Positions 1-64,000 of a stretch of 64,000 bases of DNA are shown one piece after another. The first letter of the stretch is position 1; every line of letters starts with the position of its first letter. The stretch is from positions 2,604,001-2,668,000 of the forward strand of contig OZ374559.1 in assembly GCA_977862235.1 (NCBI GenBank), written 5' to 3'. The notes beneath the pieces are model-generated. The model was not told where the DNA came from and searched no databases. It worked only from the letters and a program-made list of their open reading frames with translations. The stretch is from Dudresnaya verticillata (taxonomy: Eukaryota). Both the position numbers and the translations under genes were made by a program.

Positions 1-370
1 TGCCATTGGTTGATGCCACTGCTGTGCTTCTTACTCGAACTCAACAAAATGTGTGCTCTTTCGCTCTTTACACATCTCGCGTCTATGGCTATTGTTGCCA
101 CCCACACACACTGTAACCGCTATACCAACAACCAACGCAAACGAAATGCCTCCCCTCCGCGAAGGATTTGGGATAAACCGCCAATTCTCTTAATAATCCA
201 CTGTGTTGTTTGTCTCGATTGGAGTACTTGTATTCTCGAGGCCTGCTCTATTCACTCTCGATCTACGCTTATCCCGCAAGGATAAATCCAACGATGCAAG
301 CCATGTATTTCCCCTTTTACAAACGCTACTTTTTCGAGCTCTTCGTGCGAAATACAATGAAAGGTTCCGA

Positions 371-565
371 AAGAAAAGAGAGTACCTTATTTCCGGTACG
401 CATTAGTAAGTGAGCGCCATGAAACGTGGAACGTGGAACGCGAAACGTGAAACGTATCAAACGAATCCTTCTACTCATCCCTTGATAGGGTATCAGTTTG
501 CGCAAGAAAAGCGATTACCCTATTTCCGGTGCGCAATAGTAAGTGAGCGCCAGGAAACGTGAAAC
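371..565 (+). repeat. Imperfect ~60-bp direct repeat (about 371-433 and 504-565) with GAAACGT micro-repeats, upstream of the PG-binding gene
   Basis: aagaaaag..tacc.tatttccggt.cgca.tagtaagtgagcgcca.gaaacgtg occurs twice, 133 bp apart. Confidence 0.75.
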
Positions 566-685
566 CACAATCTCCCCTTTCCACTGCATTGGCAAGTGTG
601 GCAGGTCCAGGCCAACCAATTCTCTCCTACGCCCGGACTTCTCAATCTCTGCTCCTGTTCCCACTCCCCCCTCACTGATAACCAC

Positions 686-693
686 TATAAAAA
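686..693 (+). promoter_or_regulatory. Possible TATA box
   Basis: TATAAAAA about 180 bp upstream of ATG 867, followed by a pyrimidine-rich 5' UTR-like stretch. Confidence 0.4.
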
Positions 694-866
694 CCGACCA
701 CTGCTCTCCGCATACCTCCTAACCCAACAGCACAAGTTATCAAGTTCTCCTCATCGCTCAAAAGCCTCATCTCAAAACACCTTCTCCATCCTCGAGCCTT
801 CGACGCCTGAGTGCTCTAGACGTTCCTCTCGTACTTCATCCGAGCACAACTCTTCCACCCTCAAAA

Positions 867-1892
867 ATGACCTACGGCAATAACGGGTCTTCCCTTCCAC
901 CTGTCTGCACCACCCGCCCGATGTTGAGTTGCGGCAATCATGACTCTGGCTCCATCCGCCAGCTCCAAGCATTGATGAACAAGTGTGGTGATGCCCATCT
1001 CACAGTGGACGGTGATTTCGGCCAGAATACCGAAAGGGCCGTCCGGGAATACCAGCGGAAGAATGGGCTTGTCTGCGATGGAGTTGTTGGCAACCAGACA
1101 TGGTCCTCTTTATGTAGCAAATGCAGCGGCGTTGCTGGGGTTCCAGAAGTATGCTCTACTCGACCGACCCTCAAGTGCGGATCACACGACAGTTCTTCTA
1201 TTCGTCAACTTCAAGCAATGCTTAACAAATGTGGAGGCTACCACCTGACTGTGGACGGAGTGTTTGGTGGCCACACTGAGAATGCTGTGAAAGATTATCA
1301 GCGGAAGAACGGGCTGACTTGCGATGGTATTGTTGGCAACCACACTTGGTCTTCCCTTTGCAGTAAGTGCGGTGGCAATGATTCTGGTGGTGGATCTGGT
1401 CTTCCGAGCGTCTGCTCTACTCGCCCGAACCTCAAGTGTGGATCCCATGACAGGGATTCTATTCGCCAACTACAGGAAATGCTTAACAAGTGTGGAGGCT
1501 ACCACCTGACTGTGGACGGAGTGTTTGGTCGCCACACTGAGAATGCTGTGAAAGATTATCAGCGGAAGAACGGGCTGACTTGCGATGGTATTGTTGGCCA
1601 CCACACTTGGTCTTCCCTTTGCAGTAAGTGCGGTAACAATGATTCTGGTGGTGGATCTGGTCTTCCGAGCGTCTGCTCTACTCGCCCGAACCTCAAGTGT
1701 GGATCTCATGACAGGGATTCTATTCGCCAACTGCAGGAAATGCTTAACAAGTGTGGAGGCTACCACCTGACTGTGGACGGAGTGTTTGGGCGGCACACTG
1801 AGAATACTGTGAAAGATTACCAGCGGAAGAACGGATTAGGCTGTGATGGCATCGTGGGTAATCAGACTTGGACTTCCCTTTGCAGTAAGTGA
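867..1892 (+). CDS. Protein of four tandem Cys-containing peptidoglycan-binding (PG_binding_1-like) domains
   Basis: Four copies of L.CG.HD..SIRQLQ..LNKCG...LTVDG.FG..TE.AV..YQRKNGL.CDGIVG..TW.SL; repeats 3 and 4 near-identical with a 261-bp period; no catalytic domain or signal peptide seen. Confidence 0.88.
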   Translation: MTYGNNGSSLPPVCTTRPMLSCGNHDSGSIRQLQALMNKCGDAHLTVDGDFGQNTERAVREYQRKNGLVCDGVVGNQTWSSLCSKCSGVAGVPEVCSTRPTLKCGSHDSSSIRQLQAMLNKCGGYHLTVDGVFGGHTENAVKDYQRKNGLTCDGIVGNHTWSSLCSKCGGNDSGGGSGLPSVCSTRPNLKCGSHDRDSIRQLQEMLNKCGGYHLTVDGVFGRHTENAVKDYQRKNGLTCDGIVGHHTWSSLCSKCGNNDSGGGSGLPSVCSTRPNLKCGSHDRDSIRQLQEMLNKCGGYHLTVDGVFGRHTENTVKDYQRKNGLGCDGIVGNQTWTSLCSK

Positions 1893-1895
1893 TGG

Positions 1896-2775
1896 TAAAC
1901 TTTTAATGGTTGTTTTAGGTGTCCCGCTCGGGCGACTTAAAGGCCCATGTGCAGGCACATCAGGATCAGCTACAGTGGCAGAGGGCTGTCACTGTAGTGT
2001 ACCCCGGGAAGGAAAAACGGACAGCGGTGGTGTGTCTATGATTGGGAGGATGGCGGCGTGTTCAGAGAGGGAAACTCGGCAGAGCACAGGGTGCGGATGG
2101 CGGCGATCGTACTGGCAATGGTGTGTAGATCGTCTGGGGTGGCGTCTGGCTTGGAGAGCAGATGGAGGGCTTGGGTGTGGGTTCGAAGGGTTGCACGTTT
2201 GGTAGGGCAGGAAGGGGGGATGGGGAAGGTACCCAAATGCCACCGGATGGCCAGCAGTCTGTCGCGATAGTCGGCGAGTCGCAGGACCGGCGCGGGACAC
2301 GAAGTCGTGGGGAGAGGAGCGGGGCGGCGCCCCGCCAGGGCTTCCTTCCAGGCGGAATGGCATTGCTGGACAAGGACGCGACGGGGGAGCGGGTTCTGTA
2401 GCGCCTCTTGTAATGTGTCATTGGGCACATGGCGGAGGGCACTTAATGTGTGTCGAGCCTGCCAGGAGGGGCGCGATAGGCGCGGTTGGTGTCGAGCACG
2501 ACGTTGGAGGGAGGCGATAAGCTTGTGCTGTAGGGCGCGTTGGCGCAGGAGAGGCGGTTCAATCTGAAAGATCGCGCGGAGCTTCTGTAGCCGGGTACGG
2601 GGCATGCGTTTCGACGGCTGCGACAGCACTAGTCGGAAGAATGCAGCATCCAGGCTGTCCATCGCGGCTTGCGTTTCAGCTGTATAGCTTACCAGGGTGC
2701 AGCCATGCTCGTAAGTTGAGCGTATGAAGGTATTGTATATGAAGTAAGTAAGTGCTAATTGACAAGAGGAATGAA
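1896..2775 (-). mobile_element. 5'-truncated LINE (non-LTR retrotransposon) 3' fragment
   Basis: ORF 2036-2821 has the post-RT C-terminus DRLLAIRWHLGTFPIPP.CP shared with the RT ORF at 61118-62269, plus the family 3' UTR motif. Confidence 0.8.
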
Positions 2776-3655
2776 AGGACCTGATGACTGCGAATGAAGA
2801 TGGCTTCTTTTCAGATAGCAAGGGAGGAATGGAACTGGTTTGTTACTCTTTTTTGGCCATCAGCTCGGAAAGGCATGCGGCTAGACTTTATGAGTCTTTA
2901 GAGTGTGCCTGTGTCAGAGTACCGGGCGACCTAGCGCCCTTCGAACCCTACCATAAAGTTCCCCATCTCTCTTTAGTATTTGTCGCAGTGGGCGACCATG
3001 CACCGCTGGTGGCTTTTGTCCATGGTCTCGCTACAGTACTGACAAGTGTACAGTAGTCAGATGCAGTAGCTGTAGCCCTATCATACTGTACGGTACGTCG
3101 TTTAATGCGCTCCCAAAAACTCTGCCGTCGCCGCGGATCGTCCTCATGCGCCAATGGCAATAGCAACTGCGTTTCAATCTCTTCCCGCGCCGTCCGCACT
3201 AACGTCGACACTTTTCTGTATTCACCATACCGTACACGAAGACAGAAGACACCGCGACAGGTAGAGCCAAGCGCTCGAGACGATCGACATCCGCAGCGGC
3301 GTATGCCATCGACACCTTCCATTTTTCGCCGCATGGTGTGCCGCGCCGCCGCCAGCACGCTGCGAAGCCCCGCATGCATGCGCTTCACCACGCCAGAGAC
3401 GGAAAGAGCTTGGTTCGAGTCGAGCGACAGAGCCGCAAACTCCAATTCGCGCAGCGACGGCTTTTGTCATAGAGGCGGCATTGGATGTCAGCAGCAATAG
3501 CAATAGCCGCTGCTTCTTGTCAGGCGCGTCGTCCTTGCACCAAGCATGTTCACTGTTCAGTGCATCCATCGCGAACCCCACTAAATCTTTATTTCCCAAG
3601 TCGTCCCTTTACAACCCGGCACCCCCATGCCAAGCAAAGAGTACGCTCTGCTTAC

Positions 3656-5041
3656 TCAGTCAAATTCATCGCTATCACCCTGCACCTCAGCCCCGGATCC
3701 AATCGCCCCGTCGTCGCCGAAAAGCGTCATGAACCTTTTGCCGCGCCCCTTCCACTTCACCCCAACCTTGTTCGCAGCCGCAACCTCGGCGATCGTGTAC
3801 TTGAGCTCGTTGTACATCACAGACTCCACCATGGCCCGCGTCGCAGACTTGGTATCCGGCTGCGTGCTCTTGAGCCGCTCGTAAAGCAGCTCGCTGCCGT
3901 CGCGCTTTCTCTTCGCTTCGAGCATCTCAAAGTCCAGGCAGAGCAACTGCCACGTCCCAAGCAGCGTGCGATGCAGCTTGTCCAGCTCGGACACCACTTC
4001 CGGGCGCGACATCGTATCCGAACACCGAATCACGTTGCGCAAGCAATTCGCTACAGCCTCTACGTACACCCCCGCCTGAAACACAGAAGTCGCCTCGCCA
4101 ATCGCAGTTTCCTCAAACTTGGACACGTGCTCTGCCGGGAGCGGGAACGGTCGCGGGTAGGACAGGTCGAGCCCGAGCGGCGCCGGGATGAACACCGGCC
4201 CGACGGGCGCCCGCCGCCGCTGGTGGTAAAACGCAGACGTGAACAGCTGCGCCGGGCGCTCCGGCGTGGGCAGGTACGGCATGTAACTGGAGCGTGGCGG
4301 CGAGCTGACCGGCGGCGACCCGGGCGGCCCGTGCATGCCCCACGGCGGCGGCGCGCTCGGGTAGCCCAGCGGCGGCATGCCCGCGTGCGAGTGCGACGAC
4401 GTGCTTTGCGACGGGCGCGGCACTGGCGGCGACAGCGACGACCCAGTCGGCGTGGGCTGCCCGTTGGCGTTGGCGGCGGCGGCAGGCGTGATGGTGACCG
4501 TGGGGGCGTGCGCGTGCGCGGGCACGGGGGTGGTCGCGGTGGACGCGGGCGGGAGCGCGGCCAGGCGGGCCTCGAGCTGCGCCAGGCGGGAGTGCAGCTC
4601 GGCCGTGGTGGGGTCGGCCGCGGGCGGCGGCTTGTCTGGCGGCGGGGCCGGGGGGCTGGCGGGCGGCGCGACGGGCGGCGCGGCGGCAGGCGCGGGATCG
4701 GCGGGTGGCGACGGCGGCGACGCGTCGGCGACGGCGGCGCGCGGCGGCGGCAGGTCGCTGCCGCCGGCTTTCACGGGCGCTGCCGCGTCTGCGTCGGGCG
4801 CGGGGCTCATGGGCGGCAGGGCGGGCGCGCGCAGGGGCGGGGAGGGCATTGTGGTGGTGGTGGTGGTGGTGGTGGTGGCGGTGGGATTGGAGGGGGGGAG
4901 GGGGAGATGGGGGCGGTGGGAGGCAGGGTTTGAGAGAGAGAGGAGGATGGAGCGGTGGTCGCGCGCGGGCGAGTTGGGGGTGGGTGTCAGGTGTGGCGGC
5001 GCGGCGGTCGCGGCCACGCGGCGCGGTGATTCGGGGAACAC
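3656..5041 (-). CDS. Hypothetical Pro/Ala-rich protein with short coiled coil (likely start near 4849); function unknown, possibly a retroelement ORF1
   Basis: 461-aa ORF in a very GC-rich segment; low-complexity N half and a globular-looking C half. Confidence 0.45.
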   Translation of the reverse strand: MFPESPRRVAATAAPPHLTPTPNSPARDHRSILLSLSNPASHRPHLPLPPSNPTATTTTTTTTTMPSPPLRAPALPPMSPAPDADAAAPVKAGGSDLPPPRAAVADASPPSPPADPAPAAAPPVAPPASPPAPPPDKPPPAADPTTAELHSRLAQLEARLAALPPASTATTPVPAHAHAPTVTITPAAAANANGQPTPTGSSLSPPVPRPSQSTSSHSHAGMPPLGYPSAPPPWGMHGPPGSPPVSSPPRSSYMPYLPTPERPAQLFTSAFYHQRRRAPVGPVFIPAPLGLDLSYPRPFPLPAEHVSKFEETAIGEATSVFQAGVYVEAVANCLRNVIRCSDTMSRPEVVSELDKLHRTLLGTWQLLCLDFEMLEAKRKRDGSELLYERLKSTQPDTKSATRAMVESVMYNELKYTIAEVAAANKVGVKWKGRGKRFMTLFGDDGAIGSGAEVQGDSDEFD

Positions 5042-5251
5042 GTCAGGGCGGTATGGAGGGAGTGCGTCGGCACAGACTGGCGCGGGCCAATTGGGAGCGC
5101 GCGCGGCTCACGATGCAGCTGTAGCAGCGGCCGGCGCCTCTTTCTGGAGACGTCTTCGAAGCGCAAACCCTGAAACGATGGCGCAGTCTGTCCTCCCGCC
5201 GCGCGCCACACGTGCGCGCTGTCTGAAAGACAGCGGCGAGGCGCCTGCATG

Positions 5252-5254
<3 letters not shown>

Positions 5255-5283
<29 letters not shown>
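5255..5283. repeat. (GT)n microsatellite
   Basis: Direct inspection; also (GGT)n near 4851-4878 and (GGCTTTCGT)x3 near 5338-5367. Confidence 0.9.
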
Positions 5284-5567
5284 CCCCCTCGCGGCGTGCA
5301 GGCGACGCGCGAGGTCTGGCATGCCCGGCCTGCGTCGAGGCTTTCGTGGCTTTCGTGGCTTTCGTGGCCGCCGCTGTGCGCGCCGCACGCAACTGTCGAT
5401 TTGTTTTGACTGGTACAACAAGCTGTACAGCTTTGTCCTAACCAAAGGTCATCTCCCTCCCTCTCCCTCTCTCTCTTTTTGATCGATACGCGCGTCTGTT
5501 CCGCGCCGATTTGTGAGCGTTACATGAGGTTACAGTGGCTTGATAAACATACAAACAAAACCAACGC

Positions 5568-6347
5568 ATGAGACGGAAGCCGCAGCGTTTTTACCGAACA
5601 CTGCCGCGCATTCCACAGAAGTGCACGTCGACCAAACGTCAGGGCGCACCTGTATTTGCGCCAGATCTCCCTTGTTCTGCGTGCCTATCCGTTTCTGGTC
5701 GCGTGGGTTCCCTTGACCGTTTGGGGTATCATGCTTCGACATGTCCCTGTGCCCATGGGTCCACTCGTCGTCACAATTCTATTAGGGATCTCCTTTTCTC
5801 TCGTCTCCGTCACCCGTCTATCGGGCTTTCTGTCACGAGAGAGCAGTCCTTTCATCTACAGGGCGATCTTCAACGATTGGACTTGGTGTTGGATGATCCC
5901 GTCTTTTCTGATTCATGCATTGGTTATGACCTTACTATTGTGACTCCCTCTACTGCTCGCGCTGTATCCAAGGCATCTGAAATTCCTGCAGGGGCCACCC
6001 AAGTCGCTGAACGGGACAAGCATCGCAAGTATCGCACTGCTTGTGCAGCACATTGTATTACGTTTCAGCCGCTGGGATTCGACATTCACGGAGGCATTGG
6101 CCCCGAATGCTGTAGCGCACTTCAAAAGCTCGCTGCTTTCCTGGCCACGCGCCGGGGAACAAATCCTACTACTGAATACCATTCGTTAGTTTCACCACTG
6201 GTTTCCCGCATTCTCCAGCTCACCGCCCTCGCCGTGAATCGTCGACGTCCCGTTAGTCCAGGCCTTCCAGTAGTCATCAGCGGCTAATTCATTAGGGTTT
6301 CCGCTGTTCGTCTTGCTTTAATAAAGTTGTGATGATGATGATGATGA
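5568..6347 (+). mobile_element. 3' end of a restriction-like endonuclease (RLE; CRE/NeSL-type) non-LTR retrotransposon
   Basis: C..C...H...CPC..G...RHN.IRD, REQ, RLDLVLDD...GYDLTIV, E.DK.RKY, FQPLGFD..GG.G motifs; ends in AATAAA plus a (GAT)n tail. Confidence 0.8.
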
Positions 6348-6420
6348 TATCTACGTTGGCGATGAACTTTAATTTACCACGGGATAAACCGGATCTTCCG
6401 CAACTGCAACACCGGGCAAA

Positions 6421-7150
6421 TCACAAAGACAACCTCGACACCGAGTTCTTCCGCTTGTTCATATCGCAACGCACGCCCCGCATGCCCAGCTCGCGTCTCA
6501 AGAAGCTTCGAGCTCTGTTCCGCATCGTCCCGCCGCTTCTGCGCCAGCGTATTCTACAAAGCAAGTTCGTGTCTTCCCTCCGCCGCACTGCGCGCTCCAC
6601 GCACCTCCCGGCATCATGGCACGCTCGGAAAACTTTACTCGCTCTCCCGAAGCTCCGAAACCCGATGCTGGGTAACGCGATCCAGAACCCGACGACCCCA
6701 TCCACCCTGCATGCTGACTGCGTTGCCCAATTGCGCTCTGCATTTCCCGGTCCGCGCAAAGCCCCAGTCCCCACCACATCACGCTTTGCCCCGGCGCTGC
6801 TACTCCCTGACCACCGTGACCGCCTGCTTTCTATCAGATGGCACTTATGCACCTTCCCAATCCCACCCCGTTGCCCCTCCTCTCGTACGGCGTTACGCGC
6901 CCATGCCCTCGAGCTCACGAAGCTCTCGCACGACGCCCTCCAGCCCTCGGACATCCGCTCAGTCTCATTATCGATTGCTGCGATCCGTGACCTATGCTCA
7001 GTGGACCACCCTCCCCCGTTCTCCTTGTCACCCCCGTAACCACCTGCCCGCCCTTCATTGATACCTTGGCCCCTAGGGCCGGTGCGCCTGCAAATGGGCC
7101 TTTGTTGCCTGCGCAGGACCACCTAAAACAACAATAAACATGAATCATCA
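6421..7150 (+). mobile_element. 5'-truncated LINE 3' fragment, same subfamily as 34140-35110
   Basis: DRLLSIRWHLCTFPIPPRCP motif; 3' UTR gcgcctgcaaatgggcc...gcaggaccacctaaaacaacaataaac. Confidence 0.82.
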
Positions 7151-7199
7151 CAAAGACGGCAAGTTTTCGTGGGGCACACAGTGCTAGATTCGTCTCCAA

Positions 7200-7815
7200 G
7201 TCTCCCTCGGTCCTCCCCTCTCCGAGCCTTCCAGCTTTTCACACATTCCCTACCTATTGTCGCTTGCGCCATCCCCGGGCCCTAATGGCAGCCATTGGAC
7301 AGTGGTAATGTCACAAGTCAGTACGACGCGCCATAACGGCTTTCGCGATCCCCTCGAGAGTTCCCTTTCCACCAGGGCTTACAGCGGCAGCGGCTATTAG
7401 ACCTCTACGTCTCACCCCTTCCTCTCTCCGCATCCCCAGATGTTTGACGTCACGATCGTCAGCCCCCATTCTGTTTGCAATACCGGGCGTTCCCCGACAT
7501 GCTCTTCAGGTTGCTGAACGGTGCAATCGTTGCAAAGTCAACTGCGCTTGCCTCGCGTTAGGTGCCGACTTCCACCCCCTTGCAGCGGACAATTACGGAA
7601 CCCTCGGTCCCGGTTTCGAGGCTAGTCGGCGGGATGTTACAGACTTTATTTTTGCTCGCCGGGGCACCTCGCTAGTAATGGAACGCGATGTCCTCTTCAC
7701 CAAGCTCGGTTCACAGGTTCTCCACATTACCGCAATATCTCTCGCTCTGACGAATAAAGTACCCCTCTCTCTCATGAACATTCACCGTCGTGGCCTCGAT
7801 TTGTCCTCTTCTTGA
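7200..7815 (+). mobile_element. Degraded RLE non-LTR retrotransposon 3' relic
   Basis: QVAER...C..LGADFHPLA.D.YG.LGP...ARRGT parallels 5568-6287. Confidence 0.6.
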
Positions 7816-7876
7816 GGGCATATCCCAGGCCTTCTTTCACGAATGATTAAAGTTCTACTTCTCTCCCAAGTGAAAA

Positions 7877-10369
7877 TTAGGCTTTAAGATGTCTCTTCCT
7901 CATTGGCTTCCTCTTTCGTCGGACAATAGTGAAACCATCGCCATCAGTCCGCGCAAGCGCGTCCTTCTCCGCAAGGCGGGATCCATCTTCGGCAGCAGGC
8001 GTGGGGGTACTAACGGTGGAGTTAACTCCGTCATTCTGAGGTTCTCTACCCAAGGGCAGGCCCCCTCCCGCATTACAGTTCTTCTCGTCCGCGGCTACAG
8101 CGGTCTTTTTGGTAGGAGCGACCACTTTTCCAGTATCCTTGGAGAGCTTCGAAGTCATATCTGAAGCCAAGAAATTACTTCCTTTCTTCGTGTCGCTTAT
8201 ACGATAGTCACTGCCCTTCTTCCCTACATATGCTCGATCCACTTCCGAGACCCTCTTGGTTTCTTCTTTTCCTTGCAGCGAAATCGGAACTTCGTTCTGC
8301 GACGAGGCAGAAATATTGCTGTGTGCAGAATGTTTCTCGGGATTCGAAGCAGTAGCCGTGCTACTTGGAAGTGTTCTGGCGCTCTGGCGGATGATGTTAG
8401 AAGTCATGTCGAGACTCGCCAGCATTTCACTCACGATTTCCGAGCGGCTCATTTGACCAGACGCTCCGGAGTCTGGAACAGTGCCGTGTTTCTGATGCTC
8501 TCTCTTTCCCGGAACTCGGGCCACTCTAGGCGAAATTGTGTCTAGCTTCGGTATATCCTTGTCGCTACCACCCTTCGCAGCAGCAGTATTCGATACAGAC
8601 TGACTGAAGTTACCCGAAGGAAATTTCATGGCAACCGTAGCCCAAGATTCTCCTGGAAGTTGAGCGGATTGCTCAACCGCATCGATGCCACTTTCTACTC
8701 TCAGGTTCTGCTTCCTAAGATGAACTGGAGATGAACTCTTCGCCTCCTTTGCCGACTGTACAGATGGAGGCCTCGAGGTAGATTGGATACGTCTTGAAGA
8801 GTTCTGACCGGAAGAGGGAACTTGAACGCGTTCTTTCTTCTCCGAGACTGGAAGCATATGAGACTTGTTCTTGTGAGTGACTGGTGCAGTTGCGTCGGCA
8901 GAGAAAGAATTCATTCCCTGCTTTCCCTTTCTAACCTTTTTCTTACCAGCCCTCTTCCTGGCTGTGCTTGTGTTAGATATGAAAGCGCTCGCGCTCCGTA
9001 GAGGCGATGTGCGCAAATCTGTTTCTTTGTTACCAAGCCCATGAACCTTGAAGGCTGAAAAATCAAAGCGCCCACGTCGGAAGGGTCTGGACCCAGGAAC
9101 CTTCTCTACAATGAAGTTCCCGAATTGCAAGGCTCCCGGCATCATTAATTGTTTCGTATGAGCCTGGTTCTTCTGCTGCCTTTTTGCAGAAGCAAAACCT
9201 CTCGGCTGATGGTGGTCTGCAATCCCCTTGTCCGACACAGAAACGGAAGTCTTGCCACGGATATCAGCGGTTCGATGCACTGGCTCCAAAATATTTTTGG
9301 GGTCAACATTCACATCTCCTTTGCTTGTATCCAATGCCACATGTGAAGTTTCCATACTCTGCTGACTTACTCTCACACTCTTATCTTCGAAGATGCCAGC
9401 AGACCGGCAAGTTCCTGTGTCTGCATCTCCTCTGCAGTTGAAGTTGCCCTCTTGACCAGCGACATTACCGAAGAAGTCCACCTTGGGAACTTGAAGACCG
9501 TGGTAGGGCTCCTGGTTCGTTGACACGTGAGCTCCTGAACCGGGGTTAGAACATGTCGAAGTAGCGCCAATGGGCTCAGTCACGGCATCCAGCGGCTGAG
9601 AAACGGGCGGGACCTGTTGCGCTTGGAAGTGATCAGGACCGTATGCCACCATGGCCTCTCCGGTGCCGTAGCCATTTCCTTCAAAGCGGTTTAGGCTGTA
9701 GTTCTGATAGTTCTGATGCATGGGGACATAGGCATTGTAGGGTGTTGCCGCTTCACCCGAATTGGCACTGCGATAACACTCGGGAAAAGCATCTGTCTGA
9801 TAGTGCTCTGCAGCATGCACAGGGAGAATAGTTGCGTCATTCTCGTAAGCATAACCAGAACACATGTTCCAGGAAGTCGGAGCCCCGAAAGCAGCTGACG
9901 CTGACGGATGGGCATAACCGGCTTGCGCCTGCATGGGATCGGACGTCGGCACGAGTCCGTGATAAGACCCAGTCGTTGCACCGGGGGTTGCGGCCTGCTT
10001 CCACTGAGAGCTTGAAGCGAAGGCTGTGGCGGTTGCCCACTGCTGCGGTGCTTGCTGTGGTGCTTGCTGCCGAGCCGGAGTCCACATCGGCGCAGAAGAA
10101 GCCGGCATTGCTTGCGGGACGCCGTGGAACGGCGACATGAACATGGTCGGAGCATGGTGAGCATGATGAGCGGGAAATGCAAGTGCATTATGCATTGGAG
10201 CAGGCTGCGTCAAAGGCATCGGTGCGGGGTTAACTTCTGGCATCGCAGGACTGGCTGGCGGGAAGCTGGCGCCAGTGTAGATACGCGGCTGCTGTTGATT
10301 TGCGGACGGGTTCATTGCAGTCGATGAGGGGGCGGCTGGGACAGAGTTGATCGAGTGCCAAGTATGCAT
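7877..10369 (-). CDS. Hypothetical disordered Q/P/A-rich protein, paralog A
   Basis: 830-aa ORF highly similar to 21306-24083; contains LQFGNF, SWATVA and C-terminal DGFTIVRRKRK motifs. Confidence 0.75.
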   Translation of the reverse strand: MHTWHSINSVPAAPSSTAMNPSANQQQPRIYTGASFPPASPAMPEVNPAPMPLTQPAPMHNALAFPAHHAHHAPTMFMSPFHGVPQAMPASSAPMWTPARQQAPQQAPQQWATATAFASSSQWKQAATPGATTGSYHGLVPTSDPMQAQAGYAHPSASAAFGAPTSWNMCSGYAYENDATILPVHAAEHYQTDAFPECYRSANSGEAATPYNAYVPMHQNYQNYSLNRFEGNGYGTGEAMVAYGPDHFQAQQVPPVSQPLDAVTEPIGATSTCSNPGSGAHVSTNQEPYHGLQVPKVDFFGNVAGQEGNFNCRGDADTGTCRSAGIFEDKSVRVSQQSMETSHVALDTSKGDVNVDPKNILEPVHRTADIRGKTSVSVSDKGIADHHQPRGFASAKRQQKNQAHTKQLMMPGALQFGNFIVEKVPGSRPFRRGRFDFSAFKVHGLGNKETDLRTSPLRSASAFISNTSTARKRAGKKKVRKGKQGMNSFSADATAPVTHKNKSHMLPVSEKKERVQVPSSGQNSSRRIQSTSRPPSVQSAKEAKSSSPVHLRKQNLRVESGIDAVEQSAQLPGESWATVAMKFPSGNFSQSVSNTAAAKGGSDKDIPKLDTISPRVARVPGKREHQKHGTVPDSGASGQMSRSEIVSEMLASLDMTSNIIRQSARTLPSSTATASNPEKHSAHSNISASSQNEVPISLQGKEETKRVSEVDRAYVGKKGSDYRISDTKKGSNFLASDMTSKLSKDTGKVVAPTKKTAVAADEKNCNAGGGLPLGREPQNDGVNSTVSTPTPAAEDGSRLAEKDALARTDGDGFTIVRRKRKPMRKRHLKA

Positions 10370-10819
10370 GGAGATGGCTTGTTTGGGGGAGTGTGGAAGG
10401 GTTGGTCGGAGGGGGAATGGTGGGGTGGGCTTTCGTCGAAGGGTAGAGGTGGTGTTGGCGGTTGCGTTGGCGCTAGTGATGGCGTGGGTGGAGCGCTTGA
10501 GAAGGGGAGGGCGGCGGATCGAATGTTTATACTGTATGGGGCGAGGGGCGTAGGCGGGAACAGGGTCTTCGCCAACGCAGCCGACGGGTTTGATGTTCGG
10601 TGGCGGGAATTCGTCTGTTTCGGTTTGTCGATGGCGGCGGCGGGAGATCGGAAAAGGCGCGTTGGTTAAACTTGGCTCAGAAATTTGTCACAAAAACAGA
10701 ATGTTCGTATGCTTACAGCTCGGATCTGCGACTGGTCGAGAAATGGGCTTTGACAGCCGAACGCAATCTTCGACGTTGCACTTGTAGTCACTGCAGCATC
10801 ATCGAAGTTTTTCTTCCAA

Positions 10820-13800
10820 AAAACCCTGCGTCCACCGGCCGTACCTCCATCACCAAATGCCCCGCCGTATGTAGAAGACGGCAAGTACCCTACCCCAGGC
10901 GCCCCATCTTCGAGGCCAAACATGACAAGGCCGAGAGTAAGTTAAGCCCCCCTCCGACTGGCAGATCGAATGAACATCATCAGGCCAACCCTCACTCCAA
11001 CTTGCGAATCGAAATCCTACGCTCCTATCGAAGAACGCAACTCGCGACAATGGATTCGGGTCGGACAAGAATCACACATCGGGATGTGGCGATATACCGT
11101 GCGCTTCCAGCCTTGTCGAGGCCCCTAAGACTTCAGCAGCCAATCCTCCAGCTACTAAACCGACTTCCACTGCGTTATGCCTATAGTACTGGTCCCAAGC
11201 TGAATCTACCGCGGATGCCCCACGCCCATTTCAAGACCTGGAGCTCTCGGGGACTACATCTGTTGTACATCTGTTGTTGAACAACTGGCAACGGTCGTCC
11301 ATTCATTGGGCATGGGTGAAGCAATAAGAAATTATTGTCTTCTCTGCATACCCAGTTTCCAAACTCAAACTGGTTTGGGCCGGTCAATACCCCCTCAACC
11401 CGACGCCTATCCTGCCTCCCAGCACCCCTTCGTTCCGCATCACACCCTTTTTTCCGTACGGGCAGGACCGCGCTTGTCGTCGTCCAATTTTGCCTCAATT
11501 GCCAAGGTTCGACATGAGTCGCAAGCCTGGCGTTCCGCTCCCTTTTTCTGAGGGCAATCACGCTGGGGGTCCCAGCACCTCAACCCGCGCTGATACCATT
11601 ACTGCGACTCTCGGCAGAGCTTAAATTCTGCGGCAATACCCGACTGGTAACGTTAAAGGAAGCGGTTCTGTGAAAGAAAAACTGTCGAAGAGATCCCGCA
11701 TTACTACAAGAAGTAGCTCGCTCCCACTCCCACCCCGACTTTCGCATCGATTAGGTCGTTCCTTTCCCTTCCAGACTCTCAAACTTACTGAGAAGTTTGT
11801 AGCACAATCCCCAGGACCTGCTGGCCTATGGCTGCCTACTACAAGTCGACTAGACAGAAGATTTGCGGAAGGCCCTCACCATCTGCAGCCCATGGACGGC
11901 TTCCAGTGGAATGACTTGGTTAGTAAGGAACTGCTTAGCCCTTCTCCAAACAAGACATTGAGTACTACCAATATGCTGGGTTCTTCGAATGGCGCGACAA
12001 CGCATGGAAACGGCTGCGAAAGAAAATAACTCAGAGTGGAATTATCACCGGGTGGGACCGGCAAAACCGAAACTGTAGTACGCGTGAAGAAAGCCGAACA
12101 AACCCTCCGCGACTTCGCCGGTGCGCTTCACATTTCCTCCCGCATGGGTCCAAGTACTGGTCAACATATCTGCAGAACATTTCTCAGCCCTGTCGCCGAG
12201 TAAGCACGTTGGTGGTAGCCCTGCCTATGCAACATCTAGTAGCTCAAATGGACTCATTGAACTCAAGGTTTCCCACCGCGTCATCGGTCAGCCCACTGAA
12301 TACATGCCAGCGTTACGACTGCGAAATCTACGTGCTCTATTCAGACATCCCAACAAGCCCCACTGCCCTTCAACACTACAATACTGCCTACCGACCGCCC
12401 CACCGTACTGGAGATCAGGATAACGCCGACCACTGGTCTTAAACTAGACAAGTAGGCCCACCAAGCAGTTCGGGCCGCGAGGACGAAAATTGCTGCTGTT
12501 CACCGCAGGTCCGATATTACTATGCTCACTCCCCACCCGCACCGCGAATGTGTACCAATCGCTACCTCGTTTACTCGCTGCTGCCTGCCAGAACGCATGT
12601 AAGTACGTACAGGAAATCGACCGAGACGGGCGAGACCGTGCACTTTCTACATCGTCACTCCAGCCGCCCAGTCAACCAATGCACTGCATTGGAAACCCAC
12701 CGCAACGTTCAGCTAGGCACTGGAAGCTGATGGACCCGATGGAACCAAACGGGTATGTGTTGCAGAAAATACTGGACTCCAACACTGCGCCCCACTCCAC
12801 GCCCCACAGTGTTGAACGACACGCAGAATCGCCCTCGGAGAAGAAAGCACACCAATACCCTAAGCATCTTCCAAAAATGACAGTATGGAAACCTAACGCT
12901 GGTAGGCACCTGGAATGTCAGGATTAAACTCCACTTCACTCCACCTGACTTCATGGAACTCCCCACCACAGCCAACCCCGACCTACGCATTTTAACCGGG
13001 ACACATACCGGCATACTACGCTATATGCAAGCGACGGCTTCGGGAGTGTGGCAGGTTCCACACCCGACATTCCCCCTCCCTGCCTCCTGTGCAAGAACAA
13101 GGGGCCCTTGGCTTGACTTGGCGACCTCCTCCCCGCCTCCCGTGCAGTAACAAGGAACAAGGCGCTTGGCGGCGTGGCCATCGTCGCCGGCCCCTAGCTT
13201 TGAGCTACTCTACGGTACACACAAAGCAAACCACAACTCCCGGTCCAACATTCACTGTACCGGCTTGTATGCGTGAACATCTCAGTCTTTGGAGACATTA
13301 TGGGTACACACATTAGCCCTCGAGCAAACCCAGTTGAGATGCCTGCGGAACTGCATGATTTAAAACCACTCACGCACGGCAAGAAATTCCTTGCGGGAGA
13401 CTTGAACGCATGCAATCCCGCCTGGTTCTCTACCCGCAACTAGAGAGAAAAAGCAATCTCAGCATGGTGTTTGTCGACTGGCTTGAAGGTTTCCACCCCT
13501 GCTCACGCCATGTTCTACAGCCCCAACTCGAGCGGCGGATGAAACGTGATCGACGAATGTCTCACAAAGTGTGCTGATCGGCCGCCGCCTTGCGAAAGGC
13601 CCTCGCCGTCTATGAAGAACGGGCCGCTTCTATCGGAATGAATGACTTGGTCAGTAGGGAAATGCTGTATCCTCCTGCTCAGCAGACATCGCGAAGGCCC
13701 AAGCTCGACAGTTTTAAGAATTGCGGGACAACGCATGGAACTGGCTGCGAGCGACTGCCAGATATCTCGGTGTCAAAATTAACACACACACACACACACC

Positions 13801-14620
13801 TTTATTTATTTATCAATCGATGGACCGGCCCTGGGAAGGGGCCTAGGTACTAGGACTAAAACTGGAAGGGATCGGCACAACCGAAACTGTCTTCCCTCGC
13901 GTAAGGAAAGCTAAGCAGACCCTCGGCGCCCTTGCCATCGCCAGACACATCTCCTCCCGCATGCCACCACGTGCTGCCCAACAAGTATACTGCACCGTCG
14001 TCGGCCTTGTCCTCGAATACGCGATCAATCGCCGTCGTCTTGCCCTTCAGGTAGGTCCTTGCGTAGACGGGGCGACTTAGCGCCCTTCCAATCCTACCAT
14101 AAAGGTCTCCAACTCTCGAATACGCGTTAGGGATAACTCTGATCAATCCCCAAACCGTAACCCAATTGGACTCGTGGATGCATTGCTCTTCCGCTCCACC
14201 ATCGGCCAAAACGCTGGCGATATGCCTCTATCACGACTGCGGAAGCTACGCGATTTATTCATGATTCCCGACATGGTCCTGCCCCGCACGAATTTCGACC
14301 CCTCGCCCAATCTCTCAAAGCCCTGTCGCTCCCAGAACCACTCGCCGCGAACCACTCGCCGCTGATCTCTGCGCCATCTCCGACACAATCTCATCTATCC
14401 GGGACGCCTGCAGCCACGCGTTTCCCCTGTCCACTTCCCACTCACAACCCAGTCGGTCCCCACGTAACTGATCCCTTTCCGAAGGATAGCTCCACCCCCT
14501 TTACCGGTCATAGGATACTTTTAATGGATGTCATCAAGAGTAACCTTAACAACTGTAGCTTGCCGGTATGCTTGCCCATGGGCCATCGTCGCCCGCACAA
14601 GACCACCCTAAACAACCATT
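10820..14620 (+). mobile_element. Field of heavily degraded LINE relics, including an AP-endonuclease remnant
   Basis: FLAGDLNACNPAW at about 13387-13425 (APE GDxNA..P.W motif); MPxxRLRxLRxLF motif at about 12300 and 14220; family 3' motif at about 14565-14620. Confidence 0.6.
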
Positions 14621-16951
14621 AAAGTCAAACATCACGACTCTACCATATCGCCTTGTGCGAAACCTGCGGATTACGTAGTTCACAGTTCGCCCCAAACAAG
14701 TCTGAGCCGCGAAGATGAAACCTGCTGCTCTTCGCCAATGGCCCGACAGTATATTACTATACACGACTTGCCATCACATTGCCACGACTGCCCCGTGCCG
14801 AGTTTCGACACACACAGCAGGATTGGTGGATGAGACGGCTACTGGGCAAAAATCCCCGCGCCCGTGCACACCCATAACCGCTTCGCCCATGCGTTGGAAG
14901 CCCCTGCCCCACTCAGAGCATGATTACACCTCCCGGAATGAGCAAGTGCGGACCTACTACAAGAAGTTTTGACCCTTCCCACATTTATTGCGGCCCTCAT
15001 CCACCAGATCGGATGCTGCGCTCGCCGCGATGGATAAACTCCCTGGAATCCTTTCTAAGGTGTGGAAAAAGCCTTTGCACCACCGCTCGAATTATAACAA
15101 GACATTCTGGGTCCCGTTTCGATCTCATACGAAAACGCCGGAACGTATTCCGTAAGATGGCGAGAGCAAGGCGTAGGGTCGAGTGGGTAGAGAAGGGGAG
15201 CGACACCGCACGCATTTAACGTCACTATTTGCAATCCTCCCCTTGCTAATAAGGATGGGCTGCGGGTTTCTGAGAAGAGCACCTTTGCAAAGACTGAAAT
15301 CGATGAGGATAGTTTCCCTGCTGTTCGTCGATGGAAGAAGGCAATTGGGAAGACATCCGCTAGAAAGTAGTTGAATCTAACTGCCTTTGGGGCATCCGTA
15401 GTCATAACGCCATAACATAACAACTGTAGTACCTGATGTGAGCACTTTCATGAAATTATGAAGATTATGTGCATGGAGTGAGGCGCCCATTATAGGTTCG
15501 GGAAATATCCATAAAGAAGCATCCTTTGCCTCGCTGGAAACTTTTTGGACCCCAGTTCGAAGCTGCTGCTCTTCGGAACAAGAAACTACGCTATCTACAA
15601 TGTTCCTTCGGGTGTACATGGTCTGCGCAAGACAGACTTGACCTGAACATTGAACGATTTATGGCGATCGGGCCATAATCGGTATTGTAAGAAAAATATG
15701 ATCGCGGTTAGTTCTTCAGTAGCGCCGACTGGCTACTGCAAGAACTACACCCAACTGGCTGTGAGAGCGTGTAGCAGCAGTCATGTTAGCGAGATGTTCG
15801 GGCAATGCGGTCTCGCAGAGTGTCAGAACTTTGTGCTTATCAAAGTTATTGTGGACAGTCTTCAGGTTAGGGATAGCTTGGTAATCTTCTCCTTCTGAGC
15901 CAGGTTCCCAAGCAAGGTAATGGCCACTTCATTGTGCAGCACAACTGCATCGCGTAAGCAATCTCATGTACAGGTGACGCAGCGCAAGCGGGCAGCATTG
16001 TCAGCAAACAAGAGCTTATGGACTTGGCCATGATTCAAATGGGTACTAATAAGTAAGAGGTTTGGGTACATTAGTGTTCAGTAAGCTTGCAGATAATTTT
16101 AAAGGTCACAAGACTAGCTCATTCAAAGGATCAGAATCGCATCGCTTATGGAAACATTTCTCAACTCAGCATCTTTGGAGTTACTCGCCTCGAAAAGGCC
16201 CAACTTTTTGTAACATTTTTCCATACTTTATCGAAATGATTCATTTACTTTATCAAGACAGGGGGAAGCATCACTTTAACCAATGCGTAAAGGGGGGCCC
16301 AGGGGACGGGACTACAAGGAAGGACTGAGGGCAAGACAGGTAACTCTAGCTTCAGCACGAATAGGCATAATGCGGACCGATTTTGAGACGTATTGAAGAA
16401 ACGCCCTTCTCGATCTCCGAAGCGCAGGATGGTCCCACATGCTGTCGTTTCTGTCGTTGTTGTCAGTGCTGTTGTACGTGGCATACTTAGGGCCCTGAAA
16501 AGCTTGATTTTCAGATAAAGCTTGCTTGTACAAGTGTACACGTCGAAATATCTGTATCACTTCGACAAAAAGGACTTTTTAGCTGAACCTAGAGAATTGG
16601 TCGGGTCAAACCTGGCTTTCTGCTCCTTGATGATACCCCTACTCTATTAAGGTTCCTTTGGGTCTCGAAGGTGGTCTCGGTAGACAGAAAGACAGACAGA
16701 AAGACAGGACTGGCCTATCCAACCCTGCGCACTTGCGGTTCAACTTGCCCAACAATTCCCCCCTACTGATTCCAGACAGTCAGTGCGAATTTCTTCAAGC
16801 TTCCTTGTGCAGTAGGTCATCACGGAACGCAGCGAAGACGCCCGAGCCGAACCCGCGTACCGACGCTGGCCATCAATTGCGCCAGCCCCGTGCGATCTCT
16901 TGGACTGAGAGGAGGTTAAGTCTTAAGAAGATACCAAGGCCTTCCAACCTC

Positions 16952-18535
16952 ATGATGACTACCAGCTCTTCTGTGGCTAGCTGCCCGATGACTGCGATAC
17001 TGATCATGATTCTGATCCCTCTGCTTGTCACTGGTGCTCCTGGTGTTGGGGGCATCGGCAGTAAGCAGCTCTCGATCCACCACCGAACAAGAATGTCTGA
17101 GCCGAGGAAGAGCATTTATGAGATTCTCGCCTCTTCTCCCGAGTTTGGAATGCTCGTGAACTTTCTCGAGGAAACCGATGCAGCCAAGTTCTTGAAGAAG
17201 CCCAATGTTCCGACGACTCTCCTCGCGCCTAACGACAAGGCCATTTTCCGATCAGTTCAAGACCTTGCCGAGGCAATGAAGTGGCCCAAGCCGGAGACCA
17301 AAGCGCAGGTCAACCAAACATTACAGAGGTTCGCGTGTGGCTACAAGGATAGGACCAGGGGGCAGTATACGGTGTTCGTCCTTCTCACATACCAGCTTAT
17401 TGGAGATGGAATCTTCTCCTACGATGAGATGCTTAACATGGAGCAAGTCAATACATGGGCGTTCATGACCGATCTTGCTGTCCAAGGTCGGAAGTTGATC
17501 GTCTCTTACTGGGACCCGAACAGTATTGAGGCCAAAATGAGACCCGCAAAGCTGATTAATCCAGGTAAGAAGTTCCCGAAGGGGACTAATGGCTACATTC
17601 AGCCGATTGACCGCATGATATTCTCCGACCTTAGCGATCGCGAACCTGCCAACAAGAAACAGCTGGCCAGATGCCCTAAAGAAATCCGCTCTTCCTCGCA
17701 AGCACGCCCAGAGAAACGCCCAACTTCAGTTCAGACCAAGCCCTTGGGAGGTCCTGGTCCTGAATTAAGCATGAATCAGCCGAGCCCAAGTCTGACATCA
17801 AGGGCGAGCATTTCACCGTTTCCTACACCAAGCCCGAAAGCTAGCGCTGTGAGCAATCCAACCCCATGGCCATCTCTAGTATACATCAGTCCAGTGCTAC
17901 CCAGCGCCTCTCCTTCTCCTTCTCCAACCGTCTCTAGGACAGCAGTTGCCCCCAGCGTAATCACAGGAAAATCTGAAGCGAAATGTTTCTCAGGCTCGTC
18001 TGTGGTTCATTTGAGTGATGGATCAGAGCTACCCATCAGCCAGCTGTCTGCTGGGCAAGAGGTCATGGCTTCCGAAACTACCCAAAGTACGATATATTTC
18101 TTCTCGCACAAGGTAGAGGCAGTCGCAACTTCATTTCTGGAGATCTCAACAAAGTCGGGCCGAGCCATCTCCCTAACCCATGGGCACTATCTGTATGCGA
18201 ACGATCAACTGAAAGTTGCTGGGGATGTTATTATCGGGGATATCCTGCGCACGATTGACGGCCCGTCCCAGGTTGTGTCCATTGTTGAGAAAGATGGCCA
18301 TGGGCTATTTGCTCCGCATTCCATGCATGGTGATATCGTAGTCAACGGAATCGTTGCTTCGTCATATACAAATGCGTTGAGCCCAGTTGTTAGCCACTCC
18401 GCTCTCTGGCCGTTCCGTGTTGCTGTTCGGCTCGGTACATCCAAAGAACCGCTTGGCGGCCTCATGTACAAAGGCTTCAAGTTACAATCTCATTTTGAGC
18501 TCGTTGTGACCTGGTTACGGTCTCTTACTTCGTAA
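16952..18535 (+). CDS. Secreted fasciclin (FAS1) + Pro/Ser-rich linker + Hedgehog-type Hint domain protein
   Basis: Hydrophobic signal AILIMILIPLLVTG; FAS1 motifs TLLAPNDKAI and NGYIQPIDRMI; Hint start K|CFSGSS, LTHGHYLY, GLFAPHSMHGDIVVNGIVASSY. Start placed at Met 16952, in frame within ORF 16658-18535. Confidence 0.85.
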   Translation: MMTTSSSVASCPMTAILIMILIPLLVTGAPGVGGIGSKQLSIHHRTRMSEPRKSIYEILASSPEFGMLVNFLEETDAAKFLKKPNVPTTLLAPNDKAIFRSVQDLAEAMKWPKPETKAQVNQTLQRFACGYKDRTRGQYTVFVLLTYQLIGDGIFSYDEMLNMEQVNTWAFMTDLAVQGRKLIVSYWDPNSIEAKMRPAKLINPGKKFPKGTNGYIQPIDRMIFSDLSDREPANKKQLARCPKEIRSSSQARPEKRPTSVQTKPLGGPGPELSMNQPSPSLTSRASISPFPTPSPKASAVSNPTPWPSLVYISPVLPSASPSPSPTVSRTAVAPSVITGKSEAKCFSGSSVVHLSDGSELPISQLSAGQEVMASETTQSTIYFFSHKVEAVATSFLEISTKSGRAISLTHGHYLYANDQLKVAGDVIIGDILRTIDGPSQVVSIVEKDGHGLFAPHSMHGDIVVNGIVASSYTNALSPVVSHSALWPFRVAVRLGTSKEPLGGLMYKGFKLQSHFELVVTWLRSLTS

Positions 18536-18839
18536 AGTTTTTTCCGCTGCAGCATCAAACATTGATGATGCAGAACTTTACTGGTTCATGATATAGAAAC
18601 TTGATCCTGCTGAGCGAATATGTCCCCACTAGTGGGTGAGAGTATTGAAATAGAAACTCCTTGTAGTCTCACCTTCTCTCTTAATCTCTCTTATTTCCCA
18701 GTTCATGGGCAGCCCCAATACCCTCTGTGTTGCTCCAATTTGCGACAGGGGAAGGACTACTCTAATGGTAGAAGAACTGGGAACTTCATCCCATTTGGGT
18801 TTCATTATATGGAAAGAACCTTGATAAGATGAAGACCTC

Positions 18840-19165
18840 GGTGATCCACAAATTGCCTTTCACCTTCTGCGACAATGTGGTGGCTCCTCTAGAGTTTCCT
18901 ATCTTCTCAGAACTACCCCTCAGACCTTACCGCTATCTCCACCGCCATTGACAAATCCGCCGACTATGCGCACAAGATCATCCACCCCCCGCCCCCCACC
19001 GCCATCCACTGCCCTCGTCAAAGATAGCCCATAGCCCCATAGCACGCAACAAAACGTATATACATAATTCCACGAGCCCTTTTTTGCGGACCCTCAAGTA
19101 CGCCTGCAAATGGGCCTAAGCTGCCCGCGTAGGACCACTATAAACAACAATTAAAGAATAACATC
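18840..19165 (+). mobile_element. LINE 3'-end fragment, same subfamily as 60971-62916
   Basis: cgactatgcgcacaagatcatccacccccc...gcctgcaaatgggcctaagctgcccgcgtaggaccactataaac matches the reverse complement of about 60970-61220. Confidence 0.85.
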
Positions 19166-19559
19166 ACACCTTCTCTTATAAACTCCTCTCTTGTCGCCCA
19201 TCATGATGAGAGAATGCCGAGGGTATTCGGGAAACATGCTCTTCTCTCTCGGGTTCTTGCCGGGCAACCGATATCATCCCACTTCGATGTGAGGGGTCTA
19301 GACCTCACGCTGTGCACGACAGTCTGAACTATACGCTCCCATTCTGGCGACAAGAGTCAAGCTAGCCAAACCGATTGGTGGTTCTTTGGGATCTCTCCAA
19401 AGCCGTATTCGTATACGATCTACCGCTACGGGCAACGCTTGTTGTCCCTTCAATTTTCTTCAATATCCTTCCTCCATCACCCGTGTTGCGCCATAGCTTT
19501 GGATCACCACGGTTGAACTTGGAGTTGGTGCACCAGTATTATCCGGTACCTACCGACCC

Positions 19560-20050
19560 CTGTGTGCACTATGCAGTCGGGTCCACCACTCCAGTTCCTC
19601 GTCTTGACGTTTATGGTCACCACGCTACAGTTTACACGGCACGGGAGGGGACTATCCGTCGCCATTAACGACCAGCTCTGCGGCCACTTGGAATCCTTCA
19701 GTCAAACCCTCTCTCCTCTTCTCGGTATCGAAGTGCAAACTGAGTATGATTTTGATTACGGCGACGAACCGTGTCCAGGCAACCCCGGTTCAGCCACTTC
19801 TCGATCCTCGTCTGAGCGCTTCTGTGATGCCAGCTACGCTAGCTATGCCACTTGTCTTTCTTCGGGGACCACCCCGGACCGTCGCGAAGATCTGCGTATG
19901 GGTTTATTGGCGGACGATCGGCGTTTTTCACCTCGTCCTCAAGGGTTTGACGTCTCTGTAGTCATTCCCCATTCCCATTCGTCTTCACCCGCCCGCCTTT
20001 CTGTAAGCTACAGTTCCCTTGGTGTGGGCCTCGACGCGTTACCGAAGCCA
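19560..20050 (+). mobile_element. Degraded RLE non-LTR relic
   Basis: DLRMGLLADDRRFSPRPQGFDVSVVIP aligns with LQRLDLVLDDPVFSDSCIGYDLTIVTP of 5568-6287. Confidence 0.5.
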
Positions 20051-20058
20051 AGTGAGAC

Positions 20059-20410
20059 TGGGTATACAAGGTGGAAGACCTAGTGAACAACAATCGCGAG
20101 GACGTTCACGCCCGACAAAACGATATTTACCGTGAAGATATGGATGGAATGCCAATTTCTAAAAACCTGCTGTATGCAACCAAGCGATTCGAAAAACGCT
20201 AGGAAGCCGCAAAGACCTTTTGAGTCATTCCGGATCACGAAGGAGGTCTGATGGTGCAGATTGAGTGGGAAGGAATTCCCGGCGAGACTGATTATACTTG
20301 GGGACGACTGACACAACTGTTTGAGGACCTGCCTAGACTACTGGATGATTTTCTCCACTCGGCCGGTCATTGGAGTTTAAAGTGCAGAGCTCTCAAGCAA
20401 CTCTCAGATT
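20059..20410 (+). mobile_element. Degraded Ty3/Gypsy integrase C-terminus/chromodomain relic
   Basis: Frameshifted WVYKVEDLVNNNREDVHAR and GLMVQIEWEGIPGETDYTW..LTQLFEDLPRLL parallel VYEVSGLVDGKLEIVHASR and GLFVQVQWLGQPDKVDWTW..LYEDVPEKL at 59270-59560. Confidence 0.7.
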
Positions 20411-21305
20411 CAATGTAATGATTTACTGCTTCCCGTGGTGCGGCAAACCATGAGGCCCTGTGGCGCTAGAGCACTGCTCGTGAGCAGAGCAGGCTCACCC
20501 AGGGGATTGATGCACCAGTGTGACATATGCGTGCTCTGCGAATTGAAAGGTATATGGTCACGATTTCTTATATTTCGGACGAAGCAATTTGGTGCACCGG
20601 CCTCCTCAACGTGAATGTGAAAACTCCGTTTCATGTTAGGGTATGTCGTGGGAAACTTAATTCGGGGGTGGTCTGCTGCCGGCGCGCAAGCGCTCGGTAA
20701 TCCGTCACTAGTCATTCCAGCCATCGAGGCTTGCAGTAATTCGACAGTTCGCGGGCCCCGCTGCTCGGCGCGCCACTGGAGGGCAAAGCTCTCGCCGCCG
20801 CCCACAGTGGCTGGTCCAATCTGTAGAGTAGCAGAAAAAGGCACATGGAGTGGGTCACCGCGGAGAGAAGCGGTATCGAACAGGTACCCCCCTTTGCAGC
20901 GCCATCCATCTTCGCCTGGCCTTCCCTCTATGTTCCCTGCGTTCCCTCGTCCTAACTGCGGATTCCCTGTACCTACGCGCGCACGGCCCCACGCGCGTGG
21001 TGGTACGAGTCCCCGAGTCATCACAGGTGGACACAGAATTGTATGGAACAGAAGTTTCGGTGGGGCGGCAGGCAGCAACTGCAAGTGCAAGGCCACAGAT
21101 TGCGTTCGGCTGCCGAAGTCATTTCTCGACGATTCGCTATCGCAGATCCGAGCTGTAAGCATACGAATACTTTGGTTTTGCGACGAATTTCTTTGCCAAA
21201 TTTAACCAATGAGCCTTTTCCGATTTCGCGCCGCCGCCAACGACAGACCGAAGCAGACAATTCCCGCAGCCGAACAACATCGAACCAGTCGGCTGCGTCG
21301 CTGCG

Positions 21306-24083
21306 TTGGCGAAAACCCTGTTCCCGCCTACGCCCCTCGCCCCATTTAACCATTCCATCCGGCGCCCTCCCCTTCTCAAGCTCTCCACCCACGCCATCAC
21401 TAGCACCAACGCAACCCCCAACACCACCTCCTCTAGCCTGCAGCGAAAGCCCACCCCCACCATTCCCCCTCCGACCAACCCCTACTCACTTCCCGAACAA
21501 GCAATCTCCATACAGGCTTGGCACTCGGTCAACGCGGTCCCAATTGCGCCCTCATCGACTACAATGAACCCGTCGGCAACTGAACAGCCGCCGCATATCT
21601 ACACTGGCGCCAGCTTCACGCAAGCCCCCCCTGCGATGAAAGAAGCTAACCCCGCGCCAATGCCTTTGACGCAGCCTGCTCCAATGCATAATCCACTTGC
21701 ATTTCCCGCTCACCATGCTCACCATGCCCCGACCATGTTCATGTCGCCGTTCCACGGTTTCCCGCAAGCAATGCCGGCTTCTTCTGCGCCGATGTGGACT
21801 CCGGCTCGGCAGCAAGCACCGCAGCAAGCACCACAGCAAGCACCACAGCAAGCACCACAGCAAGCACCACAGCAAGCACCACAGCAAGCACCACAGCAAG
21901 CCACGCAAGTACCACAGCAAGCTCCACAGCAGTGGGCAAACGCCGCAGCCTTGGATCCAAACTCGCAGTGGAACCAAGCCGCAACCCCCGGTGTAACGAC
22001 TGGGCCCTATCACGGATTCGTGCCGACGTCCGATCCCATGCATGTGCAAGCCGGGTATGCCCATCCGTCAGCGTCAGCTGCTTTCGGGGCCCCGACTTCC
22101 TGGAACATCTATTCTGGTTATGCTTACGAGAATGACGCAACTATTCTCCCTGTGCATGCTGCAGAGCACTATCAGACAGATGCCTTTGCCGATTGTTATC
22201 GCAGTGCCAATTCGGGTGAAGCGGCAACACCCTACAATGCCTATGTCCCCATGCATCAGAACTATCAGAACTACAGCCTAAACCGCTTTGAAGGAAATGG
22301 CTACGGCACCGGAGAGGCCATGGTGGCATACGGTCCTGATCACTTCCAAGCGCAACAGGTCTCGCCCGTTTCTCAGCTGCTGGATGCCGTGACTGAGCCC
22401 ATTGGCACTACTTCGACATGTTCTAACCCCGGTTCAGGAGCTCACGTGTCAACGAACCAGGAGCCCTACCACGGTCTTCAAGTTCCCAAGGTGGACTTCT
22501 TCGGTAATGTCGCTGGTCAAGAGGGCAACTTCAACTGCAGAGGAGATGCAGACACAGGAACTTGCCGGTCTGCTGGCATCTTCGAAGATAAGAGTGTGAG
22601 AGTAAGTCAGCAGAGTATGGCAACTTCACATGTGGCATTGGATACAAGCAAAGGGGATGTGAATGTTGACCCCAAAGATATTTTGGAGCCAGTGCATCGA
22701 ACCGCTGATATCCGTGGCAAGACTTCTGTTTCTGTGTCGGACAAGGGGATTGCAGACCACCGTCAGCCGAGAGGTTTTGCTTCTGCAAAAAGGCAGCAGA
22801 AAAACCAGGCTCATAAGAAACAATCAATGAAGCCGGGGGCCTTGCAATTCGGAAACTTCATTGTGGAGAAGGTTCCTGGGTCCAGACCCTTCCGACGTGG
22901 GCGCTTTGACTTTTCAGCCTTCGAGGTTCATGGGCTTGGTAACAAAGAAACAGATTTGCGCACATCTCTTCGACGGAGTGCGGCTGTCGTATCTGACGCA
23001 AGCACAGCCAGGAAGAGGACTGGTAAGAAAAAGGTTAGAATGGGAAAGCAGGGAATGAATTCTTTCTCTTCCGACGCAACTGCGCCAGTCAATCACAAGA
23101 ACAAGTCTCATATGCTTTCAGTCTCGGAGAAGAACGAACGCGTTCAAGTTCCCGCTTCCGGTCAGAACTCTTCCCGACGTATCCAATCTACCTCGAGTCC
23201 TTCATCTGTACAGTTGGCAAAGGAGCCGAAGAAAGCTCATCTTAAGAAGCAGAACCTGAGAGTAGAAGGTGGCATCGATGCGGTTGAGAAACCCGCTCGA
23301 CTTCCAGGAGAATCCTGGGCTACGGTTGCCATGAAATTCCCTTCCGGTAGCTTCAGTCAGTCTGTATCGAATACTGCTGCTGCGAAGGGTGGTAGCGACA
23401 AGGATGCACCAAAGGTAGACACAATTTCACCTAGCGTGGCCCGAGTTCCGGGAAAGAGAGAGCATCAGAAACACGTCACTGTGCCTGACTCCGGAGCATC
23501 TGGTCAAATGAGCAGCTCGGAAGTAATGAATGAAATGCTGGCGAGTCTAGACATGACTGCTAACACCATCCACCACAGCGTCAGCACACTTCCAAGTAGC
23601 ACGGCTACTGCTCCGAAGCCCGAGAAATGTTCTGCACGCAGCAAAATTTCTGCCCCGTCGCAGAAGGAAGTCCCGGTTTCGCTGCAAGGAAACGAAGCAA
23701 CCAAGAGGGTCTCGGAAGTGGATCGAGCATATGTAGGGAAGAAGGGCAGTGACTGTCGTATAAGCGACACGAAGAAAGAAAGTCATTTTTTGGCTTCAGA
23801 TATGACTTCGAAGCTCTCCAAGGGTACTGGAAAAGTGTGCGCTCCTACCAAAAAGGCTGCTGTAGCCGCGGACGAGAAGAACTGTTATGCGGGAAGGAGC
23901 CTGCCCTTGGGTAGTGAACCTCAGAATGACGGAGTTAACTCCACCGTTTGTACCCCCACCGCTGCTGCCGAAGATGGATCCCGCCTTGCGGAGAAGAAAG
24001 GTCTTGCGAAGACTGATGGGGATGGTTTCACTATTGTCCAACGAAGGAGGAAGCCAATCAGGAATAGACATCCTAAAGCCTAA
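21306..24083 (+). CDS. Hypothetical disordered Q/P/A-rich protein, paralog B (likely start Met at about 21563)
   Basis: 925-aa ORF, inverted paralog of 7877-10369, with an expanded QQAP repeat. Confidence 0.75.
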   Translation: MAKTLFPPTPLAPFNHSIRRPPLLKLSTHAITSTNATPNTTSSSLQRKPTPTIPPPTNPYSLPEQAISIQAWHSVNAVPIAPSSTTMNPSATEQPPHIYTGASFTQAPPAMKEANPAPMPLTQPAPMHNPLAFPAHHAHHAPTMFMSPFHGFPQAMPASSAPMWTPARQQAPQQAPQQAPQQAPQQAPQQAPQQAPQQATQVPQQAPQQWANAAALDPNSQWNQAATPGVTTGPYHGFVPTSDPMHVQAGYAHPSASAAFGAPTSWNIYSGYAYENDATILPVHAAEHYQTDAFADCYRSANSGEAATPYNAYVPMHQNYQNYSLNRFEGNGYGTGEAMVAYGPDHFQAQQVSPVSQLLDAVTEPIGTTSTCSNPGSGAHVSTNQEPYHGLQVPKVDFFGNVAGQEGNFNCRGDADTGTCRSAGIFEDKSVRVSQQSMATSHVALDTSKGDVNVDPKDILEPVHRTADIRGKTSVSVSDKGIADHRQPRGFASAKRQQKNQAHKKQSMKPGALQFGNFIVEKVPGSRPFRRGRFDFSAFEVHGLGNKETDLRTSLRRSAAVVSDASTARKRTGKKKVRMGKQGMNSFSSDATAPVNHKNKSHMLSVSEKNERVQVPASGQNSSRRIQSTSSPSSVQLAKEPKKAHLKKQNLRVEGGIDAVEKPARLPGESWATVAMKFPSGSFSQSVSNTAAAKGGSDKDAPKVDTISPSVARVPGKREHQKHVTVPDSGASGQMSSSEVMNEMLASLDMTANTIHHSVSTLPSSTATAPKPEKCSARSKISAPSQKEVPVSLQGNEATKRVSEVDRAYVGKKGSDCRISDTKKESHFLASDMTSKLSKGTGKVCAPTKKAAVAADEKNCYAGRSLPLGSEPQNDGVNSTVCTPTAAAEDGSRLAEKKGLAKTDGDGFTIVQRRRKPIRNRHPKA
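21810..21930 (+). repeat. 12-bp coding minisatellite (CAGCAAGCACCA)n encoding QQAP
   Basis: About 7 near-perfect units plus variants, versus 2 in paralog A. Confidence 0.9.
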
Positions 24084-24184
24084 TTCTAACTTGGGAGAGA
24101 AGTAGGACGTTAATCATTCATGAACAAGAACTACGGAAAGCATGTTTGTCTGTACGGGATCCCTAGGGATGGAAGCCAATGGGC

Positions 24185-24405
24185 GGAAGAAGCTAGTCCA
24201 GATTCGGTCGTTGCTTCCCAAAGGGTTGGAGGGGTTCCAGTGCCATACTAAATAAGGAGAGTACGAAATTGCATTGAGAACCGTGTTTGCCGATGTCATT
24301 CCGTCTGACTTGAATCCTCTGTTGAATTCCTTCACCGCACCATCGGAAGAGAGCAAACAGAACCACCGGAAGTTCTCCAAAATTCTGTTCTCTAGCTTCA
24401 GTTAG
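24185..24405 (+). pseudogene. Degraded COR-domain fragment paralogous to the Roco gene at 62927-64000
   Basis: KLVQIRSLLPKGLEGFQCHTK*GEYEIALRTVFADVIP...LHRTIGREQTEPPEVLQNSV versus ELIGIPSLLPKGWEGFSCDTKNGESELILRTEFVDTIP...LHRTIGIERTKPPELRQDAV. Confidence 0.75.
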
Positions 24406-24461
24406 AGTGTTTGTCAAAGTGAGATTTTCAAAGTGTACACTTGTATGGGCAATATTTATTA

Positions 24462-24740
24462 TGTAGAGAGTTGTTAAAAACAGAACAAGTCGATAGCTTC
24501 AAGCTGTGAACTTGAAGCAGAACAAGCCGATAGCTTCAAGCCGTGAACAGTAGTGTTTAATATTGAATGTTGCGTGGTTCAAAGCCAGCCGTTCTGGATT
24601 GGCCGTGAACCGCTTTGTGCTCTCGAGATGAGCAGCAATACAGTAGTAGATAAAGGCTCTCTCTCCTCCGAGGGAAAGAGGAGAGAGGCAAGACTTTTTG
24701 AACAACAGAGTTGGAGTGCTAGGACGCGCCGGAGTTTACA
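24462..24740 (+). repeat. 5' LTR (279 bp)
   Basis: tgtagagag...ggagtttaca; internal 37-bp-period duplication cagaacaag.cgatagcttcaagc.gtgaac. Confidence 0.95.
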
Positions 24741-24816
24741 GAAATTTCTGTGTCTACACCTGCAGGGGACACGCTCGTGTGCTGCGCATTCAGTCTGTCA
24801 AGTCTTCCTTCTAACC

Positions 24817-27800
24817 ATGGCACCCAAAACCCGGCATGGTGGCGAATACGTCGACGCACCTGCTTCGTCAAGTGCATTATTCGCACCAGTGCAACACCCG
24901 GTACTTCGGAGTGTCGATCCTCAAAAGGTCGCTGTATTTCTCCGAGAGAGGGAGCGTTATGTCGATGAGGTGATGGAGAAGAAGAAAGAAGTACCGTCTA
25001 TGTCTGTTGCTTCCTTTAAAGTTTCAGTCGATAGAAGCCTATTGAAGACGCTTCATGGTCTTGGAGAATTGGAAGAGGTCGCAGAGGGTGTTCAGTTTGC
25101 CGACCTTACCGCTGAAAACATTGAGGCATATGTCACTAACATTGTTGCCGAGAAGGCAGATACTGAGATTGACCCTAGGGTCATAGAAGAAGCACTCAAG
25201 GGGGTACGGATGCCGATGTCTATCTCGGATCCAAAGGCACGTGTGTTACAATACGTGCATAATATTTTTGAGCGTCTAGAAGGGGTTGGATACGGTAACT
25301 TCAAGGACCGGAACCCGAAGAAGACAGTCAAGCTGCTCCAGGAACACTTGGCGCCGGCTTCGTTGAAAGCGGCAATGAGTTCCCAGCTGGAGTACCAACC
25401 GGGCCTGGCCAAGAATGTTAATGGCTATGTTGCTCAGCTGCGAAAGGAGGCAGTAATCCAAGCTCGTCTTCAGGCCCACAGGGCACATGAGGACAAAGAT
25501 TTGCCTGACGCAGGCAAGAGCTCTAATGGTACCCGAAATCAAAAGGGGAAGAATGGGTCTCAGTCTTCCCATAATAATGGCAATACAAAAGGTCTTGCGG
25601 ATAAGGGAAAATCTTCTGACCTGCTGTGTTTGAACCGGACTTGCAAAGCTAAGGGAGTACACCACAAGGGCGGTGTAAAACACTGCCCAGATACGAGTCA
25701 TAACAGAGCTAAAGAGCTGATTCGTGAATTTAAGGATTCCCGTAAGGCTGGTGCAAAACAGGTAGCGATATCTAAGCTGCATAAGGAAAGTGACGCGGCA
25801 ATCTCTACTATGATGGGTCTCAGGTTTGGGGGAAGGTTGTACGAAGGCTGTGTGCGGATGGAGGTTCGGACATAAACCTATTACCTCGCGCGGTCTTTCT
25901 TGAACTGCTGGAGAAGAGAGCAACGATGACTGTGAAGGAGTATAGCACTCCCCGTCGGTTTTCCCTAGCAGCTTCAGAGCTGTTTGTATCTTGCGACCGT
26001 GAAATACCGCTGAATACGGAACTTCACATACGCCATGGAAAGTCTTTGCTGATAAGAAATCTGCGCTGGGTGGTTGCTGTTGAAAATGTTAACGAACCAC
26101 TACTGGGCAGACCTATCCAAGAGGCGTTAGGTCTTGACACCAAGCGTATATTGGCCGCTGCTTGTGACCGATACCGTGGTGAAGTGGATGCTACAGATGT
26201 CATGGGAGAAGACTATCCGGCAGGCTCTATTGCACGGATTCTCTCATCAGGTCTTTATCACTCGGACACCCCTGTTGATGGGGATGATGTTTCAGATATC
26301 TCAAAGCAGAGGCCTGAATAGGGCATAGATAGACAAGAAGAATTAGAAGCGGCTCTCAAGGCGATGATATCGACTGCAGTGGAAAATGGAATATCAGCGA
26401 CTGGTGCCCAACAGCTCAAGAAACTTCTCCGGGCGTTCGAAGACGTGTTTCGGGTTCGATTGGGACCCGGCCCTCCTGCTAAGGTTGATCCCATGCGTAT
26501 ATCTATCAAACCAGATTCTATCCCTTACCGTACCAAGGTTAGACGCTATCCTTCGGAGCAGCGGGATTACATGAAGCGCCTTGTGGATACTCTTGTTCAG
26601 TTTGGTATGGCAGAGCCTAATAAGGAAGCAGAATGGACCTCTCCCCCTCTTCTCGTGCCTAAACCTGGCACGCAGAAGTATCGCCTTACTTTTGACTTAC
26701 GGTGGGTGAATCAGTGTACTCAGCCCATGGCGTGGCCGATGCCACATATCCAGTCCGAACTTCTCGACTTTGCAGGCAGTCGCTGCTTTGCAAGTATCGA
26801 TTTTTGCGCAGGCTACTGGCAGATGCCATTGCACAAGGACAGTCAAGGGTTTCATAGTTTCGTTACACCCACTGGTGTATACAAACCTACCAGGACACTG
26901 CAAGGAGGAATGAACGCGGTCCAGAATTTTCAGTCCCGCGTCGAACCGTGCTTTAAAAGTATGGGAACAGCTGTCAAGGCCTGGTTAGATGATTTTGGCG
27001 TGCATTCAGATTCAGAAGAAGGTCTGCTGTTGCAGCTACGGAAATTCTTTCGCATTTGCGAGGAACGTAATCTGAAGATATCTGCCAGCGAGGAACGTAA
27101 TCTGAAGATATCTGCCAAGAAGACCGTCCTATTTGACAAGAAGCTGCAGTGGTGCGGGTATTTTATAGATTCTGATGGCGTACGATGTGACCCTCGGCGA
27201 GTCAGTGGGCTAAAAGGGGGATTTTATCCAGTTACAGCTGCAGAATTGTCACAGTTCATCAATTTCTTGCAGTGGATGTCTACGTTCATACCGGATTTTG
27301 CTAGCCGTGTGGCTCCGTTAAGAAACATTCTGGAGGATGCATATACAAGGTCAGGGAAACAGACTTCGCGCTCGATACGAGGTATAAGACTTTCATCGCT
27401 GTCCTGGGGCCCTATACATGCGAATGCGTTCGATGATTTGCAGGAACAACTTCGTACCGCGGTCAAACTCGCCCATCGCGACCAGTCGCAGACTTTATGT
27501 ATTTTTTCGGATGCATCGGATGAGCATTGGGCTGCAGTTGTCGCACAATGTGACGCCGGCCGTCTAAATCTCCCAATAGAGGAGCAGAAACACCAACCAC
27601 TGGCTTTCTTGGGATCTGCTTTTAACGAAACACAGCAGCATTGGAGTACATTTGAACAGGAGGCCTATGCGATATTCCAGGCTTTTGAGAAAATGGACTA
27701 CATGCTTGCGTGTGAGTCTAACATACACCTCTTTACAGATCACAGAAACCTACTGTTTGTTTACAACCCTTTGGCCTTGAAGCCAATGTTGGGCAGGCAC

Positions 27801-28396
27801 ATTGTTAACAAAGTGCAGAGGTGGGCGCTATTTCTTTCACGGTTTATGTACACCATTGAGCATATTGATGGGGAGCGTAATATCCTTGCAGATTTAATGA
27901 CACGGTGGTACGCAGGTTACCGAGGAAAACGTAAGATGGCTCGAATAGTTACAAGTCTGTTGGCCGAGGAGGACCTGGTCAGGTCCCCTTACGACAAAGA
28001 TTTTGTTGGACCTTCTTTAGAAATGGTACGGGAATCTCAAGGCCGTGCAGAGCAGGTCGAGCGTCCTAATGACCTATCGTACAATCAAGATGATGGAATG
28101 TGGCGAAAAAACGACCGCCTATGGATTCCATCGTCGGATATTGACCTACAGATGAAACTACTAGTCCTTGCACACTGTGGCTCTGCAGGACATCGCGGAG
28201 TTGATTCAACGGCGAGTATTCTGAAGGAGCAGTATATCTGGGAGTCCATGGATGACGATGTCCATGAGTTCGTTTCTAATTGTTTACATTGTATCATTGC
28301 GAAGAGTGGTCATCGTATACCGAGACCAATTTCACTTACCCTTCATGCTACTGCTCCAAATGAAGTCGTGCACTTCGATTTCCTCTTCATGGGTAT
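24817..28396 (+). pseudogene. Gypsy gag-pol, 5' part (gag, aspartic protease, RT, RNase H, integrase HHCC and first Asp)
   Basis: Protease LCADGGSDINL after a frame break at about 25845; in-frame TAG at 26319-26321; RT SPPLLVPKPG..YRLTFDLR, IDFCAGYWQ, WLDD; RNase H FSDASD, FTDHRNL, N.LADLMTR; integrase H...GH...C..C and HFDF. Confidence 0.92.
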
Positions 28397-30154
28397 CACC
28401 ACGGGGTAAAAGTAGGGCTATTTCTGTATTTTTGTACATTACTAATGTGTATATTCGTAGATTTGCGGCATTTCTCTAAATTTATGTATACCTTAACTAA
28501 ACAATTTGTACATTCTGCATATCTGAAATAGAGCTGCACCATCGCGTAATAGACATACTCTTCGAAAACTGAAGATATGTGTTATACAACGTGGTGTTGT
28601 CCGATACACATCTGCAAGTTTTCAACATTTGGGACTTGTGCAGAACTGACGCAGACCTGTGCAGGTCTATGTCAGTTCTGCACAAGTTGGGAAGGCAGTT
28701 CTGCTTTGACAAGATGCATTACTATATAATCTGCAACTGTAGAGATATATAAAGTACATAGTGGCAACATGTAAGTAACATGGCATTGGTTCCGGACTCA
28801 ATGGAGAGTCTGCTGCCGCAACCACGAGCGTGGGTGCGGCAGCAGACTCTCCTTCGAGCCCGGAACCGAGACGATGACGGCGCCGTCCCAAATGGGTGCG
28901 CGGTGGGGCGTCAGCAATCTCTTTTGGGGTGGTTGGGTGCTTGCCCCCGTTTCTCAACGTACAAAACGCACTCCTCCTCCTCCCCCTCATTTGGTAGCTG
29001 CTCAGCAAGGTACCTCTCTATCTCTACGCGCTGAACTCTCTCTCGCTCTGTCTGACCTGCGCGCGCGCTCGCTCTCTCCCCTCCATCTCGAGCCTGCGCA
29101 CCCGCTATAGACGCACGGAGCGCATCGCGCGCCCGCAGTTCTACCCAACGCCAGTCTCAAATGTTTCGCAGCCGCAGCCATCACCGCGGTGCCGCGGCAG
29201 TTCCCAACACCTCCTTAGCCCATGTGCACATGGCAACCCAGTCCCCTTCGGGGAGCACCTATTTTCACGAAAACACTCCACCTCCTGGTGGTATCTCTGT
29301 GCGCGAGGGTGAGATAAGTAAGCCTGTTGGAGAGGTTGCGCGAGTCGCAACGACGGCATCTTTGGTGCCAGTCCGAGACCGTGGACTACTCGGCCCGCAT
29401 CGAGTGATGATGCCTAGGCATCTTGCAGCTGCAAGATGATGCCCACGTTACTGTTACTGGCCAGTCGCCCGAGCGGAGCTCTCGAGTGCGTTGGACTATT
29501 GAACCCGCAGACATATTGTTGCAACAATACTGCGATTTATGATACCATATCCCGACCCACAAGCGCGTTTTGCCTTCCCTATCCAGGATACCAGTAAACC
29601 ATCGATTGCTCCAACCCGCCCACACCTTCCCAGCTGGGTGGCGGGTGAACGGGATGGCGGCAGGATGTGCGCGGTGGGGTGTACAGGTATGTCACCAGGA
29701 ACACTTGTCTCAAAACAGACCACTGTCAATAAAGTTCGACATGGTCTGCCAAGATCAAACGAAACATTGAAGACATGGAGACGGGCGGGCAGTGAGCACC
29801 ACCCGCGAGGCGCAAAGTTCGTCGCCAAAAGATGGTTTGGGGGAGGGAGGTGTTCTGTTATGGGAGAGTTGTTTACCCGCTGCAGAACGGCTGGTCGCAG
29901 CCACGAACAGCTTCATTGCACTGAGTGGTTATCAGCGCTACCAACGCACATTGTGAATGCTGTCACCGTCTCTCCGTCTAGGCATCGTTTGACCAGTACA
30001 AGAGCTCGAGATCTTGATTATTGTACAAATATAAACCTAGAGTTGAATAGAATGAGTGCAGTACGTACTTTTGAACATAATTCAACAGCACCTGTACAAG
30101 ATTCGAGGCTACATGACGACTGGAACAAAACTACACTTATGCACTGAGCATCTT

Positions 30155-33100
30155 TCATGCTGCGTGGCGCCTTCTGTAACCAGATGAAGTAACGTTTTCG
30201 TCCCAAACGACCCAGTTCGCGTTTGTCGGAGTCTGAGCACCACCAGTTGCCCGGCCGGAGAACCATGGGTATTTGAAAACGCATCCACCATCCCTGTAGA
30301 ACTGAAGTAAACCGTGTGTGTTGGATTCGAAGCGATCATTGCCTCTCTTCAAAAACACGGAATCCTGCCCATGTACACTCATCCCTTGGCTCAGAGCATA
30401 TGTTTTCGGAAGCCCTTTCCCTGCAGCCACTTTTTTTCCTCACTAGAAGGATAAGCGATGGCTAAATCTCCGCGGACGAACAAAAGGCTGTAGGGAGGTA
30501 CCAGAACCAGTCGCGAGGGTAGGGACTTTTGTAGTGCAGCTCGTGAGGTTGCACTCTTGATGTTCCCATAGATGTGCGAATGTGGCCAAATTCTCAGCGC
30601 AAAGGGCTGATATGCAGTGAAGAAGACACTAAGATTAAGCAACTCTGGAGGAACTGCATACTTCTTCAAAGGTTCAGTGGTCCACTGGTAGTCGAGGTGT
30701 TCACTTGGCCTGACATCTGAGGTTTCTTGATGAGAACTATGGGCGCTACTCCACCCTGGTTCCGGTTGCATGAACCTTGTATGCGGGCCCGTTTCCTTGA
30801 AAGAATCTCCTGTTTTCACCAGACGGGACCCTTGTAAAGGCATATACAGGGGGCGTTCCGCCGTCTGCACATCCATGTTTTCGAGGTATCGAGCGATGAA
30901 GCAGTCTAAACGACATTTCTCTGCGAACGCCATCGCGGAAGATGCACCCTCATCGGGAGCCGAGTTTTATGCTTCCTGTTGCATGTGCAATGATGAAAAC
31001 TCGAAAGTGCAACTTTGCAGGTACGTTTTGCCGGATCCTGTATGCCCTCCCTCTGATGTTGCATGAACTTTGTCTGTCAATAGATTACCGACAGCATTCC
31101 ATGCCCTGCTTCTGCCTCTTGTGCACTGATGCAGGTCGAACCTGCTTGTCGCGTACTCGAAAACGGTACTTATTCTAGACTTCAGCTTATTCCTAAATCC
31201 CCTGCCCAGTACCCCCGCATCGAGTGCGAAACCTGTGGACTCGAGTCTCCCGGACATGATCAGAAAATGTGTCTGGGCAGCAATACCCAGGTTGCCTAGC
31301 ACTTCTGGTCTTTCAACCGTATCTGCTGTTACGCCATTAACTTCGCAATCAGCCCGTCTCGTTTCTAGTATGTTCAGGTCTGTCTCGACAACATCACCCC
31401 AATTCATGAACTTGTAGAACCGCGACTCCTTCCGCACTGCAACTGGAAGGGAATCGACAGTGCGCGACCTCAGGTCATCGCGTGATGCCCAGTATCGTTC
31501 TGGTTCCATCATAATGCCATTCTTCGCTGCCCATTGACTTTGCATGTCATGATATTCCTGAAACATTTTAGTCTGCTCAGAAGGGCTTTGTCGCAATTCA
31601 ACCAGGACAGAACCAGCACTGACGTCTTCTAAGTTATCCAAGTCGTTGTGTTCACTTCCAGAGTCTTCTTCAATATCATCCCGTTCTTCCCTTGGCGCTA
31701 TCCGACGGCGTTTTGTCACTGCCAAAGGTGATTGGGGAGGGGATGGTGCATCATCGTCATACATGACAGAGTCAGTGAGCTTATAAGCTAATGAATTCAT
31801 TACGAGATGAGGGTCTGGGGAAGCACTTTAGCGTTTGCGATATTCGCCCTCCCCGCGCGAAGAATTGTTCAACTTGTGCGAATTACAATCTCGTGGAGCA
31901 ATACCAGGTTTGCTAGACCGGAGCTTTAGCCTGTCTGCTGCCTGTGAGGGGCCCCTCGGAGCTTCCACCTCTCCAGCTTTGATACCGCAGCGATGCGTGG
32001 CTGACCGGCCGCGATATCCACGCGACCGGTCCTGAACAGCCTCTCTTTGTCGCACGGCAACGGTCTGGATGTCGGAAAGTCGCTGCTCACCCAAATCAAC
32101 ATCAAGAGTTCTATTTGTCCCACTTCTTGGATGCGTTCTCAGCGGCCGCTGAGTCATTTCCCTTGTTCGATTCCACCGAAAATCAATATCTGAAGAGGCA
32201 TGCGCTTTTGACACTCTCCCGTCTACGGGACTTCCGCTTCTTGAAGGCCTTATGTCGTCAGAAAACGTACTACAGTTGTCCAGTGCTGTCCTTTCAGGCA
32301 ACTCCAAAGCCCTCTTAGAAAGATCACCGGACGAAGGATCCTTCACGTTGCGAAAACGGAAACTGCGTACTCCATTTGACATGTTTGGATCTGACCTCCT
32401 CCCAGTGCCAGCTGTGGATCCAATCTCATGAGGTGAAGCCTTGGCGCCACCATCTTCTTCAAGAGCTAAACCTGCTTTCTCTACAACTTTGGTACCTCTT
32501 TCTCTACCAGGCGATTTTCCAGGGGTATCGGTTTCGCAGTCCACTGCATCCTCTTCTACGACAGTTGCATCTGCGGGTGTGGCATCTTCGTCTTCAAGGT
32601 TGCTACTTTCTCCATTGTCAATTATCAAATGCAGACGTTGCAGTTTCTGAAGCTCTTCTTTAAGGGGAAGTTCTTCCAATGAACCACGCTTATAAGCTTG
32701 CTTGGGCTTTGGTTCGCTTTCCGATAAAAGTTTGGCGGCGCACTTCATCAATACCTTTTTGTCGCGCTCAAGAAATTCTGTTTGATGGGGCACATTAAGA
32801 CGCCGGGCCTTGGCTTTGTCCTGCAGAAACGTCCTTTTCCGGCACAGATGCGCTATTACCCCACAAAGACCCGCAGGGACCGTTTCTTTCTCGATCTTTG
32901 CCTGCCCACAATACCATACCGAATTAGGTACTGGTTCATTCCGTGAAGCGTGCTTCAAGCACCTGGTAGCTGATGCAGTCAGCAAGCGAACATATCTGAC
33001 GAAAGAAGAAATATCATCGGTATCCCACACAGTCCGCCTTTTTATCACGCCCACCTCGTAGAAATACCTGGAGTTAGCTGATAGTGGGCAAGCAGTCATG

Positions 33101-33594
33101 TCAACTGGCGCGCAGGCCAAAAACACGTCGTGAGTCAGCATCTTGTAAACCAAGCCACGGCCATTCTTCACCTCACAGAGAAAGCAAAAAGTGTTGAAGG
33201 CAGGCATGGTCTGAGTACCTAGCATCGAATGCGCTAACTTGAGGTACATTACTCTTGTCGAGCGCTGCAGATCACTAAAGTTTAGCGACGTGCTGCCATC
33301 ATCGCTTTCGTATAACATGCACTCCTTTTCTTTCCGTATTCCCTCGAACAACTTGTCTTTCCCCTTCCTGATAGAATCGGAACGAGTGAACCCATTGTCC
33401 TCAAGATAGCTGCGGAGATGAGTTACAATAAGTTTCTTGGCAGGGCCGACGGCATGGCTCGGCATGCGATTCATATCTTCAATTGCACGGAAATCCTTGA
33501 ATGTGTACACTCCGAAGTCGGGTTCGTCCCCGAGCAACGCGGACCTAGGTCCGAGCGGCCTTGGGTTCAGGAGATAACGTGGAACGATTCGCAA
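30155..33594 (-). pseudogene. Large (about 1100 aa) transposon cargo gene with C-terminal degenerate 2OG-Fe(II) dioxygenase-like domain
   Basis: ORFs 31828-33594, 30967-31800 and 30391-30933 are in one frame, separated by single TAA stops; frameshift at the T8 run near 30430; C-terminus is paralogous to 37766-38583. Confidence 0.7.
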
Positions 33595-34139
33595 GGTAGC
33601 TGCCTAGGATTTCTTCAAATGTGTTCGCGAGCCCACGCATTGGCTGTTAAACAAGCAGCAGTACAAGGCGAGGGCTGGTAGATGTGAAGAATAGCGATTC
33701 AGTGCTTGCCACAGCTCTGCCTAGCTCATTCGGTCCCTGTGTTTGTACCACAGTGTGGTCATGTGCGGGTAGAGAGAGCTGAAGAAAGTTCCAGCTCACT
33801 GATGCCTCCCGGAAGGTAGCAGCGGTCGCTCACATAGTGCTCTGATTTTGTCGAAATCTAGAGCGCTTCCCGAGCTAACCTGCGGTGTTCCTTTTATGGT
33901 AGATATTTTAACAATAAAATAGGATGTGAAACGTCCATGACGAGCTAGCTGGCAGCTGCGAGGAAGTACCACCCGAAGAGAGAGATGTATCCTGAAAGGC
34001 AGCTGGTAATTGGCTAAGTGTCGTATTGTTATCGGTCCTGACAGTTGTGGTAATGGTACCCCAAATACTTTACAGGACGCCAGTGGAAGAGCATATGATA
34101 GATTCGGCGGTGTAGTTTCGCAGCTCTTGCAGTGTCCAC

Positions 34140-35110
34140 AGCGAGAAACTTGGACGCGCTGATCACCACCCGCCGGGCCGTTTGTTTGCCGACGATTGCT
34201 TGCTACACGTCGAGTGACCCCACGCTCTACGACAGGCGCTTCGCATTTGCGACGATCGTCACTCGAGTGGGCCAAGGACTCGGGTATGACCTGGTCTACC
34301 ACCAAGTGCGCTATTATCCTTCCGACTCGACACCGAGGTCGTCCCAACTCGACCAAGTTCCAACTTGCGGGCCAGACCCTCTCCAACCCTGCGACGGCCT
34401 GCTATCTTGGCATACACATTTCCCCTGTTGGCCCCGGTGACCGTGCTGTCCTGCAACTGATAGCGTCTGCCAAGAATGTTCTTCGAGCACTGTCAAGCAT
34501 GGCATTTGTGTCTGCCAAGATGCCAGCAACGGCACTGTCACGCGGGCCATCGACAACCTCGACACCGAGTTCTTGCGCTTGTTCATATCGCAACGCACGC
34601 CCCGCATGCCCAGCTCGCGTCTCAAGAAGCTTCGAGCTCTGTTCCGCATCATCCGGCCGCTTCTGCGCCAGCGTATTCTACAAAGCAAGTTCGCGTCTTC
34701 CCTCCGCCGCACTGCGCGCTCCACGCACCTCCCGGAATCATGGCACGCTCGGCAAACTTTACTCGCTCTCCCGAAGCTCCGAAACCCGATGCTGGGCAAC
34801 GCGTTGGATCGCGCGCGATCCAGAACCCGACGAGCCCATCCACCCTGCATGCTGACTGCGTTGCCCAATGGCGCTCTGCATTTACCGGTCCGCGCAAAGC
34901 CGCAGTCCCCACCACACCACGCTTTGCCCCGGCGCTGCTACTCCCTGACCACCGTGACCGCCTGCTTGCTATCAGATGGCACTTATGCACCTTCGCAATC
35001 ACACCCCGTTGCCCCTACTCTCCTACGACGCTACGCGCCCATATGCCCTCGAGCTCACGAAGCTCTCGCACGACGCCCTCCAGCACTCGGACATCCGCTC
35101 AGTCTCATTA
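34140..35110 (+). mobile_element. Degraded LINE fragment nested in the giant transposon
   Basis: Near-identical to 6421-6975 over the shared part; RT tail motifs KCAIILPTRHRGR and YLGIHIS. Confidence 0.85.
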
Positions 35111-35869
35111 TCAAATAAATGAGCAGTTGCACTTCCAGCCCTCCAAAAGTGGAGACGTTGAGCAGCCTTAGCCGCGACTCGGCGACTGCGCTGGTGAGCA
35201 TCTCTTCTGCTTCCGGATGCCCCCACGGCAGCCAAGAGAGCCACACGGGGCCGGCCATTATGTACACGGTGAACAAGAAGGCGGACAAACTGTGCAACGG
35301 CTGCCTTGCGTCCCCGGCGGGATGCACGTCGCCACCGTGGGGTGGCCCCGTGAGAGCGCCGCTAGGGTCCACACCACCGCGGACATGGGCCGGAGCAGCA
35401 GGCCACACACGCGTGGTGGGCCGCGGCCCACCAAGCTGGCAGCTGGTGCGGAACGGCGGCAGCTGCTGCTGCTGCTGTTACTCCCCCTCAGAGGCCTGCA
35501 GCGCGACAAGCAGCGGCAGCACGAGGTGTAGGCCTGTGGTTGCCGTGCTTGTCGTTTGTACAAACGTTTGTTTGTTTGTTTGTTTTTCGTCTTACTTTTA
35601 TTTTGTGACGGTTATACACGGACGCGCGATGCAGCGCTCCATGAACTGTCAGCCCCGGCTGTAATGGCGTGAATCTATGAGCTGTATTTTCCGAGCTGCA
35701 TAATCTCCAAAAAATGGAAAACGAGGTTGTGTGTGAGAGCAAGCACGAAACCCCGCGCTTATGGGCGCCGGCGCTGTCCGAACAGCGGGCCACTCGTTCC
35801 TCCCATCAAGCACAATAGCAATCGGGGTTTTCAGCAACATCGACATGCAAGTGCGCACTTCTTCACTCT

Positions 35870-38583
35870 GTGCATTCCCGCCACAACGTGGTGGACGTTT
35901 CTCTGACCAGGCTCCCCCAGGAGCTCCGGGACCGTGGAAAGGCCCGCATCCTGCTCGCGATTCGCAACTTTCTCGCAAGCGTGTCAGTGATGGATGGGGT
36001 TGGGGAGGAGGAAATAGCCAGAAACGCTCGTCGCTTTCTGGACGAATTCAACCATGAGACTGGATTGCTCATCGGCTGCACGCTGGATGGAAACGTGCTT
36101 TCCTTTTCGTCTCTACCTTCAGACGAGGAAATTATGTGGTTCAATGTGGCCACTGTCTTCGCGAAGAAGGCGTATGTTGATGCCCTTTCCGTTTTCAGGG
36201 AACTATCAAGACTTCAGGGAGGGCCCCGTATTCCTATTTATGTGCTCGCGTGCAAAATGTTCTTGACGTTGCGTCCTATAGAAATGCAGAGTGTACTGAA
36301 AGTTCTATGGGGTCGCTCACAATGCATGCACGACATTGGAATGGAAGACGCGTTTATTTGGGATCCGGAGAGCTGCATGAGATTTGTATCTCACACAACC
36401 GCTCTGCTACATTTCGCAGACATGACTGCGGCGAGAATGGAGCTATCTAACTCTGTGCCTTCAGGTCTTACTGTGCCTCAAAAGTACAGCTTGAAAGTGC
36501 CCGCTCTGTCGAACTCGTCAACTTTGACAGCTGCAGTGATTACCATAATCGCTGTAATAACAGCTCAAGAGAGATATGATATCAGGACTGAGCAGAGCTA
36601 TTTGATGGAACATACCGCCGATATCGCTGCAGCTCTTGGAAAGGTTCTGCAAGAGAAAGTGAATGCTACCCTTAATCCACAGAACAAAGTAACGCTTGCT
36701 CTGTCTCTAGTTCTTACGGGCAGTGGATACCGTAGACCAGTCTTCACACGAGTTGCGGGAAGAAGTGAACGGAATGGCGATGCCAATGCCGCCGTGGCCG
36801 CCAGATACACCCATGTTTCCCAGCTCGATGCACTCCGTTCCGATAATGACGAAGGAAATGCCATAGGCATTCCTGCTCATCAAGTATCTGTATTGCATAC
36901 CAGCAGACCTGCAGGAGATCACCATGGAGGTTTCATTAATGAAGTTGTAGTGGATGAGGGCGATGGTAACGCGACTCCGACGGGAAATAATGCGAAGAGA
37001 CTTCGAATAGATAAGAAGATACCGGAATCTAAATCTTTAATCCTCTCCTCGATAAGTCGTGTGGATGGAAAAAGTCTTCAAATTGCGGCACTGGAGCCCG
37101 AGAGAAACCGAGCTGGGACCGCTGGTGAGAGCGCTACTCTTCGCGACCATAGTATCCACGCTGAGGCATCATACTGGGACAATGTGGGAACGTTCAGGCT
37201 GAAGAGGTACCCCACCAGGCGAGTCACAGCGAGCCGAGGCCGCGACGGTCCCAATGCGTTCCGTTCGTACCACGCGATGGAGGAGGAGGCAGCATCTCTA
37301 GACGAAATGGTTGCGCTGCCAGACGTCTTTATTGTGAATTCATCCATTCGACCTGCACTGAGAAACAGACGCTGTGCCGTGCTTGGAATTAGGGAGGAGT
37401 CCCCAACTTTGGACTTTCTGACGAAGGAAGACTTCATGCAAATCACAAAGAGCATAGAGATGTCTGCCGCGACTGCATTCAGATTGCAGTTTGATTCTTC
37501 AGCAAACGAGGCAGCATTGCGGCATCAGGCCGTTGGCCATCTGCAACAGATGGCTGATGCGCTCTATACCAAGGGCTACGCTGTGGACCGCAGTCGTTTA
37601 ACGAGAGGTGCAGATGTCGAACAAGCTGCACGAATTGACCGCATTATCAATTATATGGTCCCGCTGCAGGACATGAGGGAAGACACATTTTAGCACGTCA
37701 TCTGCACAGACCCCAATCGGAGCCTCGCTGAAATCAAGAAGGACTTTGCGAGAAAGCCCGATGAAATGGGTGCCTTAATGCGGTGGCAGACCACAACTAA
37801 GAACTTTTCGGACATGCTGTATGAAAAGGAGCACGACGCGCCCTGCGGTGATGCGAGAAGCGAAGGTGGGGTGTTTAGGGACAAAAGCATGATCGAGGCA
37901 TATCTGGCAAGGTACGTGGAGTTGCTCGGGCTTCAAGATACCACACAACGCCCATGTATATGCCTCTCCGTGGGTTGCAGCTCATATGTACAGGTCAAGA
38001 AAGCGCAAGGCAAACACCGCATTCAGACTATATGGTACCACACCCGGGGTGGCACCCATCTGGAATTGCGACGCCCGATGCCGGAGAGCCCCCGGCTCTG
38101 GTCAACCTCACGGTAATGTTCAGCGGAGAGCAGCCTTTTGCGATTCGGGTTTGGCCATATACCCACATTCGGCAGGCAACAAGAAACGCGGAGGAGAGGA
38201 AGAAGATATTGGAGACGACGCCGTCTTGTCTGGTAACGGTCCCTTCGTACAGCATATTGCTGTTACGAGGAGACATTATTCACGCTGGTTGCAGCGGAGT
38301 TGAGATGAAGGTCGCGTTTGGTACTGATGGTCTGCGTCCGTACCCGCTCACCCCATTGTCCGACCTGCAAGATAACCGAAAGGAGAAGCTCTTTTCTGTG
38401 CGAGTTGGGAGTCATCTATGCAATGTACGCGGTCATCTATCTTTCGTGCGTTCCGAAGGACTTCGGTACGACGCCATTTGGTCCGTCGCAGACATCGAAC
38501 TAGGGGAGGATAGCAAAAACCCCTGGCATCTCAATGACGCCAATTATGAAGTCGAGCACAGATCTGTACGTTTAATTCAATAA
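35870..38583 (+). pseudogene. Large (about 900 aa) cargo gene with C-terminal PhyH-like 2OG-Fe(II) dioxygenase domain
   Basis: ORF 35870-37693 continues in frame past one TAG into ORF 37766; 1-nt frameshift near 37950 joins ORF 37954-38583, which has QTPHSDY, IRVWPYTH, VPSYSILLLRGDIIHAG and NVRGH. Confidence 0.75.
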
Positions 38584-38609
38584 ACTAGCTACGCGTACAA
38601 GCGGGTAAA

Positions 38610-39790
38610 TTGGACAGACAAGAGATGTCCATTTGCATGCGCAACCAGGCTCTGCAGAGAATTGCAACACGCTTACGGTGCGACCATGCTTTCCATGGAA
38701 AGCATGGTCGCACCGTAAGCGTGTGCATTTCTTTCCCTGCCCCAGAGAAGGCTCCTTCTGAAAACGAAACGGGCTCTGTTCCAAGGCAGCATCATGAGTT
38801 GCAAGCCGCGCACGTTGGCAAGTGGGAAGGGCACGCGTACGTATTCGCCATAGCAGACGCGAATGAGCTTGATATACGACTGGAGCGCCAGTTTCGCGTG
38901 GAAAGCGAGACAAGCGAGAGAGATGATAGCAGTTTTGAATGGTCCTCGTGCATTGCGAACTCTTCTGTCGACATTCTGTCCAACGTGTCTGTCCCGGCGC
39001 CAAAGTATAAAGACGTATTAGTTTCTGGTCGTGTTGTCTGCGCGGGGGGTAGCTATGCATTGAAGAACGCGCGAAGCGAGAAAAATGAGCCGGTGTCCAG
39101 TCCCGCCAACCTTACGATAAGCGCCGGATTTCTCAGAACAATAACGGCAAACAAGGCGACGACGGAAGAGGTGGAGTTATGCATGGCTTCAGAAGCGGGA
39201 CGGGGTCGTATGCGACGAGACCGAATCGTATTGTGCACTTGTCCCGCTAGTCCATCTTGTGGAAAGGCCAAATTTCGGTATGTTGTCTTGCTATCAGAGC
39301 AGTACAGTGGGCAAGAAGATTGCAGTGCCATTCCATCAGTTGTGGACCCCAACGCTAATGCTCGTCAAGCAGAAGTCAGTGGTTGCTCCGTCCTTGAAGG
39401 AACTTAGTCCGGCAGAGGAGCTCTCTTTCATCCAGAATATCCGCCGCAGCCATACCGAGCAGCCAACACGAAGCTGAGCTTCTGGCGTGCTGACTCCATA
39501 TCTGAATCGGACGTCACATGGGTTGATTACGATCTTGGTGAGGGACCTGAACATGACTCGAAAAGCAGGGCACGAACCGTCAGGAAGAAGAAAGTATCAA
39601 AGCGTGTTGCTGCAGCTCAAGCATTTGACCAAAAGCGGATCGCAAGGTGTTCTTTGCTTTCCCGGGAGTATATGGTGCAGGGCAAGGAACCGGAAACATT
39701 TGCCTGGCAGGAGGTCCAGCCTGGCAATGAAGTACCATCTCTGTTTTCACCTCGAGTTGGCAAGTTTGTTGACGACTATGCGGGTGTATT
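38610..39790 (+). pseudogene. Hypothetical cargo gene with one in-frame TAG, truncated at the gatA fragment
   Basis: ORF 38610-39407 reads through TAG in frame into ORF 39654; no family recognised. Confidence 0.5.
38667..38724. repeat. Perfect 58-bp palindrome without a loop
   Basis: acacgcttacggtgcgaccatgctttcca|tggaaagcatggtcgcaccgtaagcgtgt. Confidence 0.95.
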
Positions 39791-40700
39791 GTACGGGTGC
39801 AGGAATAGTCATGATATCGTCAAGGTACATGGCGAGGGGATCCTTTCTCATTTCACCAAACTTGTACGCCGGAGAAGTTGACACAGGAGAGATGAGTACA
39901 TCAACGCCTTGCGCGAACGCATCTTTGAAGCGCCTTGCCATCAATGCGCGAGCTCTTTGTGCACGGCGATAATACGCGTCATAGTAGCCGCTTGAAAGAG
40001 CAAACGTCCCGCGCATAATACGTTTCTTAACCTCATAACCAAATCCATTCGCCCTCGATTTTGCGTAGAGCTCGCTTGACGTGCGCGCGTCCTGGTCTCT
40101 GACACCATATCGAACACCATCATAACGTGCTAGATTTGCAGACGCTTTCGAGAACGCAAGAACAAAGTAAGCTGCAGTTGAGACGGAAAGCGAAGGTATC
40201 GAGATTGACTTGACCGTAGCACCAAACTGTTGGAGAATGTCGACGCCCGCTCGGACGCTCTGCGCTACATCTGGATGAACGCCCTCTCCCATGGCTTCAT
40301 CAATGATACCCACAGTATAGCCAGAAAGATCTGGGGTATTCATTAGACCCTCTGCGTATTTTGGTACGTCTGCATCGACAGATGTGGCATCCATGGGATC
40401 CTTGCCTGCCATGATCTGTAGCAAGAGCGCGGCGTCCTGCGCAGAATTGCAAATCGGGCCTGCAGTGTCCAGCGAGGAGAAACGGCCCTGCTTGAAATGC
40501 AAGAAGCTGTACATGCCATCAAGTTCAAGGACAAACATGCAGAAGGCGGCTCGAAGTTTGCGCAGACGTGTTAAGGGAATCGACGCAGAAATGGAAGCCA
40601 TCCCGTCACGACTAGAACTCCTGGTCCTTGCTGCACAGCTGTGACGCTGAGACGCTAGCGTCTTCTGGTTCTTCACAGGAAAACAGGCATTTGGTCTCAT
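39747..40700 (-). pseudogene. gatA: Fragment of Glu-tRNA(Gln) amidotransferase subunit A, internally deleted and 3'-truncated
   Basis: SSLDTAGP, AGKDPMDATS, ASANLARYDGVRYG, GFGYEVKKRIMRGTFALSSGYYDAYY, DPLAMYLDDIMTIPA; the amidase GGSSGGS core and the C-terminal end are absent. Confidence 0.88.
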
Positions 40701-41499
40701 TCACGATTCCCCGCAGACCCCCGCATAAGCCCCTGCACCTCGTACCTCCCTCTTTGTCTCAACGTTTCTGCCCCTTACCACGTGACCGTCTTTGTACGCT
40801 TCGGGTCGGTAATTTATGCACATATCCAGCCCACCGCCCACAATCCCTGCAATACAGATGATGATGCTCACCGCTGAGCAGCCAATGTCGCAATTGCTGT
40901 AATACGAACTCGAGTTCGAGTTGGGATCCAAACAACTTCTCCTTCTCCAACGCTCAGCAACTTCGTGCTGCCAGATCCGTAAACGTCCACGACCTTCAAC
41001 TCCGCAGATGGATATAAACCTCGCAGTAAAGCGATCAGCCCTGTTCAAAATCCGAACTGTTCCGCCGTCGCCTCCCTAACGCAGCTTCCAGCCGGCCATA
41101 TGCTGCTGGTCCGCTTGCATCTTTCGACACTCCCGATCCCTCCTGCGAACCCAGCGTGCGCTCAACGATTTGGAACCCTCCGCCAGGGGCTCCATGCTCC
41201 ATGCTCTCTCTCGAGAGATCTCTCGCTCTCGCTCGCGCGCGCGCTCGCGCGTGAGGACGAGTAGTGATGGTAGTGGATCCACTCGAGGAAGGACGGGTTG
41301 GATGCTGCATGTTGGATGCGTGCGGCCTGGTGCAGCGGTGCGCGGCAGCGCTTGGACTTGGGACGGTGCGGTGCCTCAACTGATTGTCGGGCGTGCGCGC
41401 AGTTTCTCCTTTTTTTGCCTTTTTCTGCAATTGGAACGGCAGAAGCAAAATGCTCCAGGACCCTGCGCATTGGTGACGGACAACAATCGTGGCGAACTG

Positions 41500-41580
41500 C
41501 CGGAAGTGATGATTCTTGTTTATTGTTGTTTTAGGTGGTCCTGTGCAGGCACCAAAGGCCCATTTGCAGGCGCACCGTTG
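41500..41580 (-). mobile_element. LINE 3'-UTR-only remnant
   Basis: gtgatgattcttgtttattgttgttttaggtggtcctgtgcaggcaccaaaggcccatttgcaggcgcaccg matches the reverse complement of about 7080-7152. Confidence 0.75.
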
Positions 41581-41676
41581 AAAGCGTAGTTCGGCTTCGC
41601 TCCGGCTTCCATCCCACAAATGGACTGCTCATGAGCAGTCCATATGCGGGAGTACACTCCAGTGCAGGATCCTGTG

Positions 41677-41968
41677 AAGTTTGATTTATTGGTATTTTGT
41701 TTAGAGTGGTCCTGCGCGGGCGGCTATGGCCCATTTGCAGGCACACTTTCGGGCTGTGATCTATTCAGGCGATGTGGAGTGCTCCTGCGGGAGGGGGAGA
41801 GGGAATTCTTCTTGGCAGGCCGCTCGGATCAGGTGGATGGCTTCCGTTATTTCTTGGAGATCTTGAGGGGTGGGGTCGCGTAGTGCGAGCTTGTGTAGAG
41901 TGGCAGCGGGTTGGCGGAGGGCAGCGCGCTTGGAGGGGCATTTGGGGGGTATCGGGAACGTGCCGAGG
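41677..41968 (-). mobile_element. Short 5'-truncated LINE insertion with 6-bp TSD CCTGTG
   Basis: LGTFPIPPKCPSKRAALR motif plus 3' UTR motif; CCTGTG at 41671-41676 and 41969-41974; the uninterrupted context gtgcaggatcctgtgttgctgatg occurs at 42881. Confidence 0.8.
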
Positions 41969-43413
41969 CCTGTGCTGCTGATATCAGCAGCGCGTGATTT
42001 GCAGCTCATGCATGCATTCGCGGTTATCTCTGCAACGATTTCGAAACGGCCTTTTTCAACGGGCGACACACCGGGAAGGGTTTTGATTGGTCGCGTACAT
42101 AATGGTTTCCGAGCTATGGCCATTTCACACATTGCACCCGGCCTCCGTCCCACAGTCTCCGCTCCAGCGCACGGTCCTGTGCTGCTGATGCATGCATGAA
42201 TTGCAGCTCATACATGCTTGCAGAGCTGCAATTTACACACGTATGCATGAGCTGCAATTCACGCGGAAGTCTGTGTAACGATTTCGAAACTGCCCATGTG
42301 GAGTTTTGGGGCGTTGTAGCTTTAATGCCCCATGGTCTCTAGACGTATACTATCGTTGCGCTACCATTTTCCGAGATGGAACGTGCACCATTTTAGGAGT
42401 TAACTGTTGCGTTGTGAGCTCCCCTTCTTACCCCGGCCGCCGTCGTCGTTTACTTTCCAAGTCGTGTTATTCACGAAACGGACTTATACGTCCTACAGGC
42501 TGACGGCCCATGGGCCGGGGCGACTGCAGTCGCCCTGGCGTTGTCGGGGCCAATGTGCTCATGCGCCGCACCGATGCGGCTAATTACCGCTTTCTGCTGG
42601 GTTCGCAGTGTTCTACAACCCTGTTGACCCGTACGCCGCGTGAACCCTCTACAGCGCTCGCGCGTTAGGCGGAGCGCGATCCGACGCATCTCTGAGAGCA
42701 CTCGTTCTATTCTTTTACTGTCCGGTGTGCTGGATCGGCAGAACCGGACGCTTTCAACATTCGACACGCCTGGGAGGGTTTTGATTGGTGGCGTGAATTT
42801 TTTTTCTGAGCTCTGGCCCATTGCGCCCGGCTTCCACCGATGGAAGCCAGGATATACGCGATATCCCGCAGGGCCCACTAGTGCAGGATCCTGTGTTGCT
42901 GATGCCTGCATGAGCTGCAATTCACGCGGATGCCAGTGTAACGATTTCCAAATCGCCGTTTTCAACGACCGACACGCCTTGGAGTGGTTTGATTGGTCGC
43001 GAACAGAATATCTTTATGGGGTCTCGCCGAGGGCGTCAATTGCTATCTCTCATGCGGGATTGTGCGCCTCTGCTGTATACTGCTGCAGCATGCAGCGATA
43101 ATGATACGTGCACGATGTGCCGCAACGTATGTAGCGGCTCAGAACTGTGTCTGGCGACACGGCTCTTACTCGGCGATTTCAAACCAATGAGCGATACGCA
43201 TTGAATCCATAAAAATGAACCCCAATACGGATCCGAAGAGGGGGTAACCCAACCATTGAAGTGTGAAACAAATAGGTGAAATGCCAATCGAGGTGGCTAG
43301 CCGCCGCGCAGCTGAGTAAGTCCACCGGGCCTTTCTTCATCTCTAACTGACTCCGCAGTGTCGAGCGCTGTTATAACAACATCTAACGGAGTTCTTACGC
43401 TGTGGAGTGATCA

Positions 43414-46400
43414 ATGGCATGTGTAGGCACTAAGAGAGCTGCAGGCGACAGTGCTGCGGAAGGGAAACTTGTGACTCGGCGTAAGGCTGCGTTTGTATCC
43501 CTGGACACAATACTCGAGAGATGTGGGCTTCCTACTTCCACAAAATTATCAGTGGACTGTGCAACTAACATGCTGATGGAAGCGACGAAAGAGTTGTGCG
43601 GATTGAAGATTCCCGGTTCATTGCGAAACAGGTGCGCCACCATTGTACAATTGATTTTTCGTACGCCTGTCATCGCATACGCGCTTTCTGCTTCTCGCAA
43701 TGCTCCTATTTTTTCTGTTCGAGGCTGGATACTTTTTGCAGGGAGCGGTTGTGACCGGAAGCTGTACACCTTGGGATTCCTGAGGAGGTGGATCGCGCTG
43801 CCAGGTGATGATTTAACACTGGGACCGGCAAAAGCAGGATCGTACAAGGGATTCGTACGCCTGCTTGCTCAATTACAACCGCAAGCAAGAACATTCTCAT
43901 TGTCAATATTCTTTCATATTCTTGGAATATGCTCCATGCTGCAATTAGTTCAAGATGCCGTGCCACGCGTGGGAAACATTTCTGCGGAATCTGCACGGAA
44001 TGGAATGGTCCCCCTGAACATTGAGACAGTTCTGTTTACTCTGGTCACTCGAAACGATTTCAGTCTTTCAAACATCCACTCAGCGTTCGGCGCAGATACC
44101 ACAGAGGCCATTCGAGCTTCGTTCCAGAAGTGCAGCTCACTTCTGGCAACCGTCGAAAAACTTCTCGAACGTATCCTGGGTTTTGCTGTGGAGAGGAAAA
44201 AGACCATTGCTCGCACATCTAGTTCGGGGAAACGATCCCTGCTAGGTACAATATGGAGAGTTACTCAGGATGAGCTGTGTGACTCAATCTGTAACCGCGA
44301 AGGAGCAAAAGAAGTATACTTTATGTTCTCGAGTGTCCTCCGTGATATATTAGCAGCATCGGGTGTTCAAAGCTTTCACACACGGATCTGCGAACGATTT
44401 ATGCTCTGCTTCTTGGAGGGCCTGGAGCCGTACTTGCACTCCAACACTTCCATTTACCTGCAACCACGTCCATACTTCCAAATTTGTACACCTAGCATTA
44501 TAGTGGATACACATTGCCAAGGAACACCCTGCACCCCTTACCCGGCAGCTTATGTATCATGCCCAGGGAAGTCAAATTTGATGAATGGAAGATCAGGGAC
44601 ACCTCTACTGGTTGATGCGAATCATGAAGAGTCGGGAAACGATATTCCCTGTTTTAGTTCTACAAATGAAAGAGTAAGAACCGATGTCGATATGACCGAC
44701 ATTGCCAGGTTAGTTGGTGAGCTTGAAGCTACTCCTGGAGCCATCCCCTTGAATTTGGAAACAGATCCACTAATGATACTCAGTCGTGTATCCATTCGGA
44801 CGACAAAAGTGTCAGAGCACCGCAACAGACAGAGCAGTTATTGCCACACCCCGGCACAAGGCGAAGATCATTTGCAGGAAAGCAACGCTCTCGAGATTTC
44901 ACCCTCACTCGCAAAGCCTGATTTTTCTCAAAGGCGACGTATATGTATGGAGGAATCGATTGAACACTGGATCCGTTTATTGCGAGATGTACCAGAGCTG
45001 AAAAGGGATGGGACATTGTTAGAATATGGGATTGTGCCAGTGGATATCTCGGATGTATTCCGTGTTTTGGATATTGAACGATACGAGGAGAAGGAACTGG
45101 CTTTTTGCAATATGTGGCGAGGTGTACTATCCACTTCATGTTACATGTGTTGGACGCTGAAAATATAGACCTGCAGGTCTTGAGAGATTTTCCCTCGCGG
45201 TCTCAGCAACCCTTCACTGCTACACGTCTTGCTTCCTCTGGAAACCACGCTCGACGTACAGTTACAATACGCTCGAGCAGAACTGCAGATGTTCGAAGTC
45301 GTGATGTTCTGGAGCTGAAGTTCAAGAACAACAGGGTGAGATGTGTGGCAGGCGGGGTTGTTGAAAATGAAGATGGCGAAAGGTCAACACCGGGTTCGAT
45401 AGAAGTTTTCTTCTCTTGTGCGGAAAACTTGTCAAGAATCGAATGTATTAATGACAACAGTACTATGACCGCATCTCACGTTATGAATCTTGACATCGAG
45501 TTTTCGGCATTTACCGCCTTTGGAAATATAGGTTGTGTACCTCTTAACTTGCGGAAGATGATTCTGAATCACGACAATAGCACATTTGAAGGAAGCTTTG
45601 AAATTTCAACAGTATGTGATAGAATACCATCGGGCTCGCGGGATGCCTTGAAAGGTGTGCGAGAAGAGCGACATTTAAGTTTCGAAGAAGAGAATTTAAT
45701 TGCAACCGTCTGCTATAAGCTTAAGCTGTGGATGACTTTTCTGCCCAACTTCGAGGCATTCGACAAATTTCTACTAGTACAGACTAACCCCACCATCGGA
45801 ATATATGCATTTTTCGCCGCAATGATAAGATGCATTTGCTATGGGTTCCCTCCTAAGAGTCGTCATAATAGAGAGGGGATGACAATAAGATCTCAAATGC
45901 TGTCTTGGACAAGGGAGAACACCCGCAAATGTGTTCGGGGGCAAAATGGAGGTTTTGGTTGCCGTGGCGGAAGGACGATGCTGAGAGCGTGTATGAGGAT
46001 ACCCATTATCGCGAGCAAGAGGGACGAGGTAGAAAGCCTCGTCCGTGAGCTCGAAGACATAGAAATTATAGGAGATGGCGAAGAATTGATGGGTATTTCT
46101 TGGTACAGCATACCAGGAACGTCTCACCTTGATCGTACCTGCTTGAAGTCTCGAACGCGTCTTGGACTTCTTCATAGCAGCCATTTCGTGATCTGTACTC
46201 CAGAAGCAATTCCCGAGCTTCTCCGAGATATTTCCTTGCTTCATGAGAGCTGTTGTTCTACTCACTTCGACGCATCATTCTTCCTCAACGGCACAGATAT
46301 TTCTGTACCATATTTCTTTGAGATGATACAGTGTGTCTCAAACCTGTCCGGGCCAATTATGATGTTTTCAGCAGAAAAAGACTTAAGATGCGAGAGAAGA

Positions 46401-46670
46401 AATACGTCATCAGTTCGTGATGCAATCCACCTCTCTATAATGGAGATGCTTTGGAGATCCAGCACTCACTTCCATCGGGTGGTATTGGATGAAAATGACG
46501 TTAAGGATCGTGACGAGGCTCAGAAGAGAGATGATTTCTCATTTCATGATAGTGCTCCCCATGGAGCAAACTCATTGGTTCACCGCGGAATTCCTCGCGT
46601 AATGGACAATCGAAGGGTGAGTAGAAATCTCCTACCTGAAATAGATTTGTTCCGGAGAGCTGCAATATGA
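43414..46670 (+). pseudogene. Large hypothetical cargo gene (two overlapping ORFs, probable frameshift near 45105) with C-terminal SF2/SNF2-like motif remnants
   Basis: 584-aa and 521-aa ORFs overlap at a T run; HFVICTPEAI and FHRVVLDE motifs. Confidence 0.55.
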
Positions 46671-46904
46671 GAGATGCAAGACCACAAGTTTGTCTATGCA
46701 TCGACAAGCTTGTGATCTTTCAGCTCCATGGTTCCTATTGGATCGAGGGCTTCATTTACCATCCGAAGCTGCAGTTTGGTTCTTTTCAAGAGTCCCTCGC
46801 TGGTTAATGTGTTGTGAATTAAATTCTCTAGTATAGGTAAAGTCTCCATTACCCTTCTATTTTCTTTTCAACGACTTCAGCTCGAGCTGCTTGCAATATA
46901 GGTA

Positions 46905-49900
46905 TCACCCTTGATGTGGTGGATAGCCCTTCTCTCGATCTAAAAGTCTAAATCTCGCTTCTAAAATGTGCTCCGGGTGCAGAACTGAACTACCATTTTC
47001 ATTTAGAACACAAGATGAAGTGCAGCTGTGTAAAACACCTACTCTTCGAGTACTACTGTCCAAGATTAGAACTGAAGGCCCTTTCTGGGGCTGACTCACA
47101 GAACATTCGTCTTGATTATGCACTACACGTATTGAGGCCTGCTCCAGTGCTTTTTCTTGTTCATTGTCCTGTTTACACGGAAGCACAAGTACACCTGCTC
47201 CATTGCCGCTGAATTGATCTCGATACAACGATTGTTGTCCTCCCTGTCCCCTATGTTCGAAGACCTGCACAACGTACCAATACGAGATCTCCTCAACGAT
47301 TTCAATACTGGAATTGTGGAGATACTGGCTGGAGAGTGTCGTTACAAACGGCCAGGATACTTTCCATCGGAATGCTTCATGCTTCAATTCCAGTGTCTGA
47401 ATGATGTCTCCGATGTAAATATCATATGAAGCAGGAAATCGATAAGAAGACAATCCAGTAAGTACAGCTCTGTCGGCCAAAGAAGAGATCGAATTCGGAT
47501 AAAGGGCTCGGAGGGTTTCTAGACCTTTTCGCCGAGCCGTAGAGAAGATGATGCGCCATTGTACGTCTGAAGCATCGTCAGATGTTCCCTTAATTCCCTC
47601 GAGGGAACTGCCCGTGGGGATTGACTGGTCAGTGGGGATTGACTGACCAGTCAATCCCCACGGGCAGTTCACAGTCTCTCCTGAACTTCTTTTCTGGGAG
47701 TGGGAAGTCGCTGTAATTCTCCAGCGATTGGTCTTCTCTTCACTTGCAGGGTGGATATTTATTACTGATCGTCCTTCTTCAGCCAAAAACTTGTCCACAG
47801 TTCCAATGGGGCCGAGTGCGTTCTTCAGAATTAGAATGTCATCCTTCTTCACTTTTCCCTTCCTATCAGCGTAGTATTCCGTTCCGAACAAGAGCCGAGT
47901 AAGGCTGAGAAAATACTTTTCTTCATCATCACGTTTATGAATTTTTTGCGACTCCCTCAACTCACTCACAAGGATGTTCAGCCTTCCTTGCCAATCGTTT
48001 ACTGCTGCAGCTGTCACGGCGTTTAGCTGCGGATTCGTGTTCTTAGATCTGGTAATTGTTCTTTTGAGGGCTTGGTGGGCTTTTTCACAAACCAGCTCGG
48101 AGACTCTGCGTATGTGACCGATATTTGGAAGGAGACTCATGCCGAGTTCCCTCAAACGATGTGCATTTGGGCGATCCAGTTGCGACCTGAGCTTTGATGC
48201 ATCTTCCCACCGTCTTTGAAGTATTGCACGGCGTTTAAACGCTTCTCTATCCCAGGAATGTTTTGTCCCGAGACGCCTTGACCATAATGCCCGCAGCTCA
48301 GCAACTTCCTCAGGAGGAAAGCACCAAATATCATTTGCATCTTCAAGATGCTTATTTATACTCCTCTGAGTTTTTTTCCAGGTTGTGCTGTCCGTAGTTT
48401 TCGTTGAACTGGGAAACCACTTTCGTTCCGTCGATTTCTGTTTTAGGCCAATACCACAGGTCAGAAACAATTCTTGAGAATGAACCGACAAGGGCGATTG
48501 CACCCAGGCATTTTTCGGACGGTATTGCGGCGCTTCTTTGCTGGGGATTGGTACCAGGGCTACAAGATGTAACTTCAACTGCCCTTAAAAACGCGTGTTC
48601 AGATACGAAAAGCAGCACATAAACCTCCGATAATGTCATCGAAAAGAGCTGCACTGCTCTCATATCAACGACTCGATTCTGTGTTGGGAGTCGAAGGTCT
48701 CGCATTGCTGAAACTGCAAACTTATCGAAAAGGCGCCGGTGGTGTGGTGTAGGCAAAACTTGCAACACCGCATTGATGCAGTCCTTCGCGTGTCCTGTTA
48801 GTAAAAGGTCCGGACCAATTAACAAACAAGCGTATGGGTCAAGGACACCAGGAACAACTGGCAAACCATGTAAAGGTTTTGGAATGGACGCTTGACATTC
48901 TTGGAAAGCTCTCGCCATGTCATGCAATACACAGCGGCCTTCCGCCCCGTTTTGCTTCATTCCCAGCGTCCTTAAAATCTCGTCATCAACCCCGCTTTTG
49001 CGTACCGAATCATGGCGGGACATATCCCTCCGCGACCCTTCCTGGCTCCCGTCCACATCCGAGTGCAGATGCCTGCAATTGACCGACATGTTCCACTTCC
49101 TAATTGTCACGTTCTGTATTTCTGCTCGTGTGAAGGTGCACATATGACAACAGGCATTTGCCGTATGTCCCAAAACATCAATGGCGGCATTTAGAGCAGG
49201 TGTGTCTCCAATACATCCTACAAGGTCTAGGAATATCTTGATGGCGTGTCCATCCGCATCATAGTCGTCGAAGCCTTCCGTCATTCCTTTCATGATATCT
49301 TCCTTTAACACCGAGAACACGACGTCAAAAACCATCCCAGGCGGTGTGAAACTTAAAACTCGCACAGATAAAGAACTGGATCGCTTCTGCGGCGGTAGGT
49401 TCAGACAAACCATATAGATACCATCCCCAGAACCGCTCCTCCCCTCCGGTATTCTGAACCCATCCCAAAAAAGGAGAAACTTGTAGACGAAATACTGTTT
49501 CCCATCTTCCAGTAATCCTCTACAAGGGACTTTTCGAGAACTTGACGATCCACGAAGCCCCTCTCTGACCTGCATAAGCCGTATCTCCGCAATCCCGTAC
49601 AGCTCTTGAGCTGTATCTCTGTTGTCATTTTCTGTATCAAAGATACTCACACATGCCTTCGTAAGGTCCTCGACAGTTTCAAATGGCATGTTCTGCACCG
49701 ATTTAACACAGAAGAATGACCTCGATGTTTCGGTAGGCTTTGTAAGAAACATGTGTACAATGATGATATGAAACACTTCATTACTGCAACGGCTGTTTCT
49801 TTTGCCACGAACTAATGTCAGGGTATCCCCCGTCCTACAGATGCCTCCTCCAATCTCATACTCGCCAATTGGTACATGCAGAATCTCAGCCATGGATTTC

Positions 49901-51306
49901 TCGACCTCGGTAAGTGCGTTAATTTCTTGCAATTGCGATATGCCAGTCACCGTGGATCTCCAAATTGCTCTAATCTCACCAGCAAGCACAGAGCGGTTCT
50001 TGTAATCTAGGTCTTCTCGTTGATAGATGAATTGCTCCAGAACTGTTTGCTTCACCCCGCCTGCACTGAAGCATACCACTTGAATTATATCCCCGACTTC
50101 TGCCCTGTACTGCGGCCCCTTGCATGGAATTGATCCCGCCTTGTGGAAAGCATCAACCTCGATGCATCTTAAATGGCCATAGAATCGGCTCCTGTTGGCA
50201 ATAAGGGGCCAATCGTCAACACAATCCCATGCCTTTATGCGAGGAGTCGTGGTCGCATCTGCAGCAGCTGTCGAACACATGTGTCGAAAAACTGGTCCGA
50301 AGCTCACATCCATTCTTGCGTACTCACTCACAGGAATTATCCGTACCAGTGAGGCGCCTCTACTACGCACAACAAGGGAGGATGGTACACCAGGACTGCG
50401 TGTGTTGACATCGTGCAGCTCTTCGACGGCCTTCGCTATCAGGTTTTCTTTCACGAAGCTAACAAAGTTCTTTTTGATCGTTGAGTAGGACGGCATGACT
50501 CGAGACATTTTCAAACTTTCATCGTAACCAAATTCAGATTGAAGTGCAATAGCTGGAGAGGATGTACCTTCTTTCTGCGATCTCTTCCACGGGGTAACCG
50601 CTGTTGAGTTGAAAAAGGTGCATAAATGAGAGAGTATGTTGTAATGTGACCTAGACATGGCCACGCTACCAGTAACGAGTAGGAAGGAGAGAAGTGTTTG
50701 CCACCTCAAGAGCGGAAAATATGAATTGGACAACCCGACTTCTGTTGATGGCCCGCCTAATACATTTCTGGCATCTCCTGGGATGGATTCCACAGTATCG
50801 TCGATATCTGTATTATATATATCGAGCTGTCTCTCTTCGACATCACTGTCGTTCTCAACACTTCCAATCTGCCCCACCCGTTCATCAAAGTGACCTTCAG
50901 GGTGCATCGATTCTGAAAACGGAAAATCTCCTTCGGGGATAGCCTCATGTTCATCATCAATCGACGAATTAGCTCCAGGATTATCAAAGTCGAACATGCC
51001 AGATTTGCCCCGGTGGTGAGTTTCATGCGATGAACTTCCGTCTGGTTCCAGTCCCAGTCCGCTAACCAATAACTGTCCTTGAGGCGCGGTGGCTCTTGTC
51101 ACTTCATTTCCATCGTCGGTGGCTCTCAGCTCCGGTAGCGCACGGACTCCATTGGGCATAGGATGATTGTCAGGTACAGCAAGACCAGTCTGTATTTGTC
51201 GCCTATGTGGCTGAATCACAGTCTTCGTATTGTACAGGCGGCCTTTGAAACTTCTTCTGTTCCACCCTCTGCGGTCTCTCTTCTTCATTACTTTCCTGAT
51301 ATACAC
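46905..51306 (-). CDS. CMC/EnSpm(TnpD)/Plavaka-like DDE transposase, split by a 1-nt frameshift in an A7 run near 48375
   Basis: LLFWDGF...SGDGIYMVCLNLPPQKR...TPPG, IGDTPALNAAIDVLGHTANACCHMC, PDLLLTG..K in ORF 48352-51306; PNAHRLREL...GHI...SELVCEKAHQALK in ORF 46905-48578. Confidence 0.8.
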
Positions 51307-51709
51307 AAGCGTTTCTGTACTTCTTCTGTACTTGTCAGCTCGGGTTAGAGGGAGCTGCGTTTCATACTTCAGTATTCATGATTTGCGGAGATCAGGTACC
51401 AAGACATTCCAAAACCGCAAACCGGCATCTCCCTTGACCTGCGTAGTACACGATTTCATTCTAATTTGAATTGGTTATACCCTAGCGAGTATAACGGAGC
51501 TCCGTGGAGCTTTTGTAGAAATACGAATATATTTCCCTCCATAATTAGTGGTGGGCTGGCGATTCCGAACACGACGAATCCGTACTCGGATTCGCCAGCT
51601 GGCGAGACCTGTACATGTATCCTGGTCCATGACCACACGTTTCGAGGCATACACTCCCTTGCGCATGTGGGTGCCCCCGATCTGAACGTGCGCGAAAAGC
51701 ACATTACGA

Positions 51710-53662
51710 GTGCATGGCTTCGAAGACAGGATCGCTTCCGAAGAGGCCTCACGAAGGTATCACGACCGTTTCGAGTGCTCCGCAAAAGGGCGCGGCTCAG
51801 AACGCCCCAATATCTCACTACAGTTCTCCACTCGCGTGGCAAAACTCCAAATCGCCGTACGTTCACTGAGGTTCTCAAAACCTTCATTTCAGTGGAAGTC
51901 GACGAACGTTGAGAGCTGTATACAAGCGGTGCTTGTGAAAATAGCACACATTTGTGTGTGGATCATGACCACCGGAAATGGAATCACTGCAGATCCCGAC
52001 CGAACCGGGCTAATACTGGTAGAAGAGAGATCTAGTCCTCGTCATAGGGGAAATTCAGTAACACAGGGGCAGATGCATGGCGGGGGTTGCTTGCAGTCTA
52101 GTGCTGACAGAGATGATTTGGATGGCTGTCACATGCGCGGATCGCCGCGGCAAAGTTCACGGAAGCGTGCATCCGGGGAACAAGTCGAGGCTGGACTTGG
52201 AACCAGTGTCGCAGTGCCAAGGCCGGGATCTTTCATAGAGGTTTCATGGCTTCTCGTCGAAGGAGACACAGACTCCTCATGTGATGAAGATGACAAAGAT
52301 TGGATTCAGTCGAAGGCCACAGCAATCAATGACGCACCTGAGCATGGCTCATCAGCTCAACGGTCTTGGTGGCCTGCCCTAGTTGATGAAGGAAATATGC
52401 CATACACCCGAAATCTGACATACACCACATCTCCTTCAGCATGTGGTGAACATGATCTTGAAGATTACGTTTACCGCGATGTGTTCTTCTTCGGAAACCA
52501 GAACTTGCGAAATGGGCCTGGGCAACACTACGGGATGGTCGCAGTATGGCGCGAGTGTCGATGGGAGCCGGTGCCAACAGAAGACTCTGAGGTTCACGGA
52601 AGTGCCGCCAGCTTAGGAACGCGTGAAATTCGAGCTGCTCTCGAAACGCTTTCGATGAAAGTTGTGAAGCTGGAATCGTCTATGTTAGGAATGAAGCAAG
52701 TACTTGCCGGCTTGGCTACGTTGGACTCCCCTCATTTTCTTAATCGTGTCCGAGCAGAGGTTACATCTCGTATGTTCGGTTTTGTTCGTACTTTCTTTGT
52801 GAGCAGTATGGTCAAGCGCACTCAGCAGAATTCAAGAAAAACCGTACAGGTAACCGAAGGCTCAGCGGTAACCCATTGCGTGGTCAGGACAAAAGGTACT
52901 CTTTGTACAATGGAAGACTTTCTTGAGATCACGTCCTTCATAAGATCAAGACGTGGAGACAGATTAACTGTGAGGCCTTCTGTATTCGACTCCATATTTG
53001 TCAACATGCGTACAAGAAAGAAGATTACAGTTGTTTTCGACTCTCTAGCCGATCTGTGTAACATATTGGAAGTTGATGATCATCTCAGGGAAATTATGCA
53101 ACTGCAGTTGCCTGAAATGCGTGCATTTGGAGCATCGCAGCAACACAGTGTTGATCCACTTCACATTACTGGTTGCTCCTTTCTAGAACACAAATCTGTA
53201 GTCGGATCGTCAAGAGAATGCGCGCTTTTGGTACTTCCAGGAAGAGGGCACAAGAGTTTGTGCAGGTCCGACCTCATGGAAATTCCCATTCTGTACCGGC
53301 CGTTCTCTAAGTGGAATGGGAGAGAGCTCCGGTTTGAAAAGAATTTTGAATACAGGTCTGTTTCACCTGCTTGGGTGAAGGAGACGGTGCTAAAATGCCT
53401 TCAAAAAGCAGGCTTCGAATCAGCGACAAGCCTAGATGCAACCCTTCCGATGTGTTCTGCTATAACAGACCAGCAAGAGATCCGTTTGGAATGGGATAAA
53501 GTCCCAAATCAGAGCTACAGCTCTGCCTCTCCACATTTAGGTACTAGAGACATCATGGGATACATTGTGTGTTGCGTTCCGCGAACGACAATCCGATGTG
53601 AGAAGACAATTCAGTGCCTTCGGAAGCTCTTATCCAACACCGACAAGTTATTTCTAATTTGA
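51710..53662 (+). CDS. Hypothetical cargo protein with possible Tudor/PWWP-like domain and coiled coil (likely start near 51965)
   Basis: 650-aa ORF; PRPGSFIEVSW...SWWPALV, followed by IRAALETLSMKVVKLESSM. Confidence 0.6.
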   Translation: MHGFEDRIASEEASRRYHDRFECSAKGRGSERPNISLQFSTRVAKLQIAVRSLRFSKPSFQWKSTNVESCIQAVLVKIAHICVWIMTTGNGITADPDRTGLILVEERSSPRHRGNSVTQGQMHGGGCLQSSADRDDLDGCHMRGSPRQSSRKRASGEQVEAGLGTSVAVPRPGSFIEVSWLLVEGDTDSSCDEDDKDWIQSKATAINDAPEHGSSAQRSWWPALVDEGNMPYTRNLTYTTSPSACGEHDLEDYVYRDVFFFGNQNLRNGPGQHYGMVAVWRECRWEPVPTEDSEVHGSAASLGTREIRAALETLSMKVVKLESSMLGMKQVLAGLATLDSPHFLNRVRAEVTSRMFGFVRTFFVSSMVKRTQQNSRKTVQVTEGSAVTHCVVRTKGTLCTMEDFLEITSFIRSRRGDRLTVRPSVFDSIFVNMRTRKKITVVFDSLADLCNILEVDDHLREIMQLQLPEMRAFGASQQHSVDPLHITGCSFLEHKSVVGSSRECALLVLPGRGHKSLCRSDLMEIPILYRPFSKWNGRELRFEKNFEYRSVSPAWVKETVLKCLQKAGFESATSLDATLPMCSAITDQQEIRLEWDKVPNQSYSSASPHLGTRDIMGYIVCCVPRTTIRCEKTIQCLRKLLSNTDKLFLI

Positions 53663-53724
53663 AAGAGCTATACTGTACCCTGTTTACTTTCATGTTCAAC
53701 ATCTTTAACATCGAGGTTTGGATC

Positions 53725-55821
53725 CTAAATGTTTGGCTCGTCATCAAACTCAGAGTCGCTGAGATTAACATCGCTTGAATTTTGGTCAGTGTCGGCTCCG
53801 CCTTGGCAACGGCTTTGAAATAGCTGTTCCCTCCTCTTGTTCTCTTCTGCCAATTTCTTCTTCTCCAAGTGTTCATTGTGCTCTTTCCGGGAGATCTTAA
53901 ATCGTTCTTTCAGCTTCCTTCTCAATACTGAAGGGTCTAGAATTAACAACCCGGCATGTGATTCCTCCTCTATCTCCGGGAGATTTCCACTATCGCGATT
54001 GTCGCTACGCGTATTGCGTCTTTCCGCTGCAACATGCAACACAATGTCTCCCATCAAGCTATACTCCACGTTCGTCAATGGATCTCCCAGAGTCTTCTGT
54101 ACGACACCACGAAATGCCAAGGCAATTTCATGCAGCATGAGGAATGAGGAGGGGCTGGATCTAAGCACGGAGGCATGGCTTTCCGCTCTGCAAGCTTCAA
54201 TTAAAAAGCGCAGGGCGACAACATGAAGGGACACATATTCGAGCTTCGTCCAAGTGTCTTCTACGCTGCTATCAGCATTGCATCGGCTCGAATTCCTCTT
54301 CTGCTTCTTGGGGCTATCTTCCTGGAACGTGACTTGGTACCAGACCGTACAGGTCAAAGACGGGAAGCTTTCCTTCATGCTTTCGAAAGCAGCCTCGTTT
54401 TCTTCGTCAATCTTCGCCAATGTCGCCTCATTATCACCTGCTTTGCTTGCAATTGCCTTTCCCACAGCTTCCCGCATATTTATCTCCGACCACATCATCT
54501 CCTTCTCCTTTTCGCTATATGAAGGTATGCTGATGCCGTAGTCTTGGTTTACTTCACACTTGTTCAGCGCAAGGTATTGCAAAATAAACCCGAACGTCTT
54601 GAATACACATTTTAGTGAATGTAGACGGCCGGAAGACAGGGTGTATGCGACTTGCGTTCGCCCTGTTCGAACAGCAGCAGAGAAATTCCTTCTGTCAGAA
54701 CAATACGCTGTCGTTTTGTCGTCATTTCGGTCAAGTACCACAGCTCCCAATCCATCCTCATCCCTGATTCTGCATCCAACTTTCGCTACTTCCACATCAT
54801 TGAATACCTCGTCCACATGACGACCAATCGCCCTCTTCTCAGCCGCTCTCACTTTGCTTTGCTGAGAGCGGCTCAGTTCGTTCCACAGCTCAATGTACTG
54901 AGAAGGGCTCAAAGTATCGGACAGCTTCGGCTCTACGTTGGGATGTCTGCAACCAAGTGAGATGTTGTTCTCCGTGCTTCGAGCAGTCTCCAGGAAGAAG
55001 ATGTATAGCCATGTAGGTATGGTGGGGGAGGAAGAGGTGAGACCATCACCTGTAGTGTTCCTGGTCGTGAACAAATTTCCGACTCGCGCAGACCAAAGCA
55101 ACTTCAGCACAGCCTCACGTTGAATAGAGCTGTGTGCCCTTCCAAGACGTGTACTAAAAAACGTCTTCCTGCTAAACTTTTTCTTCGCAGTGAGGTAGGC
55201 AGCCAGAGCGCTGCAGCCATCTTCTCTCTGTTGTTGATCAGTATCAATACGAAGCTCGCACCGTGGCCAAGAAGATGAAGAAAGGTTTGACAAAAACCTC
55301 TTCGTCAGGGTTTGTAGTAAAGACCAGGTCTGCCTACCTCTTGAGAGAATGAGCCCCATTTCAGCATCTATGTCCCCACCCTCTTCATCATTCTCTTCCC
55401 TTGAAACTACCTTGCGACTATGGAGGGATTTCGCGAAGTTTGGTGGGGTATCCTTCACCACTTGCTTCATGCTTGAGAGAATATCGTGTTTGAAACACTG
55501 CAGCTCTTCTTTGTTGGCCCTGACGATCTCTTCCATTTGCTGTCTCATTATTGACAAGAACTGTAGTTCGGTGTGTCCCATTCCAGAAAAGCTGTGAACA
55601 AGAGCAGCTTCTGAGCTTGCCCCAGGACCTGTTCTCGCAGCATCACTGGGTCTTGAGGCATGTATGGACCTTTCTTGACACCCGGAAAATGTCGCAGATT
55701 GTTCATGGGGTGTAGAATCTGGCGGTTGGGCTTCTGGACGATCGTCCAGATGACTACCCACCGAGACACGAAACTGTGACTCCGGGATATCCGGAACGTG
55801 ATTGACGGCCGGCGCGTTCAT
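53725..55821 (-). CDS. Hypothetical cargo protein, 698 aa
   Basis: Long intact ATG-initiated ORF convergent with 51710-53662; charged C-terminal tail; no family recognised. Confidence 0.65.
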   Translation of the reverse strand: MNAPAVNHVPDIPESQFRVSVGSHLDDRPEAQPPDSTPHEQSATFSGCQERSIHASRPSDAARTGPGASSEAALVHSFSGMGHTELQFLSIMRQQMEEIVRANKEELQCFKHDILSSMKQVVKDTPPNFAKSLHSRKVVSREENDEEGGDIDAEMGLILSRGRQTWSLLQTLTKRFLSNLSSSSWPRCELRIDTDQQQREDGCSALAAYLTAKKKFSRKTFFSTRLGRAHSSIQREAVLKLLWSARVGNLFTTRNTTGDGLTSSSPTIPTWLYIFFLETARSTENNISLGCRHPNVEPKLSDTLSPSQYIELWNELSRSQQSKVRAAEKRAIGRHVDEVFNDVEVAKVGCRIRDEDGLGAVVLDRNDDKTTAYCSDRRNFSAAVRTGRTQVAYTLSSGRLHSLKCVFKTFGFILQYLALNKCEVNQDYGISIPSYSEKEKEMMWSEINMREAVGKAIASKAGDNEATLAKIDEENEAAFESMKESFPSLTCTVWYQVTFQEDSPKKQKRNSSRCNADSSVEDTWTKLEYVSLHVVALRFLIEACRAESHASVLRSSPSSFLMLHEIALAFRGVVQKTLGDPLTNVEYSLMGDIVLHVAAERRNTRSDNRDSGNLPEIEEESHAGLLILDPSVLRRKLKERFKISRKEHNEHLEKKKLAEENKRREQLFQSRCQGGADTDQNSSDVNLSDSEFDDEPNI

Positions 55822-57654
55822 TTGAAATTGGATAAACGGAATTAAGTAGACCGGTGCGAGATGTAGACCTGATTTCTCGGTACGGCTGCAACCGTGAACC
55901 TTTCATAAACTGGAAGCTTGACGTAAGTAGATGATGAGTTTTCCCGTGCAGTTGCAAACATCTTAAGATGAAATGTAATCAGCTCACCGGCCGTTCAGAG
56001 TATATATACTCTGATGTGTACATCTGCACCTGTTTAATGGGCGCGCCCCCCGAATTCTACCTCGTCATAACCCCTCCGAAGAGATGCACTCGGTTGCACA
56101 CAGTTTCGGTCGAGCGTTACACTTCACGGGAACAGACCTGTTCACGACATTCTGCAGCTCCATTATCATTCCAGTAAGATACATAAGAATATTGTCCAAC
56201 ATTTCCAGAGTAATTTTACATGTTTTCTAGAAACGTCAAGATCAGTTCGGAGACATTTTGGAGCTGTACAATGCATATGTTAGGGTTTTGGGACTCAGGG
56301 CGCCTTATTTTGAAACGGTGTCATCTTTTGGCGATGGAAGCAGAACTGCGCGCAACGTGTTTGTTTGCTGTGGGATGTACCCTGTCGAGTGTTTACAGGT
56401 CATTATCAGTATGTCGCGATATCCTGATAGTGATTGCGATATCGGTAGCCCCCGACCTTTGATTGGGCGCTGGCATCTCGCTTGGGCTCATTCCTCGTGC
56501 AGATCTTGGGTCACCCAGCGAGCTCGAGCTGCAGAAAACACGCTTGCGGGTGCGATGCTTTCAGCAAGAGCGAAGAACAGGGTCCATATCCGAGGGGATT
56601 CAATTCTCTTTACGTCACTGGCTGTAACGCGATGCCCGTTCTTCGATAAGCTAAAAGCATTGGACCGGGCCGAGCGGAAGGGGCAGTACCGGTACTCCGG
56701 TCGACGGGAGCGCTTTCGTCTTCTGTCCCGCCAAAAAGCGAATGATTGCCACTTCCTTCGGAATGAATCCTGCACAGAACGGGTATAAAGTTTCTGCGCA
56801 GGATCCATTTGGGGCTCTAGTGACCGTGCTAGGAAAGATACCCCCAACATGTTTCACTATTTCGTTCTTTCCAGGTTCACCGCCGCTAAAGTTCCAGCCG
56901 TCCTACCTCCACCGCTACCTTCACATCCTGCCAACCTTCATGCCTCTCTCCGCTTCCATCAAGAAGATCAAGAACCATCGTTTCCGGACCCACAGCGACC
57001 AGCCGGAGCACATTCGCAGGTCTCATATGGTCCGGGCAAGCACAAGGTTGTCTCTTCAGACCCATTTATAGTCGCGGGCAAGTACCAGGTAAGTCACAAA
57101 ACCGGCAAGAGATGTCGCGAACGGTCAAGGAGTGTGTTCGCGTACAGAAGCCAGCAGAACTCCATTCAAAAGGACAAGGTCGTACCCTGTCGACAGGAAT
57201 CATTTCGGAAACAGCTCCGAATGTATCTCTCTAACCGAGCTGCACTTTACAAAGGTAAGTACAAACTCACTGCTTTATTCATTTAAGGTGTTTCACTGGA
57301 AGGTAACTCTAACCCGAATAACTCTCTATTTCCGATGTCGATTTTACTCCGCTTATGTTAAGGAGTCACGGATTGCAACTTGCGAGGAGATATCTCTGTT
57401 CGACTTAGACTAATTCGTTTACATCATTCCTAGGTAGACTCATTATCTACAGCTGTAGCTGCAAAAGCTTCAGTTGATTGTTAATTATCTTCCTCTCGCA
57501 AGGGTAGCTATAGCCCTACTGGGAATGCAAATAAAGGATAATGTTCGTGCATACGCACGTAAGTGTTGTCCTATGCGATGTATTGCCTGTTTGCAGGTAG
57601 TACCGTGTTAGCATGTTGTAGGTGCGCACAGACCTCGCCACGCCGCGGCCCCGA

Positions 57655-58275
57655 TCGGTGCGCATGACTCCGAAAGGTATGCGGACGTGGGTGTTCGGTG
57701 TCGGCGCGCGGGTGGACGAAAGGTGTGTTGGTAAAGGTCTCAGCTTTTCGGTGCGCATAACTCCGAAAGCTATGCGGACGTGGGTGTTCGGTGTCGGCGC
57801 GCGGGTGGACGGAAGGTGTGTTGGTAAAGGTCTCAGCTTGTCGGTGCGCATGAGGGAGAAGGGTGAACGGCCGTGGGTGTTCGGTGTTCGGCGCGCGGGT
57901 GGACGGAAGGTGTGTTGATACAGATCTCAGCTCGTCCGTGCGCGTGAGGGCGCAGGGTGTGCGGGCGTGGGCTTTCGATGTTCGGCGCGCGGGTGGGTGG
58001 AAGATGTTTTGATACAGATCTCAGCTTGTCGGTGCGCATGAGGGCGCAGGATGTGCGGGCGTGGGTGTTCGGTGCTCGGCGCGCGGGTGGGCGGAAGATG
58101 TTTTGGTACAGATCTCAGCTCGTCTGTGCGCATGAGGGCGCAGGATGTGCGGGCGTGGGTGTTCGGTGCTCTGCGCGCGGGGTGGAAGGAGGATGTGTTG
58201 GTACATATCTCAGCTTTTCAGTGCGCATGACGCCGCAAGGTGTGCGGGCGTGGGTGTTCGGTGTTCGGCGCTCGG
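57655..58275. repeat. Subterminal tandem array, about 6.6 copies of a 93-95-bp unit
   Basis: Units start at 57655, 57748, 57841, 57935, 58029, 58123 and 58218 (tcggtgcgcatg...gtgggtgttcggtg.tcggcgcgcgggtgg...tctcagct). Confidence 0.93.
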
Positions 58276-58505
58276 GTTGAAACGAGTCGTGCAGATGCAC
58301 TTCGTTATTGTGCAGTGCATCGAACCCAGCTGGGTATGGGAGTGAAAGGCGCTGGCGCTGTGCATTAGGAGAATGAAAAAACGGTTAATAGACCTCATTT
58401 TTTCTCTTTTTTAGACAATCAGAAACTGTAAAAAATATATATTCCGCATATCCAGAACAGTGTTTCAAAATAGACATTCAGGTGCCATTTTTACCCCGTG
58501 GTGAT

Positions 58506-59631
58506 CGGGGCCGATGGGCTTTTCTATGTGCTGCTCATACGAGATGACTTATCGTCGTATATTTGGCTCTGCCCAAGTAGTGCTGCCAACTCGCGTGTTG
58601 TAGCAGAGAACCTGTCCAAGTGGATTCGAGTATTTACAGCTATGGGATATTGGGTGAGCGACCAAGGTTCGCACTTTAAGAATCAAGTAATGGAGGAATT
58701 GGCCAAAACCTACAGGATTAAGCATCAGTTTACTGTAGCATACTCACCGTGGGTGAATGGTACGGTCGAGGTGTGCATGAGGCACGTCCGGGCTGCTTGC
58801 ACTGCACTTTTATCCGAGCTGCAGTTAGGACCTCAAGACTGGCCCCTTGTGATTGACATGGTTATGTCAGCCTTGAATGAGGCGCCGCTAAAAAGGTTGG
58901 GGAAACGTTCCGATGGTACTTACCGTACCCCTCTTGAAGTCATGACGGGAATCAGACCTCGACGGGAAAACTTTATCATGCAGCGTGGTACAGTTCACGA
59001 GCCTGTTGAGATTGATGCAGTACGAGTACGACAAATTATCAAGATTGATCAGTTGCAACAGGGTCTAGAGTTGATGCATAAGGATGTTTCGTCTCGCATG
59101 GAAGCAAATAGAATGAAACATATACAGGATCACAACAAACGCACAAACCTGGTGAGTCCCAACTTCGAAATTGGTGACTTTGTGGTTGTCCGTCGAGCTC
59201 AAGATCGTGGGCATAAGTTAAAGTTCAGATGGATTGGCCCCCGTCGTGTCTCCCGGGCTATTGGTGATACTGTTTATGAAGTCTCTGGTCTAGTTGATGG
59301 AAAACTTGAAATCGTCCATGCCTCTAGGATGCAACTTTATCGCGCAAAATTAGACGGTGCTGAGGTTTCTAGGAAACTAATTCGTCAAGCAGAACATATC
59401 GAGTCTAAATTTGAGATGGTTGACAAACTACTGGACATAGGAGAGGCGGATGATGGTCTATTTGTGCAGGTACAATGGCTTGGTCAGCCAGATAAGGTTG
59501 ACTGGACATGGCAGTCGATTGCACAGCTGTATGAAGACGTCCCTGAAAAGTTACAGGCATTTTTGCGCAAGACGCGGAAAAGAAAGCTCGCCAAGAAAGC
59601 ACGAGCTGAACTACATCTCTCTGAAGAGTAA
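58506..59631 (+). pseudogene. Gypsy pol, 3' part: integrase core, GPY/F and chromodomain
   Basis: LIRDDLS, VSDQGSHF, YSPWVNGTVE, KLKFRWIGP, VQWLG..DKVDWTWQ. Confidence 0.92.
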
Positions 59632-59669
59632 TGCACACGCAGAAATACTCCAGCGTATGCATGGGGCCG

Positions 59670-59948
59670 TGTAGAGAGTTGTTAGAAACAGAACAAGTCG
59701 ATAGCTTCAAGCCGTGAACTTGAAGCAGAACAAGCCGATAGCTTCAAGCCGTGAACAGTAGTGTTTAATTTTGAATGTTGCGTGGTTCAAAGCCAGCCGT
59801 TCTGGATTGGCCGTGAACCGCTTTGTGCTCTCGAGATGAGCAGCAATACAGTAGTAGATAAAGGCTCTCTCTCCTCCGAGGGAAAGAGGAGAGAGGCAAG
59901 AATTTTTGAACAACAGAGTTGGAGTGCTAGGACGCGCCGGAGTTTACA
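59670..59948 (+). repeat. 3' LTR (279 bp)
   Basis: Four substitutions versus the 5' LTR by manual comparison; preceded by short G-rich atggggccg. Confidence 0.95.
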
Positions 59949-60277
59949 ATTGGACGTTCATGTTTTCTCAGATCCATCCCACGTACAACAGCACGGACAA
60001 CAACGACAGCGTTGACAGCCCTTACACCTCTAAATGGATCTGCTGGGCATCACGTCCTTTTTTGTGTCCGGGCATGGATAGTTTGTCTATTCACGCTGAA
60101 GCTAGAGTACATGCGAGGCACGAGCGGAATAATTCCTTCTATTCCGGGACTTTGCCACGTTGATGTTTGTTTCGTTGCGTCGAAAAGATGGATTGTGTGG
60201 ACAATCAGGTACAAGACCTCTGAACGGAAGCAGCGCAGCTCGTAATCATTATCTACTTACCGATTGCCCTTCGAACA

Positions 60278-63200
60278 TTGGTGCAATACTGGGACCTTGG
60301 GGGTCAGGCAGAGTACCTCAGTGTTCCCGCAATCTTGATCCGCCGCGCTTCCATTTTTGTTTTCGTGGTAGATCTGAAAAGGTTTGCGTCAGAAGTCACC
60401 CAAGAGGACGAAGTGTTAGAACTATGCAACTGGATGCAAATGGCACATGCGTCTTCGCAAAACCCGAAAAATGTTTGGATGATAATGGTGGGAACCAGGA
60501 AGGCAGATGTTGAAAGCCCTGAAGACTTGTTTGAGCAGCTGCGACAAAAACTACGAAAGCATCTCGGAAGGGCTGTATACGATGACTGGGTACGTGAGAA
60601 GAGTGATGTCGACAAATGCAAGTGTCGGTGGGTTGCCATCGAGAACAACAACAGCAGTGCTGAACAAGACCGTGCCCGGTCAGGCGTTTTGGAACTAGAG
60701 AAGAGAATCAAGGAGGAGAGTGATGAAATTGTTGACGGAAGGGAACGAGTTCCAGTTCGATGGGCTGCCCTCAGGGAAGCGATTTGGTCACACGCCACTG
60801 AAAGCCAAAAGGTCTTTCTGGCAATGACAGAATTCCAGAGCCATGCTGCCAGACTTCCCGGATTCCCTAGTGACAAGGAGGAGAGAGAAGCAGACGTTGA
60901 GAAATGTGTCCAATTCCAGGATCAACAAGGGCATATCGTCGAAGTTGAGACGGGCGAGGGATGGTACGTGATGTTGTTCTTTAATTTTTGTTTATAGTGG
61001 TCCTACGCGGGCAGCTTAGGCCCATGTGCAGGCGCACTTGAGGGTCCGCAAAAAACGGGGGCTTGTGGACTTATGTATATATGTCTTGTTGCGTGCTTTG
61101 GGACTATGGGCTATCTTTCACGAGGGCACAGTATGGCGGTGGGGGACGGGGGGTGGATGATCTTGTGCGCATAGTCGGCGGATGTTGTCAATGGCGGTTG
61201 AGATAGCGGTAAGGTCTGAGGGGCTGTTCGCGGGGTGTGACAATTTTTGAAGGACTGCGGCTTGTTCACGAAGTTCAGAACGTGTGACTGCGCAGGAGGG
61301 TGGAATTGGGAAGGTGCCAAGATGCCACCGAACCGCAACTTTACGGTCGCGGTAGTTAGAAAGCCTGAGCGCGGGGGGTAGGGACGATGTATTTTGGACC
61401 GGCGCAGACCGCCGGCCTGCGACGGCCGACTTCCATGCGGCAAGGATCCGCGCCTGGATGACAGGATGTGGCGTGGGTGTTAGGGTTTGTTCCATCTCCG
61501 GAAGACTCCGTAAGGCACGCATAGTGTCCTTGGCATGCCACGCTGATGGAAGATTGCTTCTGGAGAGTTTGGAGATTGCAGTGATCCACTTGGTTTGTAT
61601 TGCTGCTTGTCTGAGCAACGGGGGAGGGAATCTGAATAATGCTCGGAGTCTGGCGATTCTCCGCGTTGGGAGTCGGGACGACTGCTGCGCAATACAGATG
61701 CGGAAGAATTGGGAGTCGAGTTGATCGATTGCACTGAGGATCGGAGGGTCGAGAGGTACGAGGGCAATACAGTGCTCATAGACTGGGCGGACGAAGGAGT
61801 TGTACACGAATTGGGCTGCATGGGCGGGCATGGATGATGACAGGGATCCAGTGTGCACCAGTGACGTTCCCATAGCTCGCGCTGCAGTTAGCCTTTGCAG
61901 GGTTATTTTGTTACCCACTCCGGTTGCTGAGATGTCAACGCCGAGGTACCGAGTTGATTGTTGATGCGGTATCCGTTTCTTATCAATGTGGAACAAGGTT
62001 GTCGTCGCCCTTCCCCTGTGTCGCGTGGGTAGTATGATCGAGTATTTGGGCACCGACCACTGCATTCCGAATGAATTGGCCCATTCGTCGCACACAGCAA
62101 GGGCAAGTCGGAGCTCAGTTGGGGAGGACACATGCAGGAGACAGTCATCCGCGAAGAGGCGGCCCGGCAGGTTTGCATGCGATCTGTCGAGTTGGGTGCA
62201 GAGTTTGTACGCGAGGACGTCTATGAAGAGGTTGAACAGTATTGGGCTTAAGGGTGAGCCCTGTACCACGCCCGTACGGATTTCGCCGTAGGTACAGGTT
62301 CGTCCCCGACCGTGCTAATGCGTAACGGTCCGAGCAGCGTGGTGATCATCGCAACTAGATGGGGGGTAGCCGATCCGCGCACAGATTCAGGAGCTTCGTC
62401 CTATCGACCCGGTCATAGGCGCTTTTGAGGTCTAATACTGCTTTGTAGTCGTCTCCGGAGTGTTGTGCCGCTATTGCCATTGCCACTGCCATTTCCGTCC
62501 GTATGTTTGGCTGAAACCCGAGCTGCATTCTATGTGGGGTGAAGCAAGCTTGCACTTCATATGCTATTGCTTTTTCGATGACTTTGCGGGCATGGGAAAG
62601 CAGGCAAATTGGGCGGTAGTTCCCTGGATCCGCTTGGCAACCGCGTTTATGCACAGGCACGAGTGACCCGACCGTCCAGGTTTCAGGGAGAATTGAAAAA
62701 TCACCGCAGCGTTTCCACATCCAGAAGAGTAGTTCTGCGGAGAGTTCGGGGCACAGTTGTAGCATCTCGATATGTATGTCGTCCCTGCCCGTCGCGGTCC
62801 CTCGAGATATGTTTTTCAGGGCGCATGTGATGCTTCGTTGGAAACGCGGAGGTACGTAGAATGTTCGAGGCTTTGGTGCCGCGGGGGTGTCTCTAGATGT
62901 ATCTGTGACAGTATCCATGGTACGTGTTCCCAGATCCGAGCACAAGTTTGGACTTTATTCGGGAGGTCACGGGCCCGGCGGCATTCATACGAGAACGACT
63001 GGATAAAGAAGAAGCGAAAGAGTTTGAAAGGAGTTTGCAATCTCTGGGACAGCATTAAGCAGACGGTTATCGGAATGGGTTGATACCCCGTGAAGGACTG
63101 GAGGTACTGTGGTGTAAATACCCATCGGCTGTCCGAACAGTCATGCTTGACATTCTTTGTCAATTTGACATCATCATGCGCCTTCAGGCTGTGGAAGGAG

Positions 63201-64000
63201 CGGACGGTGAACAGAACGAGCTAATCGGGATACCTTCACTGCTGCCAAAGGGTTGGGAAGGGTTCTCGTGTGACACAAAGAACGGAGAGAGTGAACTAAT
63301 TTTGCGAACAGAGTTTGTTGATACCATTCCGCCAAGTCTGACAGGGTCACTGATCGCGTACCTTCACCGAACCATTGGAATAGAGCGGACAAAACCGCCC
63401 GAGCTTCGTCAAGATGCCGTCATCCTGACCCTTGCGGGAGCATGCCGAGTCGTGGTTCGCTTTATTCCAGAAAAGAGATGGATCGACTGGACTATAAGGG
63501 CGGATGCCGATGAAGCGCTGCAGGTTGCGCACCAGTGTTTGCGGGGCATGGAAAGTTTTTTGAAGGGACCACTGCATGGGAGCAATGTAAGCTGGAAAGA
63601 TTATCTGATCACCGACTGCCCTAAGGAATTACGCGGGGTGTGTGGAAGTTCCAGTAGCGTGCAGTTAAGTATCCGTCGGAGTTGGGTAACAAGTACGCAG
63701 TGCCAGCCACTGGACCCAGCAGAAGGAACTTGCGTTTGCGAGCAGCTTTGGACTTTCAAGCGATTGAAGCCGCACATCCTCAAAGGAGCAAGCACGGGCT
63801 CAGGTCCGCGTCCTGTTGACGTGCGACTAGCTGCAAGACCTTTCGATGTATTTATCAGCCACGCAAGGAGCGAGAAGGGGTGCCTCGCCGTGCCGGTAAT
63901 GAATGCAATGGGCACAAAGGTCAGTTGTTTCTTAGATGAGAATAGCCTCGAGGTATCCACAAAGACGAATAAGGACCAAATTATGGCTGCAATTCGAGGG
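60278..64000 (+). pseudogene. Roco-type gene: partial Roc GTPase - COR - TIR, disrupted by a LINE and a TAA stop; continues past the window end
   Basis: YWDLGGQAEY (G3), IMVGTRKAD (G4-like), ERVPVRW; after LINE removal WYV|FPDP is in frame; stop at 63056-63058; open frame 63059-64000 with GLIPREGLEVLW, IPSLLP, then FDVFISHA...CFLDENSL from 63842. Confidence 0.82.
60971..62916 (-). mobile_element. 5'-truncated LINE with RT domain and 10-bp TSD ATGGTACGTG
   Basis: NYRPICLLS, QLGF, LDLKSAYDRV, QGSPLSPILFNLFID, FADD, YLGV; TSD at 60961-60970 and 62917-62926. Confidence 0.93.

Follow-up and report, generated by a model that had tools for sequence, protein, structure and literature searches.

A 30-kb Plavaka-like/EnSpm transposon with accessory genes in the integrase of a Gypsy element of Dudresnaya verticillata

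The window analyzed here, i.e., the whole 64-kb stretch (64,000 nt) of contig OZ374559.1 of Dudresnaya verticillata, most probably (roughly 80%) carries one giant Plavaka-like/EnSpm copy inserted in a Gypsy integrase; this copy is likely to have jumped as a single 30-kb unit, with genes that were probably intact at that time and have decayed since. The element is 30,107 bp long (28397..58503). Its 15-bp terminal inverted repeats (TIRs), noted in the first-pass annotation and located at 28397..28411 on the plus strand and at 58489..58503 on the minus strand, are perfect, with 15/15 nt of 28397-28411 identical to the reverse complement of 58489-58503 (CACCACGGGGTAAAA) and divergence beyond. The exact 15-mer was found at two sites alone in the window, which are both element ends, and 3 more sites were found when 3 mismatches were allowed (chance expectation for all sites within 3 mismatches, 1.4). 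The termini read CAC..GTG (CACCA..TGGTG) and, in the single insertion examined, are flanked by a 2-bp target site duplication (TSD), the previously reported AT, at 28395..28396 and 58504..58505.

The host is a chromodomain-bearing Gypsy element on the plus strand, in which reverse transcriptase, RNase H, integrase and chromodomain were identified. It extends from the 5' LTR to the interrupted integrase at 24462..28396 and continues at 58506..59948 with the integrase remainder, the chromodomain and the 3' LTR. The two LTRs (24462-24740 and 59670-59948) are 279 bp each and show 4 differences. After deletion of the element plus 2 nt, the pol frame that starts at 26322 stays open for 1,066 codons, whereas deletion of the element plus 0, 1, 3 or 4 nt leads to a stop at codon 704-724, which bears out the earlier proposal that removing the element and one AT restores the integrase.

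Decay of the coding sequences was compared between the element and its host. In-frame stops number 3 in the element, whose coding sequence totals 17.6 kb, compared with 4.1-5.3 expected at half the LTR divergence, and 1 in the Gypsy, compared with 1.2-1.5 expected; this clock is based on 4 LTR differences, with a 95% interval of 0.4-3.6%. Lesion density was 7 in 17.6 kb for the element versus 2 in 4.8 kb for the Gypsy, one of the latter 2 being a change that may represent a programmed frameshift. Since the coding decay is in line with the age of the host Gypsy, the genes of the element were probably intact when it jumped. The view that all 30 kb entered as one unit is indirectly favored by this agreement and by the single TIR pair, both observed in one copy only. 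An unlikely alternative is that the family is non-autonomous, with lesions that predate the move and a transposase from another copy acting in trans. This would be consistent with old LINE debris inside the element, with about four frameshifts in the 17.6 kb of coding sequence, with the replacement of a conserved transposase histidine (H857L), and with the giant elements of Ectocarpus, in which, according to the part of the report available, the transposase is often a pseudogene and nested insertions are often fixed (PMC12477816). However, stop counts and lesion density require no decay before insertion, and the frames of two accessory genes, D and E, are fully open.

The DDE transposase, which has conserved residues compared with its relatives, is encoded on the minus strand at 46905..51375 (~1,450 aa, first Met at 51288). 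A total of 706 relatives were found at E<=1e-3, and 60 of at least 1,100 aa, drawn from 150 hits, were aligned with the window protein (n=61). Judging from position and conservation, D638 (49464; 60/61), D724 (49206; 61/61) and E1092 (48086; 60/61) are assigned as the catalytic triad. Downstream of the second D, C743 and C746 form the C(2)C motif and are kept in 61/61 proteins, and a third histidine, H857, is present in 60/61, the window copy having Leu (48807). In place of the H(3-4)H motif of CMC transposases, 60/61 proteins carry H1067-x3-E1071, where the second His is Glu. Because HxxxE is found across the whole sampled group, this transposase is better described as CMC-like than as a strict CMC member; the initial CMC-type assignment stands as far as the DDE residues, C(2)C, the CA..TG termini and the 2-bp TSD are concerned and fails for the H(3-4)H motif. 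In addition to H857L, the gene has one frameshift near 48360-48400 and, as judged from these lesions, no active transposase can be produced from this copy.

Comparisons with domain collections place this transposase, by sequence, in the Plavaka-like/EnSpm group. The window protein itself had no Pfam match even at E 10, and among 37 relatives the matches were to Plavaka (PF18759; 4/37, 13-20 bits, cutoff 26.3) and Transposase_21 (2/37), all below the cutoff. The first Atlas match (0.92), for which recognition stayed under the threshold of the tool, was to a cluster in which 34% of the members are Plavaka. A PDB sequence search with the transposase profile yielded nothing significant, and no relatives were found in viral contigs (0/24 candidate stretches).

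Giant EnSpm/Plavaka elements have been published in red algae, and KDZ elements of ~30 kb in other algae. The element found here is thus of a known kind, and the first-pass suggestion that it might be undescribed is not supported for the kind as such. According to the available part of the Bostrychia moritziana report, giant Plavaka elements (EnSpm/CACTA superfamily) with the genes PAG1-3 measure 17.4-19.1 kb; PAG2 combines an N6-adenine methylase and SET, and PAG3 has an N-terminal ParB-like and a C-terminal 2OG-oxygenase domain (10.1101/2025.02.11.637652). As described there, these elements share with the window element their giant EnSpm-classed TIR structure, the presence of several accessory genes, internal inverted-repeat clusters and degenerate copies, and a cargo domain that resembles 2OG oxygenases, putatively so in the window element. 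By comparison, the window element is 30.1 kb long, is without N6-methylase, SET or ParB-like N-terminus, has a duplicated putative oxygenase gene with one copy predicted to be dead, and carries five accessory genes plus a GatA fragment. In Chondrus crispus, the enlarged EnSpm families (Kojima et al. 2013), compared here by size and ORF number, are likewise red-algal and multi-ORF (4-5 ORFs instead of 1-2) and are smaller, at 16-20 kb, in the excerpt available (PMC6431247).

In the accessible sections of the fungal study, PlavakaA, PlavakaB and TET-bearing EnSpm elements resemble the window element in DDE and C(2)C residues, 2-bp TSD and dioxygenase cargo (putative in the window element), and the TET-bearing families also have CAC..GTG termini (PMC12730594). 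The window element differs in that its termini are neither TGT..ACA (PlavakaA) nor CATCA..TGATG (PlavakaB), HxxxE replaces H(3-4)H and a TET/JBP Pfam match is absent; the fungal EnSpm families have 3-bp TSDs (PMC12730594). With regard to size, the closest parallels in the part of the Ectocarpus report available are KDZ DNA transposons of 30.3-31.7 kb in Ectocarpus and Chlamydomonas (31.7 kb in Chlamydomonas), the largest Ectocarpus EnSpm being 15.2 kb (PMC12477816). Together with the Chlamydomonas KDZ, the giant elements of Ectocarpus (KDZ, EnSpm and Sola) are similar to the window element in reaching ~30 kb and in carrying nested transposable elements, accessory genes and a pseudogenised transposase, but the 30-kb algal elements use another transposase, KDZ (PMC12477816).

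In the literature covered, neither a 30-kb EnSpm/Plavaka element nor this cargo was reported. Relative to published relatives, as far as those sources describe them, what is new is a size about half as large again and a different passenger gene set. This novelty would fall if the family or a close relative were already curated, e.g., among the Repbase Chondrus EnSpm entries or in Supplemental Table 6 of the Bostrychia study. The available part of the latter mentions that elements of the Plavaka and PAG-associated types were curated in species such as Gracilaria chilensis and Kappaphycus alvarezii, and it calls the accessory genes highly mobile (10.1101/2025.02.11.637652), and the Chondrus elements have several ORFs (4-5; PMC6431247). 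Such prior curation is nevertheless improbable, given that the EnSpm/Plavaka sizes published in the parts seen are 15-20 kb and that neither the methylase/SET gene nor the ParB domain of the published cassette is present here.

The transposase and about six large non-transposase genes were initially reported for the element, which is a fair count: the transposase is accompanied by five large accessory genes (A to E), the GatA fragment and a doubtful ORF. However, of the six large genes, the transposase and A, B and C are in pieces. Stop-codon readthrough was rejected as a source of the split ORFs, which are interrupted by two TAA stops and one TAG and also by frameshifts.

Genes A and B are full-length ancient paralogs. 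Gene A (30391..33603, minus strand) runs in a single frame for ~1,070 codons, interrupted by 2 TAA stops, and probably has an additional frameshift near 30400, and gene B (35819..38583, plus strand) spans ~920 codons, with 1 TAG and 1 frameshift (~37955). Both have a C-terminal 2OG-oxygenase-like domain. In B, the H-x-D...H metal ligands are intact, and this domain is predicted to be an iron-dependent 2OG oxygenase, based on motifs and one weak alignment; in A, two of the three iron ligands are lost, and A is predicted to be a pseudo-enzyme. The alignment is with the full-length protein of a related locus (L058), labelled PAG3-like from its architecture (hhalign E 8.6e-6, probability 83%; BLAST 7e-6). 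The oxygenase-like domain of A and B had no match in Pfam, NCBIfam or PDB, no relatives of it were found in prokaryote genomes (0/28), and the AlphaFold model of the B domain had a pLDDT of 35. Word-based, length-limited searches with the N-terminal ORF and the oxygenase domain of B returned no homologues, and the A/B N-termini aligned with those of the PAG3-like pair at an hhalign E of 0.4, with 2 sequences a side. The DGxHR motif, which we take to be a ParB motif, was present in 5/5 locus proteins and absent in all six frames, consistent with the lack of a ParB-like N-terminus. Since A, the N-terminal part of B and C found no relatives in any search, it is their long frames that argue for their being regular cargo.

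Genes D and E have a conserved position beside related transposases, as they recur next to these in a comparison of 65 loci, of which 51, including every locus that bears D, come from assembly JADWZK01. One such locus (L001) starts with CACCGGGGGGAAAAA, which matches the window TIR at 12/15 positions, and continues with E, D and the transposase in the order and orientation seen in the window; profiles built from the loci only match window D at 4.2e-20 and window E at 3.3e-28. We therefore infer that D and E may be long-standing accessory genes of this sublineage. Gene D, a 658-codon open frame at 51686..53662 (plus strand), is divergent from the transposase and consists of a coiled coil and an alpha/beta part. 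Its AlphaFold model (mean pLDDT 53) found nothing at E<=0.001 in Foldseek, and VIA-align matched the coiled coil alone (best Z 5.4). A Tudor-like stretch in D (~52230-52450) was rejected, being not common to the relatives and unstructured in the model. Gene E, a 725-codon open frame at 53725..55902 (minus strand), is kept in related elements and is possibly a PAG1 candidate, given that a gene similar to E was also seen at a locus (L052) on the opposite side of the transposase tree. Paralogy of D and E was rejected (hhalign E 0.73), and PDB sequence searches with B and with the D, E and oxygenase profiles gave nothing significant.

Gene C is represented by two overlapping ORFs (585 and 530 aa) at 43411..46670 on the plus strand, convergent with the transposase, and is probably one gene with a frameshift. 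Neither a relative nor a domain was found for it, the Atlas yielded nothing usable, and its identity as a diverged PAG2 was rejected (BLAST E 2.9). Its position, convergent and downstream of the transposase, is that of an N6-methylase gene at 4/65 loci (L041, L045, L055 and L058), two of which have a gene with a ParB-like motif after it; this pair appears to be a Bostrychia-type (PAG2/PAG3) cassette. In a tree of the window protein and unnamed relatives, the window transposase lies opposite these four loci. No Pfam match to an N6-methylase or SET gene was found among the element ORFs scanned, a profile of the 4 locus methylase genes gave nothing below E 0.2 in the window, and DPPY-type and other motifs were absent in all six frames and present in 3/3 control proteins. 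The 65 loci include no sibling copy of the element, blastn giving 67-75% patches in the transposase only. The related loci match the right half alone, the left half (A, B, GatA and C) having no match beyond the weak 2OG one, as might be seen if unrelated DNA had later joined a shorter element (TIR-E-D-transposase, ~12-15 kb) or the assembly were wrong, but this is very unlikely, since neither an internal TIR nor a long TSD bounds the left block, both outer junctions are those expected of one insertion event down to the base, cargo of the PAG3 type resembles A and B, C sits where the methylase gene of relatives sits, and all changes would need to fit within ~0.7% divergence.

For the single giant copy, a mechanism can be proposed by analogy with EnSpm/CMC chemistry, in which the DDE transposase would have bound the 15-bp TIRs, probably aided by the subterminal array of 94-bp units, and would then have cut out the element and integrated it via a 2-nt staggered cut. 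B would counter silencing by modifying bases or chromatin of the element DNA, and A would be its partner without catalytic activity; this anti-silencing role, suggested by the TET/JBP cargo of fungal elements and the red-algal PAG3, is the weakest step, and the chance that B acts as such an Fe/2OG dioxygenase falls just short of even. The LINE pieces and the GatA fragment would be passengers gained by earlier copies. In a more tentative proposal, less probable than not, an undescribed sublineage of algal Plavaka-like transposons could move autonomously at 28-30 kb, a size beyond that of every CMC-type element in the literature covered; D and E, on either side of the transposase promoter, and an active/dead 2OG pair with a new N-terminal domain would then replace the methylase/ParB cassette in an anti-silencing function without methylase.

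Transposition efficiency is thought to drop as the spacing between TIRs grows. Published EnSpm/Plavaka giants end at ~20 kb in the sources as available, and a precisely bounded 30-kb copy in a young Gypsy provides a dated, larger example. The second gene set (D, E, C and a duplicated putative oxygenase, without methylase) indicates that algal Plavaka-like elements can exchange their accessory cassette and offers new candidates for escape from silencing, which has been raised as a question for red seaweeds. Knowledge of the exact ends also facilitates genome-wide copy searches and expression tests.

Several smaller features lie inside the element, and the nested LINE pieces and the host gene fragment, like the dead state of the copy and the A/B paralogy, had been overlooked in the first-pass annotation. 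A LINE fragment truncated at both the 5' and 3' ends (34143..35118, plus strand), for which a TSD was not found, diverges by 3.7% from a sibling at 6428-6972, changes frame 4 times within 970 bp and therefore looks older than the jump of the element. On the minus strand are a 72-bp LINE 3' tail (41506..41577; 96% identity to 7080-7151) and, in an internal repeat unit, a 5'-truncated LINE (41677..41968) with CCTGTG on both sides, a probable TSD. That an inversion had separated the tail (41577) from the LINE body (35112) was rejected, as 107 bp between them are missing. A captured internal fragment of GatA (Glu-tRNA amidotransferase A; 39792..40487, minus strand) covers about residues 200-430 of 484, with both ends missing. 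Nested insertions are not the source of the size, since LINE (~1.3 kb) and GatA (0.7 kb) sequences leave ~28 kb. The doubtful ORF is a pair (272 and 157 aa, one stop between) at 38589..39881 on the plus strand, which has no relatives found and contains a perfect palindrome with 29-bp arms. Palindromes are located at 38667 and 47605. A comparison with Rfam gave no match. Of subterminal repeats, which the first-pass annotation named as a CMC trait, the right end has a tandem array of 94 bp x 6.6 (87% matches; 57655..58277, plus strand) with no left-end counterpart. Two imperfect palindromes (28634-28687 and 28779-28876) lie near the left end, and a degenerate internal repeat cluster at 41992..43009 contains the motif GCATGAGCTGCAAT, picked post hoc, four times in both orientations (0.69 expected), all 4 matches in the window falling within this cluster.

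A bounded TIR element of 30,107 bp (28397-58503) lies in the integrase gene of a chromodomain-bearing Gypsy, with a duplicated AT. The 15 nt at its 58503 end are the exact reverse complement of those at its 28397 end, identity stopping after these 15 positions, and both borders adjoin AT, just as the first-pass annotation had proposed; no further exact copy of the TIR 15-mer was found within the 64-kb window. Deletion of the element and 2 bases leaves the Gypsy pol frame from 26322 open for 1,066 codons, whereas deletion with 0, 1, 3 or 4 bases instead ends this frame at codon 704-724, which confirms that removal restores the integrase. A scan of the window for perfect 15-bp CAC-initial inverted pairs, >5 kb apart and with a 2-3-nt flanking match, yielded 4 pairs; the 3 besides the element TIRs fall within long inverted paralog or LINE matches. 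The Gypsy has 279-bp LTRs with 4 differing positions, and its flanks (24458-24461, ATTA; 59949-59952, ATTG) agree at 3/4 bases, an imperfect TSD. It also carries a perfect, in-frame 30-bp tandem duplication in the RT (27058-27117), an in-frame TAG (26319-26321) and a frame change at ~25794-25875.

The transposase is encoded by two overlapping minus-strand ORFs (51375-48352 and 48584-46905), which represent one gene with a frameshift, since two related 1,400-aa proteins (P0001 and P0002) align end to end with both. A phmmer search (E<=1e-3) identified 706 relatives. From the best 150 of these, the 60 that reach 1,100 aa or more were aligned with the window protein; in the resulting set of 61, D638 (60/61), D724 (61/61), E1092 (60/61) and C743/C746 (61/61) are conserved, and position 857 is His in 60/61 sequences and Leu in the window copy. 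In place of the H(3-4)H expected for CMC elements, 60/61 sequences have H1067-x3-E1071 (region of window 48149-48161), in which Glu may replace a zinc ligand. The window transposase had no Pfam match; Plavaka (4/37) and Transposase_21 (2/37) matches among its relatives were all below cutoff, and its first Atlas match (0.92), to a cluster with 34% Plavaka members, is a lead only. The CMC definition, in the available text of PMC12730594, comprises CA..TG ends and a range of TSDs that includes 2 bp, and the CA..TG ends and 2-bp TSD of the element agree with this EnSpm/Plavaka definition. The element is classed as Plavaka-like because its transposase lacks a literal H(3-4)H motif and its ends do not match the fungal PlavakaA/B termini. 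Judged from its sequence, the element works like an EnSpm/Plavaka element: following established EnSpm/CMC chemistry, the transposase would bind the TIRs, excise the element and insert it via a 2-nt staggered cut, with a 94-bp array as its probable binding sites.

The two TIRs enclose five large accessory genes (A-E), of which D (51686-53662, +) and E (53725-55902, -) have fully open frames. Metagenome contigs scanned with a 30-sequence transposase alignment gave 65 related loci, 51 of them in one assembly, with direct matches to D in 6 and to E in 2. Profiles built from locus ORFs alone match window D at 4.2e-20 and window E at 3.3e-28, and profile searches found D in 14/65 and E in 10/65 loci, counts that include the 11 (D) and 5 (E) loci used for building. 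Among loci whose transposase match begins at least 1.5 kb in (L061, matching from residue 625, was excluded), D is divergently upstream of the transposase in 13/14 loci in the 51-locus assembly and in 0/6 in other assemblies. One locus, L001, starts with CACCGGGGGGAAAAA, which is similar to the window TIR at 12/15 positions, followed by E, D and the transposase in the window order and orientation. The conserved order, the TIR-like start of L001 and the profile matches indicate that TIR-E-D-transposase is a conserved module, and from this synteny we infer a regular accessory role for the D and E proteins.

Four more distant loci (L041, L045, L055 and L058) carry a convergent N6-methylase gene, followed in L045 and L058 by a gene with a DGxHR motif, which we take to be ParB-like. 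This order is the same as that of PAG2 (N6-adenine methylase and SET) and PAG3 (ParB-like N-terminus, 2OG-oxygenase C-terminus) in the accessible part of the Bostrychia Plavaka preprint (bioRxiv 10.1101/2025.02.11.637652). The methylase genes of L041 (6630-9590), L045 (7421-10324) and L058 (4364-7276) have an N-terminal DGxHR motif too, lack a SET match, and resemble the ParB-methylase gene that PMC12477816 describes for the Ectocarpus Sola element. No methylase, SET or DGxHR signature was found in the window. Gene C (43411-46670, +) sits where the methylase gene sits in these loci; a relationship between the two was rejected, as sequence comparison showed no relatedness, and no homologue search found a relative of C. 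A FastTree with midpoint rooting, built from 99 core sequences without named references, places the window transposase with the 9 included D-bearing loci (support 0.994) and puts the 4 methylase-bearing loci in the opposite half.

Genes A (30391-33603, -) and B (35819-38583, +) are full-length paralogs, their N-terminal and middle parts scoring above 300/300 shuffles and their C-terminal domains sharing 38% identity; this paralogy is old. Alignments match the C-terminal domain to the C-terminal part of the PAG3-like protein of L058, and the domain is predicted to be 2OG-oxygenase-like; domain-library and PDB sequence searches gave no support for an oxygenase domain, and the N-termini did not match ParB-like N-termini. 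B retains H-x-D and the distal H, whereas A, with Arg and Ile at two of these three ligand positions, is predicted to lack catalytic activity. By analogy with TET-bearing fungal elements and PAG3, B would oxidise DNA bases or chromatin marks and thereby counteract silencing, and A would be its non-catalytic partner, a tentative reading that we put at slightly below even odds.

Giant multi-gene DNA transposons are a known kind, given the examples in the available portions of the literature: EnSpm families in Chondrus that span 16-20 kb and hold 4-5 ORFs (PMC6431247), Plavaka elements in Bostrychia that measure 17.4-19.1 kb and carry PAG1-3 (bioRxiv 10.1101/2025.02.11.637652), Plavaka across Archaeplastida (PMC13519894), Ectocarpus giants with nested insertions (EnSpm to 15.2 kb, KDZ to 30.3 kb) and a 31.7-kb Chlamydomonas KDZ (both PMC12477816). 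The suggestion that this kind was possibly undescribed is thus not supported. The literature search found no 30-kb EnSpm/Plavaka and none with the A-E gene set, although Repbase and the Bostrychia supplements could contain one.

The element holds an intronless, internal GatA piece (residues ~200-430 of 484), three LINE pieces, one flanked by a CCTGTG duplication, and a degenerate repeat cluster (41992-43009). Since the LINE and GatA pieces total just ~2 kb, nesting does not account for ~28 kb of the element. The LINE family has a conserved 3' tail of ~70 bp that ends in ATCAC/TTCAC, without poly(A), with at least 7 tails in the 64 kb (1881-1959, 7080-7151, 14566-14636, 19098-19168, 41506-41577, 41677-41746 and 60968-61037). 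Two perfect palindromes with 29-bp arms lie in element ORFs (38667-38724 and 47605-47670), the second, with an 18-bp duplication, preserving the transposase frame; three shuffles gave 0-1 palindromes with arms of at least 10, and the two probably reflect either template-switch lesions or artefacts of the reads.

The element postdates the interrupted Gypsy, whose LTRs diverge by 1.4% (95% interval 0.4-3.6%), and the present copy is dead. With half of the LTR divergence as the clock, the element's 17.6 kb of coding DNA should hold 4.1-5.3 nonsense changes and the Gypsy 1.2-1.5; the observed counts are 3 and 1. Lesions including frameshifts number 7 in 17.6 kb (element) and 2 in 4.8 kb (Gypsy), where the frameshifts of C and A are inferred and that of the Gypsy may be programmed. 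As this load is comparable with expectation and with the Gypsy, the element genes need not have been broken at the jump. The proposed entry as a single unit is supported insofar as lesion counts match the Gypsy age, with the reservation that the clock is coarse and the element a single copy. The large LINE fragment was probably carried along as an older passenger, since its 970 bp contain 4 frame changes and 20/545 sites differ from the sibling copy.

Genes in the window are intron-poor, with ~50% GC. A single-ORF gene (16634-18535, +) contains a Hint module and weakly matches fasciclin; Hint-domain genes are reported, in the available text of PMC2362128, from red algae and many other protists. 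Taken with the transposase group, the intron-poor genes, GC content and Hint-domain gene make a florideophyte red alga the likely host. An inverted pair of ~940-aa ORFs (7877-10687, -; 21213-24083, +) shares 85-98% DNA identity, and one of the two contains a 12-bp tandem array; neither gave a significant Pfam family. The ORF at 723-1892 (+) has four PG_binding_1 (peptidoglycan-binding) repeats on a 261-bp tandem unit, which is unusual for a eukaryotic region.

What the first reader, a model, noticed from the sequence alone, without database searches (positions are those of the whole stretch)
30155..33594. Divergently oriented, apparently catalytically dead paralog of the dioxygenase gene
Seen: FAEKCRLDCFIARYLENMDVQTAERPLYMPLQGSRLVKTG aligns with FRDKSMIEAYLARYVELLGLQDTTQRPMYMPLRGLQLICTG, and QPFALRIWPHSHI with QPFAIRVWPYTHI. 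At aligned sites HSD becomes HTR, IIHAG becomes LAIAY and NVRGH becomes NTHGL. The two genes lie head-to-head. Inference: an old active/pseudo-enzyme pair kept within the element, perhaps a heterodimer or a reader plus enzyme.
Basis: partly seen in the sequence, partly recalled or inferred. Interest (0 to 1): 0.7.

Follow-up and report, generated by a model that had tools for sequence, protein, structure and literature searches.

The report
Dead oxygenase twin in giant transposon
A 30-kb jumping gene, likely from a red seaweed, carries two back-to-back copies of an iron-dependent oxygenase gene, one with its active site intact and one that lost it long ago yet was kept, likely as a non-catalytic helper for protecting the element from silencing.

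Summary
Confirmed. Gene A (minus, 33474-30155) and gene B (plus, about 35850-38583) are full-length, head-to-head paralogs with a shared N-terminal domain and a C-terminal PhyH-type 2OG-Fe(II) oxygenase domain. B keeps H-x-D...H...R; A reads H-x-R...I...H. They lie in a 30.1-kb CACTA/Plavaka-type DNA transposon (28397-58503, 15-bp terminal repeats, AT target duplication) that split a young Gypsy element (LTRs 4 of 279 different). Both genes are broken in this copy (A: two stops, one frameshift; B: one stop, one frameshift), as recent decay predicts, but A's active-site loss needs 11 base changes in 5 codons, so it predates this copy and happened in a frame kept open. Of 37 homologs covering all four sites, 31 are intact; dead forms arose at least three times in A and B's clade, including two long open proteins. 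The family matches the red-algal Plavaka accessory gene PAG3, but this clade lacks the ParB core, and A sits where a related element has a DNA methylase. No sibling copy was available; heterodimer, substrate and expression are untested. New variant of a known kind.

The parts
28397..58503 (.). Giant CACTA/EnSpm-type (Plavaka-like) DNA transposon, 30.1 kb, inserted in the integrase gene of a Gypsy element
   Evidence: 15-bp exact terminal inverted repeats CACCACGGGGTAAAA at 28397 and 58489-58503, AT on both flanks; Gypsy RT/RNase H ends at 28409 and rve resumes at about 58500
30155..33474 (-). Gene A: N-terminal helical domain, low-complexity linker, PhyH-type domain without iron ligands 2 and 3 and without the 2OG-binding Arg; two premature TAA stops and one frameshift in this copy
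30155..31341 (-). Dead oxygenase domain of A: H30783 kept, D->R 30777, H->I 30459, R->H 30316
   Evidence: keeps 28 of 49 family-conserved columns, with losses concentrated at active-site columns
32800..33474 (-). N-terminal helical domain of A, shared with B and five full-length clade members; no ParB xDGxHR core
34143..35113 (+). Nested LINE fragment between A and B
   Evidence: tblastn with the window's other LINE frames, E 7e-44; 94% identical to 6428-6972
35846..38583 (+). Gene B: same architecture, intact H-x-D...H...R; start uncertain (first in-frame ATG 35990, homology begins earlier); TAG at 37691-93 and frameshift near 37955 in this copy
46905..51375 (-). DDE transposase of the element, one frameshift at an A7 run near 48370 and a His->Leu change in the conserved PDH motif
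   Evidence: 11 homologs, best E 2e-90; homologous to the transposase of locus L002, E 2e-56
51686..53662 (+). Accessory ORF, in the position of a similar-looking gene in L003 and L004
   Evidence: position and a motif seen by eye; tblastn only E 0.37, so homology is not established
53725..55902 (-). Accessory ORF convergent with the previous one, weakly homologous to genes in L003 and L004 (possibly PAG1; not testable)
   Evidence: E 5e-4 and 0.006
57655..58277 (.). Subterminal tandem array, 94-bp unit, 6.6 copies
24462..24740 (+). 5' LTR of the host Gypsy element; its partner is 59670-59948; 4 mismatches in 279 bp date the insertion site as young

Best explanation
Gene A is an old duplicate of the transposon's PhyH-type oxygenase gene B that lost three of four catalytic residues while its frame stayed open, and it likely serves as a co-expressed non-catalytic partner that helps B act on the element's own DNA or chromatin. 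Shown: paralogy over the whole length, residue loss, location inside one 30-kb Plavaka-type element, loss older than this copy. Inferred: selection kept A (frame nearly open after deep divergence; structural motifs kept). Inferred from the family: B is an iron/2-oxoglutarate oxygenase; its substrate is most likely a methylated base or chromatin mark, because in the related element L002 the same family sits head-to-head with an N6/N4 DNA methylase. Inferred and untested: both genes are transcribed from one bidirectional promoter; the shared N-terminal helical domain binds the element's DNA; A pairs with B in the way the dead TlxI pairs with TlxJ, supplying targeting or part of the substrate pocket. 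I put 0.85 on 'anciently dead and kept by selection' and about 0.4 on the partner mechanism in particular.
For: Active-site loss needs at least 11 base changes in 5 codons. The host LTRs differ at 4 of 279 sites (about 0.7% per side). At that divergence simulation gives 0.8 stops in A's 1103 codons (2 seen) and P about 3e-21 for 11 of 15 sites changing; at divergences where that becomes possible (30-60%) 27-42 stops are expected. Of 8 columns invariant among intact homologs, A loses the four active-site ones (Q, D, distal H, R) and keeps the other four. 31 of 37 homologs covering all four sites are H-D-H-R; in A and B's clade 4 of 9 are altered against 2 of 28 outside. P0020 (1244 aa) and P0025 (870 aa) are long open frames, sisters at 100/100, both without the first His: a second maintained dead lineage. 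Dead forms are not one clade (AU p 0.0004; at least 3 changes forced). The closest intact homolog P0017 folds confidently (pLDDT 79.5) and matches PhyH-type oxygenases, tied at the top by KanJ Z 15.1 (rmsd 3.8, 218 aligned), TlxIJ Z 14.5 (3.1, 203), AviO1 14.5, AndA 14.4. TlxI is a catalytically incompetent heterodimer partner of TlxJ (PMC12141560, passages). In L002 the head-to-head partner of the oxygenase is a PF01555 methylase (E 5e-14) and both partners share one N-terminal domain type, the same design as A and B.
Against: No sibling copy, host genome or reads were available, so the loss is seen in one copy only, and no close A ortholog was among the 44 hits. A has the longest branch in its group (1.5 to 2.0) and keeps only 28 of 49 conserved columns against 36-45 in intact complete homologs, which also fits a domain drifting under relaxed selection. 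The genomic context of P0020 and P0025 is unknown, so an active-plus-dead pair is not shown to recur. P0035 and P0036 are fragments and may simply be decayed. The best structural matches act on small molecules, not nucleic acids. DNA binding by the N-terminal domain rests on a weak profile match to the helical part of the ParB-type proteins (hhalign E 0.0009, probability 23.5%). The TlxIJ match is one of several tied folds and shows no function.
Confidence: 0.4

Rival explanations
1. A works on its own as a DNA- or mark-binding protein (reader or anti-silencing factor): the dead pocket binds a methylated or oxidised base or residue and shields it, without binding B.
For: The old, selective loss of metal and 2OG residues with the fold motifs kept; A takes the place of a separate effector gene (the methylase) in L002; dead forms arose several times.
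Against: No ligand known; A's pocket residues differ from those of the other dead forms, so no common new binding site is seen.
Confidence: 0.22
2. Only A's N-terminal domain matters; the oxygenase domain is a tolerated vestige kept in frame and eroding slowly.
For: Long branch; 28 of 49 conserved columns kept; a 21-residue insertion after the first His.
Against: The core stretch is still 38% identical to B while fourfold sites are largely randomised (17 of 43); the C-terminal extension still matches the clade profile.
Confidence: 0.2
3. A has a different chemistry or metal site, not a dead one.
For: The first His is kept and a new His stands at the Arg position.
Against: Two of three iron ligands and the 2OG Arg are gone; no A model good enough to show a new site (pLDDT 36).
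Confidence: 0.06
4. A is simply a pseudogene, and the changes are decay of this copy or of a long non-autonomous lineage.
For: A has two stops and a frameshift; Plavaka copies in red algae are mostly degenerate (bioRxiv 10.1101/2025.02.11.637652, section 8).
Against: B and the transposase are broken to a similar degree; decay deep enough to change 11 of 15 sites would leave dozens of stops.
Confidence: 0.12

Closest known systems
Red-algal giant Plavaka elements with accessory genes PAG1-3 (Bostrychia moritziana; bioRxiv 10.1101/2025.02.11.637652; section 8 and passages read)
   Same: Giant EnSpm/CACTA-type element with a PhyH-like 2OG oxygenase accessory gene (PAG3; their best HHpred hit 2OPW). 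Locus L002 shows that described cassette (transposase, PF01555 methylase, ParB-motif oxygenase, tandem palindromes) and is homologous to this element's transposase and oxygenase.
   Different: Here two oxygenase paralogs, one dead; no methylase or SET gene found; no ParB xDGxHR core; no tandem palindrome array between the genes; 30 kb with nested inserts against 17-19 kb.
TlxI/TlxJ and TlxA/TlxC heterodimeric non-heme iron oxygenases (PDB 7VBQ; PMC12141560, passages read)
   Same: PhyH-type fold (Z 14.5); an active enzyme and a paralog that lacks the 2OG-binding Arg, encoded together.
   Different: Fungal natural-product enzymes, no DNA-binding-type N-terminal domain, not in a transposon; binding is shown there and not here; A has also lost two iron ligands.
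TET/JBP-carrying fungal DNA transposons, including PlavakaB (Kojima, PMC12730594; first part and passages read)
   Same: CMCT-clade transposon carrying a 2OG dioxygenase proposed to counter silencing; CA..TG ends and 2-3 bp target duplication.
   Different: TET/JBP family there, PhyH-type here; ends CACCA here against CATCA for PlavakaB; the word 'inactive' does not occur in that paper.
METTL3-METTL14 and inactive DIRS1 methylase domains (PMC4738411, passages read)
   Same: Active-plus-inactive paralog pair in nucleic acid modification; inactive enzyme domain kept by a mobile element.
   Different: Methyltransferase fold, unrelated sequence; analogy only.

Membership tests
PhyH-type 2OG-Fe(II) dioxygenase (gene B) | Double-stranded beta-helix fold of the PhyH type | tested here: met
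   Atlas features 0.94, PhyH clusters; model of the closest intact homolog P0017 (38-40% identical to B's core) matches KanJ, TlxIJ, AndA, PHYHD1. B itself has no Pfam hit and was not folded.
PhyH-type 2OG-Fe(II) dioxygenase (gene B) | H-x-D...H iron triad and 2OG-binding Arg | tested here: met
   H38020, D38026, H38281, R38428
PhyH-type 2OG-Fe(II) dioxygenase (gene A) | H-x-D...H iron triad and 2OG-binding Arg | tested here: not met
   H, R, I, H at the four columns
PhyH-type 2OG-Fe(II) dioxygenase (gene A) | Fold retained | tested here: inconclusive
   Sequence homology is clear; the model of A from a 4-row alignment was unusable (pLDDT 36)
Plavaka accessory gene PAG3 | C-terminal PhyH-like oxygenase in a giant Plavaka-type element | tested here: met
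   link to the published PAG3 is through the matching cassette in L002, not through the published sequences, which I did not hold
Plavaka accessory gene PAG3 | N-terminal ParB-like domain | tested here: not met
   The xDGxHR-type core is found in 12 of 15 other-clade proteins examined; the profile built from them does not hit A or B; only a weak match of the following helical part
Plavaka accessory gene PAG3 | Adjacent tandem array of inverted repeats | tested here: not met
   No such array near A or B; present in L002. A LINE insert disturbs the region, and single hairpins occur.
Red-algal Plavaka (EnSpm/CACTA) element | CA..TG termini, short terminal repeats, 2-3 bp target duplication | tested here: met
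   CACCA..TGGTG, 15-bp repeats, AT duplication
Red-algal Plavaka (EnSpm/CACTA) element | Transposase with C(2)C and H(3-4)H motifs | tested here: met
   CHMC present; homologs have the His pair, this copy has Leu for the first His
Red-algal Plavaka (EnSpm/CACTA) element | Phylogenetic placement with reference Plavaka transposases | not testable with these tools
   No reference set held; no Pfam hit for this transposase or for P0004 and L002
Red-algal Plavaka (EnSpm/CACTA) element | PAG2 (N6-adenine methylase plus SET) in the element | tested here: not met
   No Pfam or NCBIfam hit in the long frames; L002's methylase has no tblastn hit in the window at E up to 1
TlxIJ-type active/inactive heterodimer | Physical heterodimer in which the dead subunit raises activity | not testable with these tools
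   Needs pull-down and assay

The most novel reading that the evidence does not exclude
A distinct ParB-less branch of transposon oxygenases has repeatedly produced conserved pseudoenzymes, and in this giant element a dead oxygenase has replaced the DNA methylase as the divergently transcribed partner: the element makes an enzyme-pseudoenzyme heterodimer that erases or masks host silencing marks on its own sequence.
Probability: 0.25. Interest if true: 0.78.

Novelty: new variant of a known kind. Interest (0 to 1): 0.52.

Why it matters
Plavaka elements make up a third of at least one red-algal genome, and their accessory genes are proposed, without test, to counter silencing. A dead paralog kept by selection says that the protein has a job beyond catalysis, and gives a natural active/dead pair for finding the substrate and the target DNA. 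It also shows that the cassette is modular: a shared N-terminal domain with swappable effectors (methylase, oxygenase, dead oxygenase). I found no report of inactive PAG3 paralogs in the searches run; the Bostrychia supplements, the Chondrus reference it cites and the 2014 TET/JBP paper could not be read, so prior mention is not excluded.

Tried and rejected
No host genome is held and no sequencing run was listed, so siblings, expression and whether the homopolymer frameshifts are assembly errors stay open. Word-index search with B's domain found nothing; the clade profile re-found only P0020 and P0025. Complex prediction of B's core with A's core gave no verdict (score 0.01; pieces incomplete, alignments not used). 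The model of A was unusable. Sequence searches of the PDB gave no meaningful hit. The Atlas gave no usable hit for A's N-terminal part. A six-frame Pfam scan of the element was not run to a result; stop-to-stop frames and tblastn were used instead. Introns as the cause of the stop at 30967 and of B's breaks were rejected because A and B align colinearly across them; the stop at 31828 lies in the unalignable linker, so two separate genes or an intron there cannot be excluded. The second one-clade test (A, P0020, P0025) did not finish. The trees include the catalytic columns, and the dead group was named after the first tree was seen. Six fragments were left out of the first tree; the second used 18 chosen rows; seven of 44 hits lacking one of the four columns were left out of the motif count.

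Full report
Setting. The window is eukaryotic and rich in mobile DNA. No call names the organism; a red alga is inferred because the element type and gene family match those described for red seaweeds. A Gypsy element (LTRs 24462-24740 and 59670-59948, 4 mismatches in 279 bp) is split inside its integrase: RT, RNase H and the zinc finger end at 28409 and the rve core resumes near 58500. The insert runs from 28397 to 58503, with exact 15-bp terminal inverted repeats starting CACCA and AT on both flanks. It encodes a DDE transposase on the minus strand (11 homologs) with one frameshift and a His-to-Leu change in a conserved motif, and has a 94-bp subterminal array.

The observation. Gene A (minus; first ATG 33474, end 30155) and gene B (plus; about 35850 to 38583) face away from each other. 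Their oxygenase cores align at E 2e-30; the region in front of the core and the N-terminal 200 residues also align (E 5e-7, 6e-6). B has H-x-D...H...R; A has H-x-R...I...H. A's last strand lies beyond a frameshift; a clade profile built without A picks that frame out of six (E 9e-5). Both genes are broken in this copy: A by two TAA stops and a frameshift, B by one TAG and a frameshift.

What the family is. B's core is PhyH-like by language-model features (0.94). A profile of A and B found 44 proteins among 1.84 billion representatives. The closest intact one, P0017, folds with pLDDT 79.5 and matches PhyH-type oxygenases: KanJ Z 15.1, TlxIJ 14.5, AviO1 14.5, AndA 14.4, tied within 1. The hits fall into a clade with A and B (12 rows, 99/97; 100/99) and the rest. 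Full-length members of the rest carry a ParB-type xDGxHR motif (12 of 15 examined), as described for PAG3. Full-length members of A and B's clade instead begin with a helical domain shared with A and B, weakly similar to the helices after the ParB core (hhalign E 0.0009, probability 23.5%). Loci L002 and L003, overlapping at 99.9%, show the published type of cassette: transposase, a PF01555 methylase head-to-head with a ParB-motif oxygenase, 60-bp tandem palindromes between them, then two convergent genes. The window has a homologous transposase (E 2e-56) and a weak homolog of the last gene, but no methylase; the head-to-head partner of its oxygenase is the dead paralog A.

Is the loss old and kept? 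The five changed codons need at least 11 base changes. The LTR pair bounds drift since insertion at about 0.7% per side. At that level 0.8 stops are expected in A's 1103 codons, in line with the 2 seen, and the chance of 11 of 15 sites changing is about 3e-21; at 30-60% divergence, where that could happen, 27-42 stops are expected. So the breaks are recent (or, for the homopolymer indels, assembly errors) and the catalytic loss is older and arose in a frame kept open. A and B are 29% identical over 327 residues with 17 of 43 fourfold sites identical. A loses the four invariant active-site columns and keeps the other four invariant ones, but overall keeps 28 of 49 conserved columns against 36-45 in 19 complete intact homologs, and has a long branch, so constraint is relaxed. 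Among 37 homologs covering all four sites, 31 are intact; 4 of 9 in the clade and 2 of 28 outside are altered. P0020 and P0025 are long open sisters without the first His; P0035 and P0036 are fragments and weaker evidence. The dead forms do not form one clade (AU p 0.0004, at least 3 changes; caveats under Tried and rejected).

How it most likely works. B is inferred to be an iron/2OG oxygenase aimed at a methylated base or chromatin mark on the element, following the proposal for PAG3 and its pairing with a methylase in L002; its closest solved folds act on small molecules, so this is not shown. A is inferred to be expressed with B from the shared interval and to act without catalysis. I favour a partner subunit (0.4), with the dead TlxI in TlxIJ as precedent in the same fold, over an independent reader (0.22), a vestigial domain on a working N-terminal domain (0.2), plain pseudogene (0.12) or new chemistry (0.06).

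Papers seen. bioRxiv 10.1101/2025.02.11.637652: section 8 whole and passages, supplements not seen. PMC12730594: first seventh and passages. PMC12141560, PMC4738411, PMC12477816: passages. The 2014 TET/JBP paper was not held. The assignment of the Arg as 2OG-binding and of H-x-D...H as iron ligands rests on established knowledge of the family, not on a call.

Verdict. It is a new variant of a known kind: a ParB-less PAG3-like pair in a giant Plavaka-type element with one member anciently inactivated. The mechanism is untested and the pair is seen in one broken copy. Interest 0.52.

Noticed in passing
window 39750-40490 (-): Fragment of a gatA amidotransferase gene (NCBIfam TIGR00132 E 1e-64, profile positions 195-418) inside the transposon, overlapping the end of the ORF after gene B: probably a captured host gene piece.
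   Followed up: partly
window 38589-39881 (+) and 43411-46670 (+): Two further long accessory frames of the element (one stop; one frameshift) with no family hit in Pfam or NCBIfam and no match in L001-L008.
   Followed up: partly
L002 4364-7276 (-): The methylase gene also carries the ParB-type motif at its N-terminus and shows no SET domain in Pfam: both head-to-head genes share one N-terminal domain type.
   Followed up: partly
L002 7474-7682: 60-bp tandem repeats, each holding a palindrome, between methylase and oxygenase, as described next to PAG3.
   Followed up: no
window 28634-28687, 28788-28867, 29419-29438, 35411-35436, 38667-38724, 41612-41651, 47605-47670, 55995-56014: Scattered near-perfect hairpins inside the element, two of them (29-bp arms) within reading frames.
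   Followed up: no
window 7877-10687 (-) and 21213-24083 (+): Inverted pair of long low-complexity genes, 90-96% identical, about 10 kb apart, no family hit.
   Followed up: no
window 16634-18535 (+), 723-1892 (+), 60224-64000 (+): A fasciclin-like plus Hint-domain gene, a gene of four peptidoglycan-binding repeats, and Roc-type GTPase pieces followed by a TIR-like motif seen by eye.
   Followed up: no
window 27058-27117: Exact 30-bp tandem duplication inside the Gypsy reverse transcriptase frame.
   Followed up: no
window 41000-43100: Nested repeats inside the element, including a second LINE end (about 41790-41970) and short repeats shared with 7080, 14566, 19098, 60968.
   Followed up: partly
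proteins P0038, P0051: Altered catalytic residues also occur in the ParB-type clade (P0038, 1021 aa open frame, H-N-K-Y; P0051 H-A-H-R).
   Followed up: no

Follow-up and report, generated by a model that had tools for sequence, protein, structure and literature searches.

The window, i.e. the whole stretch of 64,000 nucleotides of Dudresnaya verticillata DNA that was analysed, holds a young Gypsy retrotransposon whose integrase is interrupted by a recently inserted DNA transposon, and the gene under study, a broken oxygenase gene, lies inside the latter together with a diverged head-to-head paralogue, a transposase gene and several further genes (Table 1). The two Gypsy LTRs (24462-24740 and 59670-59948) differ at four of 279 positions, and the pol frame, followed by Pfam, stops in the integrase at 28396 and picks up at 58504. 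When duplication lengths of 0 to 4 were tried, only 2 joined the flanks as halves of one integrase frame, and the 15-bp terminal repeats occur once per direction in the whole window. The CMCT clade is defined by CA..TG ends and a 2-5 bp target duplication, as described in the available text of PMC12730594, and the element has CA..TG termini, inverted repeats and a 2-bp duplication. Its ends, CACCA..TGGTG, share four of five bases with those given there for PlavakaB (CATCA..TGATG), being one base off, and differ from those of PlavakaA (TGT..ACA). Among the 17 relatives of the transposase, Pfam gave weak matches to Plavaka in two (E 0.05-0.06) and to Transposase_21 in one (E 0.001). The initial annotation had regarded the oxygenase gene as transposon-borne, which the terminal repeats, the target duplication and the relatives found beside related transposases now show; it mentioned neither the element ends nor the minus-strand paralogue, both of which are present.

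Table 1. Positions of the transposon, its genes and repeats, and the host retrotransposon in the window.
Feature	Position	Strand	Remarks
Host Gypsy chromovirus-type LTR retrotransposon	24462-59948	+	LTRs, Pfam pol frame
Complete CMC/EnSpm (Plavaka-like) DNA transposon, 30,107 bp	28397-58503	.	Terminal inverted repeats, 2-bp AT target duplication
Left terminal inverted repeat, starts CAC	28397-28411	+	Perfect 15 bp
Paralogue, same build as oxygenase gene, head-to-head	30391-33603	-	Two in-frame TAA
Nested LINE fragment, separates oxygenase gene from paralogue	34163-35118	+	
Oxygenase gene (fusion of N-terminal region and PhyH-type domain, PAG3-like)	about 35846-38583	+	ORF frames; start uncertain
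Hydrophobic, probably folded N-terminal region, about 300 residues	35880-36770	+	Shared only with paralogue
Predicted Fe/2OG oxygenase domain	37529-38475	+	Family profile, model, Foldseek
Oxygenase motif residues	Q 38011, H 38020, D 38026, RGD 38266, distal H 38281, R 38428, H 38434	+	
ORF directly behind oxygenase gene	38589-39790	+	One in-frame TAG, Cys cluster
Single perfect 58-bp palindrome	38667-38724	.	84 bp past oxygenase stop
Captured gatA (Glu-tRNA amidotransferase A) fragment	39792-40487	-	C-terminal half only
Degenerate-repeat cluster	41992-43009	.	Upstream of 43411 gene
Gene of about 1080 codons	43411-46670	+	Frame switch at T run near 45100; convergent with transposase
CMC/Plavaka-type DDE transposase	46905-51375	-	Frameshifted at A run near 48370
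Accessory gene without assigned family, candidate PAG1	51686-53662	+	Divergent from transposase
Second accessory gene, no assigned family	53725-55902	-	Matches in 3 of 81 loci
Further ORF	56231-57286	+	A single TAA in frame; nothing matched in the libraries
Subterminal tandem array, 6.6 copies of 94 bp	57655-58277	.	
Right terminal inverted repeat	58489-58503	-	Perfect 15 bp

The transposase has 17 database relatives (33-54% identity) and displays D (WDGF, 49467), D (motif at 49227), CxxC (49149) and E (motif at 48086), in keeping with the CMCT pattern of a DDE enzyme that has C(2)C and H(3-4)H between its second D and its E; where 90% of 16 aligned relatives have a His, this copy has Leu. A perfect hairpin with 29-bp arms (47605-47670) lies within its frame and introduces no stop, possibly a footprint or a local inverted duplication, and two palindromes (28634-28687 and 28779-28876) follow shortly after the left terminus. 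For the candidate PAG1, tblastn matches were obtained in ten of 81 loci at the same place and in the same orientation; a Tudor/PWWP-like stretch (..W..WW.A) was seen by eye in it and in 11369-12130 of the metagenome locus L042, the two having no BLAST link. The gene at 43411-46670 occupies the position held by a ParB-methyltransferase gene in the metagenome loci L042 and L029, and it showed no methyltransferase similarity with a profile of three methyltransferase sequences; the same profile of related methyltransferases found nothing among the 929 window ORFs, and Pfam gave no SET or PF01555 methyltransferase match in the element. No palindrome array was found beside the oxygenase gene in 33500-36000. 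The gatA fragment matches Amidase at E 5e-46 and covers positions 195-418 of 466 of TIGR00132. The nested LINE fragment matches 6428-6972 at 94% and by eye resembles the RT frame at 61118-62314, and a 70-bp LINE 3′-end family recurs at 7082, 14566, 19098, 41506, 41677 and 60968, two of these copies being nested in the element.

Several further features were observed elsewhere in the window, i.e. inverted copies, 90-96% alike, of a low-complexity ORF of 940-950 codons that has no Pfam match (7877-10687, minus strand, and 21213-24083, plus strand); an ORF of 633 codons at 16634-18535 (plus strand) that contains a Hint module (E 2e-25) and weakly matches fasciclin; an ORF at 723-1892 (plus strand) of tandem 87-residue PG_binding_1 (peptidoglycan-binding) repeats in a eukaryotic context; and a Roc GTPase-like fragment at 60224-60997 (plus strand) interrupted by a LINE 3′-end.

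As assembled, the oxygenase copy is a pseudogene. One frame is open from 35819 to an in-frame TAG at 37691-37693 (624 codons), which separates two open pieces, and reopens to 38116, while a second frame (37879-38583) carries QTPHSD, RGDIIHAG and NVRGH; the switch between frames lies near 37952, so that both lesions named by the initial annotation, this TAG and a frameshift near 37950, were confirmed. The first in-frame ATG is at 35990, and the similarity to the paralogue starts about 20 codons past 35846. An alternative genetic code was ruled out, as the in-frame stops are a mixture of TAG, TAA and TGA. The divergence of the LTRs corresponds to a decay of about 0.7% per site (0.2-1.8%), a clock that is based on four differences and can be reset by conversion, and by this measure 6.9 stops (1.9-17.6) were expected in 22.6 kb of frames and five were seen. 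Because the stops are no more numerous than neutral decay predicts, the oxygenase gene and its paralogue were probably both intact when the element inserted, with decay coming after.

Relatives of the oxygenase were reached only via transposase neighbourhoods. Word-indexed homologue searches with the oxygenase gene and with the paralogue returned no relatives, a metagenome scan with an alignment of these two sequences gave none among 45 pattern matches, and none of 66 pattern matches in viral contigs was an oxygenase relative; a single weak 29-residue match in prokaryote genomes was disregarded. A scan with the transposase alignment yielded 80 metagenome loci, mostly short. As for the co-occurrence with CMC transposases that the initial annotation had proposed to check, two of these loci hold an oxygenase gene, and only five extend 6 kb beyond the transposase, so it is testable in few. 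L042 and L029 share one layout, in which the transposase gene converges with a gene for a ParB-like/N6-N4 methyltransferase (PF01555 E 4e-14 and 2e-11, respectively) and is accompanied by palindrome arrays and a divergent ParB-like gene; the latter ends with QPPHCD..RGDLVHAG..NVRCH in L042 and is cut before the ligands in L029. The L042 protein P0026 is an intact relative of the window oxygenase, and a search with the L042 protein retrieved 103 relatives. The elements at L042 (136-12130), L029 (2454-13521) and L037 (2685-4205) are intact or partial, their ParB-like/N6-N4 methyltransferase genes have no SET domain, and their palindrome arrays are clean, with 60-bp and 168-bp periods.

The initial annotation had read an H-S-D, the His of RGDIIHAG and the Arg of NVRGH as ligands at the spacing of a double-stranded beta-helix oxygenase, and these were confirmed at 38020-38028, 38266-38289 (His at 38281) and 38422-38436, respectively; when the element was shuffled 200 times, an HxD/E followed 50-130 residues on by RGDxxH with no stop between them never appeared. 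A profile built from the enzyme domains of 69 relatives, the window sequence being left out, picked the oxygenase gene (E 1e-23) and the paralogue (E 2e-18) among the 929 window ORFs. The ligand columns are near-invariant in the relatives (Q 52/52, H 50/51, D 51/51, distal H 53/54, R 52/54, last H 52/53), HxD..H is kept in all 46 relatives that span both His columns, and every conserved ligand residue of QxxHxD, RGDxxH and RxH is found in the window oxygenase. The profile places the domain start near 37529, and not after the frameshift, so the TAG and the frame switch both fall within the enzyme domain and the N-terminus measures about 560 residues. By hhalign, the window oxygenase aligned with P0026 at E 1e-5; one family member, named from Pyropia yezoensis, matches it at E 4e-13 and, together with the Bostrychia preprint discussed below, points to a red alga as host. 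In the family tree, which took 53 of 72 rows and lost the paralogue to a length filter, the window oxygenase stands on a long branch beside P0128, P0130 and P0114 with support of 88-92, a position that is not reliable for its origin.

The window oxygenase is predicted to be a PhyH-type Fe(II)/2-oxoglutarate enzyme with a double-stranded beta-helix, as the initial annotation had proposed and as the ligands, the family profile, Atlas features, a structure model and Foldseek support. The Atlas features of the last piece of the gene fell into PhyH clusters (0.94; 28 of 30 matches in the PhyH set). A model of the 178-residue core built with 48 sequences reached a pLDDT of 76.9 and a pTM of 0.72, although the insertion that separates the distal His from the Arg was modelled at low confidence; an earlier two-sequence model (pLDDT 34.5) was set aside as unusable. 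The fold check suggested by the initial annotation, run on this predicted core, returned beta-helix matches: all 23 listed of 500 Foldseek matches were Fe/2OG oxygenases, among them KanJ, SptF, FtmOx1, SnoN, SnoK, GriE and a proline hydroxylase, and the best of those listed had E 2e-4 and probability 1.0. The fit was modest (TM about 0.47, rmsd 6-8 Å) and names the oxygenase superfamily, not the substrate. None of the 23 listed matches was a TET/JBP, AlkB or JmjC protein. Like KanJ, SptF, FtmOx1, SnoN/SnoK and GriE, the window oxygenase has HxD..H and a late Arg and would have a beta-helix core, but it shares only 10-17% identity with these stand-alone small-molecule enzymes, which have no N-terminal fusion and are not transposon-borne. 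Pfam, NCBIfam and PDB sequence searches with pieces of the oxygenase gene gave no match; Pfam PhyH at cut-off matched none of the window pieces and one of 48 family members at E 0.012. A PDB profile search with the 48 sequences returned only weak oxygenase rows (E 0.17-1.7), and a Smac helix match in it was spurious.

The N-terminus of the oxygenase gene had no match in the Pfam, NCBIfam and PDB sequence libraries and no usable one in the Atlas. It aligns with the paralogue at 19% identity (pairwise E 7e-6), and the middle part of the gene follows collinearly (E 5e-7), which supports the fusion to the oxygenase proposed by the initial annotation, its length being about 560 residues and not 700. 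The ParB-type motif DGxHR, present in 11 of 17 long relatives including the closest by score, is absent from all six frames of the element, a ParB-region profile of 15 relatives found nothing in the window, and the best score of the window N-terminus against the family N-termini, 21.1, was reached in one of 30 shuffles. By analogy with the relatives, an unrecognised region would occupy the place of their usual ParB-like domain. As six of the 17 long relatives likewise have no DGxHR, swapped N-termini are not unique to the window gene; P0095, P0108, P0117 and P0129 are long family members with two further non-ParB N-terminal types, i.e. repeated N-terminus swaps. Since the window N-terminus matches no family N-terminus, its DNA targeting is an assumption.

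The paralogue matches the oxygenase core with 38% identity over 141 aa (E 3e-26), and the two genes are 22%-identical copies. It reads H-T-R at the canonical HxD and RGDLAI at RGDxxH, the distal His being replaced by Ile; its two altered ligand codons differ from those of the oxygenase gene by five bases, and an HLD 27 residues downstream could substitute for the HxD. The C-terminus is ambiguous, either FRKH followed by a stop or, after an A run near 30433, a continuation of about 93 codons in another frame. The latter, in which the Arg is replaced, resembles the oxygenase tail (anchored test, 3 of 3000 shuffles), so the paralogue probably runs on in this way; the distal His is missing in every reading. 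The paralogue has likely been kept in frame as a partner without catalytic activity, and because both genes were probably open at insertion, its ligand loss would predate the decay of this copy.

A comparable gene has been described in the red alga Bostrychia moritziana. Its PAG3 encodes a ParB-like region and a putative 2OG oxygenase, adjoins tandem inverted repeats and is proposed to modify its own element, and PAG3-type genes were reported on several unrelated transposon families (bioRxiv 10.1101/2025.02.11.637652). According to the same preprint, as far as its available text goes, Plavaka elements make up about one third of the Bostrychia genome, the oxygenase cargo has not yet been assayed, and the best HHpred match of PAG3 is 2OPW. 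Going by this published description, the window oxygenase appears to belong to the PAG3 kind: it is likewise an accessory gene of a giant Plavaka/EnSpm element, with a long N-terminus, a C-terminal putative 2OG oxygenase and no InterPro domain, and most PAG3 copies are decayed as well. Structure 2OPW we take to be human PHYHD1. The layout of L042 and L029 is that of PAG2/PAG3 in the preprint, whereas the window gene has neither the ParB-like N-terminus nor the adjoining tandem inverted-repeat array, and its element has no PAG2 (N6-methyltransferase and SET), is 30.1 kb long versus 17.4-19.1 kb, and contains two divergent copies, one of which has lost metal ligands. That a PhyH-like oxygenase accompanies a Plavaka transposase is already published (bioRxiv 10.1101/2025.02.11.637652); new relative to PAG3 as described there are the ParB-less architecture, the paralogue that has no distal His and the missing methyltransferase partner. 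A limited literature search found no publication beyond this preprint on PhyH transposon cargo or on a ParB-less or twin form, and the available part of PMC4738411 yielded nothing on the oxygenase family.

Oxygenase cargo is also known in fungi, where PlavakaB, EnSpm, KDZ and other CMCT elements carry TET/JBP genes for which anti-silencing is proposed (PMC12730594, available text); the window element resembles these in combining a CMCT transposase with a 2OG oxygenase within complete termini, and differs in that its oxygenase is of another family. Outside the oxygenases, a parallel would be offered by VANDAL elements, whose encoded factor is believed to target the sequence of the element itself. 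Their anti-silencing proteins are, we presume, those named VANC. In Arabidopsis, these Mutator-type elements encode a non-enzymatic anti-silencing factor with a demonstrated effect (as cited in bioRxiv 10.1101/2025.02.11.637652), whereas the window factor is a predicted enzyme.

Taken together, we favour, with a probability of roughly 0.6, the reading that the locus is a broken accessory gene of a 30-kb CMC/Plavaka-like transposon that encodes a predicted PhyH oxygenase of the PAG3 family, which likely acts on a base or chromatin mark of the element and so aids its expression and mobility. The intact gene would yield an Fe/2OG oxygenase brought to the element by its N-terminus; there the enzyme, judged from its relatives, would hydroxylate or demethylate a base or chromatin mark, possibly with the paralogue as non-catalytic partner, and removal of the mark would let the element escape silencing and stay expressed and mobile. 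That the action is on the element's own DNA or chromatin is suggested by relatives in which palindrome arrays separate the gene from an N6/N4 DNA methyltransferase gene arranged head-to-head with it; since neither a methyltransferase nor a SET or ParB motif was found in the window element, this writer-eraser analogy is not self-contained there, and the nearest solved folds among those listed, which act on small molecules or amino acids, speak against an element mark as substrate. A bolder proposal, which we hold to be doubtful, is that ParB and the methyltransferase were dropped in this lineage, leaving a two-gene module of common ancestry. One gene would encode an active PhyH-type oxygenase and the other, head-to-head with it, a pseudo-enzyme that shares its new N-terminal domain; the dead copy would serve as a subunit that reads or targets, and the DNA or chromatin modification concerned would be one that TET, AlkB and JmjC enzymes do not make.

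With the element and the fold unchanged, the substrate could instead be a protein, the enzyme hydroxylating or demethylating histones or element-bound proteins against H3K27me3-type silencing. This would suit the SET domain of Bostrychia PAG2 and the H3K27me3 silencing of transposons in Cyanidioschyzon, both taken from the available text of bioRxiv 10.1101/2025.02.11.637652. It would also suit the finding of no CpG depletion in the element (observed/expected 0.83-1.01), which implies that DNA cytosine methylation may not be the pressure and counts slightly against 5mC as the target. Histone demethylases are typically JmjC proteins, of which there is none among the listed fold matches, and L042, L029 and L037 have as partner a DNA N6/N4 methyltransferase that has no SET domain, so we regard a protein substrate as unlikely. 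Still less probable is a TET-like oxidation of 5-methylcytosine that lifts silencing, the analogy drawn by the initial annotation: fungal Plavaka and other CMCT elements do carry TET/JBP (PMC12730594), and Gracilaria and Gracilariopsis are reported to undergo changes in methylation (PMC9861306, available part), yet neither the window pieces nor the 48 aligned members have a Tet_JBP match in Pfam, the listed fold matches are PhyH-type with no TET among them, and CpG is not depleted.

There is an equally slim chance that the gene is a passenger from metabolism, encoding a small-molecule hydroxylase that does nothing for the element and captured as the gatA piece was; that piece does show that the element takes up host DNA, and the closest listed structures are natural-product enzymes. 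Against this, the relatives keep a fixed layout next to transposases of 29-36% identity and most of them are ParB-like fusions, the gene is reported on several unrelated transposon families in the Bostrychia preprint, and two 22%-identical copies have been kept nearly open. It is very improbable that the lesions arose in assembly and that the organism itself carries an intact gene. Of the four frame changes examined, three do coincide with homopolymers of 6-7 bases and one with a homopolymer of three, as is typical of long-read errors, but slippage in vivo favours such runs too, the TAG is a substitution, and in-frame stops also occur in the paralogue, the 38589 ORF and the Gypsy pol in the number that decay predicts.

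The window thus provides a fully delimited, recently inserted element, in which the ParB-less architecture and the dead twin indicate a module more plastic than described. With the intact relative P0026 and a family alignment of near-invariant ligands, the question of the substrate is directly testable, and should its target prove to be DNA or chromatin, the enzyme would represent a third eukaryotic route beside TET/JBP and AlkB.
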